This document shows positions 1 to 64,000 of a DNA stretch of 64,000 nucleotides, piece by piece (within the stretch, counting starts at the first letter, position 1; each line of letters starts with the position of its first letter). Where the stretch lies: contig CAWHCQ010000010.1 in assembly GCA_963827755.1 (NCBI GenBank), positions 1,999-65,998 of the forward strand, in the 5' to 3' direction. Made by a program: the position numbers and the translations under genes. The stretch is from an uncultured Gammaproteobacteria bacterium (GTDB taxonomy: Bacteria > Pseudomonadota > Gammaproteobacteria > UBA9214). The notes beneath the pieces are model-generated. The model was not told where the DNA came from. It did no database searches and was given only the letters and a program-made list of their open reading frames with translations.

Positions 1-30
1 CCAGAACCCAGACGTTGCCGCCAGACGCCG

Positions 31-1725
31 GTGGCAGCCATGCAGATACCACTTGAACTTCCAGCGATCACCACACCCGCCAGGAACCCTGTTGCCAGGG
101 CGCTACCTGAACAGACTTCTGCGCCCGGGACGAGCACACCGATAGCTGAACCAGCTGCACCTGAAGCGGTTATCCCTGTAGCAGTGACATCTGCAACGGT
201 TAGCTCTGAAACAACCGCGCCTGAAACACTCGCAACCGGCATGCCTGAGGATGGCTGGCATGACGTCACGGTAAAGTCCGGTGACAGTCTTGCCCTCATC
301 TTTTCCCGGCTGGGTATCAGGCCGCAACAACTGGCTGTTCTGCTGCAACAGGGTGGCGCCGTCAATAACCTGAAGAAAATATATCCGGGACAGCACATCA
401 AACTGCAAACCGGCAGCGACAAAGACCTGCTCGCCCTGAGCTACCCGATCGACAGGCACAGCTCCCTGGAAGTCCGCCGTGAATGGGATACGTTCACGGT
501 TAGCACGACACACCGGGTACCCGAGCATCACATCAGCAATGAAGCTGTCACACCTGAAGCTGTTATAGCTGAAGCAGATATTCCTGAAACAAGAGTGCCT
601 GAAATAATCGCAACCGGCATGCCCGGGGACGACTGGCATGACGTCACGGTAAAATCCGGTGACAGTCTTGCCCTCATCTTTTCCCGGCTGGGTATCAGGC
701 CGCAACAACTGGCTGTCCTGCTGCAACAGGGTGGCGCCGTCAAGAACCTGAAGAAGATACATCCGGGACAGCGCATCAGCCTGCAAACCGGCAGTGACAA
801 TGACCTGCTCGCCCTGAGCTACCCGATCGACAAGCTCAGCTCCCTGGAAGTCCGCCGTGACGGGGATAAATTCACTGCACGCACGACACACCGGATTCCC
901 GAGCATCGCGTCAGGAATGCCAGTGTCGAAATCGACGACTCCCTGTTTCTCAGCGCTTCGGAGGCAGGCCTGTCCGATCGCCTGATTATGGAACTGGCGG
1001 GAATTTTTGCATGGGACGTGGATTTCGCACTTGATATCCGTAAAGGCGATCACTTTACCGTGCTTTATGAAGAGTTGTACCTGGACGGCGAAAATATCGG
1101 CGGCGGAAAAATTCTCGCTGCGGAATTTATCAACCGGGGCAAAAAGCACCATGCCATCCACTACACCGATAACAGCGGTGCATCAGATTACTATTCACTT
1201 GACGGCAAGAGCATGCGCAAGACTTTCCTGCGTACACCGGTCGAATTCAGCCGCATAAGTTCACGCTTCAGTCTTGGACGCAAACACCCCATCCTCAACC
1301 GGATACGCGCCCACAAGGGCGTCGACTACGCAGCGGCGCGCGGCACCCCGGTCAAGGCCACGGCCAATGGCAAAATTGTCCATCGCGGCAAGAAAGGCGG
1401 CTATGGCAATACCATTATTATTCAGCATGGCACCCGCTACAGCACCCTCTATGCCCACCTCTCCAAATACCGCGGCGGTCTGAGAACAGGCAGCCGCGTA
1501 AAACAGGGGCAAACTATCGGCTATATCGGCAGTACCGGGCTGGCAACCGGGCCACATCTGCATTACGAATTCAGGGTTGATGGTGTACACCGTGACCCGC
1601 TCAGAACAAAACTTCCGGGCGCTGAATCCCTGGACAAGAAGTACCGTGATGATTTTGACGAGAAGGCGCAAGCCCTGCTTGCACAGTTGAACCTGGTACG
1701 CGATGTACAGATAGCCAGCCGTTGA
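31..1725 (+). CDS. M23 family murein endopeptidase (MepM/YebA-like) with a duplicated LysM/OapA-like module; the frame is open back to base 1, so the 5' end may lie outside the window
   Basis: 564-aa ORF. C-terminal M23 motifs HKGVDYAA, GNTIIIQHG, GPHLHYEF. Two ~126-aa modules containing DWHDVTVKSGDSLALIFSRLGIRPQQLAVLLQQGGAV. No stop codon between bases 1 and 31. Confidence 0.85.
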   Translation: MAAMQIPLELPAITTPARNPVARALPEQTSAPGTSTPIAEPAAPEAVIPVAVTSATVSSETTAPETLATGMPEDGWHDVTVKSGDSLALIFSRLGIRPQQLAVLLQQGGAVNNLKKIYPGQHIKLQTGSDKDLLALSYPIDRHSSLEVRREWDTFTVSTTHRVPEHHISNEAVTPEAVIAEADIPETRVPEIIATGMPGDDWHDVTVKSGDSLALIFSRLGIRPQQLAVLLQQGGAVKNLKKIHPGQRISLQTGSDNDLLALSYPIDKLSSLEVRRDGDKFTARTTHRIPEHRVRNASVEIDDSLFLSASEAGLSDRLIMELAGIFAWDVDFALDIRKGDHFTVLYEELYLDGENIGGGKILAAEFINRGKKHHAIHYTDNSGASDYYSLDGKSMRKTFLRTPVEFSRISSRFSLGRKHPILNRIRAHKGVDYAAARGTPVKATANGKIVHRGKKGGYGNTIIIQHGTRYSTLYAHLSKYRGGLRTGSRVKQGQTIGYIGSTGLATGPHLHYEFRVDGVHRDPLRTKLPGAESLDKKYRDDFDEKAQALLAQLNLVRDVQIASR

Positions 1726-1820
1726 ACAGGACCCGGCATGGCTTTACATAAAGTCAGGGCGCCTGGTACTCATGACATCTTCTCATTCAGACCAAAGACC
1801 GTTTCAAGCACCCTGAAACC

Positions 1821-2948
1821 TTGTCCATGACAGACCTGTACATCGGCCTGATGTCCGGCACCAGTATGGATGGAATAGATGCCGCCCTGGCTGACTTCTC
1901 ATCGGTGCACACTCACGTACTCGCAACACACAGGGAACCCTACCCCGACGCTGTACACGCACAACTGGTCGCCGCTCTCGAGTTACAGGATCCGCGCAAT
2001 GAAAACCTGGCCGGGCTCGATGATGCTGTCGGCAGGAGTTTCGCACGCGCGACGCGCCAGCTGCTTGCAGCCGCAGACATCGACCGTACCGGGATAAAGG
2101 CCATCGGCAGTCACGGGCAAACCATTCGTCATGAACCCAATGCCGCTCAGCCCTACTCACTGCAATTCGGCAACCCGCAGATCATCGCCGCCGAAACCGG
2201 CATCGACGTGGTTGCTGACTTCCGCAGCGCCGATATAAGGGCCGGCGGACAGGGTGCACCGCTTGTCCCCGCCTTTCACAAGGCAGTTTTTTCAGCTGCC
2301 ACCGAAAACCGGGTGGTTGTAAATATCGGCGGTATCGCCAATATAACCGTGCTACCCGCCGACCCGGCCAGTGCAGTGACCGGGTTTGACACCGGCCCCG
2401 GCAACACCCTGATGGATGCCTGGGCACGGCAACACCTGGATGCAGCAATGGATGCAGACGGCCACTGGGCGGCAGGCGGGACATGTGACAGGCAATTACT
2501 TGAGATGCTGCTGGGAGATGCCTACTTTTCCCTGGCACCACCGAAGAGCACGGGGCGTGAATATTTCAACCTCGACTGGCTGTACGGATTTTCTGCTATA
2601 AAAAACATCGCAGCAGAAGACATACAGGCCACATTGTGCAGCCTCACCACGCGCACGATCATCGAGGCCATTGACCGGCATGCGCCTGATACACGACGCC
2701 TGCTCGTCTGCGGGGGCGGCATACACAACAACTGCCTGATGCAGCAATTAACGACGGGGCTGCCCGCAGTCACCGTTGAATCAACAGCACAATACGGGCT
2801 TGATCCGGACTGGGTGGAAGCCGCTGCGTTTGCCTGGCTGGCAAAACAAAAGCTCGAGGCCCGGCCGGGCAACCTGCCGGAAGTCACCGGTGCAATACGC
2901 CCGGTAATCCTGGGTACACTTGTCAGCCCCGCCAACAAGCAGCAATAG
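1821..2948 (+). CDS. anmK: anhydro-N-acetylmuramic acid kinase
   Basis: 375-aa ORF with N-terminal GLMSGTSMDGIDAAL and the AnmK pattern along its full length. Confidence 0.9.
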   Translation: MSMTDLYIGLMSGTSMDGIDAALADFSSVHTHVLATHREPYPDAVHAQLVAALELQDPRNENLAGLDDAVGRSFARATRQLLAAADIDRTGIKAIGSHGQTIRHEPNAAQPYSLQFGNPQIIAAETGIDVVADFRSADIRAGGQGAPLVPAFHKAVFSAATENRVVVNIGGIANITVLPADPASAVTGFDTGPGNTLMDAWARQHLDAAMDADGHWAAGGTCDRQLLEMLLGDAYFSLAPPKSTGREYFNLDWLYGFSAIKNIAAEDIQATLCSLTTRTIIEAIDRHAPDTRRLLVCGGGIHNNCLMQQLTTGLPAVTVESTAQYGLDPDWVEAAAFAWLAKQKLEARPGNLPEVTGAIRPVILGTLVSPANKQQ

Positions 2949-3020
2949 GTCACTGCCGTGTCCGTCGCTGCTCTCCTTTTCCTGGCCTGCGGCAAATAGA
3001 GACACCGCTACAGTGAGTCT

Positions 3021-3755
3021 TCAGGCAACCTGTGCGTAGCGGTCCGCCAGCTTCTTGAAATTACTCAATGAGGCCAGGTGCAAATAGATCAGTTCCAGTT
3101 CATCGGTTTTCAGCAGCTCGACAAGCGTATCTTTGGGTAAGGCCTTCAGTTTCGCGCGATCGATGGCATTGAACCCGGCCAGGGACGATTTGGCTCCACC
3201 CTTGACATGGAAATCTGCCCGCATGGGCGCCAGCAGCCCAAGGTCTTTTATGTGCCTGGAGAACCGGCTGGTATGCTGGATCTGGGTCTGGTAGTCCTGC
3301 AGGAACTCGATGGATTTTTTCAGAAACCCGGTCTGCTCGCCGGATATATCAAACAGGGCCTCGCCTTCCGTAGTATTGAAGACCTCTGCGCTCTCGTCGA
3401 TACATACCACCAACTCCTGCTCATTATCACCGGTCTTGCCGGTAATAAAGGGATAGCGGCGCACATAGGCAGGCACGTAAGCGGCATCCCAGGTCCCATC
3501 GCTGTTAAGGAACCGGTTTTCATCCCTGTTAAGTCCGAGCACAACCGCAGGATTGACCGTATCACCTTCCTCGATAAATACGATGGGGTATTCCCTGAAT
3601 GCAAGCGGAAATTCCACCGCCGTAACCAGCAAGGCATTGGCATCTTTTGCATAGTTATAACCTGAGCCGGGCTTGATGCGCAGTTTCCCGTGCTGCTCTT
3701 TGGATATCGGCACAACCTGCTTGTAAAATAATGGTTTTCTGGATTCAGCCTTCAT
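3021..3755 (-). CDS. SapC family protein
   Basis: ORF 3021..3908. The internal ATG at 3755 (MKAESRKPLFYKQVVPISKEQHG...) fits SapC-like N-termini; AVEFPLAFREYPIVFIEEGD is SapC-like. Confidence 0.6.
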   Translation of the reverse strand: MKAESRKPLFYKQVVPISKEQHGKLRIKPGSGYNYAKDANALLVTAVEFPLAFREYPIVFIEEGDTVNPAVVLGLNRDENRFLNSDGTWDAAYVPAYVRRYPFITGKTGDNEQELVVCIDESAEVFNTTEGEALFDISGEQTGFLKKSIEFLQDYQTQIQHTSRFSRHIKDLGLLAPMRADFHVKGGAKSSLAGFNAIDRAKLKALPKDTLVELLKTDELELIYLHLASLSNFKKLADRYAQVA

Positions 3756-4043
3756 CACATTTCCCCGGTCTGCTTTTAAATGCATCGTCTCAACGTGCAG
3801 GAAGAATAAAACCCAATATCCGTAAAGTCCATGGTTATTGACCAACAGGCCATGCCGGTTTTTACGCCGGGTAAAGGAGCGCAACGACAAAACCGGCGCA
3901 ACCACCAATGCCAGCTTCGACCCAAACCCGGCATGGCCGTCTCATGTAATTTTCTGTATTTCGGCAACACCAATACCATGGACATCTGTTTACCCGGAGT
4001 TACATATGAGTCTGCTTGCACCGGTCCCGGCAAGCGGTCTTCT

Positions 4044-5531
4044 TTATAGCTGTTTACGCAGTTGTTGCAATGCATCCTTGTCTATCGTTACAGGCTCACT
4101 GGCTACCAGCTGTTCGAGTATCTGTTTTTCTTTTTCTGCCCTGCGTTGTTTGAGCAATGCGGCTACCAGTGCCGGGCGCGACTCCTCCAGTGTCTGCTGG
4201 CGGGCGGGCTGGTGCTCGAGGATCTTGATAAGCTGCCAGCCCCGCTGGAATTGTACCGGCCCGATAACCGCGCCGGGCTGACTTCCGCTGATCATCTGCC
4301 TCAAGTCGGGCAGCAGGGCCTCTGTATTCAACCAGCCGATATCACCGCCATTTTGTGCGGATTGCGGTTCCTGGGAATATTGTCTTGCGAGGGCCGCGAA
4401 ATCGGCACCACCGGCACGCGCTGCGCTAGCAAGATTGCCGACCCTTGTTGCGTCAGTCGCAGAATCCCCGCTGCTTGCGATAACAATCTTCGCGAGGTGA
4501 TAACGATCCGGCACGACCAGCTTGCCAAGATTATTCTGGTAATTTTCCTGAACCAGTAACTCACTCGGGAAATCTGCCTCCGGGGTCGACCAGTTCTGCA
4601 TATACGTTGTATACAAGACCTGCAAACGTGCCTGCTCCATGTGGTTATTCACCTCCGGGCGGGCATTGAACTTCTCTGCAATCGCTTCATTCAGGACGAA
4701 GTATTGCAGCGCGAGTCGATTCAAATACTGCTGCAACTGCTGTGTATTGCTTAACACCAGGCGCTGCTGCGACGGCTCCAGGCTGCCCAGCGACCTCACG
4801 GCCAGCCCCATGCTGACAGTCATGTTACCCATGCGGGCAACCGGATCCTTCATGAGCTGCGCATTCTGCAGTTGCTTTTGCTCCTGCGGCAACTTGAGGT
4901 ATTCGACCAGTTTATTCATATCAAGCTCGATGGGGTTGCTGGTGACCAGGCCTGCGACATAGTTTTGCTCATTTTCCTGTCTCTGCTTTTCTCGCAACTG
5001 TTGCCTGATAGCCGGCTCTATTTCCTTCAGCGGCTTGAGGGCCGGTGTGCCGGCAGTGGCGCGCTGTTGCTGGCTTGCCTCGTAGACCTTCGCAACAGTG
5101 ACGACATCAGGATAATCAGCCGGCGGCTCGGTTTTTTCATTCATATACATGCTGTAGAGGATATTCTTCAAGACTTTATCGGTTTTTTCCTTTACTTCAG
5201 CCCGCTCCTGCCAGTTCTGTGCGGCGGCCCGGGTGATCACATTCGTACGCAAGGCGACACCCTTGACGAGATCTTCAAGCCCGCCCTCCTTGTTGAGCGC
5301 CGTGTTGACAAGCTGCTCATCGAGTGACTGCAGGTAACCGAGAACCTGTTTATTGCTGATACTGACCGCGCCCATGCTGGCGACGATACGATCTTCATTG
5401 GCATCCGCGCCGGGCGGCATATCGGAAATGGCAGAATCAGGTTTACTGCGATTCTGGCAACCGACGATAACCACCAGGGATGCTGTCAGCAGCAAAGATA
5501 CAAGGGCATTCTTCCAGTACATCTTTTTCAT
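4044..5531 (-). CDS. periplasmic parvulin-type peptidyl-prolyl isomerase lipoprotein (SurA/PpiD-like)
   Basis: 495 aa. Lipoprotein signal LLLTASLVVIVGC. C-terminal PpiC-type domain GGDIGWLNTEALLPDL...GWQLIKILE. Confidence 0.7.
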   Translation of the reverse strand: MKKMYWKNALVSLLLTASLVVIVGCQNRSKPDSAISDMPPGADANEDRIVASMGAVSISNKQVLGYLQSLDEQLVNTALNKEGGLEDLVKGVALRTNVITRAAAQNWQERAEVKEKTDKVLKNILYSMYMNEKTEPPADYPDVVTVAKVYEASQQQRATAGTPALKPLKEIEPAIRQQLREKQRQENEQNYVAGLVTSNPIELDMNKLVEYLKLPQEQKQLQNAQLMKDPVARMGNMTVSMGLAVRSLGSLEPSQQRLVLSNTQQLQQYLNRLALQYFVLNEAIAEKFNARPEVNNHMEQARLQVLYTTYMQNWSTPEADFPSELLVQENYQNNLGKLVVPDRYHLAKIVIASSGDSATDATRVGNLASAARAGGADFAALARQYSQEPQSAQNGGDIGWLNTEALLPDLRQMISGSQPGAVIGPVQFQRGWQLIKILEHQPARQQTLEESRPALVAALLKQRRAEKEKQILEQLVASEPVTIDKDALQQLRKQL

Positions 5532-5681
5532 AATGGCTCTCTTTTGAATACTGTTAAATCCTTAAAAAAATTCGTCAGCCCTGGAAGCTGACCCATATAG
5601 CTGGCCGGGCTCGCGATTCTAGTCAATTTTCCGGCCCCGGGACAGAAAGAAAAGCTCCCCGGCGGCCCGCTCGGGAAACTG

Positions 5682-6845
5682 TCAGCGCCTGTCGATCGGG
5701 GTGTACTCCCTGATCGCTTCCCCGGTATAGACCTGTGTGGGCCTGAATATCCGGTTTTCCGACACCTGCTCACGCCAATGCGCCAGCCAGCCGGCCGTGC
5801 GGGAGATTGCGAAGATCGAGGTAAACTGATCCGGCGGGTATGCCCATTTCGAGATACAGTATGCCCGAATAAAAATCGACATTCGGATAGATGCCCCTGG
5901 GAGCAAGGGTCTCTTCACAGGCCTCTTCCAGCGCCAGCGCAGTCTCGAACATCGGACTGAGATTTCCGCGTGATTCAGCCAGCTCCCTGAGCAACTTTTG
6001 CAGCAGGGTGGCGCGCGGGTCCTTGACCTTGTATTCACGATGCCCCATACCCCAGATGGTTTCTTTGGCTGCCAGCTTGTTTTCCAGCCATGCCCTTGCA
6101 TTTTCAGGCTTGCCGATTTCCCGCAGCATTTCGACCACCCGCTCGTTGGCACCGCCGTGCAAGCGGTCCGGCCAGGGTGCCGATAGCAGCGGATATGACG
6201 TAGGACGGCATGGCCAGGGTTGAGCCGGAAACCATCGCGGCAAAGGTGGAGGCATTGATGGTGTGCTCGGCATGCAGCACAAAACAGGCATCCATGATCC
6301 TGACCAGCAGCGGCTCCGGCTCTATCCCAGTTATGAAACATGCAGAGAAAATTCGCGGCATAGCTGAGATCGGTTCTCGGGCGCACCGGGTAATTGCCGA
6401 TGCGCAACTGCTGCCACATCGCCACCAGCGTCGCCATGCGCGCAAGGATACGAATGGACTGGCCATGCACATACTGGTCACTTTCGTCGCCCGGGCTGCG
6501 AATCTGTACCGGCATATTATTAGGATAAAACATTCCCAGGCTGGCAACTGCGGTTTGCAACATTTCCATCGGGTGCCCGGTAACCGGCAGGGACTTCATG
6601 ATGTCGTGGATGTTGTATTTTACCCGCCGGTGTACGCGCAGTTGCCCGTCGAAGCGTTGCAGCTGGTCCGTGTTCGGGAGACTTCCGTCCAGCAGCAGGT
6701 AGGCGGTTTCCTCGTAACTGCTGTGCTCGGCCAGGTCGACAATCCTGTAACCCCGGTAGGTGAGGATGCCCTTTTGACCATCCAGGTAGGAGATACTTGA
6801 TTTGGTCGCTGGAACACCTTCCAGGCCTGGTTGATACTCAATCAC
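5682..6845 (-). pseudogene. citrate synthase / 2-methylcitrate synthase family gene interrupted by three frameshifts
   Basis: Citrate-synthase sequence is spread over three reading frames. Frame of 6845: GLEGVPATKSSISYLDG...YAANFLCMF. ORF 6104..6547: EPEPLLVRIMDACFVLHAEHTINASTF. ORF 5770..6291: LHGGANERVVEML...PNVDFYSGILYLEMGIP. It then returns to the first frame: FAISRTAGWLAHWREQ. Confidence 0.8.
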
Positions 6846-7009
6846 GGTGCATCCTCTGTAGGGGTAAGTGCTGCCGGGTACTGATTATAAACCAGCCGGA
6901 TTCGGTTGCCGGACTGCCAGTGTACCGAAGCCGGGTTTTTCGCGGGTTGAAGCGCCGGGGCAGGCGAAAAAACGGGTGAGGTGCGCGGTCCAGGCCGTCA
7001 GGCTAGTAA

Positions 7010-7037
7010 TAACAAGGGGGCGAAAACGCCCCCTGGC
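7010..7037 (-). terminator. candidate intrinsic terminator downstream of erpA
   Basis: GGGGGCG-AAAA-CGCCCCC stem-loop at 7018-7035, followed on the minus strand by TTGTTATT. Confidence 0.5.
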
Positions 7038-7061
7038 CGGTAGATGTCTGGAGATCAGGTC

Positions 7062-7415
7062 TCAGACTGAAAAAGAGGAACCGCAACCGCAGGTCGTCGA
7101 GGCATTCGGGTTACGCACCACGAACTGCGAGCCCTGCAAATCCTCGACATAATCAACCTCGGAACCCATCAGGTACTGGATACTCATGGGATCGATGACC
7201 AGGGCGACGTCGCCGTTTTCAATGGTTATGTCACCCTCGGTGACATTCTCGTCAAACGAGAAACCGTACTGAAAACCGGAACAGCCGCCGCCGGAGATGT
7301 ACAGGCGCAGCTTGAGGTTTGGATTTTTTTCCTCTTCAATCAGGCGCTTGACCTTGCTCGCGGCCGCGTCTGTAAAGGTCAAATCGACGGCTGGTGCTAT
7401 AGCAACTTCACTCAT
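7062..7415 (-). CDS. erpA: iron-sulfur cluster insertion protein ErpA
   Basis: 117 aa; [20 protein letters not shown] and C-terminal CGCGSSFSV. Confidence 0.9.
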
Positions 7416-7490
7416 AACTTATACGACCTCTTGCCGGTGACAACGTTTCATGCAAAAAGTATGTCATTTCCCGAGTAAAATGGTCAAGTA

Positions 7491-7925
7491 TTACTCTTGG
7501 GAGTCATGACCCCCCGCCATATCCCGGCCGAAAGAAATCACCGAACTGGAGGATTCTTCCCGGTGTATCAGGCTGCCGTTGACCTGGGCACCCATGGCCA
7601 TCTCGATCAGGTTGTAATACACATCGCCGCTGACCTTTGCCTTGGAGGCCAGTTCGATCCGTTCATCCGAACGGATATCTCCACTCACAGTACCATTGAG
7701 AATAACCGTGGCCGCCTGTACAGCACCCTCGATACTGCCATGCTCGCTGACCGTGAGTATCGACGCTGAACCTTCCTCGGCAACGACATTGCCCTTGAGG
7801 GTACCGTCGATATGCAAACTGCCGGTGAAGTGAATATCGCCTTCAACCCGGCTTTGTTGCCCGATGATGGTATTCGCTGCCGCGCCTTGCCTCGTTTCTT
7901 TCCTGCCTTGCCCCAACATAGCCAT
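7491..7925 (-). CDS. bactofilin (polymer-forming cytoskeletal protein)
   Basis: 144 aa with a repetitive beta-helix pattern (VEGDIHFTGSLHIDGTLKGNV...VSGDIRSDERIEL...VSGDVYY). Confidence 0.8.
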   Translation of the reverse strand: MAMLGQGRKETRQGAAANTIIGQQSRVEGDIHFTGSLHIDGTLKGNVVAEEGSASILTVSEHGSIEGAVQAATVILNGTVSGDIRSDERIELASKAKVSGDVYYNLIEMAMGAQVNGSLIHREESSSSVISFGRDMAGGHDSQE

Positions 7926-7935
7926 TCTCCTGTTG

Positions 7936-8631
7936 TTAAGAACCCGCTTCAGGCCAGTCGAATACCTGTTCCACGGCTTCCTGCCCGGCCTTGCCCGCCG
8001 GCGTAACCGCCAGGGTTACCTGCGTGGCCTCGAAACCCTCCGGCAGGGTAATCACGCCCGAGAGGGACTGAAAATAGCGAAAACGGAATTTAAGCTGCAG
8101 TACAGCAGGATGGGTCACGCCCGCAAGTCCCAGTTCGCCGGGCTCGCCCATCATCAACCCGGATATCCTCCAGTAAACCACGCCACTGACAAATCGCTTG
8201 TGCTGCGCCAGCTGTGTCAGCACCAGGGTATACACATACCTGCCGGGCAGCACATCTTGCTTCAGCTTGAAGCGGTGAATACGCAACCCGGACTGCACTG
8301 CACCGGGAGAGACGATGCCGCGGTAAAATTCAACCTCTTCGCGCGCCGCCTGCAACTCCTCCTCCAGCCTTGCCAGGTCATTGCTGACATCCTCGATGGC
8401 CTCGCGGTCAATCACGGCTGATCGCTCAAAAACCGCAATCCGGCCGTTCAGGGACTCGTTCTCTCTCAGCAGCCTGATATTCTGCTCCATCAGGCCTGCG
8501 TGCCCGGTGCGCAGTTCTGCAAGCTCCACGGCGCCATTCAACTTGCCGAAATCGTACAACCACCAGAGCCCGTATACCGCCAGGCCGATAGCGGCAACGC
8601 CGGCGAGAAGCGTCAGGTAATCACGCAGCAT
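7936..8631 (-). CDS. membrane-anchored coiled-coil protein of unknown function
   Basis: 231 aa. N-terminal TM helix LLAGVAAIGLAVYGLWWLY followed by a heptad-rich segment. Codirectional and tightly spaced with bactofilin and argC. Confidence 0.5.
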   Translation of the reverse strand: MLRDYLTLLAGVAAIGLAVYGLWWLYDFGKLNGAVELAELRTGHAGLMEQNIRLLRENESLNGRIAVFERSAVIDREAIEDVSNDLARLEEELQAAREEVEFYRGIVSPGAVQSGLRIHRFKLKQDVLPGRYVYTLVLTQLAQHKRFVSGVVYWRISGLMMGEPGELGLAGVTHPAVLQLKFRFRYFQSLSGVITLPEGFEATQVTLAVTPAGKAGQEAVEQVFDWPEAGS

Positions 8632-8685
8632 AGGCCCCCGGTCCAGCCAGGCGGCAAGTGTATATGAGTGTCCGGCCGCGCAGCA

Positions 8686-9717
8686 TCAGGGCAATAACGC
8701 AATACCCGTCAGCCCGGCCTTTTCATCAAGGCCGAACATAATGTTCATATTCTGCACGGCCTGGCCGGCGGCGCCCTTGACCAGGTTGTCGATGACCGCA
8801 AGCACGACCACGGTATTGCCCTGCTGCGGCCGGTGTATTGCGATCCGGCAATGATTCGCCCCGCGGACACTGCGGGTTTCCGGGTGTGCGCCGGCCGGCA
8901 GGACATCCACAAAATATTCTTCCGCATAACGCGCTTCGTACAGCGCCTGCAGGTCACGATCGGCATCCGTCAGTTGCGCGTACAGCGTCGCATGGATGCC
9001 GCGAATCATCGGCGTCAGGTGCGGCACAAACGTCAGGCCCACCGGCTGCCCCGCAGCCGCTTCCAGCCCCTGCGAGATTTCCGGCAGGTGGCGGTGACCG
9101 GGCACGGCATAGGCCTTGAAATTTTCACTGGCCTCGCACAGCAACGCGCCGGTTGCAGGCTTTCTGCCGGCGCCACTGACACCGGATTTTGCATCGGCAA
9201 TCAGGTGGTTGATGTCGACCAGGCCTTCTTCAAGCAGCGGCAGGAAACCCAGCTGCACGGCCGTCGGATAGCAGCCCGGGTTGGCGACCAGTTGAGCCGG
9301 TGCTATGGCATCACGGTTTATTTCAGCCAGGCCGTAGACCGCCTGTGAAAGAAGATCGGGGCAGGCATGTTCAATTCCGTACCACTGCTCCCAGGTCTGC
9401 GGCTGCCTGAGCCTGAAGTCGGCTGCGAGGTCAATCACGCGCACGCCGGCCTCGAGCAACTGCGGCGCCATTGTCATCGCCGTTCCATTCGGTGTGGCAA
9501 AATACACCAGGTCACAGCGGGCCAGTTGGCCGGCATCCGGCTGTGAAAATTCCAGGTCAACACAACCGCGCAGGTTTGGAAACATGTCAGCGACGGCAAC
9601 CCCGGCCTCTGAACGCGAGGTGATCACGGACAAATCGACGTCCGGGTGCAGGGCAAGCAGGCGCAGCAGCTCTACGCCGGTATAACCCGTCCCGCCGACC
9701 ACAGCGACCTTTATCAT
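8686..9717 (-). CDS. argC: N-acetyl-gamma-glutamyl-phosphate reductase
   Basis: 343 aa; [21 protein letters not shown] and active-site region ANPGCYPTA. Confidence 0.92.
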
Positions 9718-9824
9718 GTTCGTGTTACCTGTAGAATGAATTGCAGGTCAAGGATAGTACACCATCCCGGGAGCCTGTCGGACCCGGGCCGGTGATTCTA
9801 CAATATGTGCCCTGTTATCGTTAT

Positions 9825-9912
9825 GTAGCCCGAATGAAGCATCGCGGAATCCGGGAAAGCATGAGCACACGACCACCCCGGATTCCTGTCCTGCGGACCT
9901 GCATCCGGCTAC
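9825..9912. repeat. REPIN-like inverted pair of GTAG-headed REP sequences (class B)
   Basis: GTAGCCCGAATGAAGCATCGCGGAATCCGGG (9825-9855) faces CCCGGATTCCTGTCCTGCGGACCTGCATCCGGCTAC (9877-9912). The latter is the reverse complement of the 12238 copy with 2 mismatches. Confidence 0.6.
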
Positions 9913-9937
9913 GGTACTTACCCGCCAGGGACTGATT

Positions 9938-11680
9938 ATGCTGAAGCGCCAGTGGAACCAATGGCTGGATAATCTCGGGCTGCGCCTTTCCAGCCTGGAT
10001 GCGCTGCCACAACTTGCCATGCTTGCCATACCGGTCGGCCTGCTGTCCGCCGGCGTGATCATCGCTTTCCGCATGCTGGTGGAATCCTCCCAGGCCGCGC
10101 TGCTGCCGGGTGGCGACGTTGAAAACTACGAAGCACTGGCGCCAACGCTCAGGTTCCTGCTGCCCGCGGGCGGCGGACTGCTGATCGGGCTCGGCCTGCA
10201 ATACCTGCGCGATGAAACCCGCCAGACCGGCATTGTGCATGTCATGGAACGGCTCGCCTATCACCAGGGAAAACTTCCCCTGCGCAATGCCATCACACAA
10301 TTCCTCGGCGCGGCAATCAGTATTATCAGCGGGCACTCGGTCGGCCGCGAGGGCCCGAATGTGCACCTCGGCGCGACCAGCGGCAGCCTGCTGGGTCAAT
10401 GGCTGCGCCTGCCCAATAACAGCAACCGCACCCTTGCCGCCTGCGGTATTGCCGCGGCCATTGCGGCCTCGTTCAATACACCGCTGGCCGGTGTCATCTT
10501 CGCCATGGAAGTGGTCATGATGGAATATTCACTGGCGAGTTTTGCGCCGGTGATCCTCTCGGCCGTGATTGCCACGACGCTGACGCAGGCGGTATTCGGC
10601 AGTGGCACTGTCTTTACCATTCCCCCCACGCAGCTCGGCTCCCTGCTGGAGTTGCCGTATGTCACCCTGATGGGCATCGCCCTGGGCAGCCTGGCGGCGC
10701 TGTTCATTCACCTGTTGCAGCATTCCACCCGCCGCTCCTCCGGCTGGCCGATCTGGCTGCGCTGCAGCCTCGGCGGCAGCATCGTTGGCGGCATTGCACT
10801 GCTGGTGCCCGAGGTCATGGGGATTGGTTACGACACGGTCAACCAGGCGCTGCTCGGGCAGCTGGGCTTGTCCATGCTGCTGGCGATCACCGCGGCAAAG
10901 CTGCTGGCCACCGCACTCGGGCTGGGGCTGGGCCTGCCCGGCGGCCTGATCGGACCGATGCTGGTCAGCGGTGCGGTCGCGGGCGGCGCCATGGGCATCA
11001 TGGCCGACACCTGGCTGCCGGGAGACATTGCCTCGCCGGCCTTCTACGCCATGATCGGCATGGGCACCATGATGGGGGCGACCCTGCAGGCGCCGCTGGC
11101 CGCGCTCACCGCCATGCTGGAACTGACCGCCAATCCGCATATCATCCTGCCCGGCATGCTGGCGCTGATCGCGGGCGGACTGGTGAGCCGTGAAATCTTC
11201 GGCAAGGCCTCGGTTTACCTGGTGTTGATGCGCGTACAGGGCCTCGACTACAACGACACACCGCTCACCCAGACCCTGCGCCGCATCGGCGTGGCCAGTG
11301 TCATGGACCGCCAGCTTGAAACACTGCCGCAGACATGCAGCCGCGAACAGGTTAAAACCGCGCTGGCCAATGAACCGCGCTGGATCGTGATCCTGGAGGA
11401 CAGTTTACCGGTCAGCCTGATGCCGGCCGCCGACCTTGCGCGCCATCTCCAGGAACCGGGGACCGGGGAGGAATCGCCGGTCAACCTGCTGGAGATCCCG
11501 GCCACGCGGCTGGAGTTCAGTGACATCGACTTCCAGTCTACGCTGCAGGAGGCACTCGACAGATTGAATTCAACGGGCAGGGAAGCACTCTACGTTACCC
11601 GGCACGCCGTGCCCGGTATCAAGCGGATTCACGGGGTACTCACCCGCGAGATCATCGACCGGAGTTACCGCCTGCGCTAG
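9938..11680 (+). CDS. ClC family chloride channel/antiporter with C-terminal CBS domains
   Basis: 580 aa; multi-TM; GREGPNVHLGA and GLPGGLIGPML selectivity-filter-like motifs. Confidence 0.88.
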   Translation: MLKRQWNQWLDNLGLRLSSLDALPQLAMLAIPVGLLSAGVIIAFRMLVESSQAALLPGGDVENYEALAPTLRFLLPAGGGLLIGLGLQYLRDETRQTGIVHVMERLAYHQGKLPLRNAITQFLGAAISIISGHSVGREGPNVHLGATSGSLLGQWLRLPNNSNRTLAACGIAAAIAASFNTPLAGVIFAMEVVMMEYSLASFAPVILSAVIATTLTQAVFGSGTVFTIPPTQLGSLLELPYVTLMGIALGSLAALFIHLLQHSTRRSSGWPIWLRCSLGGSIVGGIALLVPEVMGIGYDTVNQALLGQLGLSMLLAITAAKLLATALGLGLGLPGGLIGPMLVSGAVAGGAMGIMADTWLPGDIASPAFYAMIGMGTMMGATLQAPLAALTAMLELTANPHIILPGMLALIAGGLVSREIFGKASVYLVLMRVQGLDYNDTPLTQTLRRIGVASVMDRQLETLPQTCSREQVKTALANEPRWIVILEDSLPVSLMPAADLARHLQEPGTGEESPVNLLEIPATRLEFSDIDFQSTLQEALDRLNSTGREALYVTRHAVPGIKRIHGVLTREIIDRSYRLR

Positions 11681-11690
11681 TTCGACGGCT

Positions 11691-12155
11691 CTACTGGTCT
11701 GTGCCGGGCATGGCCGCGGGTTGCGGAAGATCACCGGCGCCATTGATGGAAACCACCGCGCCACCGCGGCTGACGTTGCAGTTGAAGCTGTATTCACGCG
11801 ACTCACCGCCCGCATCCAGCAGGGTGTACTCGACATCGCCCACATAATAGCCGGCGCTGGTCTCCTCGGCCTTGCCGTTATCCGTCAAACGCGCAAAACC
11901 GGGATTGCCGGTCGCGGCCAGCGCTGCCTTGCGACAGGCCTCGGCCGCGTTCCATTTCTCGGCATCCAGCAAACGATCCACCCAGCTCGAAAATGCCGGT
12001 ATTTCCTCGCGCGCAATGAATGCCGCAACCACTGCGAATATCAGCAGGGGAACGAGCTTTCTCATGCGCTGGCTGTGTTCACGCTCACGCCGCAAGGCGC
12101 CTTCCGAGCGCAAACTGTCCGTGACGGGCGTGGACTTTTTTCCGTTTTTCACCAT
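11691..12155 (-). CDS. hypothetical membrane-anchored protein
   Basis: 154-aa ORF with a single TM (LVPLLIFAVVAAFIA). I recognise no family. Confidence 0.4.
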   Translation of the reverse strand: MVKNGKKSTPVTDSLRSEGALRREREHSQRMRKLVPLLIFAVVAAFIAREEIPAFSSWVDRLLDAEKWNAAEACRKAALAATGNPGFARLTDNGKAEETSAGYYVGDVEYTLLDAGGESREYSFNCNVSRGGAVVSINGAGDLPQPAAMPGTDQ

Positions 12156-12237
12156 GATTGATCCTCAACACTGCCAGTAAAATATATCACAGCTTCCGCA
12201 GGAGCCGCCTGAAGGATACGGGTCGCCGGCAAGCAGC

Positions 12238-12274
12238 GTAGTCCGGATGCAGGTCCGCAGGACCGGAATCCGGG
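12238..12274. repeat. REP-like palindrome, class B
   Basis: GTAGTCCGGATGCAGGTCCGCAGGACCGGAATCCGGG, with nested stems CCGGAT/ATCCGG and GGTCC/GGACC. Confidence 0.6.
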
Positions 12275-12311
12275 TTGGTCGGGTATTCAGGCCGGGATCT
12301 TCAAGGATATG

Positions 12312-13418
12312 TCAGACGTCCTGGCCCTCGACAAGCGACGGGGTTACCAGGCCCTCGACCTCGATCGTCACGTGATGCACCTGCGGTACCCGTGACCTGA
12401 TGGCGGCCGCCAGTTCGTCGATAACGCTCTCGGTCCGCTCCAGGGTGGCCTGCGCGGCGGCACGGTTACGGCAATACTCCTGCACCTTTGCGTCACCGCG
12501 CCGCGCCGCAGACAACGGCGCCAGGTATTCACGCTCGTAGGCCTCGATGGTGACCTGCAGGCCGGCGACGATGGCCTCTTCACGCAATTCAATTTCCGCA
12601 ACCAGCACGGTGTGCATGTCGTCGATAACGATCGAGCGTAAATCATGATAGCGCTCGACTTCGCGGTGTTCTGCAACCACCTGAACAAATGCGGCCTCCG
12701 CCGCCTTGTCGCGCACATCGGTCAGGAAGCGCATGTTGACCGCGCCGAGAAAAAAGGCGGTGAAACCGAGCAGCAGGGCAATGATCGAGGAGAAGGCAAC
12801 GTCCCAGGCGGGATTGCCGGTAAACGTCGCAAGCGCGATGCCCGTCATCGCAACGACCACGCCGAGCGTTGCGACTGTATCCTCGAGGACAATGGCCACC
12901 AGCGTCGGATCATTCGAGTTGAGCAGCGCGCGAACCGGGTTCGACTCACCGGCCTGGCGCATGCGCCTCCTGAACTCGGACACGGCTACACCCAGTGAAT
13001 AACCATCCAGCAGCAGTGCAACAAACAGGACAACGGCTGAAATCCACACGGGGGCAATACTCATGCCGAATATTTCGACCAGCGACTGCGGCTGCTGATT
13101 TCCCATGATTTTCCACGAATGCCAGGCATGCGCCAGGCCCAGGCCGCAGCCGATCGAAAACAGGCCAATGGCACTCCACAGGTTCCACAGGTATTTTTTC
13201 TGGCCATGCCCGAAGGCATAGTCCGCATCCGCCGGCTGCCTTGCCGCATTCAGGCCGAACAGCAGGAATGCCTGGTTGAGACTGTCCATCAGGCTGTGAA
13301 TGGCCTCGTTCATCATCGAGGCCGAATGGGACAATACCGCCGCGATGAACTTGAAGATCGTCAGCAGCGAATTGACGAACAATGCCGTGACAACCGCTTT
13401 TCTCGAAGCGTGCGCCAT
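12312..13418 (-). CDS. cation diffusion facilitator family transporter
   Basis: 368 aa; N-terminal ALFVNSLLTIFKFIAAVLSHSASMMNEAIHSLMD; six predicted TM helices plus a cytoplasmic domain. Confidence 0.8.
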   Translation of the reverse strand: MAHASRKAVVTALFVNSLLTIFKFIAAVLSHSASMMNEAIHSLMDSLNQAFLLFGLNAARQPADADYAFGHGQKKYLWNLWSAIGLFSIGCGLGLAHAWHSWKIMGNQQPQSLVEIFGMSIAPVWISAVVLFVALLLDGYSLGVAVSEFRRRMRQAGESNPVRALLNSNDPTLVAIVLEDTVATLGVVVAMTGIALATFTGNPAWDVAFSSIIALLLGFTAFFLGAVNMRFLTDVRDKAAEAAFVQVVAEHREVERYHDLRSIVIDDMHTVLVAEIELREEAIVAGLQVTIEAYEREYLAPLSAARRGDAKVQEYCRNRAAAQATLERTESVIDELAAAIRSRVPQVHHVTIEVEGLVTPSLVEGQDV

Positions 13419-13469
13419 CGTCAGAGCCGCACGCCGGCGATGCGCACTGTGTACGGGGTTATAACAGGC

Positions 13470-13944
13470 TTACTTGTAGCGCGTATCATTGAACTCTATC
13501 CAGCCACCGGCACGATTGTTTTGCGGATCATGGTGCGTCCAGTGAATCACACCGCCGCGGTCATTCCATTCATAGCGGCCCTTCAGTTTTATGCTGTCGT
13601 TCTTCTGCAGAGGAATGCGCTTTGCAAGATCGATGTTATGCGCCACCATCACGGTGTGCCCGCTGTCGAGCGTCGAGGATAAAACGCTGGTGCCGGCTGC
13701 CCTCATTATCATCGGACAGCAGGCGCGAGACACGCCCCGGCACCTCGACCCAGACCTTCGAACGCTGCTCCGCATAGGCCTGCTCGATGACGCCGGCCTG
13801 CTTGCCGGTCGTTTCCACGGCATCCGCTTGAAACCCGGCTGTTTCGGTTGCCGTATCCTGGTGTTGCGTATAGTACTGGTAGGCAAGCAGTCCGAGCACT
13901 ACCAAAAGCGGCAGCAGTTTGTTTTTAATGAACGCGCGATTCAT
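13470..13944 (-). pseudogene. DUF3465-like periplasmic protein, one frameshift
   Basis: N-terminal part in ORF 13636..13944 (signal peptide, ...DDNEGSRHQRFIL). C-terminal part in ORF 13470..13886 (HNIDLAKRIPLQKNDSIKLKGRYEWNDRGGVIHWTHHDP). Confidence 0.6.
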
Positions 13945-13977
13945 ACCAGATCCTTGCAGATAAAAAGAAAGTGACGG

Positions 13978-15450
13978 CTAACCCTTCAGAATTGATCCGA
14001 GTATGCCGCGGGTAATCTGCCGGCCCAGGGAACTGCCGACCGAGCGCACCACGCTCTTGATCATGGCCTCTATGACCCCCTGGCGATTGCTTTTCCTGGC
14101 CGCGGGTTTTTTGGCGGCCTTTTCCGCAGCCGCGGTCTCTTTTGCATCGGCCTCCGCAACGACGGCCTTCTCAGCCCGCTCCTTGAGTGATTCATAGGCC
14201 GACTTGCGATCGATTGCCTCGGCATAACGCCGGCCGAGCATGCTTGCCTCGATGATCGCGTTACACTCCGCCGGGGTTGCAGGACCCAGCCTGGAGGACG
14301 GCGGCCGTATCAGGGTGCGCTCGACCATGTCCGGAACACCCTTGCGACCGAGCATCGACACCAGCGCTTCACCCACCCCGAGTTCCTTGATTGCTGCGAC
14401 CGCATCAAAGGCCGGGTTGGCACGAAAGGTATCGGCAGCGGCACGCACGGCCTTCTGGTCACGCGGTGTAAAGGCACGCAGCGCATGCTGAATCCGGTTA
14501 CCCAGCTGACCGAGCACGGAGTCGGGAATATCCAGCGGATTCTGGGTCACGAAATACACACCCACACCTTTTGAACGGATCAGCCGAACCACCTGCTCGA
14601 CCTTTTTAACCAGGGCCCTGGGTGCATCGTCGAACAACAGATGCGCCTCGTCGAAAAAGAAGACCAGCCGCGGCTTGTCCGGATCACCAACCTCGGGCAA
14701 TTCTTCAAACAGTTCGGATAACAGCCACAACAGGAAGGTTGCGTACAATTTCGGGTACTGCATCAGGGTATCGGCAGCGAGGATATTGATATTGCCATAG
14801 CCACCGGCGCCGGTGCGCATGAAGTCGAACAGATCGAGCGCCGGCTCGCCCAGAAACTCCTCGGCACCCTCCTCCTCCAGCACCAGCAGGCGCCGCTGTA
14901 TGGCGCCAACCGAGGCACTGGCGATATTGCCGTATTCCAGCTTCAACGCTTTTGCATTTTCACCCGCAAACGCCAGCAGCGCGCGCAGGTCTTTCAGGTC
15001 AAGCAGTAACAGGCCCTGGTCGTCCGCCATTTTGAAAACGGCATAGAGGACGCCCTCCTGGGTTTCATTCAGACCCAGCAACCGTGCCAGTAACAACGGC
15101 CCCATTTCCGATACCGTGGTGCGCACGCGGTGGCCTTTCTTGCCGAACAGGTCCCAGAAAACAACCGGAAAACTCTCCAGCACATAGTCATCGAGCCCGA
15201 TCTTCTCGGCGCGTTCCTTCAGCTTCGGATGTTCCGTGCCGGCCTGGCTGATGCCGGACAAGTCACCCTTCACATCGGCCATGAAGACCGGCACGCCAAG
15301 GCGCGAAAAACCCTCGGCAAGGATCTGCAGCGATACCGTCTTGCCGGTACCGGTTGCACCCGCTATCAAGCCATGCCGGTTGGCAAGCTTTGGCTGCAGG
15401 TACATCGGTTTTGTACCCTTGCCGACAAATATACCCTGTTCATCACTCAT
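13978..15450 (-). CDS. HerA-like P-loop ATPase (DUF853/YjgR family)
   Basis: 490 aa; Walker [11 protein letters not shown]; Walker B-like [12 protein letters not shown]; basic C-terminal tail. Confidence 0.8.
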
Positions 15451-15470
15451 TGGATGCGCTCCTCCTGTTT

Positions 15471-15677
15471 TCAGGCCAGCCCGGTTGCATCCGGGAAATG
15501 ACCAAGCTTGTCCACCGTACGTGCATATTCATTGCCAAGCTCTTTCAACTCGCCCAGCTCCAGCATGGACGGCGGCTGCCCGGAGGCCTTGATGGCTCTC
15601 TGTATGGTCTGCATGCGCTCTATAATCTGTTCAAGACGTTGCTGTGCATTTTCTGCTTTCAAACGGCTACCCTCCAT
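15471..15677 (-). CDS. small coiled-coil protein of unknown function
   Basis: 68-aa ORF abutting the galT-like stop and lying 20 nt upstream of the DUF853 start. Helical heptad composition. Confidence 0.45.
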
Positions 15678-16760
15678 TTATATGGCATCACGCAGCCGGG
15701 CAGCTGCATCTTCCGGACTGATGGTTGTAACAAACAGGCCGGAACCCAGCTCAAACCCGGAAGGAATAGTGGTCCTCGGGCAAATTTCCATGTGCCAGTG
15801 ATAACTCGCATCACAGTCGCTGAATTCGTCGCAACGCGGCACCGTGTGAAAATAATAATTGTATTGTGCACCGCTCAATACCTTGTCGAGACGCTGCATG
15901 GTGCGCTTCAACAGGATTGACAGGTCTGCAAGGTCTTCCGCCGTTGCCTTCATGAAACTGCTCTGGTGCTGAACGGGCAGGATATGCACTTCCCATTCAT
16001 AACGACTCGCAAACGGCTTGATGGCGATAAACCGTTCGCTGCGCTCGATCACGTACTGGCCGACATCCACCTTGCGCCTTATCTCGCCGGACTCGCGATT
16101 GTAGATGGTCGCCTCGAAAGTCAATGCCTCGTCAATCAGGCTGCAGAAAATACACTGGTGGTATTTACGGTAATACCTGCGGCTGCTCTCGACTTCATTG
16201 TAAACATTTTCGGGAATGATCGGCATGGCGATCAGCTGGCTGTGGGTATGCTTGATGCTGGCACCGGCTGCCGGGCCGAAATTCTTGAACACCAGCACGT
16301 ACCTGATGCGTTCATCTGCGGCAAACAATTCTTCCATGCGCTGCCTGTACAGCCCGAGCAGCATGCCGATATGCTGCTGCGACATTTCGTGCACCTCGAT
16401 GCCGTGCCGGTGATGGTCAATAATCACCTCGTGGTGACCATAGCCGTCCATGACCTGCTGCAGGCCGATACTGATATTGCCCTGGTCGCTCTCGGTACCC
16501 AGCACCGGGAACAGGTTCTGCACGACGCGGATGCTCCAGTCGTCCGCGTCCGGCAGGGCCATGATCGTCGGCGGGGTCTTGTCCTCGTTGCCCTTGCAGA
16601 AAGGGCAGCTGTCCACATGCTCGCGGGAATCATGCGCAACACGCGCCTCTTCCTTTTGCGGGCGCAGGCTCCGCTCTGATGCAACCAGCACAGACTCGGA
16701 AGGAATGATCGGATTGATGCGGATTTCCCGCACCACTTTTTCAGTCGTCACTTTATTCAT
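15678..16760 (-). CDS. GalT-family (HIT superfamily) nucleotidyltransferase, galactose-1-phosphate uridylyltransferase-like
   Basis: Zn site CPFCKGNE; catalytic IKHTHSQLIAMP; second-half YHWHMEICPR. Start chosen at ATG 16760 (MNKVTTEK...); the ORF is open to 16841. Confidence 0.75.
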   Translation of the reverse strand: MNKVTTEKVVREIRINPIIPSESVLVASERSLRPQKEEARVAHDSREHVDSCPFCKGNEDKTPPTIMALPDADDWSIRVVQNLFPVLGTESDQGNISIGLQQVMDGYGHHEVIIDHHRHGIEVHEMSQQHIGMLLGLYRQRMEELFAADERIRYVLVFKNFGPAAGASIKHTHSQLIAMPIIPENVYNEVESSRRYYRKYHQCIFCSLIDEALTFEATIYNRESGEIRRKVDVGQYVIERSERFIAIKPFASRYEWEVHILPVQHQSSFMKATAEDLADLSILLKRTMQRLDKVLSGAQYNYYFHTVPRCDEFSDCDASYHWHMEICPRTTIPSGFELGSGLFVTTISPEDAAARLRDAI

Positions 16761-16996
16761 TGAATCTCGGTCAAAAACAGCCGGATAGAGCGGCTTTTTT
16801 TCGAATTTACCAGGGGCAAGCATACCGGACGCGGCTCGCAACAGGCGCCAGCCAGCGGTGACGATACACTAACGCTTGATCACAGGGCAATGACACTGTT
16901 TAATCTGCCGCTCAGGCTGGAAGGGATATTTGCCGCGGTGGCACATATCCGGTTTTCAACAGGGGCCGGGAAAGGCCCGTCAAACGGAGGCAATAC

Positions 16997-17404
16997 ATGA
17001 GTTATAAAATCGAGGAAATCGAAGGGATCGGACCGGCCTACGGCGAAAAACTGGCCGTAGCAAATATCAAGACAACGGATGACCTGCTGAAGCAATGCTG
17101 TGACGCAAAGGGACGCAAGGGTACGGCCGAAACCACGGGGTTCAGCGAGGGACAACTTCTGAAATGGGCCAACATGGCAGACCTGATGCGCATCTCCGGT
17201 GTGGGCGGGGAATATTCCGAATTACTGAAAGCCTCCGGTGTCGATACGATCAAGGAGTTGCGTAACCGCAACGCGGAAAACCTCGCCGCCAAGATGGCGG
17301 AGGTCAATGCAAGCAAAAAGCTGACCCGTACCGTACCGTCGGAAAAGGTCGTCTCCGGCTGGGTCGAGAAGGCCAAGTCACTTGATCCGCTGATTACCCA
17401 CTAG
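16997..17404 (+). CDS. DUF4332 domain-containing protein
   Basis: 135 aa; IEEIEGIGPAYGEKLAVANIKTTDDLL and a second helix-hairpin-helix-like copy ISGVGGEYSELLKASGVDT. Confidence 0.7.
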   Translation: MSYKIEEIEGIGPAYGEKLAVANIKTTDDLLKQCCDAKGRKGTAETTGFSEGQLLKWANMADLMRISGVGGEYSELLKASGVDTIKELRNRNAENLAAKMAEVNASKKLTRTVPSEKVVSGWVEKAKSLDPLITH

Positions 17405-17422
17405 GGCCTCTTGTTGCAAGCC

Positions 17423-17455
17423 AAAAAAAAGGGCTGCATCATGCAGCCCTTTTTC
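17423..17455. terminator. bidirectional intrinsic terminator between convergent genes
   Basis: AAAAAAAA-GGGCTGCAT-C-ATGCAGCCC-TTTTT: a perfect 9-bp stem flanked by an A-run and a T-run. Confidence 0.75.
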
Positions 17456-17469
17456 ATGGTCACAGGAAA

Positions 17470-18123
17470 CTACCTGCTTTGGCTGACCATATACTGAACA
17501 GCCGCTTTCACGTCATCATTCGAACAGCTGGCACAGGCACCTTTTGGCGGCATGATGCCCTTGCCATTGATGGAACTGGCATATAACGCGTCCATGCCCG
17601 TGGCAATACGCGGCGCCCATGCAGCCTTGTCGCCCAGCTTGGGGGAGCCGGCTACACCCATTGCATGACAGGACTGGCAGCTTTTCTGATAGACCTGCTG
17701 CCCGGCTGCGCCGCCATCTGACATTTCAGCTTCACTTTCCATGTCATTGTCGCCTTCATCCGCGTCATCTGACATATCAGTCACTGCCTCGGTCGCATCT
17801 GACACCATCTCTTTGGCGCCACTCATCGCGCTGCTCGCCGTAGCGACAACTGCAGTCTTGGCTTCTGACGCCATCTCGCTTGCACCCTTCATCGCATCAC
17901 TTGCCGCATCACCAACCGAGCTGCTTGCATCGGAAGCCATCTCGCTGGTCTTGTCCATTGCTTCGCTGGCCGCACCCTTGATGTCACTCATGGCAGTTTT
18001 AGTCGATTCCTTTGCTTTCTCAAGCATGGAGGATTCGGTCTTGCCGGAGGCTGCATCGTCCTTGTCGCTGCAACCGCCAACAAGCAAGGCTGCAACAACA
18101 GCTACAAATAACATTTTGTTCAT
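17470..18123 (-). CDS. cytochrome c5-family lipoprotein with a low-complexity Ala/Ser/Asp-rich linker
   Basis: Start at ATG 18123 (MNKMLFVAVVAALLVGGCSD) preceded by AAAGGAA. Heme site CQSCHAMG. C-terminal GIMPPKGACASCSNDDVKAAVQYM. Confidence 0.8.
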   Translation of the reverse strand: MNKMLFVAVVAALLVGGCSDKDDAASGKTESSMLEKAKESTKTAMSDIKGAASEAMDKTSEMASDASSSVGDAASDAMKGASEMASEAKTAVVATASSAMSGAKEMVSDATEAVTDMSDDADEGDNDMESEAEMSDGGAAGQQVYQKSCQSCHAMGVAGSPKLGDKAAWAPRIATGMDALYASSINGKGIMPPKGACASCSNDDVKAAVQYMVSQSR

Positions 18124-18166
18124 AAATTTATTCCTTTGAGTATTAACGGTAAATGGATAATTGCAA

Positions 18167-18598
18167 TTAATCGACTTCTGATGTACAAAACTTGCAACGC
18201 TTCGCAGCAATCGGAATATCCGAAATGCACTGCGGGCAGGACTTGGTATTCGGCTCCTTCGGTGGTTCTTCTTTCTTCATCTTGTTCATTGCCTTGATGA
18301 CCATGAAGATCGCAAACGCGACAATCAGAAAGTCCAGTACGGTATTGATAAACACACCGTAGTTGATGGTTGCGGCACCGGCTTCCTGTGCAGCCGCCAG
18401 TGACGCATAGCTGCCTTCACTCAGATTGATATACAGGTTGCTGAAATCAACGCCACCCATCAACTTGCCAAGTGGCGGCATCAATACATCTTTGACAAAC
18501 GAGCTGACGATCTTGCCGAATGCGGCACCGATAACGATACCAACGGCCATATCGACCACGTTGCCGCGCATGGCAAATTTCTTGAATTCTTCCAACAT
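18167..18598 (-). CDS. mscL: large-conductance mechanosensitive channel with a C-terminal CxxC...CxxC tail
   Basis: [44 protein letters not shown]. The tail is [22 protein letters not shown]. Confidence 0.9.
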
Positions 18599-18841
18599 GT
18601 GACTCTCCCGGGGAGGTTAATAAACAGGGGCTGTATTAGACAGTATCTGCAGCCTGCCTGTAAATACGCGTGACAGCGCCGAAGATGGCACATTAAATAC
18701 ATATTAAATCAATCATACTTATATGCTTACGGCGTGGCGAGGCCGAATACATAAAACGCTCGAAATACACGCGCGACTGCAGGAATGGTTAGAATTACAG
18801 GCAACCAGGGCAGGCGCAGACACATCAGCTGACGAGGAGCG

Positions 18842-19486
18842 ATGGACATCACCCAGACAATTGCACTGACCATGGGCGTGGCCTGGGCCAGCGGCATCAA
18901 CCTGTATGCCGCCCTGTTCATGCTTGGCTGGATGAGCAGCAGCGGCAACATCGAATTGCCCCCTGACCTGCAAATACTCTCGAACCCGATGGTCATGCTC
19001 GCAGCCGGTGTTATGTATTGTGTCGAATTCTTCGCCGACAAGATTCCCGGCGTCGACACCGGCTGGGACGCCATCCATACCTTTATACGGATACCCGCCG
19101 GGGCAATACTTGCCGCAGCCGCGATTGGAGACGTTGGCGCCGGGGCACAACTCGCCGCCGGCATCGCCGGGGGTACCCTGGCGACCGGCAGCCACCTCAC
19201 CAAGGCGGGGTCGCGGGTACTGATCAATACCTCCCCTGAACCGGTCAGCAACTGGTTCACATCTGTCGGTGAAGACGTGATGGTAATCCTCGGCCTGTGG
19301 ACGGCACTCTATAACCCGGTGCTATTCCTGGTCCTGCTGGTCGTGTTTATCCTGCTGATGATCTGGCTGTTACCGAAATTATGGCGCAGCATAAAAAAAG
19401 TGTTCGCATTTCTCGGCAAATATTTTGGCGACAAAAGAAATGAAGAATCAATGACGAAACTTTCTGACATGAAACCGAAAGAATGA
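18842..19486 (+). CDS. DUF4126-like integral membrane protein
   Basis: 214 aa; multi-TM; N-terminal ALTMGVAWASGINLYAALFMLG. Confidence 0.6.
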   Translation: MDITQTIALTMGVAWASGINLYAALFMLGWMSSSGNIELPPDLQILSNPMVMLAAGVMYCVEFFADKIPGVDTGWDAIHTFIRIPAGAILAAAAIGDVGAGAQLAAGIAGGTLATGSHLTKAGSRVLINTSPEPVSNWFTSVGEDVMVILGLWTALYNPVLFLVLLVVFILLMIWLLPKLWRSIKKVFAFLGKYFGDKRNEESMTKLSDMKPKE

Positions 19487-20022
19487 AAACCAGGAAAACA
19501 TTTTTCAGCCTGCTTGCAGTTGCATTGCTCGGCCTGTTCGCCTGGGCCTGGCTTGCGCCCGCAGGACCGGGGAACAGTCCGGATATTTCACTGGTGACAG
19601 TTGACGGTGAACGGCTGTCACTGGCAGATTTCAGAGGCAGGCCGATACTGCTTGCATTCTGGGCCACCACCTGCCGTGTCTGCCTCAGGGAAATGCCGCA
19701 CCTGATCGAGCTGTATAATGAACTCTCGCCACAGGGCCTGGAAATCATCGCCATTGCCATGCGCCATGACAAGCCCAGCCATGTACTCTCCATGCGCAAG
19801 GCACGCAGCATCCCCTATCCCGTCGCAATGGACATCGACGGGGCCGCGGCACGGGCCTTCGGCAATGTCCGGCTGACACCGACATCCTTCCTGATTGCAC
19901 CGGACGGGCGTATCGTTTTACGCAGAACCGGCGCACTGGATATGGTGAAATTACGAAAAAACATCCACAATATGCTGCAACAGGCCGGCACCAGCCGGCT
20001 CTTTGCAGCTGACGAATCATAG
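19483..20022 (+). CDS. TlpA-family periplasmic thiol:disulfide oxidoreductase
   Basis: 179 aa; signal peptide; thioredoxin-fold motif FWATTCRVC. The start overlaps the upstream stop (ATGA). Confidence 0.75.
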   Translation: MKTRKTFFSLLAVALLGLFAWAWLAPAGPGNSPDISLVTVDGERLSLADFRGRPILLAFWATTCRVCLREMPHLIELYNELSPQGLEIIAIAMRHDKPSHVLSMRKARSIPYPVAMDIDGAAARAFGNVRLTPTSFLIAPDGRIVLRRTGALDMVKLRKNIHNMLQQAGTSRLFAADES

Positions 20023-20036
20023 GAAACCTGCACACC

Positions 20037-20459
20037 ATGCTCTGGATCAAGGCCCTGCATATCATTTTCATGGTGACCTGGTTCGCCGGCCTGTTCTATT
20101 TGCCACGCCTGTATGTCTATCATGCCGACTGTCATGACGAAACCGGACATGCGCGGTTCCTGGTCATGGAACGCAAGCTTTTCATCATCATGACGATCGG
20201 TGCGATTCTGACAGCCGTGTTCGGTGGCTGGCTGCTGCTGGAGTATGCCTGGAGCGCCTACCGTGATACCGCCTGGCTGAACGCCAAACTGCTGCTGGTC
20301 GGACTGCTGATCGCGTTTCATTTCTACTGCTGGATGATCAACAGGGAATTCCGCACCGGAACTGCCACACACAGTCATGTCTTTTACCGCTGGATCAACG
20401 AGATCCCGTCCCTGCTGCTGGTCGCGATCGTGCTGCTGACCGTTGTCAAACCCGCCTGA
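20037..20459 (+). CDS. hemJ: protoporphyrinogen oxidase HemJ
   Basis: 140 aa; MLWIKALHIIFMVTWFAGLFYLPRLYVYH. Confidence 0.8.
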   Translation: MLWIKALHIIFMVTWFAGLFYLPRLYVYHADCHDETGHARFLVMERKLFIIMTIGAILTAVFGGWLLLEYAWSAYRDTAWLNAKLLLVGLLIAFHFYCWMINREFRTGTATHSHVFYRWINEIPSLLLVAIVLLTVVKPA

Positions 20460-20540
20460 TTGTTGCGGGAAATGCAGCCAACAACCCGGCGATCAGGGTA
20501 TAATCAGGCCGTAACAGACACCCTCCAGAGGAAAAGCCGG

Positions 20541-20825
20541 ATGAGCCGTATCGTGAATTGTGTCGTCCTCAAGCGCGAAGCCGAAGGGCTGGAATCCGTC
20601 CCGCACCCGGGATCACTGGGTGAGCGCATCTACGAGAATGTTTCCGCGGAAGGCTGGAACAAGTGGCTGGAGCGCCTGACCATGATCATCAATGAGAATG
20701 GCCTGAATACCGGCGACAAACAAAGCGTGGAGCTGATCGAAAAGCACATGGTTGGCTTTCTGTTTGGCGAAGGCGATTTCGGCTCGGTCCCGGAAGGCTT
20801 CAAACCCCCGGGCGCCAAGAAGTGA
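20541..20825 (+). CDS. yggX: oxidative damage protection protein (Fe(2+)-trafficking, YggX family)
   Basis: Start at ATG 20541 after GAGGA. MSRIVNCVVLKREAEGL...GWNKWLERLTMIINE. The stop TGA lies in the first heptamer of element E1. Confidence 0.85.
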   Translation: MSRIVNCVVLKREAEGLESVPHPGSLGERIYENVSAEGWNKWLERLTMIINENGLNTGDKQSVELIEKHMVGFLFGEGDFGSVPEGFKPPGAKK

Positions 20826-21012
20826 GAAGTGAGAAGTGAAAGTGAAGAAGTGAAGAGTAAAGAGTGATTTGTAGCGAAAGCCGGACGTCCGTTCACTTCT
20901 CACTTCTCACTTCTCACTTCTCACTTCTCACTTCTCACTTCTCACTTCTCACTTCTCACTTCTCACTTCTCACTTCTCACTTCTCACTTCTCACTTCTCA
21001 CCTCTAACTTCT
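20822..21012. repeat. heptamer-hairpin element E1: degenerate (GTGAGAA)-type arm, spacer, 15 perfect + 2 degenerate TCACTTC units
   Basis: Left arm 20822-20867. Spacer contains the palindrome CGGACGTCCG (20882-20891). Perfect TCACTTC x15 at 20893-20997, then TCACCTC and TAACTTC. Confidence 0.95.
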
Positions 21013-22391
21013 ATTTTCAGCAGTGGCGCTACCACGATGTTCAGCGCCTGGTGCGCTGCACGCAGGGCCGCCTCGGCCTGTTCTGCCGTCGGCGCGCAGG
21101 CAAACATAAAGCCCAGGTAACTGCTGCCCTCCGGCAGTGGCACCAGTTCATAGCCTTCACGAATATTAATCAGGATCTCTTTTACAAACGGCACGGCTCG
21201 CGCCGCTGTAATCCCTTCCACACGCCGCATAATGCCGGCCTCGGCAATCGGAATCATCAGCACCCCTGCGGCACCGGTCTGCGCCTGCATTTCCAGTGGT
21301 TTCCCGGTCGCATGCGCAATCACCAGCGACTCGAGACTGTGTCCGGTGCCGTAGCTGAGCAGGCGGGCACATTCGCCGCCAATGGTGCGGCTGGCGACTT
21401 CAAGGACGATGCAGCCCTCATTTGATAATCGCAGCTCGGCATGCACCGGCCCCTCGCCCAGGCCAAGCGCCCTGCAGGCGGCTGTTACGCAGCTGACAAT
21501 TTTTTCCTGCCAGGCCTCGCTGTGGCGCGAGGGCGTAATGTAATAGGTTTCTTCAAAAAACGGCCCGTCCATTGGATCGGGCTTGTCAAAAATCGCCAGC
21601 ACCTTGAGGCTGCCCCCGCTTAACAAGCCTTCCAGCGCCACCTCGGGTCCCGCTACAAAGCGCTCGACCAGTACATGCGATGCCACAAATTCATCATCCT
21701 GGTCCTCGCCGGCGAGTATGTGCTGTATCCGTGCACAGGCGGCCAGCAACTGTTTCTGTGTATCAGCGCGGATTACCCCGCGACTGGCGGAAAGCGACAG
21801 GGGCTTTACCACGCAGGGAAATACCAGCCCTTCGAGCTGCGGCCCGAGCGGCCCGGCAAGGTTTACAAGGCGAAATTCCGGGACGCCGACCCCGGCCCTG
21901 GCCAGCACTTCGCGGGACAGGTCCTTGCGGTGTGAATAACGTGCGGCTTCGACGGGGTTATGCGGCAGTTCCAGTGCCGCTGCGATGCGACTCCCCAGCT
22001 CAACGGTTGTATCGTCAGTCGCCAGAACACCGCAGAAAGGACGTTGCCGGTTTGCGGCCAGCAACACGTCAACAGCAGCCGGATCAGACAGGTCCACGTG
22101 CAGGCCGCCGGCAAGTTCCCCGACCAGTGAGAATTTTCCCTCGGAGGCCACCAGTACATCCACCCCGTGGAGCCGTGCCGCCTCGAGAAACGCGGCTGTT
22201 CGATAACTGCCGGGGGGCGCGATCAGCAACAGGCGCGGAGTTGTTTGCACCGTTGTGGCCGTATTCTGAAAAGTCCCGAAAGCGTGCAAGGCGTGGTGTA
22301 TATCGACTGGAAGATCTGCCCAGTCAGACTGGATACGTGAACCGCGTTTTTTACTGCAGCCTGAACTAACAGCGATGCGGCACCCGGACAA
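20991..22391 (-). CDS. ATP-grasp domain-containing protein (substrate unknown); start uncertain
   Basis: ATP-grasp core: [73 protein letters not shown]. An in-frame GTG near 22250 ([14 protein letters not shown]) is a possible alternative start. The C-terminal ...EVRGEK and stop are encoded by E1. Confidence 0.7.
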
Positions 22392-22476
22392 GGAAACGGC
22401 TTGCAGACCAACGCCTGCAAGCCGCTAACCCTTATACACAGTTTGTGTTCGCCAGCTGCGCGCGGGCTGCCGCCTG

Positions 22477-22884
22477 TCAGGCGCAACCGCCGCCGGCAGA
22501 ACCGCAGGCACCACAGGTGCCGGAGCCACCGGTCATGGAAAATGCATTATTGAAGACGAAACTGGCACCGGTCGGGCGCTCCACGTAGTCGATTTCAACG
22601 CCGCGCAAGTAATTCATCGCCACCGCATCGACAAAAAGATCGAAACCTTCTTCCTTGCGCACGCAGTCATACTCATTCTGCGAATCCGTAAATGTCATGC
22701 CATAACCCATGCCGCCACAACCGCCGCCTGACACAAATACGCGGATGGCCTTGAGATCCTCATCTTCCGCCTGCTTGATCAGTTCGCTCATTTTCTCGCG
22801 CGCGGCGGCCGTCAACGCCAGAGTCGATTCCGCCAGCTCCACACTGAAACCGCCTGTTGCTAATGACTGTGCTGCCTGTGACAT
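22477..22884 (-). CDS. HesB/IscA family iron-sulfur cluster assembly accessory protein
   Basis: 135 aa; IRVFVSGGGCGGMGYGMTF; Cys/Gly-rich C-terminus GSGTCGACGSAGGGCA. Confidence 0.8.
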   Translation of the reverse strand: MSQAAQSLATGGFSVELAESTLALTAAAREKMSELIKQAEDEDLKAIRVFVSGGGCGGMGYGMTFTDSQNEYDCVRKEEGFDLFVDAVAMNYLRGVEIDYVERPTGASFVFNNAFSMTGGSGTCGACGSAGGGCA

Positions 22885-23101
22885 ATCAAGCTCCGTTATT
22901 TGCCTGCTTAAAAAGAAGAATATCAGTTAGATACAATATAATCGCTGGAACCGATCCATGCCAGCCTCCCTGAATGGGTGGTCACTCAAGCGCCGTTCGA
23001 CACCCGCCGGTCAGCTCCATATTTGCAATCAAAACAGTCACCTGTCTGATCCAGACACCCCAGGGCAAGGCGCCGCGTTCGTATATGAACCAATTGTTAA
23101 T

Positions 23102-23120
23102 GATAATGATTTGTATTTAC
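23102..23120 (+). promoter_or_regulatory. candidate Fur box upstream of the porin/FMN-binding/PepSY locus
   Basis: GATAATGATTTGTATTTAC matches 13 of 19 positions of the consensus GATAATGATAATCATTATC (the first 9 match exactly). It lies in an AT-rich region ~55 nt upstream of ATG 23175. Confidence 0.35.
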
Positions 23121-23174
23121 TTTAATATTCCGTAGAATATTAGCAAATGTTCATAAACACACACGGAGTTACCC

Positions 23175-24491
23175 ATGAAACGCGCAACCCCATTGCTGGC
23201 CTTGTTGCTCCTGCCGCTGGTCTCGGCCAGCCTGTTTGCCGACGAGGCGCCCGCCACGCCCACGCTCGAGCAACTCTGGGACATCATCCAGGCACAACAG
23301 GCAGAGATTGAACGCCCTTAAAAAGAAACAGGCGGCCACCGCTGCAACGGCCTCGGCCGCCGATGAAAAGGCCGAGGCGGCCGTCGTTGCCGTGGAGGAA
23401 TCCGCCACCCTATACCGCGAGCGCCGGGAGCTGGGCCGAGCGCACAACCATTGGTGGCTATGGTGAAATGCATTACAACAATATCGATGCAGACGATTCT
23501 TCCAGGGACCAGAAGGAAATCGACTTTCACCGCTTCGTACTGTTTTTCGGTCACGAGTTTACAGACGATCTGCGTTTCTTCTCCGAACTCGAGGTTGAAC
23601 ATGCACTCACCAAGGACAATGTCTGTGATTTTACAGTACCGGCGGGCGGTCTCGCTCCCGGTGATGAGATATGCGATGGAGCATCCAATCCCGGTGAAGT
23701 GGAAGTGGAGCAGGCCTATATTGAGTTCGACATCAATGATCAACTCAGCACAAAGGGTGGCATTTTCATCCTGCCGGTCGGCATCATGAACGAGACCCAT
23801 GAACCGAACACCTTCTATGGTGTTGAACGTAATGATGTCGAAAATATCATCATACCTGCCACATGGTGGGCAGGCGGTGCCGCGATCAGCGGACACCATG
23901 CCAACGGTATCAGTTGGGATCTCGCCATCCATGAAGGGCTGAAGATGCCAACGACCGGCGGCAGTGCATTTCGGGTGCGCAGTGGCCGCCAAAAGACCTC
24001 GGAAGCACTCGCCGACAAGCTGGCATATACCGGTCGCGTGAGATACACCGGTGTCGCGGGCCTTGAAGTCGGTGCTTCCGTCAACTACCAGACCGATCCT
24101 TCACAATCAGGCAGTGACGGTCTCGATGACGGTATTCTGTACGAGACCCATGTGGCCTATCAGAAAGGACCCTTTGCCTTGCGTGCGCTGTACGCGGAGT
24201 GGGATTTCGACGGTTCAGCCGTTAAGGCCGCGAAAGCCGATGACCAGAGCGGCTGGTATCTTGGAACCCAGCTTCAAGCCGCGCGATGATGTTGGTTTGT
24301 ATGCCCGTTACGAGGATATCGACGCCGCCCGCTCCCGTGACAAGTTCGACCAGTGGGAAGTTGGTATAAATTTCTGGCCACACGAGGATGTCGTCCTGAA
24401 AGCGGACTACCGCAGCCGTGATCATGACCTGGCGGCCGAATCCGGCAGGGATTTCGATGCTTTTGATCTGGGCATTGGCTACCAGTTTTAA
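23175..24491 (+). pseudogene. outer-membrane porin, at least three +1 frameshifts
   Basis: Signal peptide MKRATPLLALLLLPLVSASLFA from ATG 23175 after ACGGAG. The frame breaks at CCC 23315-23317 and again near 23400. The body is in ORF 23363..24289 (WAERTTIGGYGEMHYNN...). The last break is at CTTGGAACC (~24260), with the C-terminus in ORF 24051..24491 ending FDLGIGYQF. Confidence 0.65.
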
Positions 24492-24529
24492 AATACAGCC
24501 AACAGTTTGTTCTGTTACTTTGTATCTCA

Positions 24530-25060
24530 ATGATCACCCGGGCATGCCTGTTACTAATCACCTCGCTGCTGGCCGGACATGCGCTGGCCGGCAGCATCTA
24601 CCAGTCGCCGGAAAAATTCCTCGACGAAGTATTTGACGGTAACCCGCCGACGCCTGCCGTACTCTGGTTACAGGGAGATATCAGGGAAAACGCAAAGGAG
24701 ATTCTCGGACACCGTTACCCGGGACTGCGGCTACGCTACTGGTTAAAGGACAACAGAACAGCATGGATACTCGAGGAAATCGGCAAGGACAAGCCCATCA
24801 CGGTGGGACTGGTTGTCAAGGACAATACACTGGAGCTCATCAGGGTGCTCATCTTCCGGGAAAGCCGTGGATGGGAGGTACGTTACCCCTTCTTCACCGA
24901 CCAGTTCGAGGGCGCGGGACTGGCCGATAATCACAAGCTCGACCGGCATATTGACGGCATCTCGGGCGCGACCCTGTCTGTTCGCGCACTGAAAAAGCTG
25001 GCGCGCCTGGCACTCTACCTGCACAGAAGGACAATCGTCTCCGATGACCCGGCGCAATAA
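24530..25060 (+). CDS. FMN-binding domain-containing periplasmic protein
   Basis: 176 aa; signal peptide; HIDGISGATLSVRA FMN_bind motif. Confidence 0.65.
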   Translation: MITRACLLLITSLLAGHALAGSIYQSPEKFLDEVFDGNPPTPAVLWLQGDIRENAKEILGHRYPGLRLRYWLKDNRTAWILEEIGKDKPITVGLVVKDNTLELIRVLIFRESRGWEVRYPFFTDQFEGAGLADNHKLDRHIDGISGATLSVRALKKLARLALYLHRRTIVSDDPAQ

Positions 25061-25827
25061 AAACCGCATCAAGTTGTTGCGTTCACTGTACGTATGGCAC
25101 CGCTATATGGGGCTTACGGCTTCACTGTTTGTCGTCATGCTGACAATCACCGGCCTGGCGCTTGAACCACACTGAAGAACTGGGACTGGACTCCAGCAGT
25201 GTCCGCTCCGATACCCTGCTCGACTGGTATGGCATTCATGCGCCTGACATAAAGAACAGCTACCGGGCAGGTGCACACCGTGTCACTGAGGTCGGTGAAA
25301 ACCTGTACTGGGATACGCTGAAAATCCCCGGGCGTGGCAGCACCACTCATCGGCGCCGTTGAATATTCAGACCTCATCGTCATCGGCATCGATGGACCAG
25401 TTGCTGTTATTCACAACAGGAAGGAGAACTGATCGAACAGCTGGATAGTGCAACCGGGGTACCTTCCGGCATGCAGGCAATCGGGCTGACGGCGGATGGA
25501 AACCTGGCAATCAGGGCGGCGCAGGGTTATTACCGGACCAATGCCGATTTTATCGAGTGGCATCAAACCGAAAGCCTTGCTGCCACATGGGCACGCAGCG
25601 AAAAGCCGTCCCTGCAGTTTGAACAGGCATTAAAGACAAGCTGGCGCGGCACTGGTCTACCGCTGGAACGCGTCATGCTGGACCTGCATAGCGGCCGTAT
25701 CCTCGGCAGCTGGGGTGTCTACCTGGTGGATGCAGCCGCCGTCCTGTTCCTGATGCTGGCAGGCAGCGGCGTCTGGTTATGGGGCAAACGCCGCGCCAGC
25801 TGCCCGCCAGCACCGGGCGTAAAGTAA
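25044..25827 (+). pseudogene. PepSY-associated TM helix protein, about three frameshifts
   Basis: MTRRNKNRIKLLRSLYVWHRYMGLTASLFVVMLTITGLAL from ATG 25044. It continues in ORF 25162..25362 (NHTEELGLDSS...), then a third frame (GVAAPLIGAVEYSDLIVIGIDG), then ORF 25471..25827 (...LDLHSGRILGSWGVYLVDAAAVLFLMLAGSGVWLW). Confidence 0.6.
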
Positions 25828-25972
25828 AAAGTGAGAAGTAAAATGTAGTAGAGTTCCAGCGCAAAGCTGAACACCATCACTCTCACCTCTCACGTCTCAC
25901 TTCTCACTTCTCACTTCTCACTTCTCACTTCCCTTCACTTCTCACTTCTCACTTCTCACTTCTCACTTCTCC
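25819..25972. repeat. heptamer-hairpin element E2
   Basis: Short left arm GTAAAGTAAAAAGTGAGAAGTAAAATG. Right arm of ~12 TCACTTC-type units (25876-25972), with two perfect runs of 4. Confidence 0.9.
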
Positions 25973-26533
25973 AGCTTGGTAAATTTCGAGCCTTCAAGGT
26001 TCAGATTGAACATCAGCCCCTTGTTGCTGAATACAAACCCGACAATCGGGTCTTTAATATCGATCGTGTTGATGTCTTCACCAACACCCCATTCGACCAG
26101 CGCCACCGAGCCATCCACACCCGCCTTCCAGCCTTTGCTGCTGCGGAAATCCGCCAGCGCACTCACTGCTCATGAATACCACCACTATCGACTTGGATTG
26201 CGCGCCGACCTGGAAGCCGAGCGAGGCTGCCGCCGTGCTGTAGTAATCCACCGTCTTGCCACCCACACGCAGGGCACCTTCACCGTATTCACCGCCAAGC
26301 ACGAAACCGGCCTTGAGCACGGTCGGAAATACCAGCACCCCCCCGGCACGCTTCAGGAACTCGGAACCGCCTTTTATTTTTTGCTTGAACTCCTTGATTG
26401 TTTCATCAACCTCGATTTCTATCTCCATCGCTGACTTTGCATACGCGCTGCTCGTGACAGCAAGACCCAGCACCAGCAACAACGAGGCACACCAGCTACC
26501 CGCCTTGCCGCAATTTCTGCCAATTAGTTGCAT
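25963..26533 (-). pseudogene. SYLF (Ysc84/DUF500) lipid-binding domain lipoprotein, one frameshift
   Basis: Start at ATG 26533 after GGAGAAAGGA (MQLIGRNCGKAGSWCASLLLVLGLAV...). GGVLVFPTVLKAGFVLGGEYGEGAL is in ORF 26078..26656. The C-terminal half is in ORF 25963..26166 (WKAGVDGSVALVEWG...GLMFNLNLEGSKF). The stop is inside E2. Confidence 0.6.
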
Positions 26534-26943
26534 TTCCTTTCTCCTCTGGTTGACTCCGGAATTCTGCGCCATAAACCCTGTATAACCGCCGCAACACCCA
26601 AATAAAAATTCGTTTAACCCAAAAGGGGGCTTGATCATGGTGAAAAACACTGTCACGCTTTATCAGCGAAGCTGCAATCATAACAGGCTCTGTCGGTATA
26701 TTTACCGGGATTGCACTAAAACCCTTACACATTACCAGCGTCGATATGCCACTGCTGCGGGGATGATCACCCGCAGATTTTCTGCATTTCGGGGCCGCGC
26801 ACCTGCTTCTTTGCATTGCCATCACCGGGCGTCGCATGCTGAAACACACGGAGTCCCGACGACGTTCTGAACTTGCCAATGACATCCAGCCGGCTACTCA
26901 TCCACCGGAAAACGTCCCGGCGTATGCGAAGACCGCGGCAGGG

Positions 26944-29208
26944 CTAGTTACCGGCCCGCACCAGGCCGCCCAGGCCGCCCTGTTCGAGCACATTATTGTA
27001 AAGTTCGCGGATGGCAGCAGGTTCTTCCAGCAACAGGGCCTGCTGCAGCAATTCCACCGTTTCTGACTTCTTGAAGCTGCGAATCACCCATTTCACGCGT
27101 GGCAGGCTGCTGGCACTCATACTCAAACTGTCCACGCCCAGCCCCATCAGCGCCAGCACGGCTGCCGGGTCACCCGCCATTTCTCCACAGACACTGACAG
27201 GTTTACCGAGTTTGTGTGCTTCCCTGACGATGAGCTTGATCGCGTGCAACAATGCAGGATGCAAGGTCTGGTAGAGGTAGGCAACACGTGAATTATTCCG
27301 GTCAACCGCCAGCAGATACTGGGTGAGATCATTGGTACCGATTGAAAAGAAGTCGACCCGTCGTGCCATGGCGGCAATCTGGTAGACCGCCGAAGGCACC
27401 TCGATCATGATGCCTAACGGCGGGCGATAGACATCCTCACCCTCCTCCAGCAGCTCATCATAGGCCTGCCTGATCAATACCCGCGCCTTGTCCAGCTCCG
27501 ATACCGAGGAAATCATCGGCAACAGGATGGTGAGATTGTTCAGACCAACACTGGCACGCAACATGGCGCGCAATTGGGTCAGAAACAATTCCGGGTGGTC
27601 GAGTGAAATTCGTATACCCCGCCAGCCAAGGAACGGGTTTTCCTCCACCACCGGAAAATACGGGAGCATCTTGTCACCGCCGACATCAAGTGTTCGCAGG
27701 GTGACCGGGTTCGGTGCATAGGCCTCCAGCGACTTGCGATAAATCCGCATTTGTTCTTCTTCAGTGGGAAACCGGTCTCTTATGAGGAACGGAATCTCGG
27801 TACGATACAGGCCGACACCATCGCACCTGTTATGAACCACGGACTCTACGCCGGAAACCAGGCCGGTATTCAGATACAGCGGGATGTAGACCCCGTCCGG
27901 CGTTTCCGAGGGCTTGTCCGCCTCGTGCCGCAACACCTCGGAGAGCACGTTCTCCTCTGCCTGCAAGCGCAGATATTCCTTGCGTATCAGTGCAGATGGG
28001 TTGACGAACACATCACCGCGGTAGCCATCGGCTATCATCGACTGCCCTTCCAGGCGGGCGACAGGAAGGTCGAGTGCCCCCATCACGGCGGGAATACCCA
28101 TGGCCTGCGCCAGGATGGCCACGTGCGACGAACTTGAACCCGTGACCGAAACAATGCCGGCCAGCATTTCCAGCGGAACTTCCGCCAGTTGCCCGGCACT
28201 GATTTCCTCGCCAACCAGCACCGTCTTCGAGTAGGCCATACGGCTTAGCGGCTGTTCATCCTGCAAGTGTGTCAGAATCCTGCGACCCAGATCATTAATA
28301 TCACTGGCGCGTTCACGCAGGTAAGAATCTTCCATGGACTCGAATACCTGCACGTGTTTCGCTATGGTCTTGCGCAAGGCACCCGGCGCCCAGTTACCTG
28401 CGCGAATCAGCTCCTTCGTTTCGCCGACAAGACTGTCGCCCCCCAGCATCAACAGCAGGGCATCAAACAATGCAAGCTCTTCCGCGGGCAAGACGGCGGA
28501 CATGCGATTGGCATAGTCACTGATATCATCCTGAACCGCGGCTACTGCTTCATCGAGACTGTTTATCTCGGCTTCTATATTCTCGATCTTGCGGTCCGGA
28601 ATGGCATCCAGGTTCGCAGGCGGGTAAACAACCATCGCCTGGCCAATGGCCACACCGGATGCACCGGGCAGGCCCTTCAGTGAAAGAGAAACCTCCTCCG
28701 CAGCATCCAGTACACTGGTGATTTCTCCACTGGCACCGGCATGGGTAATGGCGCCGGCCAGTTGCGCGGCCAGCGTCACCAGGAAGGCCTCTTCCTCGTC
28801 GCCAAACTTGCGCATCTCGCGCTGCCTGACAACCAGCACGCCCAGCACCACGCCGTGCTGAATAATAGGAACACCGAGAAAACCATGATAGGGCTTCTCA
28901 CCGGTATCATGGACAAACCGATAGCGTGGATGGCTCGGGGCATCACGGATATTCACGGGTTCTTCACGCTCGCCCACCATGCCGACAAGGCCTTCAGTCT
29001 TTTTTAAGCGCACCTTGCCGATGGCATTCTTGCGATAGCCTTCGGTTGCTCGCAGCACAAACTCATCATGCTCGGCATCAAAAAGGTAAACGGACGCCAC
29101 ATCCACGTCCACCGCCTCACGTACACGCCGGACAATAATATCCAGGGCCTGTCCAAGGTCAGGCGCAGTGTTTACTTCCTGGACAATACGACGCAAGGTC
29201 TCCAGCAT
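26944..29208 (-). CDS. ptsP: phosphoenolpyruvate-protein phosphotransferase PtsP (EI-Ntr) with N-terminal GAF domain
   Basis: 754 aa; GAF N-terminus; GSSSSHVAILA phospho-His region; C-terminal PEP-utilising domain FFSIGTNDLTQY. Confidence 0.9.
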   Translation of the reverse strand: MLETLRRIVQEVNTAPDLGQALDIIVRRVREAVDVDVASVYLFDAEHDEFVLRATEGYRKNAIGKVRLKKTEGLVGMVGEREEPVNIRDAPSHPRYRFVHDTGEKPYHGFLGVPIIQHGVVLGVLVVRQREMRKFGDEEEAFLVTLAAQLAGAITHAGASGEITSVLDAAEEVSLSLKGLPGASGVAIGQAMVVYPPANLDAIPDRKIENIEAEINSLDEAVAAVQDDISDYANRMSAVLPAEELALFDALLLMLGGDSLVGETKELIRAGNWAPGALRKTIAKHVQVFESMEDSYLRERASDINDLGRRILTHLQDEQPLSRMAYSKTVLVGEEISAGQLAEVPLEMLAGIVSVTGSSSSHVAILAQAMGIPAVMGALDLPVARLEGQSMIADGYRGDVFVNPSALIRKEYLRLQAEENVLSEVLRHEADKPSETPDGVYIPLYLNTGLVSGVESVVHNRCDGVGLYRTEIPFLIRDRFPTEEEQMRIYRKSLEAYAPNPVTLRTLDVGGDKMLPYFPVVEENPFLGWRGIRISLDHPELFLTQLRAMLRASVGLNNLTILLPMISSVSELDKARVLIRQAYDELLEEGEDVYRPPLGIMIEVPSAVYQIAAMARRVDFFSIGTNDLTQYLLAVDRNNSRVAYLYQTLHPALLHAIKLIVREAHKLGKPVSVCGEMAGDPAAVLALMGLGVDSLSMSASSLPRVKWVIRSFKKSETVELLQQALLLEEPAAIRELYNNVLEQGGLGGLVRAGN

Positions 29209-29296
29209 GGGAATGGTTCCAGTAATTAACGGTTAGAAAGTCTGTTCCGGCTATTGACTGGCAGTCAGTCAGCCCAACCCGGAAACAAAATACCGG

Positions 29297-29800
29297 CTAT
29301 GTTCTTTTCAATCCGGCAGGTATGCCATCCGGGAACAGCAGCGGCGCCAGTTCATTCAGCGCCCGCCGGTAAACATTGCGTTTGAATGAAACAACTTCCT
29401 TGAGAGGGTGCCAGTAGTCCACCCAGCACCAGTAATCGAATTCCGGCTTGTCCGACTGATCGAGTGTTACCGCCTGATCTTCACAGAGAATGCGCAGCAG
29501 AAACCAGACCTGCTTCTGACCGATGCACAGTGGCCGGCTTGTACGCCGCAGGTATTGCCGCGGCAGGTGGTAGCGCAGCCAGCCGCGGGTTGAACCGATC
29601 AGCTCGACCTGCTCCGGCTGCAGACCGACCTCTTCGGCCAGCTCCCGGTACATGGCCTCGCTCGGCGTCTCGTTCGAACGCATACCGCCCTGCGGAAACT
29701 GCCAGGCATCCTGGCCGATGCGCCGGGCCCACAAGAGCCGCCCCTGCGGGTTCGACAGGATAATCCCGACATTTGGCCTAAATCCATCTGGATCAATCAC
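29297..29800 (-). CDS. rppH: RNA pyrophosphohydrolase
   Basis: 167 aa; [15 protein letters not shown]; Nudix box [23 protein letters not shown]. It lies immediately upstream of ptsP. Confidence 0.9.
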
Positions 29801-29903
29801 TTGTATACCCTATAGTGCATTTCCGGACTGAAATCATTCTCCCATAGCTCACAGGCCGGGGCAACCGTGGGCCCGGCAGTCGGCGCTTGCCGCGCCTCCA
29901 ATC

Positions 29904-30599
29904 GTGTATGCTTGGCAGCGTTTTTTTACCCGGGACCGGCGTGACGTGGGCATTGCACTGTTTGACCTCGATAATACATTGATTGCCGGTGACAGCGATT
30001 ACCTGTGGGGCTGTTTTCTGGTTGAACAGGGCGTTGTCGACGGCAAGCTGTATGCAAGCGAGAACCAGCGCTTCTACGATCTATACAAGGTCGGTGAGCT
30101 GAACATCCACGAGTTCCTCGAATTTCAACTCAAACCACTGGCCGAACACAGCATGGAGACCCTGGAGCAATGGCGCCACCAGTATATCGAGGAGAAGATC
30201 ATCCCGATCCTGCTTCCCGGCGCGCAGGAATTGATTGACCGGCACAGGCAAGAGGGCGACACACCGGTCATTATTACGGCGACCAACCGCTTTATTACCG
30301 GCCCGATAGCCGCGCTGTATAACATCCGCCACCTGCTGGCCACCGAACCCGAGATTATCAATCGCCGTTATAGCGGCGGCATTACCGGCGTGCCCTGCTT
30401 TCAGGACGGCAAGGTCGCCCAACTTGAAGACTGGCTGGAAAGCAACCGGCAAACACTTGATGACAGCTGGTTCTACAGCGATTCGCACAATGACCTGCCG
30501 CTGTTGAACAAAGTCAGTCACCCGGTTGCCGTGGACCCGGACGAGATTCTCAAACAGCATGCCGACGACCATGGCTGGCCGGTAATCAGTTTGAGGTAA
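29904..30599 (+). CDS. HAD-IB family hydrolase; start uncertain (GTG 29904 or GTG 29946)
   Basis: ALFDLDNTLIAGDSD motif I, VIITATNRF, SDSHNDLPLL motif. Confidence 0.7.
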   Translation: MYAWQRFFTRDRRDVGIALFDLDNTLIAGDSDYLWGCFLVEQGVVDGKLYASENQRFYDLYKVGELNIHEFLEFQLKPLAEHSMETLEQWRHQYIEEKIIPILLPGAQELIDRHRQEGDTPVIITATNRFITGPIAALYNIRHLLATEPEIINRRYSGGITGVPCFQDGKVAQLEDWLESNRQTLDDSWFYSDSHNDLPLLNKVSHPVAVDPDEILKQHADDHGWPVISLR

Positions 30600-30647
30600 T
30601 CCTGAGTGCCATAAGTCTCGATTCAAATGCAGGCCTATGAAACAGCC

Positions 30648-30727
30648 GGTAGGATGGGTAAAGCGTAGCGTACCCATCGGGTATGGCTCTGACGGGTACG
30701 TCGCTTCGCTCCTTTACCCATCCTACC
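30648..30727. repeat. REPIN-like imperfect palindrome (GTAGGATGGGTAAAG class)
   Basis: GGTAGGATGGGTAAAG (30648-30663) pairs with CTTTACCCATCCTACC (30712-30727). The inner arms CGTAGCGTACCC / GGGTACGTCGCTTCGC are partly complementary. Confidence 0.7.
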
Positions 30728-30809
30728 TCCCTACCAATGGATAAATAAGAACCCTCTTAACGGGCACACCATGGCTTGTCACTTCTGAAAGAATCAATAT
30801 TTCCTGATC

Positions 30810-31796
30810 ATGCGACCAACCCTCCTGTTCACCGCATTACTGCTGGCGACCCTGGCCAGCTTCCTGTTCAGCCTGTCGAGCGGCACGGTCGAGATCGGCT
30901 GGCAGGAACTGCTGGCGTCCATTGGCGAAGGCACAGGGGGACTTGCCGAACGGGTAATCATCGAACTGCGCTGGCCGCGGACCGCGGCGGCATTTACGAC
31001 CGGCGCCCTGCTGGCACTTGCCGGCGGCCTGATGCAGGTGCTGTTGCGCAACCCGCTCGCGGATCCCTACGTGCTCGGTGTGTCCGGTGGCGCGGCGACA
31101 GGTGCGCTGCTGGCGCTGCTGTTCGGCCTTGGCGCCCTGTGGCTGCAGGGCGCGGCATTTGCCGGTGCACTGTTCTCCATGGCGCTGGTATTCGGCCTGT
31201 CACACGGGCGCGGCAGCTGGACAGGCAGCCGGCTTTTACTGACCGGGGTCGTGGTCGCTGCCGGCTGGGGCGCCTGCATTGGTTTTATCCTCGCGCTCAG
31301 TCCCGAACAGGGCCTGCGCGGCATGCTCTTCTGGTTAATGGGCGACCTGGGTTATGCCACGGTGCCGTACACGGGGTTTGCCATTCTGGTCGTCGGCCTG
31401 CTGGCGGCGATTGCCATTGCGCGTTCGCTGAATATCCTGACGCACGGTGAACTGGCGGCGGCCTCTCTGGGCGTGCGCATCAGGCCGTTACGGCGTTTCA
31501 TCTATTTACTGGCCTCCCTGCTGACCGCCACCGCCGTCACCCTGGCCGGCACCATCGGCTTTGTCGGCCTGATCGTGCCACACATGTTGCGCCTCATGGG
31601 TGTGCGTGACCAGCGCATACTTTTACCGGCCGCGTCACTGCTGGGCGGCAGCCTGCTGATCGTTGCAGATACCCTCGCACGCACCCTGCTGGCACCCCGG
31701 CAGTTACCGGTGGGCATACTCACGGCACTGATCGGCGTACCCCTGTTCCTGGCACTGCTGCATCACAGCCGCACACTCCACGGCGACGAGCACTAG
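30810..31796 (+). CDS. FecCD-family ABC permease (BtuC/HmuU-like; likely cobalamin or iron-chelate import)
   Basis: 328 aa; ~9 TM helices; C-terminal PVGILTALIGVPLFLALL typical of the family. Confidence 0.8.
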   Translation: MRPTLLFTALLLATLASFLFSLSSGTVEIGWQELLASIGEGTGGLAERVIIELRWPRTAAAFTTGALLALAGGLMQVLLRNPLADPYVLGVSGGAATGALLALLFGLGALWLQGAAFAGALFSMALVFGLSHGRGSWTGSRLLLTGVVVAAGWGACIGFILALSPEQGLRGMLFWLMGDLGYATVPYTGFAILVVGLLAAIAIARSLNILTHGELAAASLGVRIRPLRRFIYLLASLLTATAVTLAGTIGFVGLIVPHMLRLMGVRDQRILLPAASLLGGSLLIVADTLARTLLAPRQLPVGILTALIGVPLFLALLHHSRTLHGDEH

Positions 31797-31799
31797 CCC

Positions 31800-32567
<768 letters not shown>

Positions 32568-32635
32568 GCACGAAAGGACTGCAATAACAGAGTTTCCTTG
32601 ACTTGCGTGCGTCCCGCCCGTACAGTTTCCGCAGC

Positions 32636-32828
32636 TTAGTTTCAGGTGTCCCACGGACCTCCGTCCAAGGGATGAAACGGGAAGCCGGTGCGTCAACACA
32701 ATGACAAGTCCGGCGCTGCCCCCGCAACGGTAAGCGAGCATAGGTGAATCGAATATACCACTGCGCATGACGCGGGAAGGTGATTCACCGGGTACCAACC
32801 CGCTCGCAAGCCCGGAGACCGGCCTGAA
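32636..32828 (+). promoter_or_regulatory. cobalamin (B12) riboswitch preceding btuB
   Basis: Conserved blocks AACGGGAAGCCGGTG, GCTGCCCCCGCAACGGTAAG, CCACTG...GGGAAGGTG, and a B12 box AGCCCGGAGACCGGCC (32809-32824). It ends ~110 nt upstream of the receptor start. Confidence 0.85.
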
Positions 32829-32937
32829 ACCACATGCATGTATCGCGAGGGGCGATGCTGGCAGTGGAATACTTCTTCCTGTCATTGTCATTCTCCTTCT
32901 GCACTGATCAAACTTCAGCACGGGGTCGTGCTGTGGC

Positions 32938-35051
32938 ATGGAGAAGACAATGACAATCCGTTCCGTTATCGTGATGCAGATCCTGCTTGCAGGACTGTGT
33001 TGCGGCAATGCCGCTGCAAATACCCTGTCATCCGGCAATATCCTGGTCACCGCCACACGCATTAACACCGGGGGGCTCGGTGCCCGCGGTCATACCACGG
33101 TGATTACCGCGGAGGATATCGGGAAAAGCACGGCACGCACCCTGCCGGAACTGCTGGGCCGTGAGGCCGGCGTTGTTACACGCAGCCTGTTCGGCAATAA
33201 CGGCACCGGTGCCACGGTTGATATTCGCGGCTTCGGCGCGGCGTCGAGTCAAAACACCCTGATCCTGCTGGACGGACGACGCCTGAATGACGTGGATTTT
33301 TCCAGCGTTGATTTCAGCGTCATACCCCTGCAAAGCATCGAGCGTATCGAGATCATGCGCAACAGCGGCGCGGTACTCTATGGTGATGGCGCGATTGGCG
33401 GCACCATCAACATCATCACCCGGCATCCGCTGGAAAGCGGCACAGACGGCTTTCATCAAGGCAGGTGCAGGCAACCTGGATAGCCGGCAAGTGGACGCGC
33501 ATGCAAGCCACAGCAGCGGCCCGCTTGCCGTGTTTCTCGGCGCACATGGCGCCGGAAGTGACGGCTACCGCGACCACAACGACCTGGACCAGCGCAGCGT
33601 CAACGCCGACATCCGCTACACGCGTGATAACGGCGAATTATTTCTCAAGCTTTATGGTTTTGAACAGGACCTCGATCTTCCGGGCGAGCGCAAGGTCAAT
33701 CCGGGAACCGGGATCAACGAACTCAAGTCCGACCGCAGGGGTACCGGCACCCCGCGAGACTTCGGCAACCAGGATGGCTACGTGATCAATCCCGGTTATA
33801 CCCACTACTGGGAGAATGGCAGCGAGGCCGTGTTCGATTTCAGTTACCGTCACAAGAACCAGCAGGCCTTTTATGATGATTACCTGTTTGGCGGCTTGTT
33901 TGCCAGCCACCTGGATACCGATCTCGATACCTGGTCATTCACACCACGCATCCACCAGCCCCACCGTCTGCTTGGCAGACAGGCAACAACCACTGCGGGC
34001 ATTGATTATTACAACAGTGACTACCATTCCGACCGTTCATTAAATCCTGCAACAGACAGCGCACCCATACATCAACTGGATGCCGAGCAGAAATCCACCG
34101 CCGTGTATGCCGATACAGTGATTGCTGCCAGTGAAGACATCACGCTTAACCTGGGTGCCCGCCTGCAATGGGTAAAACTGGAGGCCAGAGACCGTTTCGA
34201 TCCGACCGCACCGGGTGCCGATCCCGTTTCCGATGGTCCGGCACCGCGCCTGTCCGACAGTCAGCGGGTACACATGCTGGAGGCCGGTATCGAGAAACAG
34301 ATCAACCCGGCCACGGCTGCCTATATCAAGTTTACCCGCAGCGCCCGCGTGACCACTGTGGACGAGATGTTTGAGTCGAGGTTTTTCTTTGACCCGGCCA
34401 CGTTTGCCTTCACGGGAACCAGGATATTCTCGCCACTGGACCCGCAGACCGCTAACGGCCTTGATATCGGCACCCGCTATGACACTGGCAAACTGTCGCT
34501 CAATGCCAATGCCTATTACATGCGGCTGAAAAACGAGATCCACTTCAACCCGATCACCTTTGAGAATATCAACCTTGATCCGACGAAACGCTACGGGATT
34601 GAATTAGGCGCCGCCATTGATCTTACAGACCGGTTACGCCTGCAAGGTAATTACACCTGGATGCGCGCCAGGTTCCGCGACGGACCATTCTCCGGAAACA
34701 ATGTACCCCTGGTCCCGGAAAACACGGCCAGCCTGGCAGCGAGCTGGGAACAGTCGGCAAACACTGAATACAGGGTTGCAGTCAATTACACCGGCGAAAA
34801 ATACTTCGATAATGACCAGGCCAACAGCTTCGGCAGAAAGATCCCTGCCTACACCACGGTCGATGCCAGGGCCAGCCACCATGCTTGCGGGATTCCAGCT
34901 GGGCGTCGAGGTCAACAATATATTTGAAGAAGAGGCTATCGACTACGGTGTCAGCAGCGTATCCACCGCCGGTGTGTACAATGCCTATCCATTACCGGAA
35001 CGGACTATACTGTTCACCGTTTCCAGGGCACTCGGCCGCAACAATCAATGA
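32938..35051 (+). pseudogene. btuB: TonB-dependent vitamin B12 receptor, two frameshifts
   Basis: Signal peptide; TonB box NILVTATR; plug domain in ORF 32938..33483. Barrel in ORF 33287..34927, with the break near 33450. The last strands are in ORF 34617..35051 (...AYPLPERTILFTVS), with the break near 34870. A riboswitch lies upstream. Confidence 0.8.
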
Positions 35052-35724
35052 GTCTTCACTTTAAATGGTTCCTGGCATTATCTGTGGCAGCACATGCCGC
35101 AGTCATGTTCGCCTGGGTAGCGCCGCTGCCCGACACCGGCAAACCGGGACAGGTTCTACTGCTGGATATCACGGAGCAAGCGGGCCAGAGCACACCCCTC
35201 GCAGCGACTGACGCTGCGAGCGGGCAGCGCCCGCCCGATACCACAGCAAAAGAGCCGGCTCCGCCGCATAAACCTGTTTCAGCAGGCCGCCGTGCAACCG
35301 CTGAACAGCCTCTCGGGGCAAGCACGGAGCCAGCGGACACCCGGCGATCAGATCCGGGCGATGCGGACAATACAAAATCCGGCCGCTGCGGCAACCCTTG
35401 CCGCGCAGCAGCCCCCGCCCCAGCCATGAAGAATCCGACCGGCACCTGCGCGACAGCGTGCTGCGACTGGTCACGCAGCGACTCAGCTACCCGGCCATTG
35501 CGCGTCGCAAGGGTTGGCAGGGGGTTGTCACCCTGGAACTGCATATCGAACCCGACGGCCTGATTTCAGACCTGCAGGTCAACGAGACGTCCGGCTACCC
35601 TGCACTGGACCACGCCGCGGTGAAATCACTGCAACTGGCCAGCATACCCGGTGCCGGAGCATGGCTGCATGGCCGGAGCATCGACATGCTGGTACCGGTT
35701 GAATATCGGCTGCTGGACAGCTGA
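35048..35724 (+). pseudogene. tonB: TonB family energy transducer, one frameshift
   Basis: N-terminal TM WFLALSVAAHAAVMFAW and a Pro-rich linker are in ORF 35048..35563. The TonB C-terminal domain YPAIARRKGWQGVVTLELHIEPDGLISDLQVNETSGYPALD is in ORF 35398..35724. Confidence 0.65.
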
Positions 35725-36297
35725 ATGGGCAACCGGCTCTCAAAGATATACACGCGCACCGGCGATGACGGCACCACCGGCCTTGGTGACGGTTCACGCG
35801 TTGCCAAGGACGATCCGCGAGTCGAGGCCATGGGTGCGGTTGACGAACTGAACTGCGCCATCGGGGTCCTGCTTGCCCATGAACTGCCGGTAGCTGTCCA
35901 GCTTTCACTGACCGGCATCCAGCACAGGCTGTTTGATCTCGGCGGCGAACTCTGCATCCCCGATACCAGCTGCATCACGGATGAACACGTTGCAGGGCTG
36001 GAACAGTTACTCGATGAACTCAATGCAGACCTGCCGGCCCTGAAGGAATTCATCCTGCCGGGCGGCTCCGCGGCCGCGGCGGCCTGCCACCTGGCCCGTG
36101 CCATCTGCCGTCGCGCCGAACGGCGTACCCACAGCCTCGGCAAGCAGGCAGGCATCAACCCGGCTTCCCTGAAATACCTGAACCGGCTCTCCGACCTGCT
36201 GTTTGTGATGGCCCGGCACCTGAACAAACAGGCCGGTGTAGCCGATGTTTTCTGGAAGCATGAAAAGAAAGGTGAGAGAGTGAGAAGTGAGAAGTGA
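35725..36297 (+). CDS. PduO-type ATP:cob(I)alamin adenosyltransferase
   Basis: 190 aa; IYTRTGDDGTTGL, DPRVEAMGAVDELN, FILPGGS. The last residues GERVRSEK and the stop are encoded by element E3. Confidence 0.85.
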   Translation: MGNRLSKIYTRTGDDGTTGLGDGSRVAKDDPRVEAMGAVDELNCAIGVLLAHELPVAVQLSLTGIQHRLFDLGGELCIPDTSCITDEHVAGLEQLLDELNADLPALKEFILPGGSAAAAACHLARAICRRAERRTHSLGKQAGINPASLKYLNRLSDLLFVMARHLNKQAGVADVFWKHEKKGERVRSEK

Positions 36298-36489
36298 AGA
36301 GTGAAGAAGTGAAGGTGAAGAATACGGAAGAAGTGAAAAGTAAGATGCTTAAGAATGATTTTCGTGTACTTCACGTGGATTCCGTGGCTATTACTACTTC
36401 ACTCTTCACTTCTTACTTCTCACTCTTCACTTCTCTTCACTTCTCACTTCTCACTTCTCACTTCTCACTTCTCACTTCTCACTTTCTCA
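36272..36489. repeat. heptamer-hairpin element E3 with a half core (TTTTCGTGTACTTCACGTGGATTCCGTGGCTAT, 36359-36391)
   Basis: Left arm 36272-36322 (GTGAGAG/GTGAGAA/GTGAAGA units). Right arm 36393-36489, ending in 5 near-perfect TCACTTC units. Confidence 0.93.
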
Positions 36490-37409
36490 AGAATTCCGCA
36501 CAAACGTTCAACCCCGTCCAGTATCCGCGGCGTTTGCCGCACCAGCAGTTCCCGCTGGATTGCGTACAGCTGGTTTGATTTCACCGCGGACAGCTCCGGC
36601 CAGCGGCGCCACGCCTCCAGCATGCTGTTATCACCGGCATCGACAGCGGTAACGATGACATCCGGATTGGCAACGAGCACGGCCTCGATGTCGATTTGTG
36701 GCGCCAGTGCCGGCAGTGCCGCAAAGACATTGCGCCCGCCGCATAACTGCATCACGTCACTGACCAGGTGTTCACCGTTCAAGGTCATCAGCGGGTTTTC
36801 CCATACCTGGTAAAACACGCCGACTTCAGGGCGTCGTGCATAGCGACTGCGCAGCCCTTCAAGCCGCTGTTCAAATGCAGCCGCCTGTGCCCCGGCTGCC
36901 GTACCTGTGGCAGCCAGCTCGCCCAGCTTCCTGAGCGTGACCGCGATATCCTCCAGCCGGCGTGGTTCGGAGAGAAACACGGTCATCCCGAGTGACTGCA
37001 GGCGCCGCACCTGCCGATCCGGGTTGCCGCTCTGCCAGGCAACCACCAGGTCCGGCTGCAGGGCAAGTACGGCCTCCATGTCAAGGCTGCCACCGTCACT
37101 GATGCGCGGAAGCGTTTCTGCATTCGGCGGGTAGTTACTGTAGGCGGACACACCGACGATGGAACTGCCTGCACCGGCGGCAAACAGCAGTTCCGTGATG
37201 TGCGGCGACAGGCTGACGATACGCCGCGCGGGATGCTGCAGTACGACCTGCTGCCCTGCATCGTCGCTCACCCGGATCTCCGGCCACGCCGGCGTACTCG
37301 ACCAGCCGGTCATCAACAACAGGAATAGGACAGGCAAATACCATGTCCAGCCCGCATTGCTGTATAGGCAAAACTGATGCTTGAAGGATTTTTCTGAATT
37401 TAAAAACAT
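36465..37409 (-). CDS. periplasmic cobalamin/iron-chelate binding protein (BtuF-like); start uncertain
   Basis: RRIVSLSPHITELLFAAGAG, PDLVVAW, NPDVIVT are cluster-A binding-protein motifs. The C-terminal ...EKVRSEK and stop are encoded by E3. The ORF is open to 37481. Confidence 0.7.
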   Translation of the reverse strand: MFLNSEKSFKHQFCLYSNAGWTWYLPVLFLLLMTGWSSTPAWPEIRVSDDAGQQVVLQHPARRIVSLSPHITELLFAAGAGSSIVGVSAYSNYPPNAETLPRISDGGSLDMEAVLALQPDLVVAWQSGNPDRQVRRLQSLGMTVFLSEPRRLEDIAVTLRKLGELAATGTAAGAQAAAFEQRLEGLRSRYARRPEVGVFYQVWENPLMTLNGEHLVSDVMQLCGGRNVFAALPALAPQIDIEAVLVANPDVIVTAVDAGDNSMLEAWRRWPELSAVKSNQLYAIQRELLVRQTPRILDGVERLCGILEKVRSEK

Positions 37410-37656
37410 GCAGACCTGACCATTGCACGAGCCGGGATCGATGATAACGGCCTGAAAACTCCTCATCGGCGCTCCGGGCATCCTGCCTCCCGCGACACTT
37501 GTGCGTCCTTGTACATCGGCCAGTTCCCGGAGGGAGAAGGGATTCTCTTTTGCTATGACGAGTGATGTGTCATCTCCTGTGTACTATTAATATGACAAAC
37601 GGCTTTCCTGGATGCGTTATAATCCCGCGTCCCAACAGCAGACACAAGCAGGAACA

Positions 37657-38421
37657 ATGAAATCACCGGTCATAATTATCGGCATCGGGGAAATGGGCGG
37701 CGTTTTTGCACGCGGCCTGCTGCGCGCCGGCCACCCGGTCTACCCGGCAACCCGCAAAACAGATCTGGCAGAACTGGCCCGGCAATTACCCGCCCCGGAG
37801 CTGGTGCTGGTTGCCGTTGCCGAAAATGACCTGCACGCGACACTGGAACAGATACCGGCCTCATGGCAATCGCGTATCGCACTCTTGCAAAACGAATTAC
37901 TGCCGGCTGACTGGGAACCCTACGGCCTGGTTCAGCCAACGGTGATCTCCGTCTGGTTCGAGAAGAAAAAAGGCCAGGACGTCAAGGTACTGATCCCCTC
38001 CCCGGTCTATGGCCCCGCCGCCGGCTTGTTGCAGGAATGCCTGGGGATGCTCGACATCCCGGTGTGTGTGCTGGAAACTGCAGCCGAACTGCTGCTGGAA
38101 CTGGTGATAAAGAATGTCTACATCATCACCACCAACTGCGCCGGCCTGGTAACCGGCGGAACGGTGAGTGAGCTCTGGGCAAACCACCGCGAACTCGCTG
38201 AAGGCATTGCCCGCGAGGTCATACAGATACAGGAATCACTGGTGGGTGATGACTTGCCGGCCGATGCCCTGATCAAGGGCATGCTAAAGGCCTTTGCGGG
38301 CGATCCCGATCACGGCTGCACGGGTCGCAGTGCACCGGCGCGGCTGGCCCGTGCCCTGCAACAGGCCGATGCAAGCGGTCTGGAAGTACCGCAACTGAGG
38401 AAGATTGCGGCAAGCCTGTAG
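37657..38421 (+). CDS. NAD(P)-binding (Rossmann-like) protein of unknown function
   Basis: Start at ATG 37657 after AGGAACA. VIIIGIGEMGGVFARGLLRAGHPV dinucleotide-binding motif. Confidence 0.45.
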   Translation: MKSPVIIIGIGEMGGVFARGLLRAGHPVYPATRKTDLAELARQLPAPELVLVAVAENDLHATLEQIPASWQSRIALLQNELLPADWEPYGLVQPTVISVWFEKKKGQDVKVLIPSPVYGPAAGLLQECLGMLDIPVCVLETAAELLLELVIKNVYIITTNCAGLVTGGTVSELWANHRELAEGIAREVIQIQESLVGDDLPADALIKGMLKAFAGDPDHGCTGRSAPARLARALQQADASGLEVPQLRKIAASL

Positions 38422-38469
38422 CCACATACCTTCATCGCGGATGCTGACTCCGCTGCCGTGCACTATCGG

Positions 38470-38560
38470 GTAGGAGCGCCTTGCAGGCGCGATTGGTTGT
38501 CTAGTCTATCGCCCGCAGGGCGAAACAAAGCCAATCGAGGATCAGATCCGCTCCTGCAGG
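38470..38560. repeat. cluster of REP-like palindromes (GTAGGAGC class)
   Basis: GTAGGAGCGCCTTGCAGGCGCGAT (38470-38493), ATCGCCCGCAGGGCGA, and an inverted head CCGCTCCTGCA. Confidence 0.6.
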
Positions 38561-39478
38561 ACCGTGGCGAAAGCCGGTCACGCACACAGGCCATAACCAG
38601 GCGGCGCCGCGGACACCGCTGGCGTCACCGTGCATGGCCGGCACCAGCCGGGTCTCCACACTGTCCGAGAAAACGTATTGGCCCCACAGCGCGGGAACGT
38701 CCCTGTAGAGCGATGCAATATTGGAAACACCGCCGCCAAGCACGATCACATCCGGATCGATCACGTTGATGACAGTCGCCAGTGCGCGTGCCATCCGGTC
38801 CGAGTATCGCGCCATGCTCTGCCTCGACTTCGCATCCCCCAGCTCGGCACATTGGGCAATGCTGACAGGCTGCATGCTTACCCCGTGCGCGTGGTAATGG
38901 TCACGCACCAGGCCGGGGCCGGACAACCAGGTCTCGATACAGCCGGACAGGCCGCAATAACATTCAGGCCCCGGCAACTCGTCCTGCTGTGGCCATGGCA
39001 AGGGGTTGTGTCCCCATTCGCCGGCAATGCCGTTGGGACCATTGACCGGTTTGCCGTTGACCACAATCCCGCCACCGGTCCCGGTACCGATAATCACCCC
39101 GAAAACAACCGCCGCGCCCGCTGCGGCACCATCGGTGGCCTCCGACAGGGCAAAGCAATCCGCATCATTGGCAAACCGCACGTCACGCCCCAGCATCGAT
39201 TCGAGATCGCGATACAGGGGCTTGCCATTCAGACACACCGAGTTGGAGTTCTTCACCAGCCCGTTTGCCCGCGACCGGGAGCCCGGCATGCCGACACCGA
39301 CCGAACACGCTTGCGCAACAGACTGCTCAAGCACAGCAACCAGCTCGACAATGGCCGCGAGCGTAGCCTGGTAGTCGTCTTGCGGGGTGGCAACACGTTC
39401 ACGCGCCAGTTCCGCACCATCCCCGGCAAGCACGATGCCTTCGATCTTTGTGCCACCCAGATCGATGCCAATACGCAT
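38501..39478 (-). CDS. ROK family sugar kinase (N-acetylglucosamine kinase / fructokinase-like)
   Basis: MRIGIDLGGTKIEG; Zn motif CYCGLSGCIETWLSG; ...GVRGAAWLW. It is followed by ~28 extra codons that run into the REP cluster. Confidence 0.8.
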   Translation of the reverse strand: MRIGIDLGGTKIEGIVLAGDGAELARERVATPQDDYQATLAAIVELVAVLEQSVAQACSVGVGMPGSRSRANGLVKNSNSVCLNGKPLYRDLESMLGRDVRFANDADCFALSEATDGAAAGAAVVFGVIIGTGTGGGIVVNGKPVNGPNGIAGEWGHNPLPWPQQDELPGPECYCGLSGCIETWLSGPGLVRDHYHAHGVSMQPVSIAQCAELGDAKSRQSMARYSDRMARALATVINVIDPDVIVLGGGVSNIASLYRDVPALWGQYVFSDSVETRLVPAMHGDASGVRGAAWLWPVCVTGFRHGPAGADLILDWLCFALRAID

Positions 39479-39480
39479 CG

Positions 39481-40089
39481 CTAGCGACTCACGCCGTGCT
39501 GAATGAGCTTGATGGATCGCTCGCCATCGGTAGCCAGGCGGGTCATACCTGCGTTGGCAACATGTATGCGGTACATGGCCAGTGGTGGAATTTTCAAAAC
39601 GATGGCGATGATTGCCCTTATCACCCCGGCGTGCGCAACGACCAGCAGTGATTGCCCGGCAAAGCGCGCCAGCAGTTCGGCAAAAGCACTGTCAACCCGG
39701 GACATAAACGCATCCAGCGGTTCGGCACCCGGCGGGCGCTGGTTAACCGGGTCCTGGTAGAAGCGTGCGAGCTGTCCCGGAAACAGCTGCTCCACTTCCT
39801 CACGGGTCTTGCCTTCCCAGGCACCGAAGCCCACCTCCGCAAAGCGCGGCTCGGTGTGTACCGGCAGTCCATGCCGCTCACCGAGCAAGTCGGCAAAGGC
39901 CCGGCAACGCTGCAAGGGTGAAGTGATGATCTGCTGCCAGTCATTGTCATCGCCCACGGCTTGCCACATCTGCTGCCAGCCTTTCTCGCTGAGCGCATCA
40001 TCCACTTGCCCGCGGTAACGGCTGCCGCCAAGCGGTTCGCCATGACGCAACAGGTTGATGGTAGTTTCACTGTTCGGCAAAACGCCCAC
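39481..40089 (-). CDS. histidine phosphatase family protein (possible alpha-ribazole phosphatase CobC)
   Basis: 202 aa; LLRHGEP catalytic RHG motif; VVAHAGVIR second His motif. Confidence 0.7.
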   Translation of the reverse strand: MGVLPNSETTINLLRHGEPLGGSRYRGQVDDALSEKGWQQMWQAVGDDNDWQQIITSPLQRCRAFADLLGERHGLPVHTEPRFAEVGFGAWEGKTREEVEQLFPGQLARFYQDPVNQRPPGAEPLDAFMSRVDSAFAELLARFAGQSLLVVAHAGVIRAIIAIVLKIPPLAMYRIHVANAGMTRLATDGERSIKLIQHGVSR

Positions 40090-40100
40090 CCTTCCGGACT

Positions 40101-40658
40101 TCAGGACTGCAGCGCGGCAAGGCGGGCATGCAGCCGCTGCCAGTCAAAGGCCGCGCCCGGATCGGTCTTGCGGTGCGCCGCGATATCACAGTGCCCGGCA
40201 ATGCGTTCTGCAGACAACCCCGGGTAGACTGCAATCAGTTCGTGAATGACTTCCGCCAGGCGCTCGTACTGCAGCACGGTGTAGGGCACGCTATCCTCGC
40301 CCTCCAGTTCAATACCGATCGAGAAATCGTTACAGGCCGGCCGACCTTCATAACAGGACTCGCCGGCATGCCAGGCGCGCTTTGAAAAAGGCACATACTG
40401 GACCAGTTCGCCGTCGCGCCGGATCAACAGGTGGCTGGACACCTGCAAATGAGCAATTTCGGAAAAATAGTCATGCTCATCCGGGTCAAGACAGTTGGTA
40501 AAGAACCGGTCTATGCAGGGCCCCCCGTACTCACCCGGCGGCAGACTGATGCCGTGGATGACAATAAGGCCTATCGCACAGCCGGCCGGCCGCTCATCAA
40601 AATTGGGCGAAGGCACCTGCCGTGCCGTTAACAAGGTGTTTCCTGTTGGGTCTATCAT
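40101..40658 (-). CDS. ampD: 1,6-anhydro-N-acetylmuramyl-L-alanine amidase
   Basis: Start at ATG 40658 (MIDPTGNTL...). SPNFDERP, IVIHGISLPPGEYGG, SSHLLIRRDGELVQYV, AWHAGES, NDFSIGIELEG. Confidence 0.85.
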   Translation of the reverse strand: MIDPTGNTLLTARQVPSPNFDERPAGCAIGLIVIHGISLPPGEYGGPCIDRFFTNCLDPDEHDYFSEIAHLQVSSHLLIRRDGELVQYVPFSKRAWHAGESCYEGRPACNDFSIGIELEGEDSVPYTVLQYERLAEVIHELIAVYPGLSAERIAGHCDIAAHRKTDPGAAFDWQRLHARLAALQS

Positions 40659-40851
40659 CACAGTCAAACCGACCAAGGGCGTAAATGCAGCTTCAGATAA
40701 TACCCTGTCAGCCGCCAGAAATGGATGTGCAACAGGGTTGTTTTTCCTGTGATTACACCAAATCCGGCAGCCACGGCAAGCCGGCCGCACACAAGCGCCG
40801 CCAATCGGCTAGAATAATCACCTCAAAAATCTCAGACGTAATGGAGCCGCA

Positions 40852-41520
40852 GTGAAAAACGCACTTCTTCTTGTATCCCTCTTGCTGGTACTCACGGGCA
40901 ACGCGGTCGCCGAAACCCGCTATATCAGCGACCGCCTTGAAATCACCATGCGCAGCGGCAAGGGTACCGCCTATGGCATTACCCGTATGCTGCGCAGCGG
41001 CACACCGGTTGAGGTACTCGATGTCGACAAAGACTCCGGTTACAGCCATGTACGCACCAGCAGCGGCAAGGATGGCTATGTGCTTTCCCGCTTCCTGATG
41101 AAGGGCCAGGCCGCACGCGACCTGTTGGCGACTGCCGAAAAAAACCTTGCCGAAATGGAACTCGAGAACAGCAAGATGGCCGCCACGATTGCCGCACTCA
41201 CACAGGAGAAGAACGCACTCGATAAGAGCCTGGCCGCCCTGGATGGCGAAGCCCGCAACGTCAGCCAGGAACTCTCCGAGATCAAGCGCACCGCCTCAAG
41301 CGCCCTTGCCCTCGACTCCGAGAACAAGAACCTGAAAGGCCGGGTAGTGTCACTGGAAAGGCAGCTGCAGACCCTGCACCAGGAAAATGAAAGCCTCAAG
41401 GACCGGACTGCGCGTGACTGGTTTATGGTGGGTGCCGCCGTAGTACTGCTGGGGATTATTACCGGACTGATCATTCCCCGCATCCGGTTCCGCAAGAAGG
41501 CCGCCTGGGATACGTTTTGA
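40852..41520 (+). CDS. SH3 domain protein with coiled coil and C-terminal TM (TIGR04211/YgiM-like)
   Basis: 222 aa; signal peptide; RYISDRLEITMRSGKGTAYGITRMLRSGTPVEVL; long coiled coil; C-terminal TM WFMVGAAVVLLGIITGLII. Confidence 0.75.
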   Translation: MKNALLLVSLLLVLTGNAVAETRYISDRLEITMRSGKGTAYGITRMLRSGTPVEVLDVDKDSGYSHVRTSSGKDGYVLSRFLMKGQAARDLLATAEKNLAEMELENSKMAATIAALTQEKNALDKSLAALDGEARNVSQELSEIKRTASSALALDSENKNLKGRVVSLERQLQTLHQENESLKDRTARDWFMVGAAVVLLGIITGLIIPRIRFRKKAAWDTF

Positions 41521-41525
41521 AAAAA

Positions 41526-41684
41526 GGTGAGAAGTGAGAAGTGAAAGTGAAAAGTGAAAAGTGAGGAGTGAAAGTGAAGAAGCGGGGTGAAGTTGGCTGT
41601 TACGTCGATAGCGAACCACTCATCTATTCTCACTTCTTCACTTCTCACTTCTCACTTCTCACCTCTCACTTCTCACTTCTCACT
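41526..41684. repeat. heptamer-hairpin element E4 (no GTGGATTCCGTGG core)
   Basis: Left arm 41526-41592 (GTGAGAA x2, then GTGAAAG/GTGAAAA/GTGAGGA variants). Spacer 41593-41626. Right arm 41627-41684. Confidence 0.93.
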
Positions 41685-43359
41685 CATCCGTTACGCAGCC
41701 CTCGGATGCATTCCTGACAAGCTTGATGTACTTGAACAGCGTGCCGCTTGCAGCCTTGTAGGGCGGCATGCTCCAGTCCTTGCGGCGCTGCTCCATCTCG
41801 GCGTCACTGACGGCTACGGACAGGAGCTTTGCTTCTGCATCGATGGTGACAAGGTCGCCGTCACGCAGCAGCGCAATCGGGCCGCCCTCCTGCGCCTCCG
41901 GGACGATATGGCCGATAATGAAACCGTGCGAACCGCCTGAAAAACGGCCGTCTGTCAGCAGCGCCACATCTTCACCGAGTCCCGCGCCCATGATTGCCGA
42001 GGTCGGCGTCAGCATTTCCGGCATGCCCGGACCGCCCTTGGGGCCCTCGTAGCGAATGACAACCACGTCGCCCTTGTTGATGCGGCCGTTTTCCAGGGCC
42101 TCGAGCATGGCCTCCTCGGCATCGAATACCTTCGCCGGCCCGCTGAACTTGAGGCCTTCCTTGCCGGTGATCTTTGCAACCGAACCGCCCGGTGCGAGGT
42201 TGCCCTTGAGTATCTGTATATGGCCGGAGGGCTTGATCGGTTTGTCAAGTGCGTGAAAGACATCCTGGCCCGGCTTGAGCCCCGGCAGATCCTGCAGGTT
42301 CTGCGCCACTGTTTTCCCGGTCACCGTCAGGCAATCACCCTCGATAAATCCCTCGGCCAGCAGGTATTTCATGACTGCCGGGGTGCCGCCCGCATTATGC
42401 AGGTCCTCCATGACGTATTTTCCACTGGGCTTCAGATCAGCCAGGAACGGCACCCGGTCACTGACGCGCTGGAAATCATCGATACCGAGCGGCACATTGA
42501 CGGCACGCGCCATGGCAATCAGGTGCAGCACGGCATTGGTCGAGCCGCCCAGCGCCATGATGATCACCATGGCATTCTCGAACGCCTGGCGCGTCATGAT
42601 GTCACGCGGCTTGATGTCCTTTTCCAGCAGGTTAAGGATCGCCTTGCCGGCATTGAAACATTCCTCCAGCTTGGCCGGATCTTCCGCCGGCGTTGAAGAA
42701 CTGTAGGGCAGCGACATGCCCATGGCTTCGATGGCCGAGGCCATGGTGTTGGCGGTATACATGCCGCCGCAGGCACCGGCACCCGGGCAGGCGTTGTCGA
42801 CAATGTGATGACGCGTCTCTTCATCGATCTTTCCGGCAATGAATTCACCGTAACTCTGGAATGCCGACACGATATCCAGTGACTGGTTCTTGTAATGGCC
42901 GGGTCGAATGGTCCCGCCATAGACCATCAGTGACGGCCGGTTGAGCCTGCCCATGGCGATTAAACAACCGGGCATGTTCTTGTCGCACCCGGGAAGTGAA
43001 ATATTGGCGTCATACCATTGCGCACACATCACCGTCTCGATCGAATCCGCAATCAGGTCGCGCGACTGCAATGAATAACTCATCCCGTCAGTACCCATGG
43101 AGATGCCATCGCTGACCCCGATGGTGTTGAAGCGCATACCGACCAGACCGGCCGCCTGCACGCCTTCGCGCACACGTGCGGCGAGATCGTTGAGATGCAT
43201 ATTGCAGGTATTGCCCTCGTACCAGACACTCGATATTCCGACCTGTGCCTTGTCCATGTCTGCGGCGGTCAGGCCGGTGCCGTGCAGCATGGCCTGTGAT
43301 GCTCCCTGTGATTTTGGCTGGGTGATGCGGGCGCTGTAGCGGTTCAACTGCTTGGTCAT
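41680..43359 (-). CDS. ilvD: dihydroxy-acid dehydratase
   Basis: 559 aa; [30 protein letters not shown]. The stop codon is the TGA of the last E4 unit. Confidence 0.95.
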
Positions 43360-43732
43360 GATTTTCTCCAGTCATGATTGCCGCTTGCGGCAACCGGGGG
43401 CTCATCCACGTACAAAGGTTGGCCATTGTACAGACGGACCCGCCGCTGCTGAACCGCCGGGAAGGTCGTCACCCGGATTGCACAGGCCAGGCCGGCTGGC
43501 GGCTTGCCGAAGCAGCGGACGAAGCTTGCCTCGCAGGCGAGCAAACAGCCGGGCGAGGTGAAACAGGGATATGCCAAATAATTGGCAGGATAAATTTTAT
43601 AATATCAATATTAATCAATAACCTGGATTAATAATTTTTTCAGTTTAGGGCTTGCTTTCCAGTGAATCGATGATACTATATTAGCAGTTGCTTATTTTAT
43701 TAAGCATTAAATTACCTGGCAGGAGGTGAGCC

Positions 43733-43858
43733 ATGTATATCGACAATCTGACGCTGGTTTCGCTTGTTGTGTTTGCAGTTGCCTTGGGCAGCTTTATAAA
43801 AGTATGCCTGATAGACAGCTGCATGACAGGCGGAAACACAGGGGATAAACACCGGTAA
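43733..43858 (+). CDS. candidate 41-aa single-TM peptide with a CxxxxC motif (below the ORF-track cutoff)
   Basis: ATG 43733 is preceded by the strong SD AGGAGGTGA at 6-nt spacing. MYIDNLTLVSLVVFAVALGSFIKVCLIDSCMTGGNTGDKHR. It lies 70 nt upstream of the rhodanese gene. Confidence 0.3.
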   Translation: MYIDNLTLVSLVVFAVALGSFIKVCLIDSCMTGGNTGDKHR

Positions 43859-43927
43859 CAACCTGAACGGGCTGTCATTCCCGCCAACGCGGGCGTGCCG
43901 GCCCGTTCAGTATTGAGGAATAAATAC

Positions 43928-44239
43928 ATGTACCAGGCAACCCTTTCACCCGACGATGCATACACCCTGATTGAACAGGGTGCGCAGCTTGTTGATGTGC
44001 GCCACCCGCATGAGTACGCGCGCAATGCACTGCCCGGCTCGGTGAATATACCGTTGCAAGTCATCCAGCAGGCAAACAAGCAGTTGCATAAAGACACACC
44101 GGTGCTGCTGTATTGCAACAGCGGACAACGCAGCGGTACAGCCATGCACCTGCTGCAGGCCTGCGGTTTCCGCCGAGTGCATAACCTTGGCTCTTACTGC
44201 AACTTCACCTGTCGTGAACAAAAAAACGGCCGCCGGTGA
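43928..44239 (+). CDS. rhodanese-like sulfurtransferase domain protein
   Basis: Start at ATG 43928 after GAGGA. Active-site loop LLYCNSGQRS. Confidence 0.8.
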   Translation: MYQATLSPDDAYTLIEQGAQLVDVRHPHEYARNALPGSVNIPLQVIQQANKQLHKDTPVLLYCNSGQRSGTAMHLLQACGFRRVHNLGSYCNFTCREQKNGRR

Positions 44240-44246
44240 ACCTGTC

Positions 44247-44969
44247 ATGGAACTGCGCCAGTTATTCGATCCCGGGAGTTCCACGTACAGCTACCTGGTA
44301 TGGGACCGGGAGAGCCGTGAGGCCGCATTGATCGATCCCGTGCAGGAACAGGTTGAACGGGACATAAGACTCATTCGGGAACTTGACCTGAAGCTGTGTT
44401 ATACCCTTGAAACCCATGTGCATGCCGACCACGTTACCGGCTCCGGCATGCTTCGAAACCGGCTCGATTCAATTGTCATGGTGCATGAAAACAGCCGGGC
44501 AAAATGCGCCGATGTCCTGTTAAGGGATGGTGACCTGTTACCGCTTGGCAGCGGCAAGATCAAGGTACTGTCCACGCCTGGTCATACAAACAGTGATGTA
44601 AGTTACCTGATCCCGGGCGCCGTGTTTACCGGCGACAGCCTGCTGGTACGTGGCTGTGGCCGCACAGATTTCCAGAGCGGTGACGCCGGCACCCTGTTTG
44701 ACTCCGTTACCCGGCGGTTGTTCACCCTGCCGGACTCAACGATCGTCTACCCGGCACACGACTACCAGGGGCGCGCCTCCACCACTATCGCCGAGGAAAA
44801 ACAGTACAACCCACGGCTCTGCGCGGGCATGACACGCGAGGCGTTTATCGCCATGATGAACAAGCTTGAACTCGGCCCACCACTGCACATGCATGAAGCC
44901 CTGCCTTCGAACCTGCGCTGCGGCACCCCGGATTTTCACACGCCCCCACCAAACACCTTTCAATTGTAG
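44247..44969 (+). CDS. MBL-fold metallo-hydrolase, ETHE1/persulfide dioxygenase-like
   Basis: Start at ATG 44247 (MELRQLFDPGSSTYSYLVWD...). ETHVHADHVTGSG metal motif; TPGHTNSDVSY; GRTDFQSGDAG. Confidence 0.8.
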   Translation: MELRQLFDPGSSTYSYLVWDRESREAALIDPVQEQVERDIRLIRELDLKLCYTLETHVHADHVTGSGMLRNRLDSIVMVHENSRAKCADVLLRDGDLLPLGSGKIKVLSTPGHTNSDVSYLIPGAVFTGDSLLVRGCGRTDFQSGDAGTLFDSVTRRLFTLPDSTIVYPAHDYQGRASTTIAEEKQYNPRLCAGMTREAFIAMMNKLELGPPLHMHEALPSNLRCGTPDFHTPPPNTFQL

Positions 44970-45065
44970 GGGCCAACTGTAGGAGCCAGCGCCAGCTGGC
45001 GAACCCCGCACCAAACCATCGCCAGCCCTTCGCCAACCCTTCGCCAGCTGGCGCTGGCTCCTGCA
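44966..45065. repeat. REPIN-like inverted REP pair (GTAGGAGCCAGCGCCAGCTGGCGAA class)
   Basis: GTAGGAGCCAGCGCCAGCTGGCGAA (44979-45003) faces TTCGCCAGCTGGCGCTGGCTCCTGCA (45040-45065). An extra GTAGGGGCC head sits at 44966. Confidence 0.7.
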
Positions 45066-45194
45066 ATGAATAGATACCTTCCCGCTTTTCCGGCCCCGGT
45101 TCAAGAATCTACTGAAATCGCCGATGGGCTGCAGATACCTGCCCGTCTAATAACTGTGGCTTTTATTCAACGGACCGGACCGAATGCGGGGCTT

Positions 45195-47176
45195 ATGAAG
45201 AACGACTCGAACAAACCGCTTGCACTTGGCTTCATGGCCATCCTTGTCCTGTTGTTCTCACTGGTATTCATATCCCTGGTACAAATCCAGACAAGCAACA
45301 AGAGCATGAAAGAACTGGTCGATGCGAGCTATATAAAGACAGCCGCCGCCAATGACATGCGTGACGCTACCCGCCTCGTATCCGGAAACCTGAAGACAAT
45401 AATGCTCTCAAAAGACAGCCCTCTCGCGACGAGGAATATCAACGCTACACAAGCCATGGCGGCAAATACCAGGCGGCCGGGGAAAATCCTGCACGGCCCG
45501 GCACGGAGAAACATGAGTCGGAAATTCTTGATGGGCTTGATCAACTGATCCCTGAATCTCAGCCCCGCAATGATGACACAGCCAGCCTGCTGACGAGCGA
45601 TGCAGCAGCGACCAAAACAGAAAAGGCACTGGAAAATGCCGCCGCGCACCAACAGAAAATACTTGCTGTTATCGAGGAACTCGTTGCCCTTGAAAGAAAG
45701 AATACAAGGCAGGCACTGGAGGCCAGCCAGGTTCATTACTCGGGCACCAGGCAGCTGCTGTTCGCCCTGACCGGTATAGCCCTGTTATTCATATTACTGG
45801 TCGCACGCGCCATAATGAAACATACTGCCAGAAAGAACCGGCAACTTGCCTACCAGTCAACACATGATGCACTTACCGGGTTGATAAACAGGCGTGAGTT
45901 CGAATGCCGGGTTGAACGCGCGATTGAAAACGCCCGCACACAGGATGCTACACACGCACTCCTGTATATGGACCTTGACCAGTTCAAGATCATTAATGAT
46001 ACCAGTGGTCACCTGGCGGGCGATGAACTGCTCCGGCAGCTTTCACATTTACTTCTCAGCAGCATTCGCCAGCGTGACACCCTGGGCCGTCTTGGTGGCG
46101 ATGAATTTGGCATGTTGCTCGAAAACTGCCCGCTGGAAAACGCTGTCAAGATCGCCAATGAACTGTTGACTGCAATCAACGGATTTCAGTTTACCTGGGG
46201 TGATAACACCTTCACTCCGGGTATAAGCATCGGCATCGTTCCAATAGACGACGGCAGCACCGATCTCGCCAGTGTGATGAGCGCAGCAGACTCTGCCTGC
46301 TATATTGCCAAGGAGTCAGGTCACGACCAGGTGCAGATCGCACATCTCGGTGACCGGCGCCTGCAACAGCGCCACGGTGAGATGCAATGGATATCGCGAC
46401 TTGCAAAGGCACTGAAAGAGGACCGCTTCACACTGTATTTCCAGCCAATACTTCCCTGTGCAGGTCGCCAGGGCGTCGACAAGCATATAGAAATCCTGTT
46501 GCGCCTGATCGATGAAGACGGCACGGTAATATCCCCCGGTTGTTTTCTTCCCGCCAGCGAAAAGTACAACATGGCTGCCAGCATCGATCGCTGGGTTATC
46601 AGCCACGCCATGGAGTGGCTGGCCGATGAGCCTGCACGTGGAGACTGGCCGGTAATCATTTCCATCAACCTTTCCGGGCAATCCATTGGTAACCCGGAAA
46701 TGTTGAAGTTCATCATTAATGAGCTGGAGAGAACCGGTGCCGCCCCCGGGAAGATTATTTTTGAAGTCCCCGAAACAGAGGCAATTGCAAATATCTCTTC
46801 AGCAACCGGCTTCATGTTGACACTGCGGGGTTACGGCCTTCGATTCTCGCTCGATCACTTCGGCAGCGGCCTTTCTTCATTTACCTACCTGAAAAAACTT
46901 CCCGTGGATTTTCTTAAAATCGACGGTTCCTTTGTGCGCGACATACTCTCCGATCCCGTGGACCGCGCCATGGTCAAGGCCATCAACGAACTTGGACACC
47001 TGCTTGGCAAGCAGACCATCGCCGAGTACGTTGAAACACATGAACTGGCGGAAGAATTGCACAGGATGGGCATGGATTTCGCGCAGGGTTCTGTCTACGC
47101 CAGGCCTCAACCACTGGCCAACTTTTCCCGGGCGACGGGACCACACCTGGTCGTAGTTGCATCCCGCCAACCGTAA
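45195..47176 (+). pseudogene. GGDEF-EAL signalling protein with an N-terminal membrane sensor region, at least one frameshift
   Basis: N-terminus MKNDSNKPLALGFMAILVLLFSLVFISLV is in the frame of ORF 45066. From ~45430 the sequence (DEEYQRY...ILDGLDQLIPES...second TM LLFALTGIALLFILLV) is in the frame of ORF 45815..47176. That ORF carries GGDEF (RLGGDEFGML) and EAL (FEVPETE, DHFGSG) domains. Confidence 0.8.
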
Positions 47177-47237
47177 TAGTTGTTCCGGCTTGTGTCGCTG
47201 GAGATCACTTGTTATAAGAGACGTCAGGGAAAAACAC

Positions 47238-48563
47238 ATGACGCAAAAATTACTGCACAAGCAATTTGTCGAGAGCTTCCGCCAGTCGGCGCCCTACATC
47301 CACGCACACAGGGGCCGCACCGTCGTGCTTGTCTTCGGGGGCGAGGCCGTTGCCGACCCGCAGTTCTGCAACCTGGTTCATGATATTGCCCTGCTTCACA
47401 GTCTCGGGATCCAGCTGGTACTGGTCCACGGGGCAAGACCCCAGATCGAAAACAGGCTCAAGGCCGGCAAGGTAAAACCGGCCTACGCCAGCGGGCTGCG
47501 TATTACAGACGAGGACGCGCTGGCGTGCGTGAAGGAAGCGGCCGGTTGCGTTCGTGTCGAAATAGAGGCCCTGCTGTCCATGGGCCTTGCCAATACCCCC
47601 ATGTCCGGTGCGCGCATCGGTGTAACGTCGGGAAATTTCGTCATCGCCCGTCCGCTGGGTGTGCGCGAGGGGATCGATTACCAGCATACCGGCGAGGTAC
47701 GCCGCATAGATGCAGAGGCCATCCGGCAACACCTTGCAGACAGGCGCATCGTACTGCTTTCCCCCCTGGGTTACTCGCCAACGGGCGAGGTGTTCAATCT
47801 CAGTGCCGGTGAAATTGCTACGGCTGCAGCAGCCGCGTTGCAAGCAGACAAACTTGTAATCATGGCTGAAGGCGGGACCCTCAGGGGCGCTCGCCGCCAG
47901 CTGATATCACAGCTGACACTGGACGAGTGCACGAAACTGCTTGAATCGAAACGCCGGCTGCCGGCAGACACAAGACAACACCTGGAACATGCAATACAGG
48001 CCTGCCGTTACGGTGTCGGGCGGGTACATATACTCGACCGCAACATCAATGGCGCGCTGTTGCTGGAACTGTTTACCCGCGACGGGCTCGGCACCCTGGT
48101 GACGGCCGAGATCTACGAGGGCCTGCGTGCTGCCACTATCGACGATGCCGGGGGCATCCTGGAACTTATCAAGCCCCTCGAAGACGATGGCATCCTGGTG
48201 CGGCGCTCACGCGAACGCCTGGAGATCGAGATCGCCCATTTCCATGTCATCGAGCGTGACGGCATGATCATTGCCTGCGCAGCGCTGTACCCCAGCGAAA
48301 GAAAGACGCTGGCTGAACTGGCCTGCCTCGCCGTGCATGCAGATTACCGGGATGCGGGACGTGGCGATGCCCTGTTGCAGAAAATGGAAGACCTTGCCAT
48401 CAGGGCAGGCATCAGCAAACTCATGGTGCTCACCACCCATACCGCCCACTGGTTCAGGGAGCGCGGCTTCCTGCCAGGTGACAGGTCGGAACTGCCGGCA
48501 AAAAAGAAAAACCTGTACAACTATCAACGTAATTCAAAGGTTTTCTTCAAGCAACTGGCCTGA
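47238..48563 (+). CDS. argA: amino-acid N-acetyltransferase (N-acetylglutamate synthase)
   Basis: Start at ATG 47238 after AGGGA. FVESFRQSAPYIHAHRGRTVVLVFGGEAV kinase-like domain plus a C-terminal GNAT domain. Confidence 0.9.
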   Translation: MTQKLLHKQFVESFRQSAPYIHAHRGRTVVLVFGGEAVADPQFCNLVHDIALLHSLGIQLVLVHGARPQIENRLKAGKVKPAYASGLRITDEDALACVKEAAGCVRVEIEALLSMGLANTPMSGARIGVTSGNFVIARPLGVREGIDYQHTGEVRRIDAEAIRQHLADRRIVLLSPLGYSPTGEVFNLSAGEIATAAAAALQADKLVIMAEGGTLRGARRQLISQLTLDECTKLLESKRRLPADTRQHLEHAIQACRYGVGRVHILDRNINGALLLELFTRDGLGTLVTAEIYEGLRAATIDDAGGILELIKPLEDDGILVRRSRERLEIEIAHFHVIERDGMIIACAALYPSERKTLAELACLAVHADYRDAGRGDALLQKMEDLAIRAGISKLMVLTTHTAHWFRERGFLPGDRSELPAKKKNLYNYQRNSKVFFKQLA

Positions 48564-48846
48564 AAACCCGGTACCTGGTCACAAAAAAGCGAATTGAGCG
48601 ATGCACCGGCTTTAGATTCAAGACCGCCAACCGATAACAGGACAAGAGGCAAATAGCCAGCATAGTCAACGTGTTACTAGCAGAATCAGGGAGACTATTG
48701 TGAATATTGAATTTACACGGAGTCTAAATCACGTATTATAAATAAGGTTGGCAGTGCTGCCTGCCGGGATACGCCCTGTCGCGGGGAACGCTTTCTTCAG
48801 GCAGCCTGGCACCGGGGCAGCAGCGCAATTCAGTGAGAAATGACAG

Positions 48847-49668
48847 ATGGCAGAAAGCAGCGTGCAGCGACAATCCGGGCAGGTCATCAAGGCACTGCAA
48901 ATTACAGATCTGCACCTGTTTGCAGGCAGTGAAGGAACGCTGGTCGGATTAAACACCGAACAATCACTGGAGGCCGTCGAGGCACAGATCAGGGCAAACG
49001 ATCTGCCCGCCGACCTGATTCTTGCCACCGGTGACCTGGTGCATGACGGTACAGAGGCGGCCTATCAACGTTCATTTTCACACCTGGCAAGTTTTGGATT
49101 ACCGGTATATTGCCTGCCGGGCAACCATGATGAACTGCAGGCCCTGAAAGCAAGCGCCAATGGCGGTTTAATCAACTACGTGGAACATTGCCACCATGGC
49201 AACTGGCATTTCATATTCCTGGACTCCACCATTCCCGACAATGACGGTGCCCATCTGACCAGGGAATCCCTGCAGATACTGGAAACACACCTGCAATCCG
49301 CACCCGATGCCCACACACTCGTATGCCTGCATCACCAGCCGGTGAAAATGGGCAGCCAGTGGCTCGATACCATGGCACTGGATAACCCGGATGAATTCTT
49401 TGCCATCATCGACCGCTATCCACAGATCCGCGGCATCCTCTGGGGACATGTACACCAGCAATATGACGGCATGTATAAAAACATCCAGATGATGTCCTCG
49501 CCGTCAACCTGTATTCAGTTTCTGCCCAAGAGCAAGGAATTTGCACTGGACAACGCGGCACCGGGATACCGCTGGCTGGAACTGCACCCGGACGGCCGAA
49601 TAGAAACCGGTGTAAACCGGATCGCCAGCGTCACCGGCAGTGTCGACATGGCCTGCAACGGCTATTAG
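48847..49668 (+). CDS. cpdA: 3',5'-cyclic-nucleotide phosphodiesterase (CpdA-like metallophosphoesterase)
   Basis: 273 aa; LQITDLHLF, ATGDLVHDG, LPGNHD, VCLHHQP, GHVHQ. Confidence 0.8.
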   Translation: MAESSVQRQSGQVIKALQITDLHLFAGSEGTLVGLNTEQSLEAVEAQIRANDLPADLILATGDLVHDGTEAAYQRSFSHLASFGLPVYCLPGNHDELQALKASANGGLINYVEHCHHGNWHFIFLDSTIPDNDGAHLTRESLQILETHLQSAPDAHTLVCLHHQPVKMGSQWLDTMALDNPDEFFAIIDRYPQIRGILWGHVHQQYDGMYKNIQMMSSPSTCIQFLPKSKEFALDNAAPGYRWLELHPDGRIETGVNRIASVTGSVDMACNGY

Positions 49669-49677
49669 AACACTGTC

Positions 49678-49826
49678 AGAAGTCCTGAGAAGTGAGAAGT
49701 AAGCAAGTACACAGCCAGGTGACTGTTTCTGAATGTAATGGCCACGGAATCCACGGATGCACACTTAAAACTAAAGTCATTAACTGACTTTTCACTTCTC
49801 ACTTCTTCACTTCTGACTTCCGTGGC
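49678..49826. repeat. heptamer-hairpin element E5 (short arms) with a half core ATGGCCACGGAATCCACGGATG (49739-49760)
   Basis: Left arm CAGAAGTCCTGAGAAGTGAGAAGTAAGCAAG. Right arm TTTCACTTCTCACTTCTTCACTTCTGACTTCCGTGG. Confidence 0.85.
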
Positions 49827-49861
49827 AAAACATCTAAATGCCTTGTCAGCCTCAACCAGCC

Positions 49862-51079
49862 CTACTGAACCAGCTGGTTCAAATCAAAAATCGGCAGCAG
49901 GATCGCCAGCACAATCACCAGCACCACCGCACCCATCAACAGTATCAGCACGGGCTCGAATAGCCCCAGCAAGGCGGCGATCAGCGTTTCGATTTCACGC
50001 TCCTGGTTGATGGCCGCACGCTCCAGCATTTCTTCCAGCTTGCCGCTGGCTTCGCCACTGGCAATCAGGTGCACCGTCATGGGCGGGAAGTAGCCGCTTC
50101 TCTCCAGGGCTGAGGCAATACTTGCACCCTCACGTATGCGTGCAGCGGCCTCGGTAACGGCCTCACGCATGGGCATGTTGGACATCACCTGCGCAGAAAT
50201 ACGCAAGGCCTCCAGCACCGGCACGCCACTGGCCGTGAGGATACTCAGGGTCCGGGCAAATCGACCGGTATTCAGGCCACCGACCAGCCGGCCGATCAGC
50301 GGCAGCCGCAGCAGAAACCGGTGAAAACGCCTGCGGTTTGCGTCGTAGCGCAACAGGTAGGTGAAGCCGGCGACGCCCAGCATAATCAATACGATGAGTA
50401 TCAGTCCCCATTCGCGCAGGAAATCGCTGACGGCAATCAGCCCCCGGGTCAGGCCCGGAAGATTCTGCCCGATATTGTCAAACACCTGTACGACCTGCGG
50501 CACCACGTAGGTCATCAAGCCGCCGACAACCAGGACGGCAACCAGTGTCAGCATGGCCGGGTAAAACACCGCCAGTTGAATCTTCTGGCGCAGCTGCTGG
50601 CGACTCTCGGTGTAATCGGCGAGGCGTTCCAGCACCCTGTCGAGGTGACCCGATTGCTCGCCGGCCTCGACGGTTGTCCGATACAGCTCGGGAAAGACAT
50701 TCCTGAAATCCGACAGGCCCGCTGCCAGCGTATGGCCCTCCATGACACGTGAGCGAACGGCCAGTAATATTCTTTTCAGTCGCTGATTTTCAGACTGCTG
50801 CGAAACAGCGCGCAGGCATTCTTCCAGTGGCAGACCGGCACGCACCAGCGTCGCGGTCTGCCGGGTCATCAGCGCGAGGTCTGTTGCACTGATACCCCGC
50901 TGCAGAAATGATGGCCGGCCGCGACGAGTCGTCTCGCGCTGTATGACCTCGTTGACCTCGAGCGGGATCCAGCCCTGGTCGCGCAATTGCTGGCGTACCT
51001 GGCGCGGGGCATCACCTTCGATGACGCCTTTTTTCTCACGGCCGGACTTGTCCAGCGCCTTGTATTCAAAGGCACCCAT
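49862..51079 (-). CDS. gspF: type II secretion system inner-membrane platform protein GspF
   Basis: 405 aa; MGAFEYKALDKSGREKKGVIEGD; two GspF repeats; three TM segments. Confidence 0.9.
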   Translation of the reverse strand: MGAFEYKALDKSGREKKGVIEGDAPRQVRQQLRDQGWIPLEVNEVIQRETTRRGRPSFLQRGISATDLALMTRQTATLVRAGLPLEECLRAVSQQSENQRLKRILLAVRSRVMEGHTLAAGLSDFRNVFPELYRTTVEAGEQSGHLDRVLERLADYTESRQQLRQKIQLAVFYPAMLTLVAVLVVGGLMTYVVPQVVQVFDNIGQNLPGLTRGLIAVSDFLREWGLILIVLIMLGVAGFTYLLRYDANRRRFHRFLLRLPLIGRLVGGLNTGRFARTLSILTASGVPVLEALRISAQVMSNMPMREAVTEAAARIREGASIASALERSGYFPPMTVHLIASGEASGKLEEMLERAAINQEREIETLIAALLGLFEPVLILLMGAVVLVIVLAILLPIFDLNQLVQ

Positions 51080-51153
51080 GTCAGCCGGGGAAAGAGTTAC
51101 TCGAAATTACACACATGCTGTTTCGACTGCACCTGCCGTAAGAGGTTGGCTGT

Positions 51154-52677
51154 CTAGCTACTCTGGGTAACGCGCAATACTTCCTCAACCGAGGTGATTC
51201 CCTGCAATACCTTGCGCCAGCCATCCTCGCGCATACCGGGTGAATCTTCACGCGCAACCCGTTCCATTGCCTGCTCACCATCACCGTCATGGATCATCGT
51301 GCGCAGGGTCTCGCTCACTTCAACCAGCTCGTAGATACCGGTTCGCCCGCGGTAACCAAGCTGCTTGCAGTGGGCACATCCGCGGACACGATAAAGGACA
51401 GGCGCTGCATCTTCCGCAACCCCCAGCATCCGGCACTCATTCTCGCCGGCCGTGTAGGGTTCCTTGCAGTCGTTACACAAAACCCGCACCAGCCGTTGCG
51501 CCAGTACCCCGATCAGGCTGGAGGATAAAAGAAAGGGCTCCACGCCCATATCACGCAACCGGGTTACCGCACCGACTGCACTATTGGTATGCAGGGTGGA
51601 AAAAACCAGGTGGCCGGTCAGACTGGCCTGTACGGAGATCTCCGCAGTCTCCAGGTCACGGATCTCGCCGACCATCACCACATCCGGGTCCTGACGGAGG
51701 ATGGCACGCAGGCCACGTGCAAAGTCCAGGTTAACCTTGGTATTGACCTGCGTCTGCCCGATCCCGTCAAGGTAATACTCGATCGGGTCTTCAACCGTCA
51801 TGATATTACGGCTCTTGTTGTTAAGACGCCCGAGCGCGGCATACAGGGTCGTGGTCTTGCCCGACCCGGTCGGGCCGGTTACCAGGATAATGCCGTGTGG
51901 CCTTTGAATAAGACTGTCGATCACATCTCTTGTGTGCGCGGCCATTCCCAGACTCTCGAGATCGAGGCGGCCGGCCTGTTTATCGAGCAGGCGCATCACC
52001 ACGCGCTCACCGTTACCGGATGGCAGTGTCGAGACACGCACATCGACCGCCCGCCCGGCGACCCGCAGCGAGATACGGCCATCCTGCGGCAGGCGCTTCT
52101 CGGCGATATCCAGGCGCGCCATGACCTTGATGCGTGACACCAGTAATGGCGCAAGCACCCGTTGCGGCTCCAGCACCTCGCGCAGCACACCATCACAGCG
52201 GAAACGTACGACCAGGCGGTTCTCGAAGGGCTCGATATGGATATCCGAGGCATTTTCCTTTACCGCCTCGGTAAGCAGTGCATTAATCAGGCGAATGATC
52301 GGCGCATCGTCTTCGCTTTCCAGCAGATCTTCCGGCTCGGGCAGATGCTCGGCGATATCCATCAGATCCATCTCGTCACCCAGGTCATCCATCATCTGCA
52401 TGGCTTCGCTGGAATCCTGCTCATAGGTATTGGCAAGCAGCGTCTCGAACCTGTCCCTGTCGACGAGCGTGAGTGACAACGGCTGCCCCATAAAGCGGCG
52501 CAGCTCGGACAGCGCAGCCGGGGCTATACTGGAACAATGCAGCACCAGGGCCTTGCCATCCTGTTCGCCTGTGACCAGCAAGCCGTGCCGCTTGGCAAAC
52601 ATGAATGGCGGGCGACGTAACCCGGCAGATACTTCGGTGTTGATTTCCCCGGCGGATTGAAGCGGCGTTTCAGACAT
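51154..52677 (-). CDS. gspE: type II secretion system ATPase GspE
   Basis: 507 aa; Walker [11 protein letters not shown]; Asp box; tetracysteine CNDC...CAHC. Confidence 0.92.
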
Positions 52678-52680
52678 CCC

Positions 52681-54668
52681 TTACTCGATGATGACCATCG
52701 AATCCAGGGCGTCGGACGGAAGCGTCACCGAAGTCGATGTCATATCACCCAGCGGGGGTAATACCGGGTGCTTCTCGCTCGGCAACAGGTTAATGCCGTC
52801 ATCGTCCGCCCCCTGTTGCAAGGTCCGAATGTGGTTGTATTTGGTATTCGTATAAAACCTGGACATGGTGGCATCACGCAGGATAACGGGATGTATAAAT
52901 ACCATCAGGTTGGTCCGGGTGACATCGGCTGTCCTCGAGGTAAACAATTCACCAATGTACGGAACATAACCCAGCAAGGGCACCCTCTGAATATCCTCAC
53001 CGACCGTTTCTTCAATCAATCCACCGAGCACCACCATATCTGAATCATCAACCATCACGGTCGTCTTGATGGAGCGTTTGTTGGTAACGATATCGGAGGC
53101 ACCCGCCACGCTCGGGGCGATGCTGGAGACTTCCTGCTCGATCTCGAGCCGCATCGCATCGCCTTCATTGATTTGCGGCTTGATCTTCAGCGTCAGGCCA
53201 ACATCCTGGCGCTGTATGGTCTGGAACGGGTTGGTGGCACTGTCACCTGCCCCGGTACTGGTAAACGAGCCTGTGAGAAAGGGGACATTCTCACCAATAA
53301 TGATCTCGGCCTCCTCGTTGTCCAGGGTAACCAGTGTCGGCGTAGAGAGGATATTGTTATTGGTATCCGATGCAATCGCATTGAGCACACCAATATAGTT
53401 AAAACTGTTGCTGTTGGTCCGCCCGAAGCCAAGCAGGGCATTATCGACGATTGCAGGGAAAAGCACCGCCCGTCCGCAACGCTGGCCGCACCGTTGACGA
53501 TATCCGATATCAGGCTGCCGCTGTTGGTGAAGTTGATCAACCCGACCGGGCCGCTGGAATCCTGCGCACCGTTGAATATCCACTGCACCCCCAGCTCACG
53601 CGCGGTGTCTTCGGTCACCTCCGCGATAATTGCCTCTACCAGTACCTGGGCCCGACGAATATCAAGCTGGCTTATGACGCGTCTGAGCGTGCGCATGATA
53701 TCCGGTGGCGCGGTAATCACCAGTGCATTGGTGGCTTCATCGGCCTGGATATCAAAGGAGTTGCGGCTGGCGGACGCCTTGCCCTGCTGCGCCCCGCGCT
53801 CCTCGAGCTTGCCGACGCCCATCAGGGTGCCTACAAGATCTGCGGCCACGGCGTAATGAAGGTAGACGACGTCCGTGTTGCCACCACTATCCAGCGGTGT
53901 ATCCAGGTGCGAGATCAGCGCCCGCATTCTCAGCCGCGTAGCGCGGTCACCGCCCAGCAGCACGCTGTTGGTACGCTCATCTGCAACCAGCACCTGTCCA
54001 CCCGCAGCGGCACCGGGTGACTTGGCCTTTACCCCCGCAACACGATTAAGACTGGTCAGCACGCGGACAACTTCAGTGGCCGATGCGTGCTGCAGCGGGA
54101 TGATCTCGATTTCACTGTCGCTGACCTGATCGATTCGACGAATAATACTGACAAGGCGCTCTACGTTCCTCGCGCGGTCGGAAATGATCAGTACGTTGGT
54201 TGCCGGGTAAGCCGCCAGGTGTCCCTGCTGTGGTATCAGTGGCCGTAATATCGGCACCAGCTGGGCCGCGGTGACATTATCAACCTGTACCACACGGGTA
54301 ACCATTTCATCACCCTGGCCCGGACTCCTGTCAGTTACCGTCGGAATACCATCCTGCTTTGCATTCACGTCCGGTACGATCTTGATGACCTCGCCACTCG
54401 GTACGGCGGCAAATCCATGTACCTTCAGGATAGACAGAAAGACCTGGTAGACCTCTTCACTGTTCATTGGCCGCGACGAGATCACCGTCACCTTGCCCTT
54501 GACCCGCGGATCAACGATAAAATTCCTGTCCGTCACCGCCGAGACCGTACTGATAAGCGCACCGATATCGGCATCATTCAGATTCAGGGTGACAGTCTCT
54601 GCATGCAGTGGCAGCGACAAAACCAGCCAGGCCAACAGCAGCCATATATTTTTTAACTGTAACTTCAT
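52681..54668 (-). pseudogene. gspD: type II secretion system secretin GspD, one frameshift
   Basis: N-domains are in ORF 53193..54680 (ATG 54668: MKLQLKNIWLLLAWLVLSLPLHA...). The secretin domain is in ORF 52681..53583 (...STPTLVTLDNEEAEIIIGENVPF...). The frames join at GACGGGCGGTGC (plus-strand CCC 53469-53471); one extra G would restore ...VADGAVLFPAIV... Confidence 0.85.
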
Positions 54669-54765
54669 TACGTGTCCCACAACCGTCGTCGCGCTCCGTT
54701 TTACATCCCTATCAGTCTTTATATCGTTAGCTTGAAGGTACTGCTTGAGTAAATCAAATATATCA

Positions 54766-55665
54766 CTACTCGGGCATCCTGAAGCTCATCACCTGTTCCT
54801 GCCCGTTCCGCAATATGGTCATACTGGCGGTGTCGCCACTCTGGATGCTCTTCAGGGCCTGCAAGCCACTCTCGGTGCTATCGAGCCTGACGTCATTGAT
54901 CTGTACGGCCACGTCACCTGCCTGCAGGCCCAGCCCCTTGAACAATTCCGGCTCCCGACCGGGCCGCAATGTATACCCGATCAGCACGTTTCCATCAGCC
55001 CTGTATGGCATGGGCCGTACGACCTCGAGCAGGGTCCTCGGGTTCTTTCTTATATTCTGGCGAATTTCCCTGATCCGCTGTTCATGCCTTGCTGCAAGTT
55101 TTTTTCCGGGTGCCCTTGTTACCGCTGCACGTTTTGACGGGTCGTCCAGCACCAGCCGCAGGGTCTCGAAGCGACCATTACGCTTGAGGATTACCCTGTC
55201 CGGGTAAACCTCGCTTAACTCGGCATTACCGGGCAGCATATCGCCAACCGCATACTGCTCTTCCTTGCCCCGCGGGTCGGCAATAATCGCCCGCGCCTTG
55301 CCGGATTTTTCAGAGGCAAAAACGCCGTGCAAGACCAGCTTGAGTCGTGTATCCGGCGCATCGATCGGCGTATCGACAACCACGGGAGCCTGTTTCTGCG
55401 CCACCACCCCCATCAAGTGCCAGCCCGGCAGCTGGCGTATCAGCTGCGCATTCGGATCAACGGCAACCGGCAAGAGACTGACCTCGATATTTTCGGCCTC
55501 ACCGCCGGCTGGCGGGCCTGCCAGGTTCCAGGTCAACGCGGCCAGCAAGCTTGCAATCCACACCACCAGCAACAGGTTGATTACCAGGATCAACCATCTT
55601 GTATTCCTGCCCTGGAGCAGGCGGAAGACATCTGCCTGTTGTAATGAAAGTACGCTCATCGGCAC
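54766..55665 (-). CDS. gspC: type II secretion system protein GspC (PDZ domain)
   Basis: 299 aa; N-terminal TM WLILVINLLLVVWIASLLAALTW; C-terminal PDZ-like GLQAGDVAVQINDVRL. It lies directly upstream of gspD. Confidence 0.75.
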   Translation of the reverse strand: MPMSVLSLQQADVFRLLQGRNTRWLILVINLLLVVWIASLLAALTWNLAGPPAGGEAENIEVSLLPVAVDPNAQLIRQLPGWHLMGVVAQKQAPVVVDTPIDAPDTRLKLVLHGVFASEKSGKARAIIADPRGKEEQYAVGDMLPGNAELSEVYPDRVILKRNGRFETLRLVLDDPSKRAAVTRAPGKKLAARHEQRIREIRQNIRKNPRTLLEVVRPMPYRADGNVLIGYTLRPGREPELFKGLGLQAGDVAVQINDVRLDSTESGLQALKSIQSGDTASMTILRNGQEQVMSFRMPE

Positions 55666-55692
55666 CCTTTATACATAAATCAACTGCGTCCG

Positions 55693-56982
55693 TTATCGCT
55701 GGTTTGCCCTGCGCCGGTTGCCACTGCTTCTGTTCGCCGGACGTTTCCCGGACTTGCCCGGACCACCTCCGGGGCGTGGCTTGCGCACGATCCTGACCGG
55801 GGGTTTAAGCTTCGCAAGACGATCTTCCCGCACGATTTCAACGGGAATCTTGTGGCCGATAAAGGCCTCGATTTCAGGCAGCGAATAGACAAAACCCTCA
55901 CAGGCAAAACTTACGGCATCACCATCCTTGCCGACACGTGCCGTACGACCGATTCGGTGCACGTAATCCTCGGCATCCTGCGGCAAATCATAATTGAACA
56001 CATGACTGACGTCGGGAATATGCAGGCCGCGTGCCGCAACGTCTGTTGCAATCAGTACAGGCAATTTGCCATCCTGGAATTCTTTCAACAAACGCTGGCG
56101 TTTTGTCTGCGGGACGTCACCTGAAAGCACGGCACACTTGAAGCCGTTGCCTTCCAGATAGGACCATACCCTTTCCGCATTACGCTTGGTGTTTACGAAA
56201 ACAATGCTGCGCAGGGGGTCCATGTGTTGCAGCAAACCGACAAGCAGCGGGATCTTTTCTTCATTGGCAGTGTGATAGACCACCTGCCTTACCAGGTCTG
56301 CAGTGACCTTTTCGGGTTCCACATCGATGTGCACCGGGTTATTCATGTGTTCGTAGGCCAGCTCCTGCACTCGATGCGAGAGGGTCGCGGAGAACAGCAG
56401 ACCAAGACGTTTTTCAGGGGGTGGGCAACGCCGTATCAGATAACGAATGTCATTGATAAAGCCCAGGTCAAACATCCGGTCGGCCTCGTCCAGCACAATG
56501 GCCTGCGCCATTTTCAGGTCATATACGTGCTGTTTGAAATAATCGATCAACCGGCCCGGCGTGCCGATCAGGATATCGACACCGGCCGAGATCGTGTCAC
56601 GCTGTTGTTCGTAGCCGGTACCGCCATAGGCAAGGCCAAGCCGCAAACCGGTGTGCCGGCCAATGAGCGTGGCATCGGTATGAATCTGGATGGCCAGTTC
56701 ACGCGTCGGCGCCAGCATCAGCGCCCGGGGCTGGCTCTTGCTGCGCCGACTATCTGCCGGATGGGTCATCAAATGGTTATAGACGGCCAGCAGGAATGCC
56801 ACCGTCTTGCCGGTGCCGGTCTGCGCCTGGCCGGCGACATCACGCCCGCTGAGCGCCACCGGCAGCGTCTGTGCCTGAATCGGGGTACACATTGAAAATC
56901 CTGCATCTTCAATGCCTTGCATCAGTTTTTCAGGTAAGGAAAAGCTCGAAAAGGGGGTATCGCTTAAATGTGCATCAGACAT
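55693..56982 (-). CDS. rhlB: ATP-dependent RNA helicase RhlB
   Basis: 429 aa; Q motif; [23 protein letters not shown]; Arg-rich tail. Divergent from trxA-rho as in E. coli. Confidence 0.88.
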
Positions 56983-57461
56983 AATTTATTTACACCGGGC
57001 CCGTTAGCGGGGTCATTTTTGGCAGGATTTCATATTATATTTCAAACGCTTGCTAATATGCCACGTTTGTTTTCAGGATGGCCCGCCTGCCCCGGCTATA
57101 GACGCCTGCAAACAGACGGCGGTGAGTGCAAAAAATTGCGGCCTGCATACCTGGAAACACCAGCCCGGGTTATGGACCCTGCAGGCGTGCATGCTGTTGG
57201 CAAAGGATACAGAAAATATTCACGACAGGCTTGTAATATGAACAGATTTAGGCTGAAATACACACATAGAGAAAACGCGTGCAATTGACAGCGTGCACCG
57301 AGATATCAATCAGCCCGTCATGGCTGGACGTTTCCGTTTACAAGAATCACAACACGCCGCATAGCGGTATCCCATTCTGTACGAACATCGTGAACATGGC
57401 ATGTTCCGGCTTCCACCGAATGTATGCAGCGTAACCATTTCAACACAGGAGAATACCTACA

Positions 57462-57788
57462 GTGAGTGAACACATTATCTATGTGACTGATGATACATTT
57501 GAAGCAGAAGTCATAAACTCCCCCGACCCTGTACTGGTCGATTACTGGGCTGAATGGTGTGGACCCTGCAAGATGATCGCTCCAATCCTGGATGAAATCG
57601 CAAGTGAATATAACGGCAAGGTGCGCATCGCCAAGCTGAATATCGACGACAACCCGCAAACACCGCCCAAGTACGGAATCCGTGGAATCCCGACGCTGAT
57701 GCTGTTCAAAGGCGGCAATGTCGAGGCCACCAAGGTAGGCGCACTTTCCAAGTCACAGCTCACCGCATTCATCGACAGCAACATCTGA
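57462..57788 (+). CDS. trxA: thioredoxin
   Basis: 108 aa; GTG start after [15 protein letters not shown]. Confidence 0.95.
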
Positions 57789-57946
57789 CTGAAATGATTG
57801 CTACGAAATCCAACTGCAAGAAAACTACATGACAAACAGAATATACCGGGACAGCTGCACAGCCAGCTAACCCGGCGTTAGCACACATCCCACCGGCCTG
57901 ACAGGCCACTTCAACTATTCACAATGACACATATCAAAGGCTACTT

Positions 57947-59204
57947 ATGAACCTGTCCGAACTTAAACTGAAACCGGCTGCCGAGCTGGTTGAAATAGCA
58001 CAACAAATGGGCGCAGAGGGTACCGCGCGCTCCAGAAAACAGGACATCATCTTTTCCATCCTCAAATCGCATGCAAAAAAAGGCGAGGATATTTTCGGCA
58101 GCGGTGTTCTGGAAATACTGCAGGACGGGTTCGGTTTCCTGCGTTCTGCAGACAGCTCCTACCTCGCGGGCCCGGATGATATTTACGTATCTCCAAGCCA
58201 GATCAGGCGTTTCAGCCTGCGTACCGGCGATACCGTGGATGGAAAGATACGGCCGCCGAAGGACAGTGAACGTTACTTTGCATTGCTCAAGGTCGATGCA
58301 ATCAACTACGAGAAACCTGAAAACGCCAAGAACAAGGTTGCCTTTGAAAACCTGACGCCGCTCCACCCCAATAAAAGACTGGTACTGGAACGCGGCAACG
58401 GCAGCACCGAAGACATTACCGCTCGCATCATTGACCTGGTCGCACCCGTGGGCACTGGGGCAACGCGGCCTGATCGTGTCGCCGCCCAAGGCCGGTAAAA
58501 CCATGCTGCTGCAGAATATCGCACAATCAATCGCATCGAATTACCCGGACGTGTACCTGATTGTGCTGCTGATCGACGAGCGTCCCGAGGAAGTCACCGA
58601 GATGTCGCGCTCGGTAAAGGGCGAAGTGGTGTCCAGCACCTTTGACGAACCGGCAAGCCGGCATGTACAGGTCGCCGAAATGGTCATCGAGAAGGCGCGC
58701 CGCCTGGTAGAACACAAGCACGACGTCGTCATCCTGCTCGACTCCATCACCCGTCTCGGCCGCGCCTACAATACCGTCGTACCTTCATCCGGCAAGGTAC
58801 TGACCGGCGGTGTCGACGCCAATGCGCTGCAACGCCCGAAACGCTTCTTCGGCGCCGCACGCAACGTCGAGGAAGGCGGCAGCCTGACCATCCTGGCAAC
58901 CGCGCTGGTCGACACCGGTTCGCGCATGGATGACGTCATCTACGAGGAGTTCAAGGGTACCGGCAACCACGAGATCCACCTGGAGCGCAGGATCGCCGAA
59001 AAACGCGTCTATCCCGCGATCAACCTCAACCGCTCCGGCACCCGCCGCGAAGAGCTGCTGACCGACCCGAAAGAGCTGCAGAAGATGTGGATACTGCGCA
59101 AGCTGCTGCACCCGATGGACGAGCTGGCCGCCATGGAATTCCTGCTCGACAAGCTGAAATCAACCAAGAGCAATGCACAGTTCTTTGAATCGATGAAGCG
59201 GTGA
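57947..59204 (+). pseudogene. rho: transcription termination factor Rho, split by a single +1 frameshift in a G4 run (probably a sequencing artefact)
   Basis: ORF 57947..58498 holds the N-terminal and RNA-binding domains ([15 protein letters not shown]...DLVAPVGTG). ORF 58431..59204 holds [22 protein letters not shown] and the rest of the ATPase. Removing one G from GGGG 58457-58460 gives an uninterrupted APVGTGQRGLIV. Confidence 0.9.
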
Positions 59205-59462
59205 GAGCGGTGAAGTAGCGTGAGAGTGAAGTGAGAAGTGAGAAGTGAAAAGTGAAGAGTGAAGAGTGAGAAGTTAAGAGTAATGAGCGACGGTCCAGTA
59301 ATAATCAGGCTCCCTAATGCCCGGTTTAATTTTTCGTGTTCTTCCGTGGATTCCGTGGCCATTAAGGTTTTATCTCTCCCTACTCGTACTTCTCAGCTTA
59401 TTCACTCTTCACCCTTATCACTTCACCTTTCACTCTCACTCCTACTTCTCACTTCTCACTTC
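59200..59462. repeat. heptamer-hairpin element E6 with a half core TTTTCGTGTTCTTCCGTGGATTCCGTGGCCAT (59331-59362)
   Basis: Left arm 59200-59287 (12-13 GTGAGAA-type units, 2 perfect). Right arm ~59380-59462 (degenerate, 2 perfect units). Confidence 0.93.
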
Positions 59463-60555
59463 CAAGATTCCGCAACCGGTTCATCCGCAACTCCAGCGGC
59501 GGGTGCGTCGCCATCAGGCTGCTGGACTTCTCCCTGAAGTTCCTGAACGGGTTGACAATGAACATGTGCTGCGTCGCCCGGTTGGCCCCGGCAAACGGGC
59601 GCGCCTGGGTCGCCAGCTTTTCCAGTGCGGATATCAGGCCTTGCGGGTGTCGCGTCAGGCGCACGCTGGTGGCGTCTGCAAGAAATTCCCGCTGCCGGGA
59701 TACCGCCATTTGCACCAGCAGGGCAAAGATCGGCGCCAGTGCGGCAAACGCCATCAGGGCAATCACCAGGAATGCCGCCCCCCCGCCCGCACGCCCGGAG
59801 CGGCGTGAGCGCCCGGAAAAATACAGCGAACGCAACGCGCCGTCGCTCACCAGCGCAATCAGGCCGACGATGACGCCCACCGCCGTCGCATAGCGGATAT
59901 CCCAGTTGACGATATGCCCCATCTCGTGGCCGATCACCCCCTGCAGCTCTTCGCGGTTGAGGGTATCCAGCAGGCCCCGGGTAACCCCGATGGCCGAGCG
60001 TGCCGGGCTCATTCCGGTGGCAAAGGCATTCAGCGCATCGGTCTCGATCACGTAGACACGCGGCTTGCGGATGCCCGCGGCAATCGCCATTTCCTCCACC
60101 ACGTTGTGCAACTGCGGCGCCTCGGCCGCGGACACTTCCGCGGCACCGGTCAGGCGCAGCACAATCCGGTCACCGACACGAAAGGTTATCCACGACCAGA
60201 GGGCGCCGATGACGAGCAACACCAGCGCGCACCAGATTCCCCAGCGGCTGGCGAACCAGATGTCCTCGACACCGGCAGGGACGACACCCAGCACCAGCTG
60301 CAGGGTCCAGCCCAGCAGGTATCCGAGGACCACGAGAATGAAAAGCAGGAACAGCACCAGCCGGCGAGTGGCCTTTTGATTGGCGCGCGCCGCGGCCAGG
60401 AAATCCGTGCGCCGCAACACCTTGTTGACCATGCGCGGACTTTCCTGCCAGTTGCTTTGCAGCGGGGCGCCGCACTGGCGGCAGGTGCTGGCGTGCGCGC
60501 GATTTGCCGCGGCACATTCAGGACACGGCTTGTTGTGTGAGGATGTCATCCGCAA
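59449..60555 (-). CDS. M48 family zinc metallopeptidase (HtpX-like) with an N-terminal zinc-ribbon
   Basis: 368 aa; CPECAAANRAHASTCRQCGAPL; TM helices; HEMGH. The C-terminal ...NLGSEK and stop are encoded by E6. Confidence 0.8.
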   Translation of the reverse strand: MRMTSSHNKPCPECAAANRAHASTCRQCGAPLQSNWQESPRMVNKVLRRTDFLAAARANQKATRRLVLFLLFILVVLGYLLGWTLQLVLGVVPAGVEDIWFASRWGIWCALVLLVIGALWSWITFRVGDRIVLRLTGAAEVSAAEAPQLHNVVEEMAIAAGIRKPRVYVIETDALNAFATGMSPARSAIGVTRGLLDTLNREELQGVIGHEMGHIVNWDIRYATAVGVIVGLIALVSDGALRSLYFSGRSRRSGRAGGGAAFLVIALMAFAALAPIFALLVQMAVSRQREFLADATSVRLTRHPQGLISALEKLATQARPFAGANRATQHMFIVNPFRNFREKSSSLMATHPPLELRMNRLRNLGSEK

Positions 60556-60602
60556 CCTTTATTTAAAGGCTCTTCCCAAAATCAAGAGGGTAGATAACCG
60601 TT

Positions 60603-60624
60603 GTAGGGCCGAATTCATTCGGCC
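60603..60624. repeat. single REP-like palindrome (GTAGGGCCGAATTCATTCGGCC)
   Basis: GTAG head followed by GGCCGAAT/ATTCGGCC inverted arms, between lemA and the M48 gene. Confidence 0.5.
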
Positions 60625-60639
60625 AACAACCTTGTCAAA

Positions 60640-61206
60640 TTAACGCAGATCAACCCCGGGTATCGCCGCCTCGGCTTCCGGCACTTCGAAGTACGTCGCC
60701 TCCCTGAACCCGAACATGCCGGCAATGATATTGGAGGGGAATTCCTGCACGCCGTTATTGAGCGCCATCACGCTGTCATTGTAAAACTGCCGGGAAAAGG
60801 AAATCTTGTTTTCTGTCGCACTCAATTCTTCCATGAGGCGGGCAACGCTCTCGTTGGCCTTCAGGTCAGGGTAGTTTTCCATCAGGGCAAACAGCTTGCC
60901 CATGGCGCCCCCGAGCAGGGTCTCCGCCGCAATCGCCTCTTCCGTACTGCCGGCAGCGACCGCCTGGTTACGCGCCTGGATGACCTTTTCCAGGGTCTCC
61001 TGCTCGTAGGACATGTAGTCCTTCACCACTTCCACCAGGTTGGGAATGAGGTCATGCCGCCGTTTCAGCTGCACATCGATCTGCCGCCAGGCATTCTTCA
61101 CCTGGTTGCGCAAGTTCACCAGGCGGTTGTAAAGCAGCATGCCCGCCAGGGGGATGCCGATGATGATTGCTACGATGATCCAGCCGAATATTTCCATTTT
61201 AAACAC
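60640..61206 (-). CDS. lemA: LemA family protein
   Basis: 188 aa; N-terminal TM; YNRLVNLRNQVKNAWRQIDVQLKRRHDLIPNLVE. Confidence 0.88.
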   Translation of the reverse strand: MFKMEIFGWIIVAIIIGIPLAGMLLYNRLVNLRNQVKNAWRQIDVQLKRRHDLIPNLVEVVKDYMSYEQETLEKVIQARNQAVAAGSTEEAIAAETLLGGAMGKLFALMENYPDLKANESVARLMEELSATENKISFSRQFYNDSVMALNNGVQEFPSNIIAGMFGFREATYFEVPEAEAAIPGVDLR

Positions 61207-61218
61207 CTCTGGTAAACA

Positions 61219-61432
61219 GGTGAAAAGTTAGAAGTGAAGAGTGAAAGTGCAAGACCATGATAGCCACGGAATCCACGAAAGAACACGGAAAAACTATTCT
61301 TAAGGTATTTATCTTTTCGTGTTCTTTCGTGGATTCCGTGGCCATTACACTTCACTTCTCACTTCTCACCTCTCACTTCTCACTTCTCACTTCTCACTTC
61401 TCACTTCTCACTTCTCACTTTTCACTTCTCCC
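61219..61432. repeat. heptamer-hairpin element E7 with the complete palindromic core (61260-61345)
   Basis: Left arm 61219-61253. Core ATAGCCACGGAATCCACGAAAGAACACGGAAAA / ~20-nt loop / TTTTCGTGTTCTTTCGTGGATTCCGTGGCCAT. Right arm of 11 TCACTTC-type units (61352-61428), 6 of them perfect in a row. Confidence 0.95.
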
Positions 61433-62705
61433 GGTCCAGGGCACGATAGCCGATATCCGTCCGATAAAAGGCATCAGGCCAGTGAATCCGCTCGACACAG
61501 GCATAGGCCCTGTCCCTTGCCTCGCGAATAGTAGCACCCAGGGCACAGACACACAGCACACGCCCGCCGCTGGTCACGATGGCGCCGTTTTGCTCCTGCG
61601 TACCGGCATGGAATACCTTGCAGTCGTCATCATCGACTGGCGGCAAACCCTCGATGACATCGCCCTTGCGGTACTGTTCCGGATAGCCGCCGGCGGCCAT
61701 GACCACGCCCAGCGCGGTACGCTCATCCCATTGCACATCGACATCGTCGAGCTCGCCGTCAACCGTGGCCAGGCAGAGTTCGACCAGGTCGGACTGCAGG
61801 CGCAGCATCACCGGCTGGGTTTCCGGGTCGCCGAAGCGGACGTTGAACTCGAGCACCTTCGGCGTGCCATCGGCCGCAATCATCAGGCCGGCATAGAGAA
61901 AACCGGTAAACTCATTGCCCTCTTCCGCCATTCCGCGGATCGTCGGCCGCATGACCTCCCGCATGACCCGGCGATGAATGTCCGCTGTTATGACCGGGGC
62001 CGGTGAGTAGGCGCCCATACCCCCGGTATTCGGACCTGCATCACCGTCATCACGCGCCTTGTGGTCCTGCGAGGTCGCCAGGGGCAGGCAGTGGGTGCCA
62101 TCCACCATCGCGATAAAGCTGGCTTCCTCGCCTTGCAGGAATTCCTCAATCACGACGCGGTGCCCGGCCTCGCCGAACACGTTCCCGCCAAGCATGTCGC
62201 TGACGGCCGCGATCGCTTCATCCACGGACTGCGCCAGGATAACGCCCTTGCCCGCGGCCAGCCCGTCGGCCTTCACCACGATCGGGGCGCCCTGCTCGCG
62301 GATATAGGCAGCGGCCTTGTCGATATCGGAAAAACTGGCGTACGCGGCCGTGGGAATCCCGTGGCGGGCGAGAAAGTCCTTGCTGAAGGACTTGGAACCT
62401 TCCAGCTGCGCGGCCGCGCGGGTGGGGCCGAAGCAGCGCAGGTCGGCGGCCCTGAAGCGGTCGACGATACCGGCGACCAGCGGAACCTCGGGGCCGACAA
62501 TGGTCAGCCCGACTTCATTGTCCGTGGCGAAGGCAAGCAGGGCATCGATGTCGGTGGCCTCGATCGCGACGTTCTCCACGCGCGGCTCCCGTGCAGTCCC
62601 GGCGTTGCCCGGCGCCACGAACACCGTATCCGCCCGCGAGGATTGCGCCGCCTTCCATGCCAGGGCGTGTTCGCGCCCGCCACTGCCGATGATAAGAATA
62701 TTCAT
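61422..62705 (-). CDS. purD: phosphoribosylamine-glycine ligase
   Basis: Start at ATG 62705 after AAGGAAAAAA (MNILIIGSGGREHALAWK). The ORF-track extension to 62786 is a translation of E8. The C-terminal ...LDREK and stop are encoded by E7. Confidence 0.93.
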   Translation of the reverse strand: MNILIIGSGGREHALAWKAAQSSRADTVFVAPGNAGTAREPRVENVAIEATDIDALLAFATDNEVGLTIVGPEVPLVAGIVDRFRAADLRCFGPTRAAAQLEGSKSFSKDFLARHGIPTAAYASFSDIDKAAAYIREQGAPIVVKADGLAAGKGVILAQSVDEAIAAVSDMLGGNVFGEAGHRVVIEEFLQGEEASFIAMVDGTHCLPLATSQDHKARDDGDAGPNTGGMGAYSPAPVITADIHRRVMREVMRPTIRGMAEEGNEFTGFLYAGLMIAADGTPKVLEFNVRFGDPETQPVMLRLQSDLVELCLATVDGELDDVDVQWDERTALGVVMAAGGYPEQYRKGDVIEGLPPVDDDDCKVFHAGTQEQNGAIVTSGGRVLCVCALGATIREARDRAYACVERIHWPDAFYRTDIGYRALDREK

Positions 62706-62726
62706 GGTTTTTTCCTTTGGAAAAAA

Positions 62727-62886
62727 GTGAGAAGTGAGAAGTGATAAGTGAAGGGTGATAGAGTGAAGCGGAAGAACGCAGTACAATTACCTCTTCGATT
62801 TACCTTTTACTTCTCACTTCCGTACACTTCTCACTCTAACTTCTCACTTCTCACTTCTCACTTCTCACTTCTCACTTCTCACTTCA
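62727..62886. repeat. heptamer-hairpin element E8, lying between purH and purD
   Basis: Left arm 62727-62778 (GTGAGAA x2, GTGATAA, GTGAAGG...). Spacer with a GCGGAAGAACGC remnant. Right arm includes 6 perfect TCACTTC units (62844-62885). Confidence 0.93.
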
Positions 62887-62888
62887 TT

Positions 62889-64000
62889 TCAATGCCGAAA
62901 ATGCCGCATCCCGGTAAACACCATCGCAATATCATGTTCATCGGCCGCGGCAATCACCTCGTCATCGCGCATGGAGCCACCCGGCTCGATCACGGCGGCG
63001 ATACCGGCCTCGGCGGCCTGGTCGATGCCGTCGCGAAAGGGAAAGAAGGCATCCGAGGCCATCACCGAGCCCTTCACCTGCAGGCCTTCATCCGCGGCCT
63101 TCATCGCGGCCACTCGGGCGCTGTACACCCGGCTCATCTGGCCGGCGCCCACGCCGATGGTCATCTGGTCTTTACAATAGACGATGGCGTTCGACTTGAC
63201 GAACTTGGCCACCCGCCAGGCGAACAGCAGGTCCTGCATCTCCGCCGCCGTCGGGGCGCGTTGGGTGACCACCTTGAGTTCGGCTTGCGTGATCCTGCCG
63301 AGATCACGGTCCTGCACCAGCAGACCGCCGTTGACCCGCTTGAAATCCAGGCCGGCTTCGGATTCGGCCTCCCAGCTGCCGCATTCCAGCACGCGCACGT
63401 TCTTTTTTTCGGCCAGCACCGGCAAGGCGGCCGCCTCGATGATGGGTGCAATGATCACCTCGACAAACTGGCGCTCGATAATTGCCCTGGCGGTTGCCGC
63501 ATCCAGCGGCCGGTTGAAGGCAATGATGCCGCCGAACGCCGAGGTCGGGTCCGTCTTGAAGGCGCGCTCGTAGGCCTCGAACGGGCTGCCGGCCAGGGCA
63601 ACGCCGCAGGGATTGGCATGCTTGACGATCACGCAGGCCGGCGCCTCGCCGAATGATTTCACGCACTCCAGCGCGGCATCGGTGTCGGCCACGTTGTTAT
63701 AGGACAGTTCCTTGCCCTGGATCTGCCGGGCCGTGGACACCGAGACCTCGCCCTGCGCGTGTTCGACATAAAAAGCGGCACGCTGATGGGGATTCTCCCC
63801 GTAGCGCATGGTCTGCACCTGTCTGAACTGGAAATTGATGGTGCGCGGAAAGGCGCTGCGCTCGCCCGCACTGTCGATGGCCCCGAGGTAATTGGCTATC
63901 GCACCGTCATAGCGGGCGGTGTGCTCGAATGTTTTCACGGCCAGTGAATAGCGCGTGGCATCCGTGACCGCAGCCATCGTTGTGCTGCATCTCTTCCAGC
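62889..64000 (-). CDS. purH: bifunctional AICAR formyltransferase / IMP cyclohydrolase, C-terminal ~370 codons (5' end beyond the window; possible frameshift near 63975)
   Basis: [18 protein letters not shown] ... [12 protein letters not shown] ... [13 protein letters not shown] ... FTGMRHFRH. Upstream of 63977 the purH-like sequence (LEEMQHNDG) is in another frame. Confidence 0.93.

Follow-up and report, generated by a model that had tools for sequence, protein, structure and literature searches.

In an uncultured gammaproteobacterium from sediment, eight inverted arrays of a GTGAGAA-type heptamer lie at housekeeping-gene 3′ ends; what are they? In each, a spacer separates a purine-rich array of GTGAGAA-type units from a TTCTCAC array, and all eight are present where a sequence-only reading of the window (the whole stretch of DNA analysed, 64,000 nt) had placed them. 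They are best explained, at a probability of about 0.6, as a new unit type within the class of dispersed, non-autonomous, hairpin-forming heptamer SSRs (STRRs), varied by slippage and with a probable REP/BIME-like role.

Architecture and position of the elements

The eight elements (E1–E8) and their parts are as follows.

20822–20867, + strand: E1 purine arm, GTGAGAA x2 followed by GTGAAAG/GTGAAGA variants; the TGA stop of the Iron_traffic gene (20823–20825) lies inside
20868–20892, no strand: E1 spacer or loop, 25 nt, unique sequence
20893–21012, + strand: E1 pyrimidine arm, 15 exact TTCTCAC units; overlaps the end of the converging ATP-grasp ligase gene (stop 20991) by 22 nt
25819–25972, + strand: E2, overlapping the PepSY_TM gene stop (25827); degenerate purine arm 25819–25846, spacer 25847–25876, pyrimidine arm 25877–25972 with 8 exact units
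36272–36345, + strand: E3 purine arm, covering the final 26 nt of the cobalamin adenosyltransferase gene (stop 36297)
36346–36396, no strand: E3 spacer with one nested core copy, CGTGGATTCCGTGGCT at 36374–36389
36397–36489, + strand: E3 pyrimidine arm, 7 exact units; overlaps the end of the converging Peripla_BP_2 gene (stop 36465) by 25 nt
41526–41684, + strand: E4; purine arm 41526–41582, unique spacer 41583–41626, pyrimidine arm 41627–41684; between an SH3 protein gene (+) and ilvD (−, stop 41680 within the arm), with an A-run and a T-run on either side
49678–49826, + strand: E5; short arms 49678–49704 and 49787–49826, spacer 82 nt; between a metallophosphoesterase gene (+) and gspF (−)
49740–49755, − strand: core repeat in the E5 spacer
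59200–59462, + strand: E6; degenerate arms 59200–59285 and 59380–59462, spacer core 59345–59360; between rho (+, stop 59204 in the arm) and an M48 peptidase gene (−, stop 59449 in the arm)
61219–61432, + strand: E7; purine arm 61219–61250, pyrimidine arm 61349–61432 with 8 exact units; between purD (−, stop 61422 inside the arm) and lemA (−, start 61206, 12 nt from the arm)
61260–61291 and 61314–61345: inverted core pair in E7, 32 nt, 94% complementary
62727–62886, + strand: E8; purine arm 62727–62768, spacer 62769–62804, pyrimidine arm 62805–62886; within the purH-purD pair (purH stop 62889; purD ATG 62705, 21 nt from the arm)

Period-7 arrays were detected by TRF at all eight loci. At one mismatch or fewer, TTCTCACTTCTCAC matched the window 56 times compared to 0.01 matches expected from 100 dinucleotide shuffles, and every match fell within the eight loci. 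Folding gave the anticipated single long hairpin for each of the eight elements on both strands, with RNA ΔG values of −26 to −114 kcal/mol (z = −3.2 to −12.2 relative to shuffled sequences). The spacers measure 25–98 nt, slightly beyond the 25–90 nt first proposed. The arms are unequal on the + strand, where the window holds 59 TTCTCAC units and 16 of GTGAGAA; a long, near-perfect TTCTCAC arm, with as many as 15 exact units, stands beside a short, degenerate GTGARAA arm. This asymmetry agrees weakly with strand composition (21 concordant and 12 discordant cases) and is reversed at one junction between close relatives.

Misassembly is unlikely since orthologous elements occur in independent assemblies and the same architecture is found in isolate genomes. 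Lamprocystis purpurea DSM 4197 and Hymenobacter piscis NST-14 are among the carriers. A run of N falls exactly at one such junction in a short-read scaffold, and the exact unit counts of any single assembly are uncertain.

The description of all eight elements as intergenic is inexact, because the arms extend into the gene ends, by up to 26 nt. The stop codon of the flanking gene lies inside the outermost arm units or within 5 nt of them at 10 of 14 flanking 3′ ends. All window elements lie between convergent or same-strand genes and none between divergent genes. At 119 other loci, 28 arrays lay between convergent genes, 51 between tandem genes and 9 between divergent genes, with 20 more within an ORF, so that divergent gene pairs account for 9 of the 88 intergenic arrays. 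The upstream gene ends a median of 33 nt from the array, and the next gene starts a median of 138 nt away.

Four spacers (E3, E5, E6 and E7) contain a second repeat, CGTGGATTCCGTGGCC, in five copies where about one match (three mismatches or fewer) is expected by chance. The sequence-only reading had not separated it out. Within the window, this core occurs only inside the heptamer elements. It is also present in at least 120 metagenome stretches, where 50 of 96 analysable copies form inverted pairs, a doublet arrangement that resembles a REPIN, and only 5 carry heptamer arms. Since the spacers host an independent REPIN-like repeat, the elements are nested composites. What had been described as one composite element is really two independent repeat families, one nested in the other.

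Variation among relatives and distribution

The arms rapidly gain and lose whole 7-nt units, and variant units are amplified locally. In three related strains (L393, L394 and L395), whose gspF is about 90% identical in nucleotide sequence to that of the window, the orthologous E5 hairpin has a 19-nt loop that lacks the core and is identical among them. The purine units number 11, 9 and 9, respectively, and the pyrimidine arms also differ in unit number; such differences around an identical loop in close strains support slippage. In another relative, L120, a homogenised (GTGAAGA)7 arm is found compared to (GTGAGAA)6 in the window.

The loop is unconstrained: other palindromic repeats replace or invade it, and in the window the invader is the REPIN-like core. 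The E6 spacer is common to the window and its L120 ortholog, and the E7 and E8 spacers are unrelated. At three junctions, a hairpin is retained across relatives while its sequence family changes: among relatives with 80–93% PurD identity, the purH-purD, purD-lemA and M48-rho junctions carry heptamer, octamer (GCGCAAAG), GTAG-REP or CACGGAA-type palindromes.

That the lineage carries many copies, as had been surmised from the window, is plausible. In 565 kb of related metagenome DNA sampled without bias for the heptamer, 29 of 32 period-7 arrays were GTGAGAA-like. Hairpins of the GTGAGAA unit were found in at least 9 phyla and arrays in about 15. Period 7 prevails among short tandem arrays in the loci (327 arrays, with 23 at period 6 and 42 at period 8), and 84 arrays in the same loci are built of unrelated heptamers. 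Of 63 paired arrays, 60 have the purine arm first. When inverted pairs of tandem arrays are split by unit, GTGAGAA-like pairs begin with the G-rich arm in 53 cases and end with it in 2; the corresponding counts for unrelated units are 24 and 8. TTCTCAC arrays in phage contigs outnumber those of composition-matched control heptamers only about twofold, so part of the cross-phylum spread may be generic to heptamers; an inverted partner accompanied 8 of 119 scorable phage arrays (7 upstream, 1 on both sides).

Origin and role

For the heptamer SSR, replication slippage would be the mechanism by which arm units change. Because one unit makes up both arms, pairing is possible in every register and the stem is predicted to persist through such changes. 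The most likely role is that of a REP/BIME-like 3′-end hairpin or partial terminator. When transcribed, an element would form a stable RNA hairpin, at a 3′ end or between cistrons, that stops 3′ exonucleases, and RNase III may cut it. Terminator activity would be at most partial and bidirectional. With the purine-first order, each incoming polymerase would meet a purine-rich 5′ arm and then a pyrimidine-rich 3′ arm, for which established duplex stabilities suggest a weak RNA:DNA hybrid at hairpin closure. Counting against a terminator role, only 6 of 48 elements have a canonical U-tract, with a T-run of at least 4, after the hairpin. E7 and E8 are 12 and 21 nt from the next start codon and so cannot terminate transcription strongly unless they contain a promoter. 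In the genome of the window, terminator-like sites showed no clear enrichment.

Slippage alone is insufficient to seed GTGAGAA at many junctions, and this counts against the preferred reading. It is conceivable, if doubtful, that the heptamer arrays are ends recognised by a transposase encoded elsewhere (RAYT-like Y1 or other) which copies the hairpin to gene ends, with slippage only altering the copies after insertion. One unit does occupy eight junctions in 43 kb and dominates the heptamer arrays of the lineage, several copies occur in many genomes, and phage contigs hold copies, sometimes several per contig. A related octamer-armed palindrome is present or absent at gspE-gspF, where the spacer is 74 bp in the window and 352 bp in L393 and L394. 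There is also a parallel in the two inverted repeats, variable spacer and fixed orientation of REPINs, which are non-autonomous and lineage-persistent and whose spacer is more variable than the repeats (Bertels & Rainey 2011, PMC3116915). However, the arms fade into degenerate units with no visible target-site duplication or sharp boundary, the internal sequences of the copies are unrelated, and the GTAG head of REPs is missing; REPs are also normally lineage-specific, whereas the GTGAGAA unit is common to many phyla. As the sequence-only reading had observed, the window has no transposase or RAYT gene, none being found among about 55 ORFs scanned against Pfam. No gene was linked to the arrays in the 119 loci, where no protein family recurs in more than 4. 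Both results were counted in favor of non-autonomy.

Less probable still is that the arrays are neutral, self-expanding microsatellites between genes, with the hairpin and gene-end position as side effects of tolerated junk. Expansion until arrays touch or overlap stop codons, extreme turnover and the large excess over chance of arrays of any heptamer unit would suit such a by-product, as would the idea that heptamer slippage is tied to a polymerase footprint (Mrazek 2007, as cited in PMC4692102). Yet neutral slippage does not predict the inverted pairing, the 60:3 purine-first polarity with the same bias in unrelated units, or the persistence of some kind of hairpin at the same junctions across relatives.

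The least probable explanation is that a protein with a 7-nt footprint binds the units, one molecule to each heptamer, for regulation or nucleoid structure, leaving the hairpin secondary. Candidates are cold-shock-domain proteins, which would bind a single-stranded pyrimidine arm, or an omega/MetJ-type ribbon-helix-helix protein on duplex DNA. In favor, CspB has a preference for heptamers resembling TTCTTTT, and the WATCACW heptads bound by the omega repressor are a single mismatch away from TCTCACT. The dominance of period 7, conservation of the unit across phyla and a pyrimidine arm that is often longer than its partner, which would leave single-stranded UUCUCAC units, also fit, and cold-shock protein binding was proposed for TAACTGA arrays (MacGregor 2015, PMC4679880). 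Nevertheless, one sequence-specific binder is hardly compatible with the 84 arrays of unrelated heptamers in the same loci and the frequency of arbitrary control heptamers, nor do free drift of units within arms, the absence of a linked gene from the 119 loci and gene 3′ ends, unusual for operators or centromere-like sites, speak for it.

Comparison with known repeat classes

The elements are, as first judged, distinct from REP/BIME, ERIC, Correia and CRISPR repeats, and a search of Rfam identified no matching curated family. With the RAYT-mobilised REP/BIME/REPIN group they share abundance as extragenic hairpins at gene ends. REPs act at the RNA level as 3′ hairpins, as is likely for the GTGAGAA elements. 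In contrast to the fixed, imperfect palindrome of 20–40 nt, the GTGAGAA arm is a tandem array of variable length; it has no GTAG head, no RAYT was found nearby and its unit is not lineage-specific.

Bidirectional intrinsic terminators are also hairpins between convergent genes whose 5′ side is rich in purines/A and whose 3′ side is rich in pyrimidines/U, whichever strand is read, and a post-stem T-run is present at E3, E4 and E8, as it is at purH-purD in L120 and L121. However, the GTGAGAA stems are 30–80 bp long and made of repeats rather than of 5–12 GC-rich pairs, and E7 and E8 sit directly upstream of the next gene in an operon-like setting.

Over-representation of heptamer SSRs has been described (Mrazek 2007, as cited in PMC4692102), and the cyanobacterial STRRs are tandem heptanucleotides (Mazel et al. 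1990, as cited in PMC4692102). TAACTGA arrays occur in Beggiatoaceae, Cyanobacteria and Bacteroidetes, mostly in a "forward" orientation just upstream of start codons, with 1 inverted among 170 sets (MacGregor 2015, PMC4679880). Like these, the GTGAGAA arrays are dispersed, mostly intergenic tandem heptamers, with several unit types per genome and one unit in distant phyla without a known mechanism of transfer. STRR and TAACTGA arrays are mainly direct, whereas GTGAGAA arrays typically come as inverted pairs at the 3′ ends of genes.

A stem of tandem 7-mers is not unprecedented, contrary to the initial impression. In Xanthomonas, convergent pairs of GGGAATC arrays provide the nearest precedent, with 70–75 inverted, stem-loop-capable pairs per genome (Rehm et al. 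2015, PMC4692102). X. campestris and X. axonopodis have about 185 loci per genome with 2–26 tandem units, and lengths and variants are very different at the same junctions of the two species (PMC4692102). Both families form convergent inverted heptamer pairs with the G-rich arm first and hypervariable arms. The GTGAGAA distances of 33 and 138 nt agree with 28 nt from the upstream ORF end and 160 nt to the next ORF for the intergenic Xanthomonas arrays, and the 9 of 88 between divergent genes with only 7–8% (PMC4692102). Membership in the heptamer class follows from this shared architecture, gene-end position, rarity between divergent genes and hypervariability. The GTGAGAA unit differs in lacking G-runs, and thus G-quadruplex potential, and in presenting TGA in all three frames when read inward. 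Its arms frequently overlap the last codons of genes, it is found in many phyla rather than one genus, and its loops house a second repeat family. No published report of the GTGAGAA unit in bacteria was found. What looks new is the unit itself, its fixed purine-first order across phyla, the extension of arms over last codons and the repeat nested in the spacer.

Heptamer hairpins and their place among the genes

The eight heptamer hairpin elements (E1 to E8) and three further features of the window are as follows.

20822-21012, E1
25819-25972, E2
36272-36489, E3
41526-41684, E4
49678-49826, E5
59200-59462, E6
61219-61432, E7
62727-62886, E8
32627-32841, + strand, cobalamin riboswitch (Rfam RF00174, 108 bits)
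206-919, tandem duplication (378-bp period, 1.9 copies, 89% identical) in a LysM / M23 peptidase gene (1-1725, + strand)
52684-54686, - strand, gspD (type II secretin), split over two reading frames

The common architecture that a sequence-only reading had described for E1 to E8 is present at all eight loci. On the + strand, a purine array of GTGAGAA-type units with the variants GTGAAAG, GTGAAGA and GTGAAAA is followed by a spacer and then by a TTCTCAC array. The spacers, earlier put at 25-90 nt, measure 25-98 nt and are mutually unrelated; element lengths are 149-263 bp and the edges grade into degenerate units. Tandem Repeats Finder detected period-7 arrays of as many as 17 copies, with at least one at each locus, and the head-to-tail arrangement of 7-nt units, at least two per array, is that of heptamer SSR / STRR-type repeats. 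With at most one mismatch, the dimer TTCTCACTTCTCAC matches 56 times in the window versus 0.01 times in dinucleotide-preserving shuffles, and all 56 matches are confined to E1-E8. The arms are unequal since TTCTCAC occurs 59 times in the window and GTGAGAA 16 times. On the + strand, the purine arm is short and degenerate, and the pyrimidine arm is long and near-perfect. The predicted hairpin potential was borne out by folding: whichever strand is folded, each of the eight elements gives a single long hairpin (RNA ΔG values of -26 to -114 kcal/mol, z-scores of -3.2 to -12.2).

Elements E1-E6 lie between convergent genes, while E7 (purD to lemA) and E8 (purH to purD) lie between genes on the same strand; none of the eight occupies an interval between divergent genes. 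The description of all elements as intergenic is inexact. Of the 14 gene 3' ends next to the elements, 10 have their stop codon within the outermost arm units or no more than 5 nt away, and arm and gene overlap by up to 26 nt. The lemA start codon is 12 nt from the end of E7 and the purD start codon 21 nt from the end of E8, which places both elements directly 5' of the next gene's ribosome-binding site. A Pfam analysis of approximately 55 ORFs in the window identified ordinary chromosomal genes throughout. In agreement with the sequence-only reading, no transposase or RAYT was among them, and neither a reverse transcriptase nor cas genes were found in the same set.

The riboswitch is the only match in the window at the Rfam gathering threshold. 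It precedes a TonB-dependent receptor gene (33287-34927) and adjoins FecCD/ABC transporter and cobalamin adenosyltransferase genes, together a B12 uptake and salvage cluster. The duplication at 206-919 is an internal domain duplication of a cell-wall hydrolase. Compared with an intact ortholog of 668 aa in L120, a close relative, gspD aligns in frame -3 up to a switch between 53493 and 53451 and in frame -2 beyond it, and is either a pseudogene or the product of an assembly indel.

Orthologous junctions and a nested repeat

A second repeat, CGTGGATTCCGTGGCC, is found in the spacers of E3, E5, E6 and E7, with five copies versus approximately one match expected by chance (at most three mismatches) and no copies in the window outside of the heptamer elements. 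Its core, TTTTCGTGTTCTTCCGTGGATTCCGTGGCCATTA, also present at L137-L256, is composed of tandem units of approximately 9-10 nt, TTCCGTGNN, and is located at the following positions.

36374-36389, core repeat in E3
49740-49755, core repeat in E5
59345-59360, core repeat in E6
61262-61277, core repeat in E7
61328-61343, core repeat in E7, forming a 32-nt inverted pair with the preceding copy

A search of metagenome contigs with the core 20-mer returned at least 120 stretches. Among the matches listed, an inverted partner accompanies 50 of 96 analysable copies, giving a REPIN-like hairpin of approximately 90-100 bp, and heptamer arms accompany only 5 of the 96. From these two proportions, the core is an independent repeat family. 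What the sequence-only reading called "composite" is a nesting of two hairpin families. Among the matches listed, the core repeat is an abundant REPIN-like family of sediment metagenomes, usually without heptamer arms.

Syntenic loci were recovered from relatives with PurD identities of 93%, 86%, 85% and 80%, and unit number and variants proved hypervariable among close relatives. At purH-purD, the window (E8) has (GTGAGAA)6 with a degenerate partner. In L120 (93% PurD identity), the same junction combines a homogenised arm, (GTGAAGA)7, with (TTCTCAC)8 and a spacer unlike that of the window, while L121 (85%) has inverted tandem octamers, (GCGCAAAG)3 and its complement, at 5145-5392. Of the remaining relatives, L391 presents a CACGGAA-type palindrome with two heptamers around it and L390 only a small hairpin. 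The short-read scaffold of L389 is interrupted by Ns (approximately 3750-3880) exactly where the relatives have the hairpin, and the purH call is lost there. Heptamer arrays break short-read assemblies and annotation; they also extend over annotated stop codons and give rise to spurious ORFs.

The purD-lemA junction bears heptamer hairpins with unrelated spacers in the window and L120, degenerate heptamer arms in L389, L391 and L392, and a GTAG-type REP hairpin in L121, L122 and L390. This last type, TTGGCCGAATGAATTCGGCCCTACAA, is also one of two GTAG-type REP-like palindromes in the window.

44978-45065, REP-like palindrome, TGTAGGAGCCAGCGCCAGCTGGCGAA with its complement
60556-60639, REP-like palindrome, TTGGCCGAATGAATTCGGCCCTACAA

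At the M48-rho junction, the spacer is common to the window and L120 and the arms differ. The conserved PurD carboxy terminus, Arg-Glu-Lys-stop, is coded by cGTGAGAAGTAG, cGGGAGAAGTAA or cGTGAAAAGTGA (cGTGAGAAGTRA-like) in the window (61422-61448) and in L389-L392, L120 and L121. These codons amount to a 1.5-unit seed of the heptamer, and the array begins within exactly these codons; the PurD tail of the window, GRSEK*, is partly coded by arm units.

Three further loci (L393, L394 and L395) have a gspF approximately 90% identical in nucleotide sequence to that of the window. At the E5 junction (gspF-metallophosphoesterase), they share an identical 19-nt loop, with 11, 9 and 9 purine units, respectively, and pyrimidine arms that differ in unit number. 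E5 itself has short arms and an 82-nt spacer with the core repeat, a difference that would fit an insertion of the core into the loop. In the gspE-gspF spacer, L393 and L394 (2648-3001) carry an octamer-armed palindrome and the length is 352 bp, versus an empty 74 bp in the window, so this element is present or absent by genome. Inverted tandem octamers, GCGCAAAG / CGCAAAGA, constitute an analogous class and at times surround a gtcattccgg...ccggaatgac REP palindrome. At fis-purH, L120 (4862-5207) has a giant composite of (GTGAGAA)9, then (AGTTAAG)17, then TTCTCAC units; from the (AGTTAAG)17 run, a second heptamer unit can expand within one arm.

The junction comparisons show gain and loss of whole units, local amplification of variant units and fast replacement of the loop. 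Arm length is polymorphic by whole units, and loops turn over and become nested. Some kind of hairpin persists at a given junction while the repeat family that builds it changes.

Distribution, polarity and possible function

When one genome per species was scanned for (TTCTCAC)3, at least 119 stretches were identified. The matches listed come from approximately 15 phyla and include the isolates Lamprocystis purpurea DSM 4197, Hymenobacter piscis, Winogradskyella costae, Pseudoxanthomonas composti and Xylanibacter brevis, with several loci per genome in many carriers. The full arm-spacer-arm architecture occurs in at least nine phyla, with spacers that are unrelated in sequence and often palindromic. 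Among the matches listed, 63 arrays have a partner within 350 bp, and 60 of these are purine-first, 5'-(GTGAGAA)n...(TTCTCAC)m-3'; two have the opposite order and one has partners on both sides. By crude ORF calls on the same matches, the setting is convergent for 28 loci, tandem for 51 and divergent for 9, and 20 are inside an ORF; the median distance of an array is 33 nt to the end of the upstream gene and 138 nt to the start of the next one. In an all-against-all BLASTP of 4,806 ORFs, every protein family was confined to at most 4 of the 119 loci listed. No cognate RAYT (Y1 transposase) was found among the approximately 55 ORFs of the window; RAYT genes are single-copy, and one could lie elsewhere in the genome. 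A linked gene is absent among the ORFs and loci scanned.

Some high-GC viral contigs (L125, L127/L134 and L129/L133, from IMG/VR) carry two to seven GTGAGAA/TTCTCAC arrays each, short terminator-like hairpins included. Phages have the repeat in common with their presumed hosts and could help in its spread.

Tandem arrays in the 119 loci listed are predominantly of period 7 (327, versus 23 of period 6, 42 of period 8 and 37 of period 9). Of the period-7 arrays, 243 are within two mismatches of GTGAGAA and 84 are of unrelated units, several also in inverted pairs. A tally of inverted tandem-array pairs over all 2.75 Mb fetched placed the G-rich arm first in 53 versus 2 GTGAGAA-like pairs. Pairs of unrelated units had the G-rich arm first in 24 versus 8 cases and purine excess in the first arm in 28 versus 8. 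In phage contigs, threefold stretches numbered 7-8 for each composition-matched control heptamer, 14 for TTCTCAC, 3 for GGGAATC and 107 for TAACTGA. Since the controls reach 7-8 stretches each, any heptamer forms arrays far above chance, and TTCTCAC, at about twice its controls in these contigs, was rejected as a uniquely special heptamer. In contrast, 29 of 32 period-7 arrays are GTGAGAA-like in 565 kb of heptamer-unbiased metagenome DNA from the window's own lineage. The high genome-wide copy number expected from eight loci with one unit in 43 kb is plausible from this abundance in related DNA. The finding is real and goes beyond the curiosity of a single window.

Given the hairpin potential, gene-end position and fixed arm order observed, a mechanism may be outlined. 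The arms would change by replication slippage, and pairing outlasts slippage, since two arrays built from one unit are complementary in whatever register they meet. Once transcribed, the hairpin may act in a REP/BIME-like manner as a barrier to 3' exonucleases, possibly as an RNase III site, or as a partial bidirectional terminator. With the purine arm first, a polymerase arriving from either side would make the purine-rich 5' arm first and the pyrimidine-rich 3' arm last. At hairpin closure the RNA:DNA hybrid would then be of the rPy:dPu kind, which is weak by established duplex stabilities.

On a broader reading, these elements, and purine-first inverted STR hairpins generally, would be a pan-bacterial module. 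They would be either a bidirectional "zipper" terminator or RNA 3'-end element that needs no U-tract and has a selected polarity, or the footprint of a machinery yet to be discovered, which advances in steps of 7 nt and places the same unit at the ends of genes across at least nine phyla. This reading is a long shot, at roughly one chance in eight. If true, it would explain the heptamer over-representation in bacteria noted in 1990 and 2007.

Other accounts of the elements fare differently. More speculatively, polarity might come from telomerase-like 3'-end addition at breaks, triplex formation by excess pyrimidine units, or transcription-associated deamination. The evidence is against a strong terminator. 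A T-run of at least four within 15 nt of the hairpin is present at E3, E4 and E8 but accompanies only 6 of 48 elements, and E7 and E8 directly precede a ribosome-binding site. A consensus terminator scan that covered E1-E6 reported none of these apart from a weak match in the E6 spacer (59306-59323). Terminator-like sites are not clearly enriched in the window genome, and a canonical terminator (a short GC-rich stem-loop with a U-tract) appears doubtful. Read inward, (GTGAGAA)n presents TGA in every frame and (TTCTCAC)n in none. Such a "stop on entry" fits the GTGAGAA family itself, the arms of which overlap stop codons, but as a general rule of polarity it fails, with 7 unit types in agreement, 10 in contradiction and 15 uninformative. 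Replication strand gains little support as the cause of arm asymmetry, as the association with local GC skew is weak (21 versus 12) and the asymmetry flips at purH-purD among close relatives.

That heptamer tandem repeats are over-represented in bacterial genomes has been known for decades, and neither a cause nor a function has found acceptance. Three testable points are added here: hairpins with the same unit and the same arm order are found in at least nine phyla, the cultured L. purpurea and H. piscis among the carriers; the rule of the G- or purine-rich arm first is valid for unrelated units too; and orthologous junctions retain a hairpin and exchange the repeat family. If polarity reflects selection at the level of transcription or RNA, the elements would be an unrecognised type of 3'-end signal in phyla that have few classical terminators.

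Comparison with known repeat systems

E1-E8 were searched against Rfam and matched no family at gathering or permissive thresholds; sub-threshold matches were solely to plant miRNA-precursor and other hairpin models (24-41 bits versus thresholds of 73-100). The distinction drawn earlier from CRISPR arrays is upheld. Here, 7-mers follow one another without gaps in inverted arrays, whereas CRISPR consists of regularly spaced identical direct repeats of 24-48 nt with unique spacers, usually near cas genes. The traits of a MITE, namely a conserved internal sequence, a defined length and a target-site duplication, were not seen at E1-E8. With REPINs (PMC3116915), the elements share an inverted doublet with a spacer that gives a long hairpin. 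They differ in that REP/REPIN sequences are fixed imperfect palindromes of approximately 20-40 nt with a 5' GTAG, while the arms here are variable tandem arrays with no GTAG. The multicopy heptanucleotide families of Geobacter metallireducens have different units (GGGACCG and MTYCTGA) and are unrelated.

Heptamer arrays have been described in several lineages. Cyanobacterial heptanucleotides (Mazel et al. 1990) and the over-representation of heptamers, with slippage related to the polymerase footprint as an idea (Mrazek et al. 2007), are both known here as cited by Rehm et al. 2015 (PMC4692102). TAACTGA arrays are common to Beggiatoaceae, Cyanobacteria and Bacteroidetes. No mechanism of transfer is evident for them, and binding of a cold-shock protein was suggested (MacGregor 2015, PMC4679880).

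The closest likeness is to Xanthomonas, in which each genome has approximately 185 GGGAATC arrays of unknown function that vary extensively in length among species (Rehm et al. 2015, PMC4692102). Of these, 70-75 form convergent inverted pairs able to fold into stem-loops; the arrays lie nearer to the upstream ORF (28 versus 160 nt), and 7-8% are between divergent genes. All eight elements of the window resemble these pairs in having opposite-strand arrays close by, G-rich first, with a stem-loop. The Xanthomonas unit has a G3-run, with the potential to form G-quadruplexes; GTGAGAA has no G-run, and the quadruplex aspect is therefore inapplicable. Inverted heptamer pairs being a published class, the architecture is not unassignable as was first thought, and the heptamer hairpins are a new sequence type of a described class, not a new kind of element. 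No report of a tandem GTGAGAA string in bacteria was found in the papers searched. What is new is the GTGAGAA unit, its cross-phylum breadth with a fixed arm order, the overlap with gene ends, and the nesting with a REPIN-like repeat.

Follow-up and report, generated by a model that had tools for sequence, protein, structure and literature searches.

Where genes converge, this DNA repeatedly carries tandem arrays of the heptamer GTGAGAA that are followed by the inverted heptamer TTCTCAC, and the question it raises is why such arrays should lie there. The initial annotation read them as possible bidirectional terminators, collision buffers or 3′-end stabilisers, or alternatively as neutral insertions in a safe harbour. 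The analysis given below points to a more general rule, in which the arms of these elements are anchored in sense orientation at stop codons, and the convergent pile-up probably arises mainly from this anchoring.

Heptamer elements of the window

The window is the whole 64,000-nt stretch of DNA that was analysed. Elements were located by TRF together with reading of the sequence, and gene ends were taken from our own self-trained ORF caller. Exact or one-mismatch copies of (GTGAGAA)2 occur 56 times in the window against an expectation of 0.02, and eight elements, E1 to E8, were recognised in total (Table 1). The ORF caller gives 10 convergent, 9 divergent and 39 tandem junctions, the first number agreeing with the ten convergent junctions counted by the initial annotation. 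The six to which it had assigned a heptamer element are indeed all convergent and occupied, with flanking genes confirmed by Pfam: Iron_traffic (yggX)/ATP-grasp, PepSY_TM/short frameshifted ORF, Cob_adeno_trans/Peripla_BP_2, SH3_3/ILVD, Metallophos/T2SSF and rho-type ATPase/Peptidase_M48. Its description of the other four was borne out as well: the proposed canonical bidirectional terminator at 17423-17455 is an A8-stem-T5 bidirectional terminator, the proposed REP cluster at 38470-38560 is a cluster of REP-like palindromes, and nothing notable was seen in the two junctions said to be element-free (2949-3020 and 11681-11690). E7 and E8 lie at tandem junctions, as does a ninth element located just outside the window. 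Occupancy is 6/10 for convergent versus 2/48 for other junctions (Fisher p = 1.3e-4).

Table 1. Heptamer elements of the window (F arm, GTGAGAA units; R arm, TTCTCAC units; MFE in kcal/mol)
Element	Span	Junction	Flanking genes	F arm	Centre	R arm	Stops and starts	MFE
E1	20822..21012	convergent	yggX(+)/ATP-grasp ligase(-)	20822-20855 (degenerate)	25 nt	20893-21012 (15 perfect units)	yggX TGA (20823-20825) within first heptamer; ATP-grasp stop (20991-20993) inside R arm	-70/-80
E2	25820..25971	convergent	PepSY_TM(+)/short frameshifted ORF(-)	~25820-25846 (degenerate)		25877-25971	left TAA (25825-25827) inside degenerate arm; right ORF end (25963) inside R arm	
E3	36269..36489	convergent	cobalamin adenosyltransferase(+)/periplasmic binding protein(-)	36272-36320	one half of CACGGAA module (~36360-36395)	36397-36489		-104
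E4	41527..41684	convergent	SH3_3 protein(+)/ilvD(-)	41527-41592	35 nt	41627-41684	left stop 6 nt before arm; ilvD stop is TGA of first unit	
E5	49685..49820	convergent	Metallophos(+)/T2SS protein F(-)	49685-49702 (short)	one half of CACGGAA module (~49740-49765)	49787-49820	17 and ~45 nt from its two stops	-36 (z -1.6)
E6	59197..59462	convergent	rho(+)/M48 peptidase(-)	59201-59281	one half of CACGGAA module (~59330-59365)	59407-59462 (degenerate)	rho TGA (59202-59204) is first arm unit	
E7	61220..61430	tandem	purD(-) stop/LemA(-) start	61220-61246 (short)	complete CACGGAA palindrome (61260-61345)	61350-61430 (long)	R arm adjoins purD stop (61422); F arm towards LemA start (61206)	
E8	62727..62885	tandem	purH(-) stop/purD(-) start	62727-62768		62809-62885	R arm end 3 nt before purH stop (62889); F arm 21 nt from purD start (62705)	

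The polarity of the arms is nearly invariant. All 10 arm pairs of the genome have the GTGAGAA arm first and none is reversed, and in other phyla the partner arm takes the expected side 38 times and the wrong side once, so that the claimed symmetry, a 5′-GUGAGAA arm followed by a UUCUCAC arm-3′ on either strand, is upheld across phyla (38/39). The hairpins are very long, with 31-95 pairs, about 43% GC and MFE of -25 to -109 kcal/mol, and z lies near -8 to -14 for six of the eight stems, with weaker values for E2 and for E5, the weakest copy. Their arms are grossly unequal, for example 5 versus 15 units, leaving long unpaired tails. In other genomes, about two thirds of the arrays lack a partner arm over a distance of 300 nt and hence form no hairpin. 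Arms are paired as frequently at convergent junctions (12/33) as at tandem ones (12/37), which means that the hairpin is a property of the element itself, as opposed to the product of two gene-end arrays meeting.

Convergent excess and anchoring at stop codons

Of about 22 elements in the whole genome, 10 are at convergent junctions, 11 at tandem ones and one at a divergent one. The genome-wide statistics that the initial annotation had proposed as a check give an enrichment (10/22 against a length-weighted null of 18% convergent, p = 0.003); nine of these elements are on the contig of the window (C10), and with this contig left out the convergent share is 4/13 and not significant, so the convergent excess of the genome rests largely on one 45-kb cluster. 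The exact heptamer array was also found in more than 118 loci of many phyla. With gene ends from our own heuristic ORF caller and no curated annotation, 75 cross-phylum loci divide into 33 convergent, 37 tandem and 5 divergent, against a convergent null of 17.5% (p = 9e-8), and the claimed preference for convergent junctions therefore holds and extends across phyla. Divergent junctions are depleted in these loci (5/75 versus 21%) as in the genome (1/22).

The gene end that an arm faces is a 3′ end in 24/29 cases in the genome and 100/127 in the cross-phylum loci (p = 5e-11), and the share is 81-93% when high-scoring flanking genes or low-GC loci alone are taken. More generally, about 80-90% of arms face a gene 3′ end in sense orientation. 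On the far side of the element lies another 3′ end (convergent) or, farther off, a 5′ end (tandem), and elements are almost never found in divergent spacers. Random 3′-end anchoring alone predicts about 29-34% convergent junctions, compared with 44% observed in the loci (p = 0.03), 45% in the genome (p = 0.08) and 75% in the window (p = 0.02), and the convergent excess left after anchoring is modest.

In 66/93 cross-phylum arms the 7-periodic tract starts no more than 4 nt after the stop codon or contains it (median 0), whereas 5′-facing arms have a median distance of 44 nt from the start codon, and for 45/50 single arms the outer neighbour is a 3′ end. The array often provides the TGA stop of the gene, and a stop inside the arm falls in the first, second and third unit 23, 7 and 8 times, respectively (p = 0.002). 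Where the native stop is kept, a partial unit (TAGAA-, TGAA-, TAAGAA-GTGAGAA) typically comes directly after it, and TAG is over-represented among retained stops (20/56 versus 21%). Since each of the three frames of (GTGAGAA)n contains TGA, the native stop can give way to an arm together with a few C-terminal codons, the protein gaining a short -(VRS)EK tail in exchange. Comparison with orthologous empty sites places the array start exactly at the native stop for yggX (AAGAAG|TAG to AAGAAG|TGA), ilvD (GAG|TGA, where congeners have GAG TAA/TGA) and rho (CGG|TGA, where congeners have CGC TAA/TGA), and reveals a loss of 3-6 C-terminal residues in ATP-grasp, about 6 residues longer in congeners, and in the Peripla_BP_2 protein of E3, 3-4 residues shorter than in congeners. 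The E3 arm also appends GERVRSEK* to the left protein; the tail is VRSEK* in congener G012, there is no extension in G001, and in element-free congeners the gene ends at its native stop. Tolerance of three-frame stops accounts for the flush placement, but not for the complete lack of reverse polarity away from genes, where the purine-rich arm likewise precedes the other.

Congeners, cargo and nested modules

Elements are kept at orthologous junctions in three species of the genus (G000, G012 and G001) whose flanking genes share about 77-85% identity, and such persistence could mean selection. At the E6 junction, the F arm of the G012 orthologue is much longer. In other congeners the matching junctions are taken up by a 26-nt spacer, CACGGAA palindromes, a GC hairpin, a different heptamer or other repeats; one carries (GATACAA)n arms, which contain no stop codons, at such a junction, and the E8 spacer is occupied by other palindromes. 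No target-site duplication was seen at E1, E4 and E6 relative to empty sites, the whole spacer being replaced. Viewed by eye, the centre of E1 seems to keep the native GTAGCG and C-terminal codons that were displaced. For the heptamer elements no parent transposase was identified, and none of the four Y1_Tnp genes of the genome (on contigs C3, C11, C13 and C17) adjoins a heptamer array.

In other phyla some copies enclose a gene. All five ORFs found between arms 400-600 bp apart (loci L032, L033, L047, L077 and L092, from at least 4 phyla) score above the Pfam cut-off for PF05635; the copies in the window enclose no ORF, and PF05635 genes are absent from this genome. The CACGGAA palindromes nested in elements of the genus are related to a GxxExxY nuclease cassette, and the module resembles a MITE whose gene-carrying form is PF13366. 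In the same genome CACGGAA modules have no convergent excess (2/16), and REP-like GTAGGAGCG palindromes are mildly enriched at convergent junctions (17/61).

Origin of the positional preference

We favour, at about even confidence, the view that the elements are a widespread and fast-changing class of repeats, a "hairpin microsatellite", whose convergent excess is mostly a by-product of 3′-end anchoring. Such an element consists of a tandem GTGAGAA array, usually followed by inverted (TTCTCAC)m and in some copies enclosing a small cargo, with one end at the stop codon of a gene and the GTGAGAA strand as the sense strand of that gene. Anchoring would then produce most of the convergent excess and avoidance of promoters and 5′ regions a smaller share, the same constraint that may underlie the distribution of E. 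coli REPs, about 60% convergent, 40% tandem and 1% divergent (bioRxiv 10.64898/2026.03.23.713779). Arrays would persist because 3′ ends are tolerant and some arrays now supply the stop codon. Effects on mRNA 3′ ends, such as exonuclease block, RNase III cleavage or partial termination, are a likely consequence of stems of up to -109 kcal/mol, and probably not the cause of placement.

The elements might instead be selected or exapted bidirectional 3′-end modules that stop or stall polymerase or block 3′ exonucleases and thereby insulate converging genes, in the manner of REPs in certain settings in E. coli, a reading that we consider rather unlikely. It is favoured by the stop-to-stop filling of six of the ten convergent junctions in the window, where the others include one canonical terminator only, by the very stable symmetric stems, the T6 run past the hairpin on the minus strand of E4 and E8, the retention in three species and the convergent excess remaining after anchoring; moreover, E. 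coli REP325 acts as both terminator and decay block (bioRxiv 10.64898/2026.03.23.713779). However, most elements are without a U-tract, T5-6 occurring only at the minus-strand sides of E4 and E8, and a terminator scan gave no terminator-like site at any element boundary, its sole match within an element being a weak 5-pair stem in the central loop of E6. The unequal arms with their tails, the many arrays without a partner arm and the unrelated spacers and repeats at the same junctions of other species also speak against it, as does the position of E8 between purH and purD, since strong termination there would leave purD cut off. Bidirectional intrinsic terminators likewise place a symmetric hairpin between convergent genes, but they are defined by a GC-rich stem of 5-20 bp, a loop of 3-8 nt, a downstream U-tract and an upstream A-tract, a combination that the elements do not have. 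Of the initial reading, positional preference and symmetry stand, but a dedicated terminator role is, as judged from sequence, not supported, given the mostly missing U-tracts, the one-armed arrays and the purH/purD site, although some termination may still take place.

The neutral safe harbour, in which elements land anywhere and survive away from promoters and coding sequence with no relation to stop codons, comes closer to the data than the terminator but is incomplete. Divergent depletion agrees with it, as do the unrelated repeats gathered at the same junctions in congeners and the mild convergent enrichment of the GTAGGAGCG palindromes. Yet within the spacer the arms keep to the stop codon, with a median distance of 0, and 90% of single arms are in sense orientation, and the CACGGAA modules of the same genome have no convergent excess. 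These distance and orientation distributions disfavour a pure safe harbour, which in our judgement is very unlikely. The location could otherwise reflect a targeting preference and not a survival filter, through active homing or nucleation at stop codons, either by template-switch copying at short unit matches (for example AAGAAGT, GAGTGA and GGTGA) or by an element-encoded protein. The exact native-stop starts at yggX, ilvD and rho, the preference of in-arm stops for the first unit, the partial units directly after retained stops, the TAG excess and the apparently displaced codons in E1 are what homing would leave, but the empty sites, as we read them, offer weak microhomology (5/9 to 7/9 matches, near chance at rho), decayed units are indistinguishable from seeds, and no fresh insertion, target duplication or enzyme was identified. 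Deletion bias together with three-frame-stop tolerance could also give flush arrays without targeting, and we regard active homing as improbable. A fuller version, in which (GTGAGAA)n is a stop-codon-homing or nucleating module of at least eight phyla that installs three-frame TGA in place of the native stop and usually a long 3′-UTR hairpin, is possibly mobilised along with PF05635 or GxxExxY cassettes and really affects mRNA 3′-end fate, seems to us equally doubtful.

Known repeat families share parts of this pattern. REP/BIME (REPIN) sequences of Enterobacteria and Pseudomonas are also extragenic palindromic repeats at gene 3′ ends, found at convergent and tandem but not divergent junctions, with a split of 60/40/1 compared with 44-45%, 49-50% and 5-7% (convergent, tandem, divergent) for the heptamer elements, and both may have a context-dependent terminator or decay-block role. 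REPs are, however, conserved palindromes of 20-40 bp linked to RAYT transposases, whereas heptamer arms are stop-flush tandem arrays that vary in unit number, measure 20 to about 130 nt and have no adjoining Y1_Tnp gene. The inverted (GGGAATC)n heptamer SSR pairs of Xanthomonas are, in the passages on them, intergenic tandem heptamers that often face each other on opposite strands, as here, and their distance from the upstream ORF (28 nt) is shorter than that from the downstream ORF (160 nt); their unit is different (G4-forming), only 16% are between convergent ORFs, and stop-codon overlap, a single cross-phylum unit and cargo genes are absent from those passages (Rehm et al., 2015; PMC4692102). 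Intervening sequences of 23S rRNA in Coxiella and Leptospira carry an S23p/PF05635 ORF (PMC4990558) within inverted repeats, the same layout as GTGAGAA/TTCTCAC arms around a PF05635 gene in other phyla, whereas the window copies carry no gene and are located between protein genes, not in rRNA.

Sense-oriented anchoring at stop codons offers a general and testable rule from Bacteroidota to Gammaproteobacteria, from which the convergent pile-up would mainly follow. Simple-sequence repeats can rewrite protein C-termini and occupy whole convergent spacers, and heptamer arrays are linked to two kinds of cassette about which little is understood, PF05635 (IVS protein) and GxxExxY. The case also cautions that a hairpin between convergent genes should be called a terminator only on the strength of transcript data. 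Should the hairpins prove to shape 3′ ends, many phyla would have in them a functional analogue of REPs.

Heptamer elements and the junctions they occupy

Tandem heptamers are far more frequent in the window than composition alone would give, with 56 occurrences of (GTGAGAA)2 at ≤1 mismatch against 0.02 expected from shuffles. Eight elements (E1 to E8) were delimited by TRF and direct reading of the sequence, and arms were found with a GTGA[AG][AG] chain detector, strict arm detectors having missed degenerate arms. In each element a centre of 25-140 nt separates two arms, the first purine-rich and built from GTGAGAA-type units that are often degenerate (GTGAAGA, GTGAAA), the second built from TTCTCAC units. 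The claim of the initial annotation that the inverse arrangement never occurs holds genome-wide, the GTGAGAA arm coming first in all 10 pairs and the reversed order in 0. The long perfect arm of the window elements is mostly the plus-strand TTCTCAC arm; in the rho/M48 element of the closest relative (L139, G012:C178), the ortholog of E6, the GTGAGAA arm has expanded to ~25 units, and hence the expanding arm is not fixed. The centres of E3, E5, E6, and E7 hold the whole or half of a second repeat, the CACGGAA module TAATGGCCACGGAATCCACGGAAGAACACGGAAAAAT, which is present ~35 times genome-wide and is frequently arranged in inverted pairs. A conserved central core was considered and rejected, since the E4 centre recurred in G012 alone, where the short-read contig concerned may be mis-joined, and the other centres are unrelated. 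Folding of the element RNA gave MFE values of -25 to -109 kcal/mol, with z-scores of about -8 to -14 in six of the eight and weaker values for E2 (-3.9) and E5 (-1.6). Rfam returned no match to the elements; its sole match in the window was a cobalamin riboswitch (RF00174, 32627-32841, + strand, 108 bits), near the adenosyltransferase and periplasmic binding protein genes around E3.

Elements and related features (window coordinates unless a contig is named)
Feature	Position	Strand	Context
E1	20822-21012		yggX/ATP-grasp, convergent
E2	25820-25971		convergent
E3	36269-36489		adenosyltransferase/periplasmic binding protein, convergent
E4	41527-41684		SH3/ilvD, convergent
E5	49685-49820		convergent
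E6	59197-59462		rho/M48, convergent
E7	61220-61430		tandem, between purD stop and LemA start
E8	62727-62885		tandem, between purH stop and purD start
Textbook A8-stem-T5 terminator	17423-17455		convergent junction
REP-like palindrome cluster	38470-38560		convergent junction
PF13366 gene	C10:71400-71747	-	~5 kb past window end
PF13366 gene	C18:23201-23542	-	between inverted CACGGAA modules

Genes were called by a self-trained codon-likelihood ORF picker, from which gene ends and orientations alone were used because of many frameshifts in the assembly (2.85 Mb, 52 contigs, 57% GC). This gave 10 convergent, 9 divergent, and 39 tandem junctions in the window. It had been proposed that six convergent junctions carry an element, and indeed E1 to E6 fill them, with the flanking genes named earlier confirmed by Pfam; the remaining four likewise match the earlier description, two being unremarkable spacers. 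Like E7 and E8, a ninth element just beyond the window occupies a tandem junction. Occupancy in the window is therefore 6/10 at convergent vs 2/48 at other junctions (Fisher p=1.3e-4). Genome-wide there are ~22 elements, two with variant units, and reading each site gave 10 convergent, 11 tandem, and 1 divergent. Convergent junctions make up 14.6% of all junctions and 18% of the intergenic bases, and against these nulls the convergent excess has p=5e-4 and p=0.003, respectively, so that the proposed enrichment beyond intergenic length stands for the whole genome, but outside C10, the contig of the window, the share is 4/13 and not significant. Nine of the ~22 elements lie in one 45-kb stretch of C10 (window 20.8-64.8 kb). 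An assembly artefact or mis-binned contig was rejected as the source of this clustering, because arrays are absent from the contig ends and C10 does not stand out in its tetranucleotide profile. Of the other repeats in this genome, REP-like GTAGGAGCG palindromes have a milder bias (convergent 17/61), and CACGGAA modules without heptamer arms have none (2/16).

Several individual sites are distinctive. At the sole divergent-junction element (C18:12395-12523), an 18-unit TTCTCAC arm ends ~30 nt before a plus-strand start codon, and the promoter of that gene must thus be situated within the array or on its far side. Two paralogous membrane-protein genes on separate contigs (C40:10064-10143, C41:11276-11446) both terminate inside TTCTCAC-type arms, one of them degenerate (TCACTTATCAC...); gene and array were apparently duplicated together. 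In the convergent element at C18:15174-15574, the heptamer arms wrap other repeat families, surrounding ~340 bp that include two CTGTAGGAGCGGATCTAATCCGCGA palindromes and CACGGAA module remnants.

Anchoring to stop codons within the genus and across phyla

Comparison of orthologous junctions among congeners allows the anchoring to stop codons to be seen directly. Where the element is absent, the gene ends are AAGAAG|TAG for yggX, GAG|TAA or GAG|TGA for ilvD, and CGC|TAA or CGC|TGA for rho; where it is present, they are AAGAAG|TGAGAAG..., GAG|TGAGAAG..., and CGG|TGAGAG..., respectively. The adenosyltransferase has gained the C-terminal residues GERVRSEK here, VRSEK in G012, and none in G001, and the ATP-grasp and periplasmic binding proteins have lost 3-6 native C-terminal residues. 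Elsewhere in the genus the same junctions hold a 26-nt spacer, a GC hairpin, CACGGAA palindromes, other tandem repeats, or a hairpin of a different heptamer. The last is found in G009 at the yggX/ATP-grasp junction (L128 ~1965-2093, G009:C121), where a (GATACAA)n...(TTGTATC)m hairpin begins at the TAG stop and both arms share the changed unit, which has no stop codons. Repeat content likewise differs between species in the rho/M48 spacer (L144, G017:C8; L142, G010:C42): one species has a unit of roughly 21-23 nt (GCGGCCTTGTAGTTCAGGAA-type) in ~7 tandem copies together with REP-like palindromes in this convergent spacer, and another has a CACGGAA-ended element of ~330 nt there. Repeats at these junctions are replaced quickly.

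Exact (GTGAGAA)4 was found at no fewer than 118 loci, with one genome per species scanned, and the matches listed include Acidobacteriota, Gemmatimonadota, Bacteroidota, Planctomycetota, Verrucomicrobiota, Gammaproteobacteria, Desulfobacterota, and Clostridia; ORFs were called there with codon models pooled by GC content. Arms face the 3' end of a gene in 24/29 cases in this genome and in 100/127 across phyla (p=5e-11, among the matches listed), a share that remains 81-93% upon restriction to high-scoring flanking genes or low-GC loci. For single arms, the outer side is a 3' end in 45/50 of the matches listed. The stop codon is the TGA of unit 1, 2, or 3 (distance -4, -11, -18) or lies 0-4 nt ahead of unit 1, typically as TAGAA-, TGAA-, or TAAGAA-GTGAGAA. 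When arms were extended through variant heptamers, the periodic tract began within 4 nt of the stop in 66/93 arms (median 0, among the matches listed); for arms facing a 5' end, the median distance to the start codon is 44 nt. Given these arm-facing 3' ends and peaked distances, the array begins at the stop of the adjacent gene, whose sense strand carries the GTGAGAA units. Retained stops just ahead of the array are TAG in 20/56 of the cross-phylum matches listed vs a 21% background (p=0.013), usually followed by AA and then GTGAGAA.

Among the matches listed, 38 partner arms lie on the inner side, as expected, and 1 lies on the wrong side, and about two thirds of the arms have no partner within 300 nt. 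Where arms are 400-600 bp apart, the enclosed ORF is PF05635, '23S rRNA intervening sequence protein', in 5/5 of the matches listed, in either orientation. This genome has no PF05635 gene; two intact PF13366 (PDDEXK_3, GxxExxY) genes lie inside its CACGGAA-module elements. Composite arrays are common (L016, L023, L029, L031, L034, L035, L069), in which the gene-proximal units differ (GTAAGAA, GATAAAA, GGCAGAA, GGCAAGA, GTGCCAA, GGACAGA) and switch abruptly to GTGAGAA inward.

Convergent excess as a probable consequence of anchoring

Cross-phylum junctions are convergent in 33, tandem in 37, and divergent in 5 of the matches listed, giving, against nulls of 17% convergent and 21% divergent, a convergent excess (p=9e-8) and a divergent depletion (p=7e-4). 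However, anchoring to a random 3' end already predicts 2C/(2C+T) = 29-34% convergent (C and T being convergent and tandem junctions), and this accounts for most of what exceeds the naive null of 15-18%. The observed shares are 44% for the cross-phylum loci (p=0.03, among the matches listed), 45% for the genome (p=0.08), and 75% for the window (p=0.02); the modest remaining excess fits an element whose far side avoids 5'/promoter regions. At tandem junctions of this genome, the longer of the two arms is the one beside the 3' end. Chance meeting of two independent gene-end arrays was rejected as the whole story, since arms are paired equally often at convergent (12/33) and tandem (12/37) junctions among the matches listed; the hairpin is thus intrinsic to the element.

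E. coli REPs are distributed in much the same way, ~60/40/1 convergent/tandem/divergent (bioRxiv 10.64898/2026.03.23.713779), and in this respect the junction bias is the known REP pattern. The arrays were not found described in full-text searches of the literature on GTGAGAA/TTCTCAC heptamers, GxxExxY, PDDEXK_3, or 'four helix bundle protein'; inverted heptamer arrays have already been published for Xanthomonas (PMC4692102). The quantified cross-phylum rule of sense-strand stop-codon anchoring and the breakdown of the convergent excess were not found in the literature searched.

Possible function and origin

The elements may act as transcription terminators, but their sequence does not favour a dedicated terminator role. 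In favour of termination, their hairpins are stable and symmetric, they are kept at the same junctions in this genome, G012, and G001, part of the convergent excess is left after 3' anchoring, and E. coli REPs are able to terminate transcription and block decay (bioRxiv 10.64898/2026.03.23.713779). However, most elements have no U-tract, a T6 run being present only on the minus-strand sides of E4 and E8, and a terminator scan found sites in element regions no commoner than in shuffled sequence, with 0 at element boundaries and a weak stem in the central loop of E6 as the sole match within an element. The very unequal arms, the mostly single arrays elsewhere, the position of E8 between two pur genes, and the different repeats, GC hairpin, or 26-nt spacer that other species of the genus carry at the same junctions also argue against it. 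The stems of 23S intervening sequences are cut by RNase III, and by analogy a 3'-UTR hairpin of such size may plausibly influence decay or be cut in the same way.

As to how the arrays come to lie at stops, creation of new copies by stop-codon targeting or by microhomology-primed copying is a live alternative: the stop prefers the first unit (23/7/8 for units 1/2/3, p=0.002), partial units directly adjoin retained stops, TAG is in excess among these, and microhomology at the empty sites is suggestive for yggX and ilvD, but at chance level for rho. We give roughly even chances to the reading of the elements as hairpin microsatellites, selfish or neutral, that 3' ends tolerate and that then become locked in there. 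The arm has TGA in each of the three frames, and on the microsatellite reading slippage or deletion across the native stop would therefore be harmless, and arrays could thereby come to end flush with the coding sequence or within it.

Follow-up and report, generated by a model that had tools for sequence, protein, structure and literature searches.

In the 64,000-nt stretch of DNA analysed here (the window), several unrelated genes end within or beside tandem arrays of the heptamer GTGAGAA, which raises the question of whether these arrays terminate the genes and lend them new C-terminal residues, and of how repeats came to lie flush with coding ends. Eight loci of the window share one layout, in which a left array of (GTGAGAA)n (F arm) and a right array of (TTCTCAC)n (R arm) enclose a spacer of 25-160 nt, the arms being tandem heptamers of 15-170 nt. 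TRF detected paired period-7 arrays at the eight loci, and the two-unit probe GTGAGAAGTGAGAA, with at most one mismatch allowed, matched the window 56 times against 0.02 matches expected. The assembly to which the window belongs (G000; 2.85 Mb in 52 contigs, 92% complete) contains about 20 paired elements, 10 of them on the single 73-kb contig (C10) that carries the window. A ninth element lies just outside the window. An assembly artefact was rejected, since no G000 contig ends in an array and the same junctions are seen in the closest relative (G012), in G001 and in metagenome contigs.

The eight elements adjoin 14 gene 3' ends. In E1 (20817-21013; F arm 20817-20854, R arm 20892-21013) the first unit provides the TGA of a yggX-like gene (20823-20825), and the stop of an ATP-grasp gene (20991-20993, minus strand) lies in the R arm. 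At E2 (25827-25972) the first R-arm unit contains the SYLF stop (25963-25965, minus strand), while the TAA of a PepSY fragment (25825-25827) is borderline. E3 (36261-36490) consists of an F arm at 36261-36345, a spacer with a CGTGGATTCCGTGGC core and an R arm at 36396-36490, with the PduO stop at 36295-36297 (plus strand) and the BtuF-like stop at 36465-36467 (minus strand). The ilvD stop (41680-41682, minus strand) falls in the first unit of the R arm of E4 (41525-41685), and the stop of an SH3-protein gene (41518-41520) precedes the start of the other arm by 7 nt. E5 (49675-49820) has short degenerate arms, and both the cpdA-like stop (49666-49668) and the gspF stop (49862-49864) are outside them. 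In E6 (59200-59463) the rho TGA (59202-59204) is at the F arm start and the R arm includes the M48 peptidase stop (59449-59451, minus strand). E7 (61220-61432) lies between purD and the lemA start; its R arm holds the purD stop (61422-61424, minus strand). E8 (62723-62890) separates purH from the purD ribosome-binding site, and the purH stop (62889-62891, minus strand) lies 4 nt before the first clear unit. Nine of the 14 stops are thus clearly within an arm (YggX, ATP-grasp, SYLF, PduO, BtuF-like, IlvD, Rho, M48 and PurD), two are borderline relative to the arm calls (PepSY at -2 nt, PurH at -1 nt) and three are outside (SH3 by 7 nt, CpdA by 9 nt, GspF by 44 nt). An earlier note on this DNA had counted 10 of 13 stops within an element, which is close to our recount, and its claim that the arms supply a working stop codon holds for several genes. 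Nor are most copies elsewhere in the genome far from stops: when ORFs were called mechanically, without a gene finder, 22 of the 47 arms detected in G000 terminated an ORF of 80 codons or more, and a further 13 had such an ORF within 30 nt.

The capacity of an arm to end any gene follows from its period. Each unit holds a TGA and seven is coprime to three, so that any entering frame stops within 21 nt, after at most six codons; every 21 nt a frame runs through all unit offsets once, and what it adds to the protein is therefore always a suffix of EVRSEK. In agreement with this, and as the earlier note had proposed, the GTGAGAA-type arm at 36272-36318 has a TGA in all three plus-strand frames, while the R arm at 36441-36489 is open in all three and reads FSLLTSH. 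The open arm also accounts for the spurious FSLLTSH ORFs, since plus-strand ORFs such as 36355-36813 traverse it. Entry of genes through the GTGAGAA-type arm only, another claim of that note, was borne out in other genomes, where this arm came first in 48 of 48 adjacent arm pairs and none was reversed; because the polarity is fixed, a gene always enters through the arm that stops it. A reversed hairpin at one further locus (L058) was rejected as a chance match within a gene.

We then asked whether native C termini had been truncated or replaced, by setting each of 11 gene ends against 9-18 orthologues; these came from as many as 30 relatives, which are kin and not independent samples. Five of the 11 proteins have kept the native C terminus, two carry a single substitution and four have 3-11 new residues. 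YggX ends in PPGAKK here and in 13 of 13 element-free relatives, with TAA or TAG as stop there and the TGA of the first unit here. Similarly, IlvD ends in GCVTDE here and in most element-free orthologues, Rho in FFESMKR and PurH in GMRHFRH here and in nearly all relatives, and the SH3 protein in WDTF in all of them, including here; for YggX, IlvD and Rho the arm begins at the native stop position. PurD (native YRAxxRE(T/E), here YRALDREK) and SYLF (native KFT(K/R)LNK, here KFTKLEK, an N-to-E change) are of unchanged length. M48, natively ending in RNLGND, ends in RNLGSEK here and in RNLGEK in G012. In the ATP-grasp protein the native IEDRR, followed by 0-6 residues, has become IEVRGEK, with VRGEK as the repeat-coded tail. 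The native BtuF-like protein ends in IL(E/D)xVR plus 1-6 variable residues, so EKVR is native and SEK alone is new, and PduO, natively ending in W(K/Q)H(E/D)R(S/N)K, ends here in WKHEKKGERVRSEK, with 8-11 extra residues. All six C termini quoted in the earlier note are in the sequence exactly as given there. Its view that six proteins had received their tails from the repeat stands for PduO, ATP-grasp, M48 and, for SEK only, BtuF-like; the REK of PurD and the LEK of SYLF are native save for one substitution each. Part of the apparent repeat at the junctions is native coding sequence.

The pduO/btuF junction offers a direct look at a strain without the element. On a metagenome contig (L238), PduO is 99% identical to that of the window, the flanks are 97% and 88% identical at the DNA level, and a cluster of REPs stands where the window has the heptamer element. 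The exact PduO sequence of the window matched no protein on record. Its PduO ends in WKHGR, while its BtuF-like frame reads ILEKVR and then continues for 17 residues through a REP that offers no in-frame stop. At the level of sequence, this contig confirms which residues are native and shows that the junction is strain-variable; it likewise illustrates what an inserted palindrome lacking three-frame stops does to a protein end. The repeat-coded residues themselves also vary. The PduO tail is GERVRSEK in G000 and QVRSEK in G012, and metagenomic orthologues of 70-89% identity end in VRSEK, VKSKK, VKK, VNSKK or VKSER, which indicates that such tails are old at this locus without their sequence being conserved. 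Since they differ between close relatives, they look like fast-changing by-products and not like functional tags. A C-terminal tag common to this set of proteins (a degron, or a sorting or interaction motif) could be read into the fact that 37 of 100 arm-ending ORFs across phyla finish in EK and 12 in VRSEK; however, the sequence of the unit is by itself enough to produce these endings, roughly half of the ORFs sampled do not look like real genes, half of the adjoining proteins retain native ends, and the tails vary among G000, G012 and the metagenomic orthologues. We therefore regard a tag function as very improbable.

The array is not confined to this lineage. An exact four-unit probe found it in at least 118 loci of Acidobacteriota, Gemmatimonadota, Bacteroidota, Planctomycetota, Verrucomicrobiota, Gammaproteobacteria and other groups. 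Across those phyla 100 of 173 arms end a long ORF, but a Pfam check of 20 random cases gave only about nine credible genes; the raw count, inflated by antisense ORFs in GC-rich genomes, was dropped as evidence and we relied on the low-GC subset. Of 42 arms in loci below 50% GC, where long ORFs can be trusted, 15 terminate an ORF of 150 codons or more; ORFs of this size stop within 30 nt of the arm in six further cases and farther upstream in 12.

What lies between the arms elsewhere points to the nature of the element. Where the spacer is 390-600 nt long it encodes, in either orientation, a PF05635 protein (23S rRNA intervening-sequence protein), as found at six of six loci tested in other phyla (L052, L053, L067, L097, L112 and L114), and a gene-bearing copy with GTGAGAA/TTCTCAC arms around PF05635 is also present in G012 (L233). 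The orthologous site of G000 has arms with REPs and a CCACGAAA core as cargo, and no match to the PF05635 gene was found anywhere in this 92% complete genome. Given this absence and spacers of 25-160 nt, the window elements are best seen as gene-less derivatives: they have the paired inverted 7-nt arrays and share their unit with gene-bearing copies, but have no gene between the arms. The association is also apparent when approached from the gene. Among 30 loci picked from 400 Pseudomonadota genomes by the PF05635 gene alone, period-7 arrays lie no farther than 260 nt from the gene in 27 and flank it on either side in 18, with units that vary by lineage (GTAGGCA, GTGAGTA, GTGAGAT, GTGATTT, GTGACTG, CTGAGTG and others). 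Next to these other units, 25 of 34 flanking ORFs have their stop no more than 20 nt from where the arm begins; moreover, the btuF-like gene of several relatives ends at the TAG of a GTAG-headed REP. Together, these two observations indicate that abutment on gene ends is not special to the GTGAGAA element. Our literature search found nothing relevant that links PF05635 to heptamer arrays or deals with the GTGAGAA unit itself.

How, then, did the arms come to touch the genes? In relatives that have no repeat there, the same junctions show very short spacers. Only 0-7 nt separate yggX from the ATP-grasp gene and 9 nt separate pduO from btuF, the SH3/ilvD and purD/lemA gaps measure about 30 and about 15 nt, and the purH/purD gap can be as small as 12 nt. 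With native spacers of 0-31 nt at several junctions, any hairpin placed there must abut both genes. The earlier note had suggested either insertion at or into native stop codons or selection for elements that abut coding ends. The short spacers make such selection unnecessary, and simple insertion is insufficient at E1 and E3, where both convergent genes are fused to the arms and no displaced native tail is left; one insertion alone cannot yield this, and intervening bases must have been lost. The arms come equally close to functional sequence on 5' sides, where the F arm of E7 ends 9 nt from the lemA Shine-Dalgarno and that of E8 abuts the one of purD. We thus consider it probable that the hairpins are gene-less copies of a widespread PF05635-bracketing element residing in tiny gene-end spacers, that their junctions arose by insertion followed by erosion, and that the tails are by-products. 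The element would insert into a spacer of 0-30 nt, and slippage on short purine-rich matches (GAAG, GTGA, TGA) would later remove bases between array and gene; the last codons may sometimes be lost too, in which case the array would supply or replace the stop. This erosion step is one that we infer from the junctions. Because the peptide added is short and capped (a suffix of EVRSEK), fusion of an arm to a gene would be nearly neutral. Microhomology as the driver was set aside: the last 12 nt of element-free orthologues match the periodic heptamer at 6.0 positions against a background of 5.47 (P about 0.05), too weak a difference to carry an argument.

Alternatively, the element might integrate site-specifically, at or just after stop codons or at a GTGA/TGA target, so that flush junctions would be the direct product of integration and not of erosion. 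In several low-GC genomes (L047, L071, L085, L100 and L105) the arrays indeed start 0-1 nt after a native TAA, TAG or TGA, and the same junctions carry elements in species with only 70-90% protein identity, although common descent could account for such recurrence. A first-unit excess is also seen in low- and mid-GC loci, whose long ORFs can be relied on: the first unit provides 20 of 33 in-arm stops where 39% would be expected; the share is 40% in high-GC loci, whose ORFs are mostly spurious. This excess counts for insertion followed by erosion, yet fits targeted insertion at stop codons equally well. However, in E7 and E8 the arms abut ribosome-binding sites, on the 5' side of a gene, at E4 left and E5 they lie 7-44 nt from the stops, and the GGAA(G)TGA string shared at M48 is read in a different frame from the native stop. 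By inspection, the junctions are fused to coding sequence with no evident target-site duplication. No recombinase is associated with the element, and PF05635 proteins are not known to break DNA. Altogether, direct site-specific integration appears quite improbable, and insertion with subsequent erosion remains the account we favour.

A hairpin at a stop codon could also be regulatory, tuning or lowering the upstream gene (by stalling at a structured stop, by RNase III cleavage of the stem or by tmRNA tagging) and uncoupling convergent transcripts. Folding of the E3 region (36262-36492) predicts one long hairpin of -106 kcal/mol (z -11), a very stable stem whose paired part contains both the PduO and the BtuF-like stops. 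A search of 35600-37600 for Rho-independent terminators (a GC-rich stem followed by a T/U run) found none, and this absence counts in favour of a regulatory role. Likewise, E7 and E8 sit within the co-directional purH-purD-lemA string, which transcription must cross, so the elements cannot be strong terminators. Liang, Rudd and Deutscher are said to have found in 2015 that REP hairpins no more than about 15 nt from a stop reduce translation in E. coli, which would favour such a role. In Coxiella, RNase III processing of the stem of a MITE (QMITE2), removing the stop codon, has been proposed (PMC5896051). Against regulation, the adjoining genes are functionally unrelated, arm lengths and junctions vary between close relatives, and the L238 strain, despite its nearly identical PduO, lacks the element at pduO/btuF. 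A regulatory function therefore seems unlikely, if less so than site-specific integration.

A further possibility, compatible with insertion and erosion, is that the stop within each unit is itself under selection: arms losing it would give long read-through tails and be purged, and the three-frame cassette would let the element persist at gene ends. We counted single-base unit variants once per locus over the 118 loci. The stop is lost by a transition at T2 or A4; these two positions contributed 5 locus-counts of transitions, the remaining five positions 75 (P = 6e-7). Changes at G3 mostly keep a stop, being to A (TAA) in 20 loci and to T (which creates TAG) in 4, with a change to C in 1, and A4-to-G occurs in 2 loci as compared with 12 for A6 and 27 for A7. 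The best-kept positions of the unit, T2 and A4, are hence those whose transitions destroy the stop, which hints at selection for it but does not amount to proof. In addition, among the units flanking PF05635 genes, 13 types (14 including GTGAGAA) contain a stop when read inward but not outward and 3 when read outward but not inward, and the 17-residue junk tail of the BtuF-like protein in L238 exemplifies what a repeat without an in-frame stop can do. On the other hand, G1 is conserved too although it lies outside the stop, and the unit-variant data, which fit selection for the stop, fit a GTRA binding site equally well. Ten of the 14 inward-stop units have a GTGA core and are not independent, so the ratio collapses to about 5 to 3. 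A general stop-first polarity over independent heptamer families was accordingly set aside as an argument. Units without a stop also exist, both as eight types flanking PF05635 genes with no stop on either strand and, by inspection, as GGGAATC of Xanthomonas (PMC4692102), and TGG-core variants occur at L241, L252 and L263. Selection on the stop in each unit is thus a tentative and less than probable idea, which may stand beside the insertion and erosion account.

In practical terms, the stops in heptamer arms are a mostly harmless by-product of a widespread repeat and not a new way of making proteins. The combination of a period of 7, coprime to 3, with a single TGA limits the damage of a fusion to six residues, and slippage of the heptamer can alter the last residues of a protein between strains. 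For gene callers this means dozens of proteins with spurious or fast-changing -EK or -SEK ends and many false FSLLTSH-type ORFs. The stop-defining bases, as the best-kept part of the unit, provide a measurable signature. A side result may outweigh the rest, namely that the abundant and functionally unexplained PF05635 family is almost always bracketed by inverted heptamer arrays; this bracketing gives a handle on the role of the family and on the origin of the heptamers of Xanthomonas, Nostoc and Beggiatoa.

Several known systems resemble the elements described here. The closest in its arithmetic is the TAACTGA heptamer of marine Beggiatoaceae, cyanobacteria and some Bacteroidetes, which has stops in three frames in the forward direction and is translatable in reverse; it occurs in 2-6 copies, mostly just upstream of start codons, was interpreted as a translational regulator, and overlaps the stop of the upstream ORF in 13-14 repeat sets (MacGregor 2015, PMC4679880). 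TAACTGA and GTGAGAA are alike in being 7-nt tandem units with a three-frame stop and, when rotated, TAACTGA becomes CTGATAA, which fits the [G/C]TGAnnn pattern seen here. They differ in that TAACTGA forms direct repeats (with one inverted case) near starts, whereas GTGAGAA forms inverted pairs, mainly at 3' ends; a link to PF05635 is not mentioned in the TAACTGA paper (PMC4679880).

GGGAATC in Xanthomonas and GGGGA(C/T)T in Nostoc form abundant intergenic heptamer arrays (Rehm et al. 2015, PMC4692102). The Xanthomonas repeats include 70-75 convergent pairs able to form stem-loops and favour sense-strand positions no more than 50 bp from a stop codon, some overlapping the stop (PMC4692102). GGGAATC is G-rich and was studied as a former of G-quadruplexes, while GTGAGAA has no G run and so lacks a tract of at least three Gs per unit; also unlike GTGAGAA, GGGAATC contains no stop codon on either strand and cannot be a stop cassette, and no associated gene has been reported for it. 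As tentatively as for selection at the level of the unit alone, one may picture the heptamer hairpins, including those of GTGAGAA, GTGAnnn, GTAGGCA and CTGAnnn and perhaps TAACTGA and GGGAATC, as the conserved ends of one cross-phylum selfish family built on the PF05635 gene (23S rRNA IVS or Avd-like four-helix bundle). The T-R-A stop at positions 2-4 of most units would in that case be selected as a three-frame stop, allowing life flush at gene ends, in operons and in rRNA with little harm.

Overlap with gene ends is likewise a property of the Coxiella burnetii elements QMITE1 and QMITE2, which are hairpin-forming and non-autonomous and reach 1-50 bp into the C-terminal coding ends of functional genes (PMC5896051). 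A MITE donates residues there as well, EnhC gaining 33 aa, and RNase III processing and non-stop mRNA were discussed (PMC5896051). These MITEs have inverted termini of unique sequence with direct repeats instead of tandem heptamers, so their tails are not limited to six residues. In this genus the same convergent junctions are also occupied by REP/BIME elements with a GTAG head, whose TAG serves several relatives as the stop of the btuF-like gene. Such a REP is a single, short and imperfect palindrome of 20-40 nt with one potential stop in one frame, while the GTGAGAA arms are tandem and without the GTAG head, and do not class as REPs. Finally, the 23S rRNA intervening sequences with a PF05635 ORF have the same protein family between inverted arms as the gene-bearing heptamer copies, but the window elements are in mRNA spacers and not in rRNA, and are gene-less. 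Altogether, three-frame stops in heptamers and the overlap of repeats with gene ends are already known (PMC4679880, PMC4692102, PMC5896051), while the GTGAGAA unit, its inverted-array form, the six-residue limit on the tails and the link to PF05635 are new here.

Contig C10, which comprises the window and its flanks, carries 10 of the approximately 20 paired heptamer elements of the source genome, about half of them, on 73 kb of a 2.85-Mb assembly. None of the contigs of this genome ends in an array, and the concentration on C10 is therefore not an assembly effect. Two of these elements, E7 and E8, lie within the co-directional purH-purD-lemA string, with their arms 0-9 nt from the downstream ribosome-binding sites (at 61194-61220 for E7 and 62703-62727 for E8); transcription thus probably passes through both -100 kcal/mol hairpins. 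Among the 118 loci from other genomes found with a four-unit GTGAGAA probe, heptamer hairpins of unrelated unit (ATTTCAG/TGAAATC, GGTGCGT/CACGCAC and GAAGGCA/CTTCTGC) share genomes with the GTGAGAA type (L021, L035, L055 and others).

Other repeats also lie at gene ends of the convergent pduO/BtuF-like pair. In four relatives from the genus (L003, L005, L011 and L014), the BtuF-like gene terminates at the TAG of a GTAG-headed REP, and the C-termini of the proteins ending in this way are variable (..xL*). On the metagenome contig L238, which has a REP cluster in place of the element, the BtuF-like frame runs 17 codons through the REP. At L016, from a genome of another family in the same class (G019), an array of a different heptamer, (AGGCTAA)n, begins exactly at the stop of pduO; beyond this array lies a CCGTGTCCTTCCGTGGC core resembling the one in the spacers of the window.

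Inverted period-7 arrays flank 27 of 30 genes of the PF05635 family (23S rRNA IVS protein), at loci drawn from 400 Pseudomonadota genomes (L239-L268); we found no published report of such bracketing. The array unit is lineage-dependent and mostly matches [G/C]T[G/A][A/G]nnn. Elements with PF05635 genes from different genera were also observed 3' of what seems to be the same gene, one ending in ..HGYxxPVAxE* (L246, L248, L261 and L268) and another in ..IASxKxxGxL* (L264 and L267); this repeated position suggests either long-term site conservation or a site preference. Finally, at one junction of the source genome (C18:15170-15577) and its counterpart in the closest relative, G012 (L233), the heptamer arms are the same, while they enclose a PF05635 gene in G012 and REPs with a CCACGAAA core in the source genome. 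Thus, the arms persist while their cargo turns over.

Follow-up and report, generated by a model that had tools for sequence, protein, structure and literature searches.

We propose that the 86-nt palindrome at 61260-61345 of the window (the whole 64,000-nt stretch of DNA analysed here), referred to below as the core, is a non-coding, MITE-like derivative of a mini-element in which a GxxExxY gene lies between two inverted copies of the same repeat. That the core belongs to a dispersed repeat family and derives from the ends of GxxExxY-carrying elements is likely. The full proposal, in which the GxxExxY protein is also the nuclease that mobilises the family, is moderately probable, and the role in mobilisation that it assigns to the protein is tentative.

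The core lies in E7, one of the eight heptamer-repeat elements of the window (E1 to E8). The inverted repeat described at this position in an earlier note on the sequence is confirmed: two 32-nt arms (61260-61291 and 61314-61345), 94% complementary, flank 22 nt. When delimited by the inverted repeat, the family consensus and a profile HMM of the arm, the left arm spans 61260-61293 (E 5.9e-10) and reads ATAGCC-CACGGAAT-CCACGAAAGAA-CACGGAAAA; it contains three CACGRAA units in direct repetition and has ATAGCC as its outer end. The right arm, delimited by the inverted repeat and the HMM, spans 61311-61345 (E 4.3e-10), reads TTTTCGTGTTCTTTCGTGGATTCCGTGGCCAT and has the outer end GGCCAT. Alignment of the palindromes places between them an A/T-rich and asymmetric loop, the ACTATTCTTAAGGTATTTATC region at 61294-61310, whose type (..TTCTTGTAAGG..TTTAT..) recurs in related lineages. 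The CACGGAA motifs, reported earlier as two or three on one strand, are thus three CACGRAA motifs per arm, spaced by 9-10 nt. The 86-nt unit is predicted to fold with -50.8 kcal/mol on the plus strand and -53.1 kcal/mol on the minus strand (z about -12.4), and the whole of E7, including its heptamer arms, forms a single predicted hairpin of -99.9 kcal/mol (z -10.6). The palindrome also opens a spurious ORF of 249 aa at this place.

Copies of the core arm are present in three other elements of the window. The 15-mer CGTGGATTCCGTGGC occurs exactly five times (36374+, 49741-, 59345+, 61263- and 61328+; 0.26 occurrences are expected after shuffling), and the arm HMM, built from other genomes only, matches the same five places and no others, with E-values from 8e-12 to 5e-6: 59330-59362 in E6, 61311-61345 and 61260-61293 in E7, 36359-36391 in E3 and 49738-49757 in E5. 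All five arms therefore lie inside heptamer elements, two in E7 and one each in E3, E5 and E6. Because the independent HMM hits the same five places, the copies previously named in E3, in E6 and, inverted, in E5 are correct; E1, E2 and E4 are without the core, as was said earlier, and give no HMM match.

These copies differ in completeness. In E6, between rho and an M48 peptidase gene, a solo arm of the right type is found at 59328-59362 (TTTTTCGTGTTCTTCCGTGGATTCCGTGGCCAT; E 8e-12). E3 contains a decayed full copy at 36311-36391, seen on alignment to the minus strand of E7, in which the left arm has degenerated, the loop survives as the remnant GCTTAAGAAT and the other arm (36359-36391, E 4.4e-6) is intact and ends in GGCTAT. 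The solo left-type arm of E5 (49738-49767, ATGGCCACGGAATCCACGGATGCACAC; E 5.3e-6) is truncated after two repeats and adjoins a T2SS-F gene, which is also the neighbour of an arm at another locus (L001); a possible degenerate partner terminus, TTCCGTGGCAA at 49817-49829, reaches an HMM E-value of 1.7 only. The remnant GCGGAAGAACGC that had been proposed for E8 (about 62768-62779) is indistinguishable from chance: it aligns weakly, gives no HMM match and is without statistical support as a family member. It becomes plausible only through the full arms that two relatives (L017 and L123) carry at their orthologous purH-purD sites.

The family extends far beyond the four loci from which the core had been described. 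When 185,579 species-representative genomes were scanned for an 18-mer of the arm, at least 118 loci matched, and genuine arms are present at no fewer than 105 loci in at least 35 assemblies, while 13 other matches among those listed are chance 18-mers. The assemblies among the matches listed, from uncultured organisms, comprise 29 labelled Gammaproteobacteria or Pseudomonadota, five Gemmatimonadota and one labelled Halobacteria; the Halobacteria-labelled bin is probably contaminated, because its contigs carry repeats of the gammaproteobacterial type. The consensus of 180 arms among these matches, T.TTTCCGTGTTCTTCCGTGGATTCCGTGGCYAT, consists of three direct TTCCGTG (= CACGGAA) units at spacings of 10 and 9 nt, in which the units are nearly invariant and the spacers are variable; at its outer edge the arm stops abruptly after GGCYAT. 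Gemmatimonadota copies have two to four units with a period of 9, followed by C-rich or G-rich stems. A single MAG yielded up to 42 arms in our sample.

The arms are arranged as a palindrome of fixed length, as wider pairs or as solo arms, and both orientations relative to the flanking genes occur. Among the 59 adjacent left-right pairs in the matches listed, 29 form palindromes of 85-87 nt, and in 29 others the arms are separated by 71-384 nt of mixed sequence, in many cases from other repeat families; none of the 59 has its arms 0.7-3 kb apart, the distance sought for an autonomous IS. The two ends of the palindrome are unlike (ATGGCC versus (A/T)TAGCC) in 25 of the 29 palindromes listed, far above the expectation for independent arms, and the unit is therefore polar and copied as a whole. 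Loop identity is 0.75 within genomes and 0.62 between genomes, and 0.54 after shuffling.

Several signs of conventional mobile elements were sought around the arms. Only one of 58 arm pairs is flanked by a direct repeat of 4 nt, the others having 0-2 nt, so that no target-site duplication is apparent. No transposase, integrase or RAYT recurs beside the arms: 150 flanking ORFs fall in 148 ordinary Pfam families, and the recurrent families are only ordinary paralogues (ABC ATPases, kinases, NtrC-type regulators, RND pumps) and orthologous housekeeping neighbours. No RAYT gene is present in about 0.9 Mb of arm-containing loci. A BLAST search of plasmids with the 86-mer gave no match, and a scan of viral contigs gave four, all of one chance 18-mer within coding sequence. 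Two other candidate identities were discarded. A small ORF starting from the ATGGCC of the arm is contradicted by the roughly 30% of arms that read ATAGCC and by an in-frame stop in E3; an integron attC site would require the R''/R' cores (RYYYAAC..GTTRRRY), which the arm consensus lacks, and the neighbours include neither an array nor an integrase.

The link to a gene comes from arms that are separated by an ORF. At a Gemmatimonadota locus (L090) the arms abut an ORF of 121 aa, ending 7 nt before its ATG and resuming 18 nt after its stop, and this ORF is a GxxExxY gene (TIGR04256, E 1.3e-40; PF13366). All ten contigs carrying homologues at 62-100% identity (P0001-4, 9, 13, 16, 29, 88 and 119) have arm HMM matches directly 5' of the start and 3' of the stop, although these ten represent only about five independent insertion sites in two phyla, the Gemmatimonadota and the Gammaproteobacteria. 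The sites are MacB-X-arginase, X-GH109, two further ones, and a gmd/fcl-like epimerase pair in four gammaproteobacterial MAGs. The full-length element measures about 430-490 bp and has the 121-aa GxxExxY gene as its single gene. Gene-free copies of the arms are numerous within single genomes. ORF-bearing and ORF-less copies occur together in two MAGs (JAIVHA and JBDHHA), and the window itself holds no GxxExxY gene. Since the same arms bracket GxxExxY genes, the core is best read as an ORF-less derivative, and its parent is probably a small mobile DNA element.

More distant GxxExxY genes are also bracketed by repeats, of other sequence. Seven homologues at 40-46% identity, on IMG/VR contigs, have their own inverted repeats built from other tandem units of 9-10 nt (CAGATGAAC, ACGGAATAA, AAATGAAWC, ACACGAAAG, CGCAGAAAA and CACGGATGAA). 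In the cultured Bacteroides finegoldii, radA and the gene after it closely enclose an annotated GxxExxY gene, which is bracketed by a 30-nt inverted repeat of CAGAGGAC units. A clear inverted repeat is absent around four homologues at 32-38% identity; the repeat of a Treponema copy consists of just one unit and measures 16 nt (TGTCACACGGATTCG), and the repeat flanking a copy on a Fusobacteria plasmid is direct, not inverted.

The 121-aa protein conserves the D..ELK and GxxExxY motifs. Its AlphaFold model (pLDDT 95) has a minimal PD-(D/E)XK fold, for which the nearest structures are Cas4 SSO0001, lambda exonuclease, MGME1, splicing endonucleases and Hjc, at query-normalised TM-scores of about 0.35-0.6; a sequence search of the PDB returned no solved relative. 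On this model the protein is nuclease-like. The GxxExxY family (PF13366/TIGR04256) comprises thousands of proteins with a phylogeny full of horizontal transfers, and PF13366 has been listed with the function "Unknown" and the remark "multiple transfers, mixed clades" (PMC3424549).

Comparison with related genomes shows that the core turns over at intergenic sites. L017, a MAG that shares about 80% identity with the window across 57.9-64.0 kb, has heptamer arms and core arms around an interior of 101-103 nt at the sites orthologous to E6 and E7. At the orthologue of E8, core arms enclose a similar interior, there in inverted orientation; an arm-bounded form of 160 nt is present in this relative at the same three sites. 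In the closest metagenomic relative (L123, PurD 77% identical) the purD-lemA heptamer hairpin is present without the core, and arms lie elsewhere, between purH and purD, between lemA and the M48 gene and after the M48 gene. At the site orthologous to E6, arms are present in L017, L060 and L123 and absent from L093, and the same rho-M48 site has only arms in one relative and only GTAG-type REP hairpins in a third. Occupancy of intergenic orthologous sites therefore varies among related genomes, although no filled and empty pair at an identity high enough to mark the exact ends was found among the loci compared. In more distant relatives (PurD 66-74% identical) no arm was found in 79 loci totalling 413 kb.

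Individual copies can nevertheless persist. In one orthologous pair of palindromes (L008/L087) the element and its flanks are together 92% identical and differ by a 9-nt indel of one repeat unit; this copy was therefore inherited vertically, with no sign of extra constraint. Nesting in other repeats is also seen outside the window: in a CAVPOO MAG the palindrome lies inside yet another inverted repeat, and at a further locus (L038) a palindrome of TCTGCG units lies within a CACGGAA pair, so that nesting at hairpin apices is recurrent. The modular structure claimed earlier is borne out: the core behaves as a unit of its own, set into the apex of a heptamer hairpin that the nearest relative has without it. 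The turnover of sites and the decayed copy in E3 indicate that a nested insertion or decaying MITE-like unit, as then suggested, was the right kind of reading.

The hairpin that hosts the core in E7 consists of a left heptamer arm of GTGARAR units with the junction to the core (61218-61259), 20 nt upstream of the lemA start codon (61197, minus strand), and a right array of (TCACTTC) x 11 (61346-61430; period 7 and 11.3 copies by Tandem Repeats Finder) that overlaps the purD stop codon, a TGA within a heptamer on the minus strand. All eight heptamer elements of the window are intergenic and six of the eight separate convergent genes; E8 and E7 lie within the co-directional purH-purD-lemA run. 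No ORF bracketed by heptamer arrays was found in the sampled loci, and these arrays might be the expanded ends of a related family that is now ORF-less. The multicopy heptanucleotide elements of Geobacter were considered and rejected as a counterpart, as the published G. metallireducens heptamers (GGACCGG, MTYCTGA) differ and the window is gammaproteobacterial. TAACTGA heptamer repeats, known from Beggiatoaceae, Cyanobacteria and Bacteroidetes, are direct repeats located just upstream of start codons (PMC4679880). They resemble the heptamers of the window only in being tandem and intergenic, in occurring in Gammaproteobacteria and in their patchy distribution across phyla, whereas inverted arrays and an associated gene are not reported for them. 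They bear on the host heptamer arrays and also on the make-up of the core arms from tandem units.

These observations can be assembled into a mechanism. The tandem units of each end would be binding sites of the GxxExxY protein, with several protomers per end, and the protein would cut at or near the outer boundary, leading to copying or movement. Movement might proceed through break repair or through a hairpin or cruciform intermediate and not by DDE transposition; such a route would explain the missing target-site duplication, and cutting on an extruded hairpin or cruciform would likewise explain why copies land in the apices of other palindromes. Copies without the ORF, E7 among them, would be mobilised in trans and would settle where they do no harm, at gene 3' ends and at the apices of other palindromic repeats, for example the heptamer hairpins, before decaying into solo arms. 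On this view E7 would be a complete non-autonomous copy inside a heptamer hairpin that was there before it, and decay would have produced the copies in E3, E5 and E6. The element is probably neutral for the host and probably adds a long hairpin to the purD-lemA transcript. It may, however, be that the GxxExxY gene accompanies the arms simply as cargo and that another factor moves the element. A wider generalisation, more speculative than the role of the protein in this one family, is that GxxExxY proteins are the mobilising nucleases of an unrecognised class of mini-elements of about 450 bp, each with one PD-(D/E)XK nuclease of 120 aa, ends of two to four tandem units of 9-10 bp that co-evolve with this protein, no target-site duplication and ORF-less palindromes, including the core, that nest in the apices of other hairpin repeats.

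Three other explanations have to be weighed against the GxxExxY-derived element. An RNA-level function, in which the core terminates transcription, stabilises the mRNA or is cut by RNase III, or its unpaired half-copies act as GGA arrays for CsrA/RsmA, appears very unlikely, even though the location at gene 3' ends, mostly between convergent genes, and the very stable predicted hairpins would suit it, and ACGGA fits A(N)GGA, the motif bound by CsrA/RsmA. The stem of 32 pairs is paired to 93.5% in the 29 palindromes listed and to 94.2% after partners are shuffled among elements; these palindromes show no excess of compensatory change, and every covariation measure lies at or below the shuffles. 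The arms thus pair because each matches the consensus and not through maintained pairing, and the check for compensatory changes proposed with the earlier observations yields no conserved RNA structure. E7 has no terminator-like site and no U-tract on either strand, its stem being followed by TACACTTC at one end and by CATGGTCT at the opposite end, and together with E8 it stands inside a co-directional gene run. Searches of Rfam with gathering and E-value thresholds gave nothing specific, the only hit in the window being a cobalamin riboswitch elsewhere, and E7 itself matched only plant miRNA models, as a generic long hairpin and always below threshold. All six GGA motifs of E7 lie within the stem of about -50 kcal/mol, while the half-copies have no fold of their own (z -0.5 to +1.4) and occur in either orientation; the speculative link to CsrA/RsmA thus gains no support beyond the motif. 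In RNAs of the CsrB/RsmZ type, which bind CsrA/RsmA, several A(N)GGA motifs are close together on one strand; the core differs in that its motifs are base-paired in the complete copy and in having no promoter/terminator unit, strand bias or covariation. A tblastn search for a CsrA gene gave no match in less than 1.5 Mb of sampled DNA, a sample too small to weigh. Exposure of the GGA motifs in solo arms hinges on the strand that is transcribed. A strand-specific asymmetry of G-U over A-C pairs, considered as a trace of selection on RNA, was discarded, as it conflicts within single elements and is inherited with the family.

It is unlikely that the arms are arrays of three helically phased CACGGAA sites for a host DNA-binding protein, such as a nucleoid-associated one or a regulator, which selection maintains for a role in the chromosome and of which the palindromes are simply paired sites. 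The conservation is indeed of the motif type, with invariant CACGGAA units 9-10 bp apart in variable spacers and two to four units in Gemmatimonadota, and the many solo arms, the missing target-site duplication and covariation and the orthologous sites occupied in several genomes would all agree with it. The fixed length of 86 nt, the unlike ends and the lineage-specific loops, however, argue for copying of the whole unit; one and the same intergenic site is filled, empty or taken by another repeat family in close relatives, the 79 loci of more distant relatives have no arms, and the one orthologous copy compared evolves no slower than its flanks. Moreover, arms bracket one gene family in every case tested. 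We find it improbable as well that the core is a classical MITE moved by a DDE transposase, or a REPIN moved by a RAYT (HUH tyrosine transposase), with GxxExxY as a passenger. In favour of this reading, the hairpin is a doublet resembling that of REPINs (PMC3337134), many copies exist and lie outside genes, several MAGs have genuine GTAG-type REPs beside the arms, and an HUH enzyme would be consistent with the missing target-site duplication. The arms, however, are triplets of direct repeats with neither an internal palindrome nor a GTAG-type guide, no transposase or RAYT family recurs among the 150 flanking ORFs, and no listed pair of arms is 700-3000 nt apart. The sequence of the repeat unit also shifts with the GxxExxY lineage, which is unexpected of passive cargo.

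The preferred reading, an ORF-less derivative of a GxxExxY element, can be placed among known systems. With MITEs the core shares terminal inverted repeats, a small, non-coding and multi-copy form and a protein-coding element with the same ends. As in a MITE and its parent (e.g. IS-derived), a short non-coding form shares its ends with a longer gene-carrying form in one genome and decays to solo ends. It differs in having no target-site duplication and a triplet of direct 7-nt motifs in each inverted repeat, and its putatively mobile parent encodes a 121-aa protein of PD-(D/E)XK fold and not a DDE or HUH transposase. The REPIN/REP-RAYT system (PMC3337134, PMC3116915) is similar in its two inverted short repeats around a short spacer, its size of about 90 nt, its extragenic and abundant copies, its vertical persistence at orthologous sites and its BIME-like mosaics with other repeats; the core arms, in contrast, are not palindromic and lack a GTAG-like tetranucleotide, and the associated gene is GxxExxY, with no RAYT seen. 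The closest match in layout is the intervening sequence in the 23S rRNA of Coxiella burnetii, which is 428 nt long, contains an S23p ORF and has been described as selfish (PMC4990558): both elements have about 430 nt, one small ORF and ends that pair. The Coxiella sequence differs in that S23p is not PF13366 and the insertion is inside an rRNA helix, and neither ends of tandem units nor ORF-less high-copy derivatives have been described for it. A literature search with the core and heptamer sequences returned no relevant paper, and neither the arm family nor an association of GxxExxY genes with inverted repeats is described in Rfam or the literature searched, although prior knowledge of an informal kind is possible.

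The repeat family is thus new to Rfam and abundant in uncultured Gammaproteobacteria and Gemmatimonadota of soil and sediment, where repeats of this type break assemblies and mislead annotation. The near-identical arms in the two phyla require either recent transfer or very strong constraint, and could mark horizontal exchange. For this genome, the modular mosaics of its intergenic regions are explained by palindromic elements of different kinds that have settled, one within another, in hairpin apices. Beyond it, the parent element suggests a function for the GxxExxY family: if the proposal is true, it would provide the first functional context for GxxExxY/PDDEXK_3 proteins, which are very widespread and whose clades mix phyla.

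At several loci from other genomes the core arm, which is built of three direct CACGGAA units, forms part of larger repeat assemblies. In L002, L010, L015, L077, L083 and L106 (945-1100 in L106, for example), core arms and TCACGTC heptamers have as their neighbours REP-like hairpins of the classical type, which carry a GTAG guide (GTAGGGTGCGTTTTACGCACC); in some cases such sets form composite units, about 120-200 nt long, in tandem. Such mosaics of GTAG REP, core arm and heptamer are BIME-like. A second arm family, composed of TCTGCG units (ATCTGCGCGTATCTGCGTAAATCTGCGG), is found within or next to CACGGAA arms (L038 4495-4600; flanks of L079, L085 and L101), and closely resembles the inverted repeat TTCTGCGTTTTTCTGCGTATTCTGCGG that surrounds the gene of a distant GxxExxY homologue in L228. 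In the MAG CAVPOO, alignment of its loci (L005-L099) shows that the 86-nt palindrome is enclosed by an outer inverted repeat, CTAGTGCTTTTTCAATCTGATGATGACGGAT, and that a further segment of 36 nt is present on one side; together these make up a composite element about 190 nt long. Its outer arm includes the string TGATAATGA, which is Fur-box-like in appearance.

The heptamer unit GTGAGAA of the eight intergenic elements E1-E8 provides TGA in all reading frames within 21 nt (for example, 20817-21012 and 61346-61430). The stop TGA of the Fe-trafficking protein gene, purD and rho falls inside a heptamer array or exactly at its edge, the rho stop lying just upstream of the E6 array. The order (GTGARAA)n..(TTCTCAC)n is constant in E1-E8. 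Where the unit is instead TCACGTC or TCACTCC, as in other MAGs, the orientation relative to the core arm is unchanged.

Contigs encoding close GxxExxY homologues are mostly very short (about 0.5-2 kb in the hit table of homologues), as expected should the gene be located in repeats that cause metagenome assemblies to break. Two homologues on plasmids are found in other settings. On a plasmid of Fusobacteria bacterium ZRK30 (L234, CP102406.1 31377-31751), a direct repeat of ~45 nt (..CAGATTTAATCCGTGTACCTAT..), instead of an inverted one, lies on either side of the GxxExxY gene, which is a different insertion architecture. On plasmid 1 of Gemmatirosa kalamazoonensis (L233 890-962), two 32-nt arms of CGCGGAT units lie 3' of the homologue with their outer ends pointing at each other across a gap of 9 nt, an arrangement suggestive of two adjoining elements; upstream of the gene, no arm matching them was found. 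Arms of gammaproteobacterial type, together with REP-like sequences, also occur on contigs of JABDRC, a MAG labelled 'Halobacteria archaeon' (L053, L105, L115), and this bin is probably contaminated.

Within the window, a cobalamin riboswitch (Rfam RF00174, 108 bits) lies on the plus strand at 32627-32841; the genes for a cobalamin adenosyltransferase, at 35725-36297, and for a periplasmic binding protein, at 36465-37481, belong to the same region. A 378-nt unit present in 1.9 copies at 89% identity (206-919) falls within the long ORF 31-1725, a sequence pattern that points to a protein-domain duplication inside that ORF. The rho gene (57947-59204) seems to be divided between two overlapping frames, 57947-58498 and 58431-59204; its orthologue in L017, a MAG ~80% identical to this part of the window, is a single 418-aa ORF. 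The apparent split is due to a frameshift or to an error in the assembly. Finally, a spurious 249-aa ORF on the plus strand (61257-62006) takes its start ATG from immediately before the core and reads antisense across purD, and palindromic repeats like the core can give rise to false gene calls.
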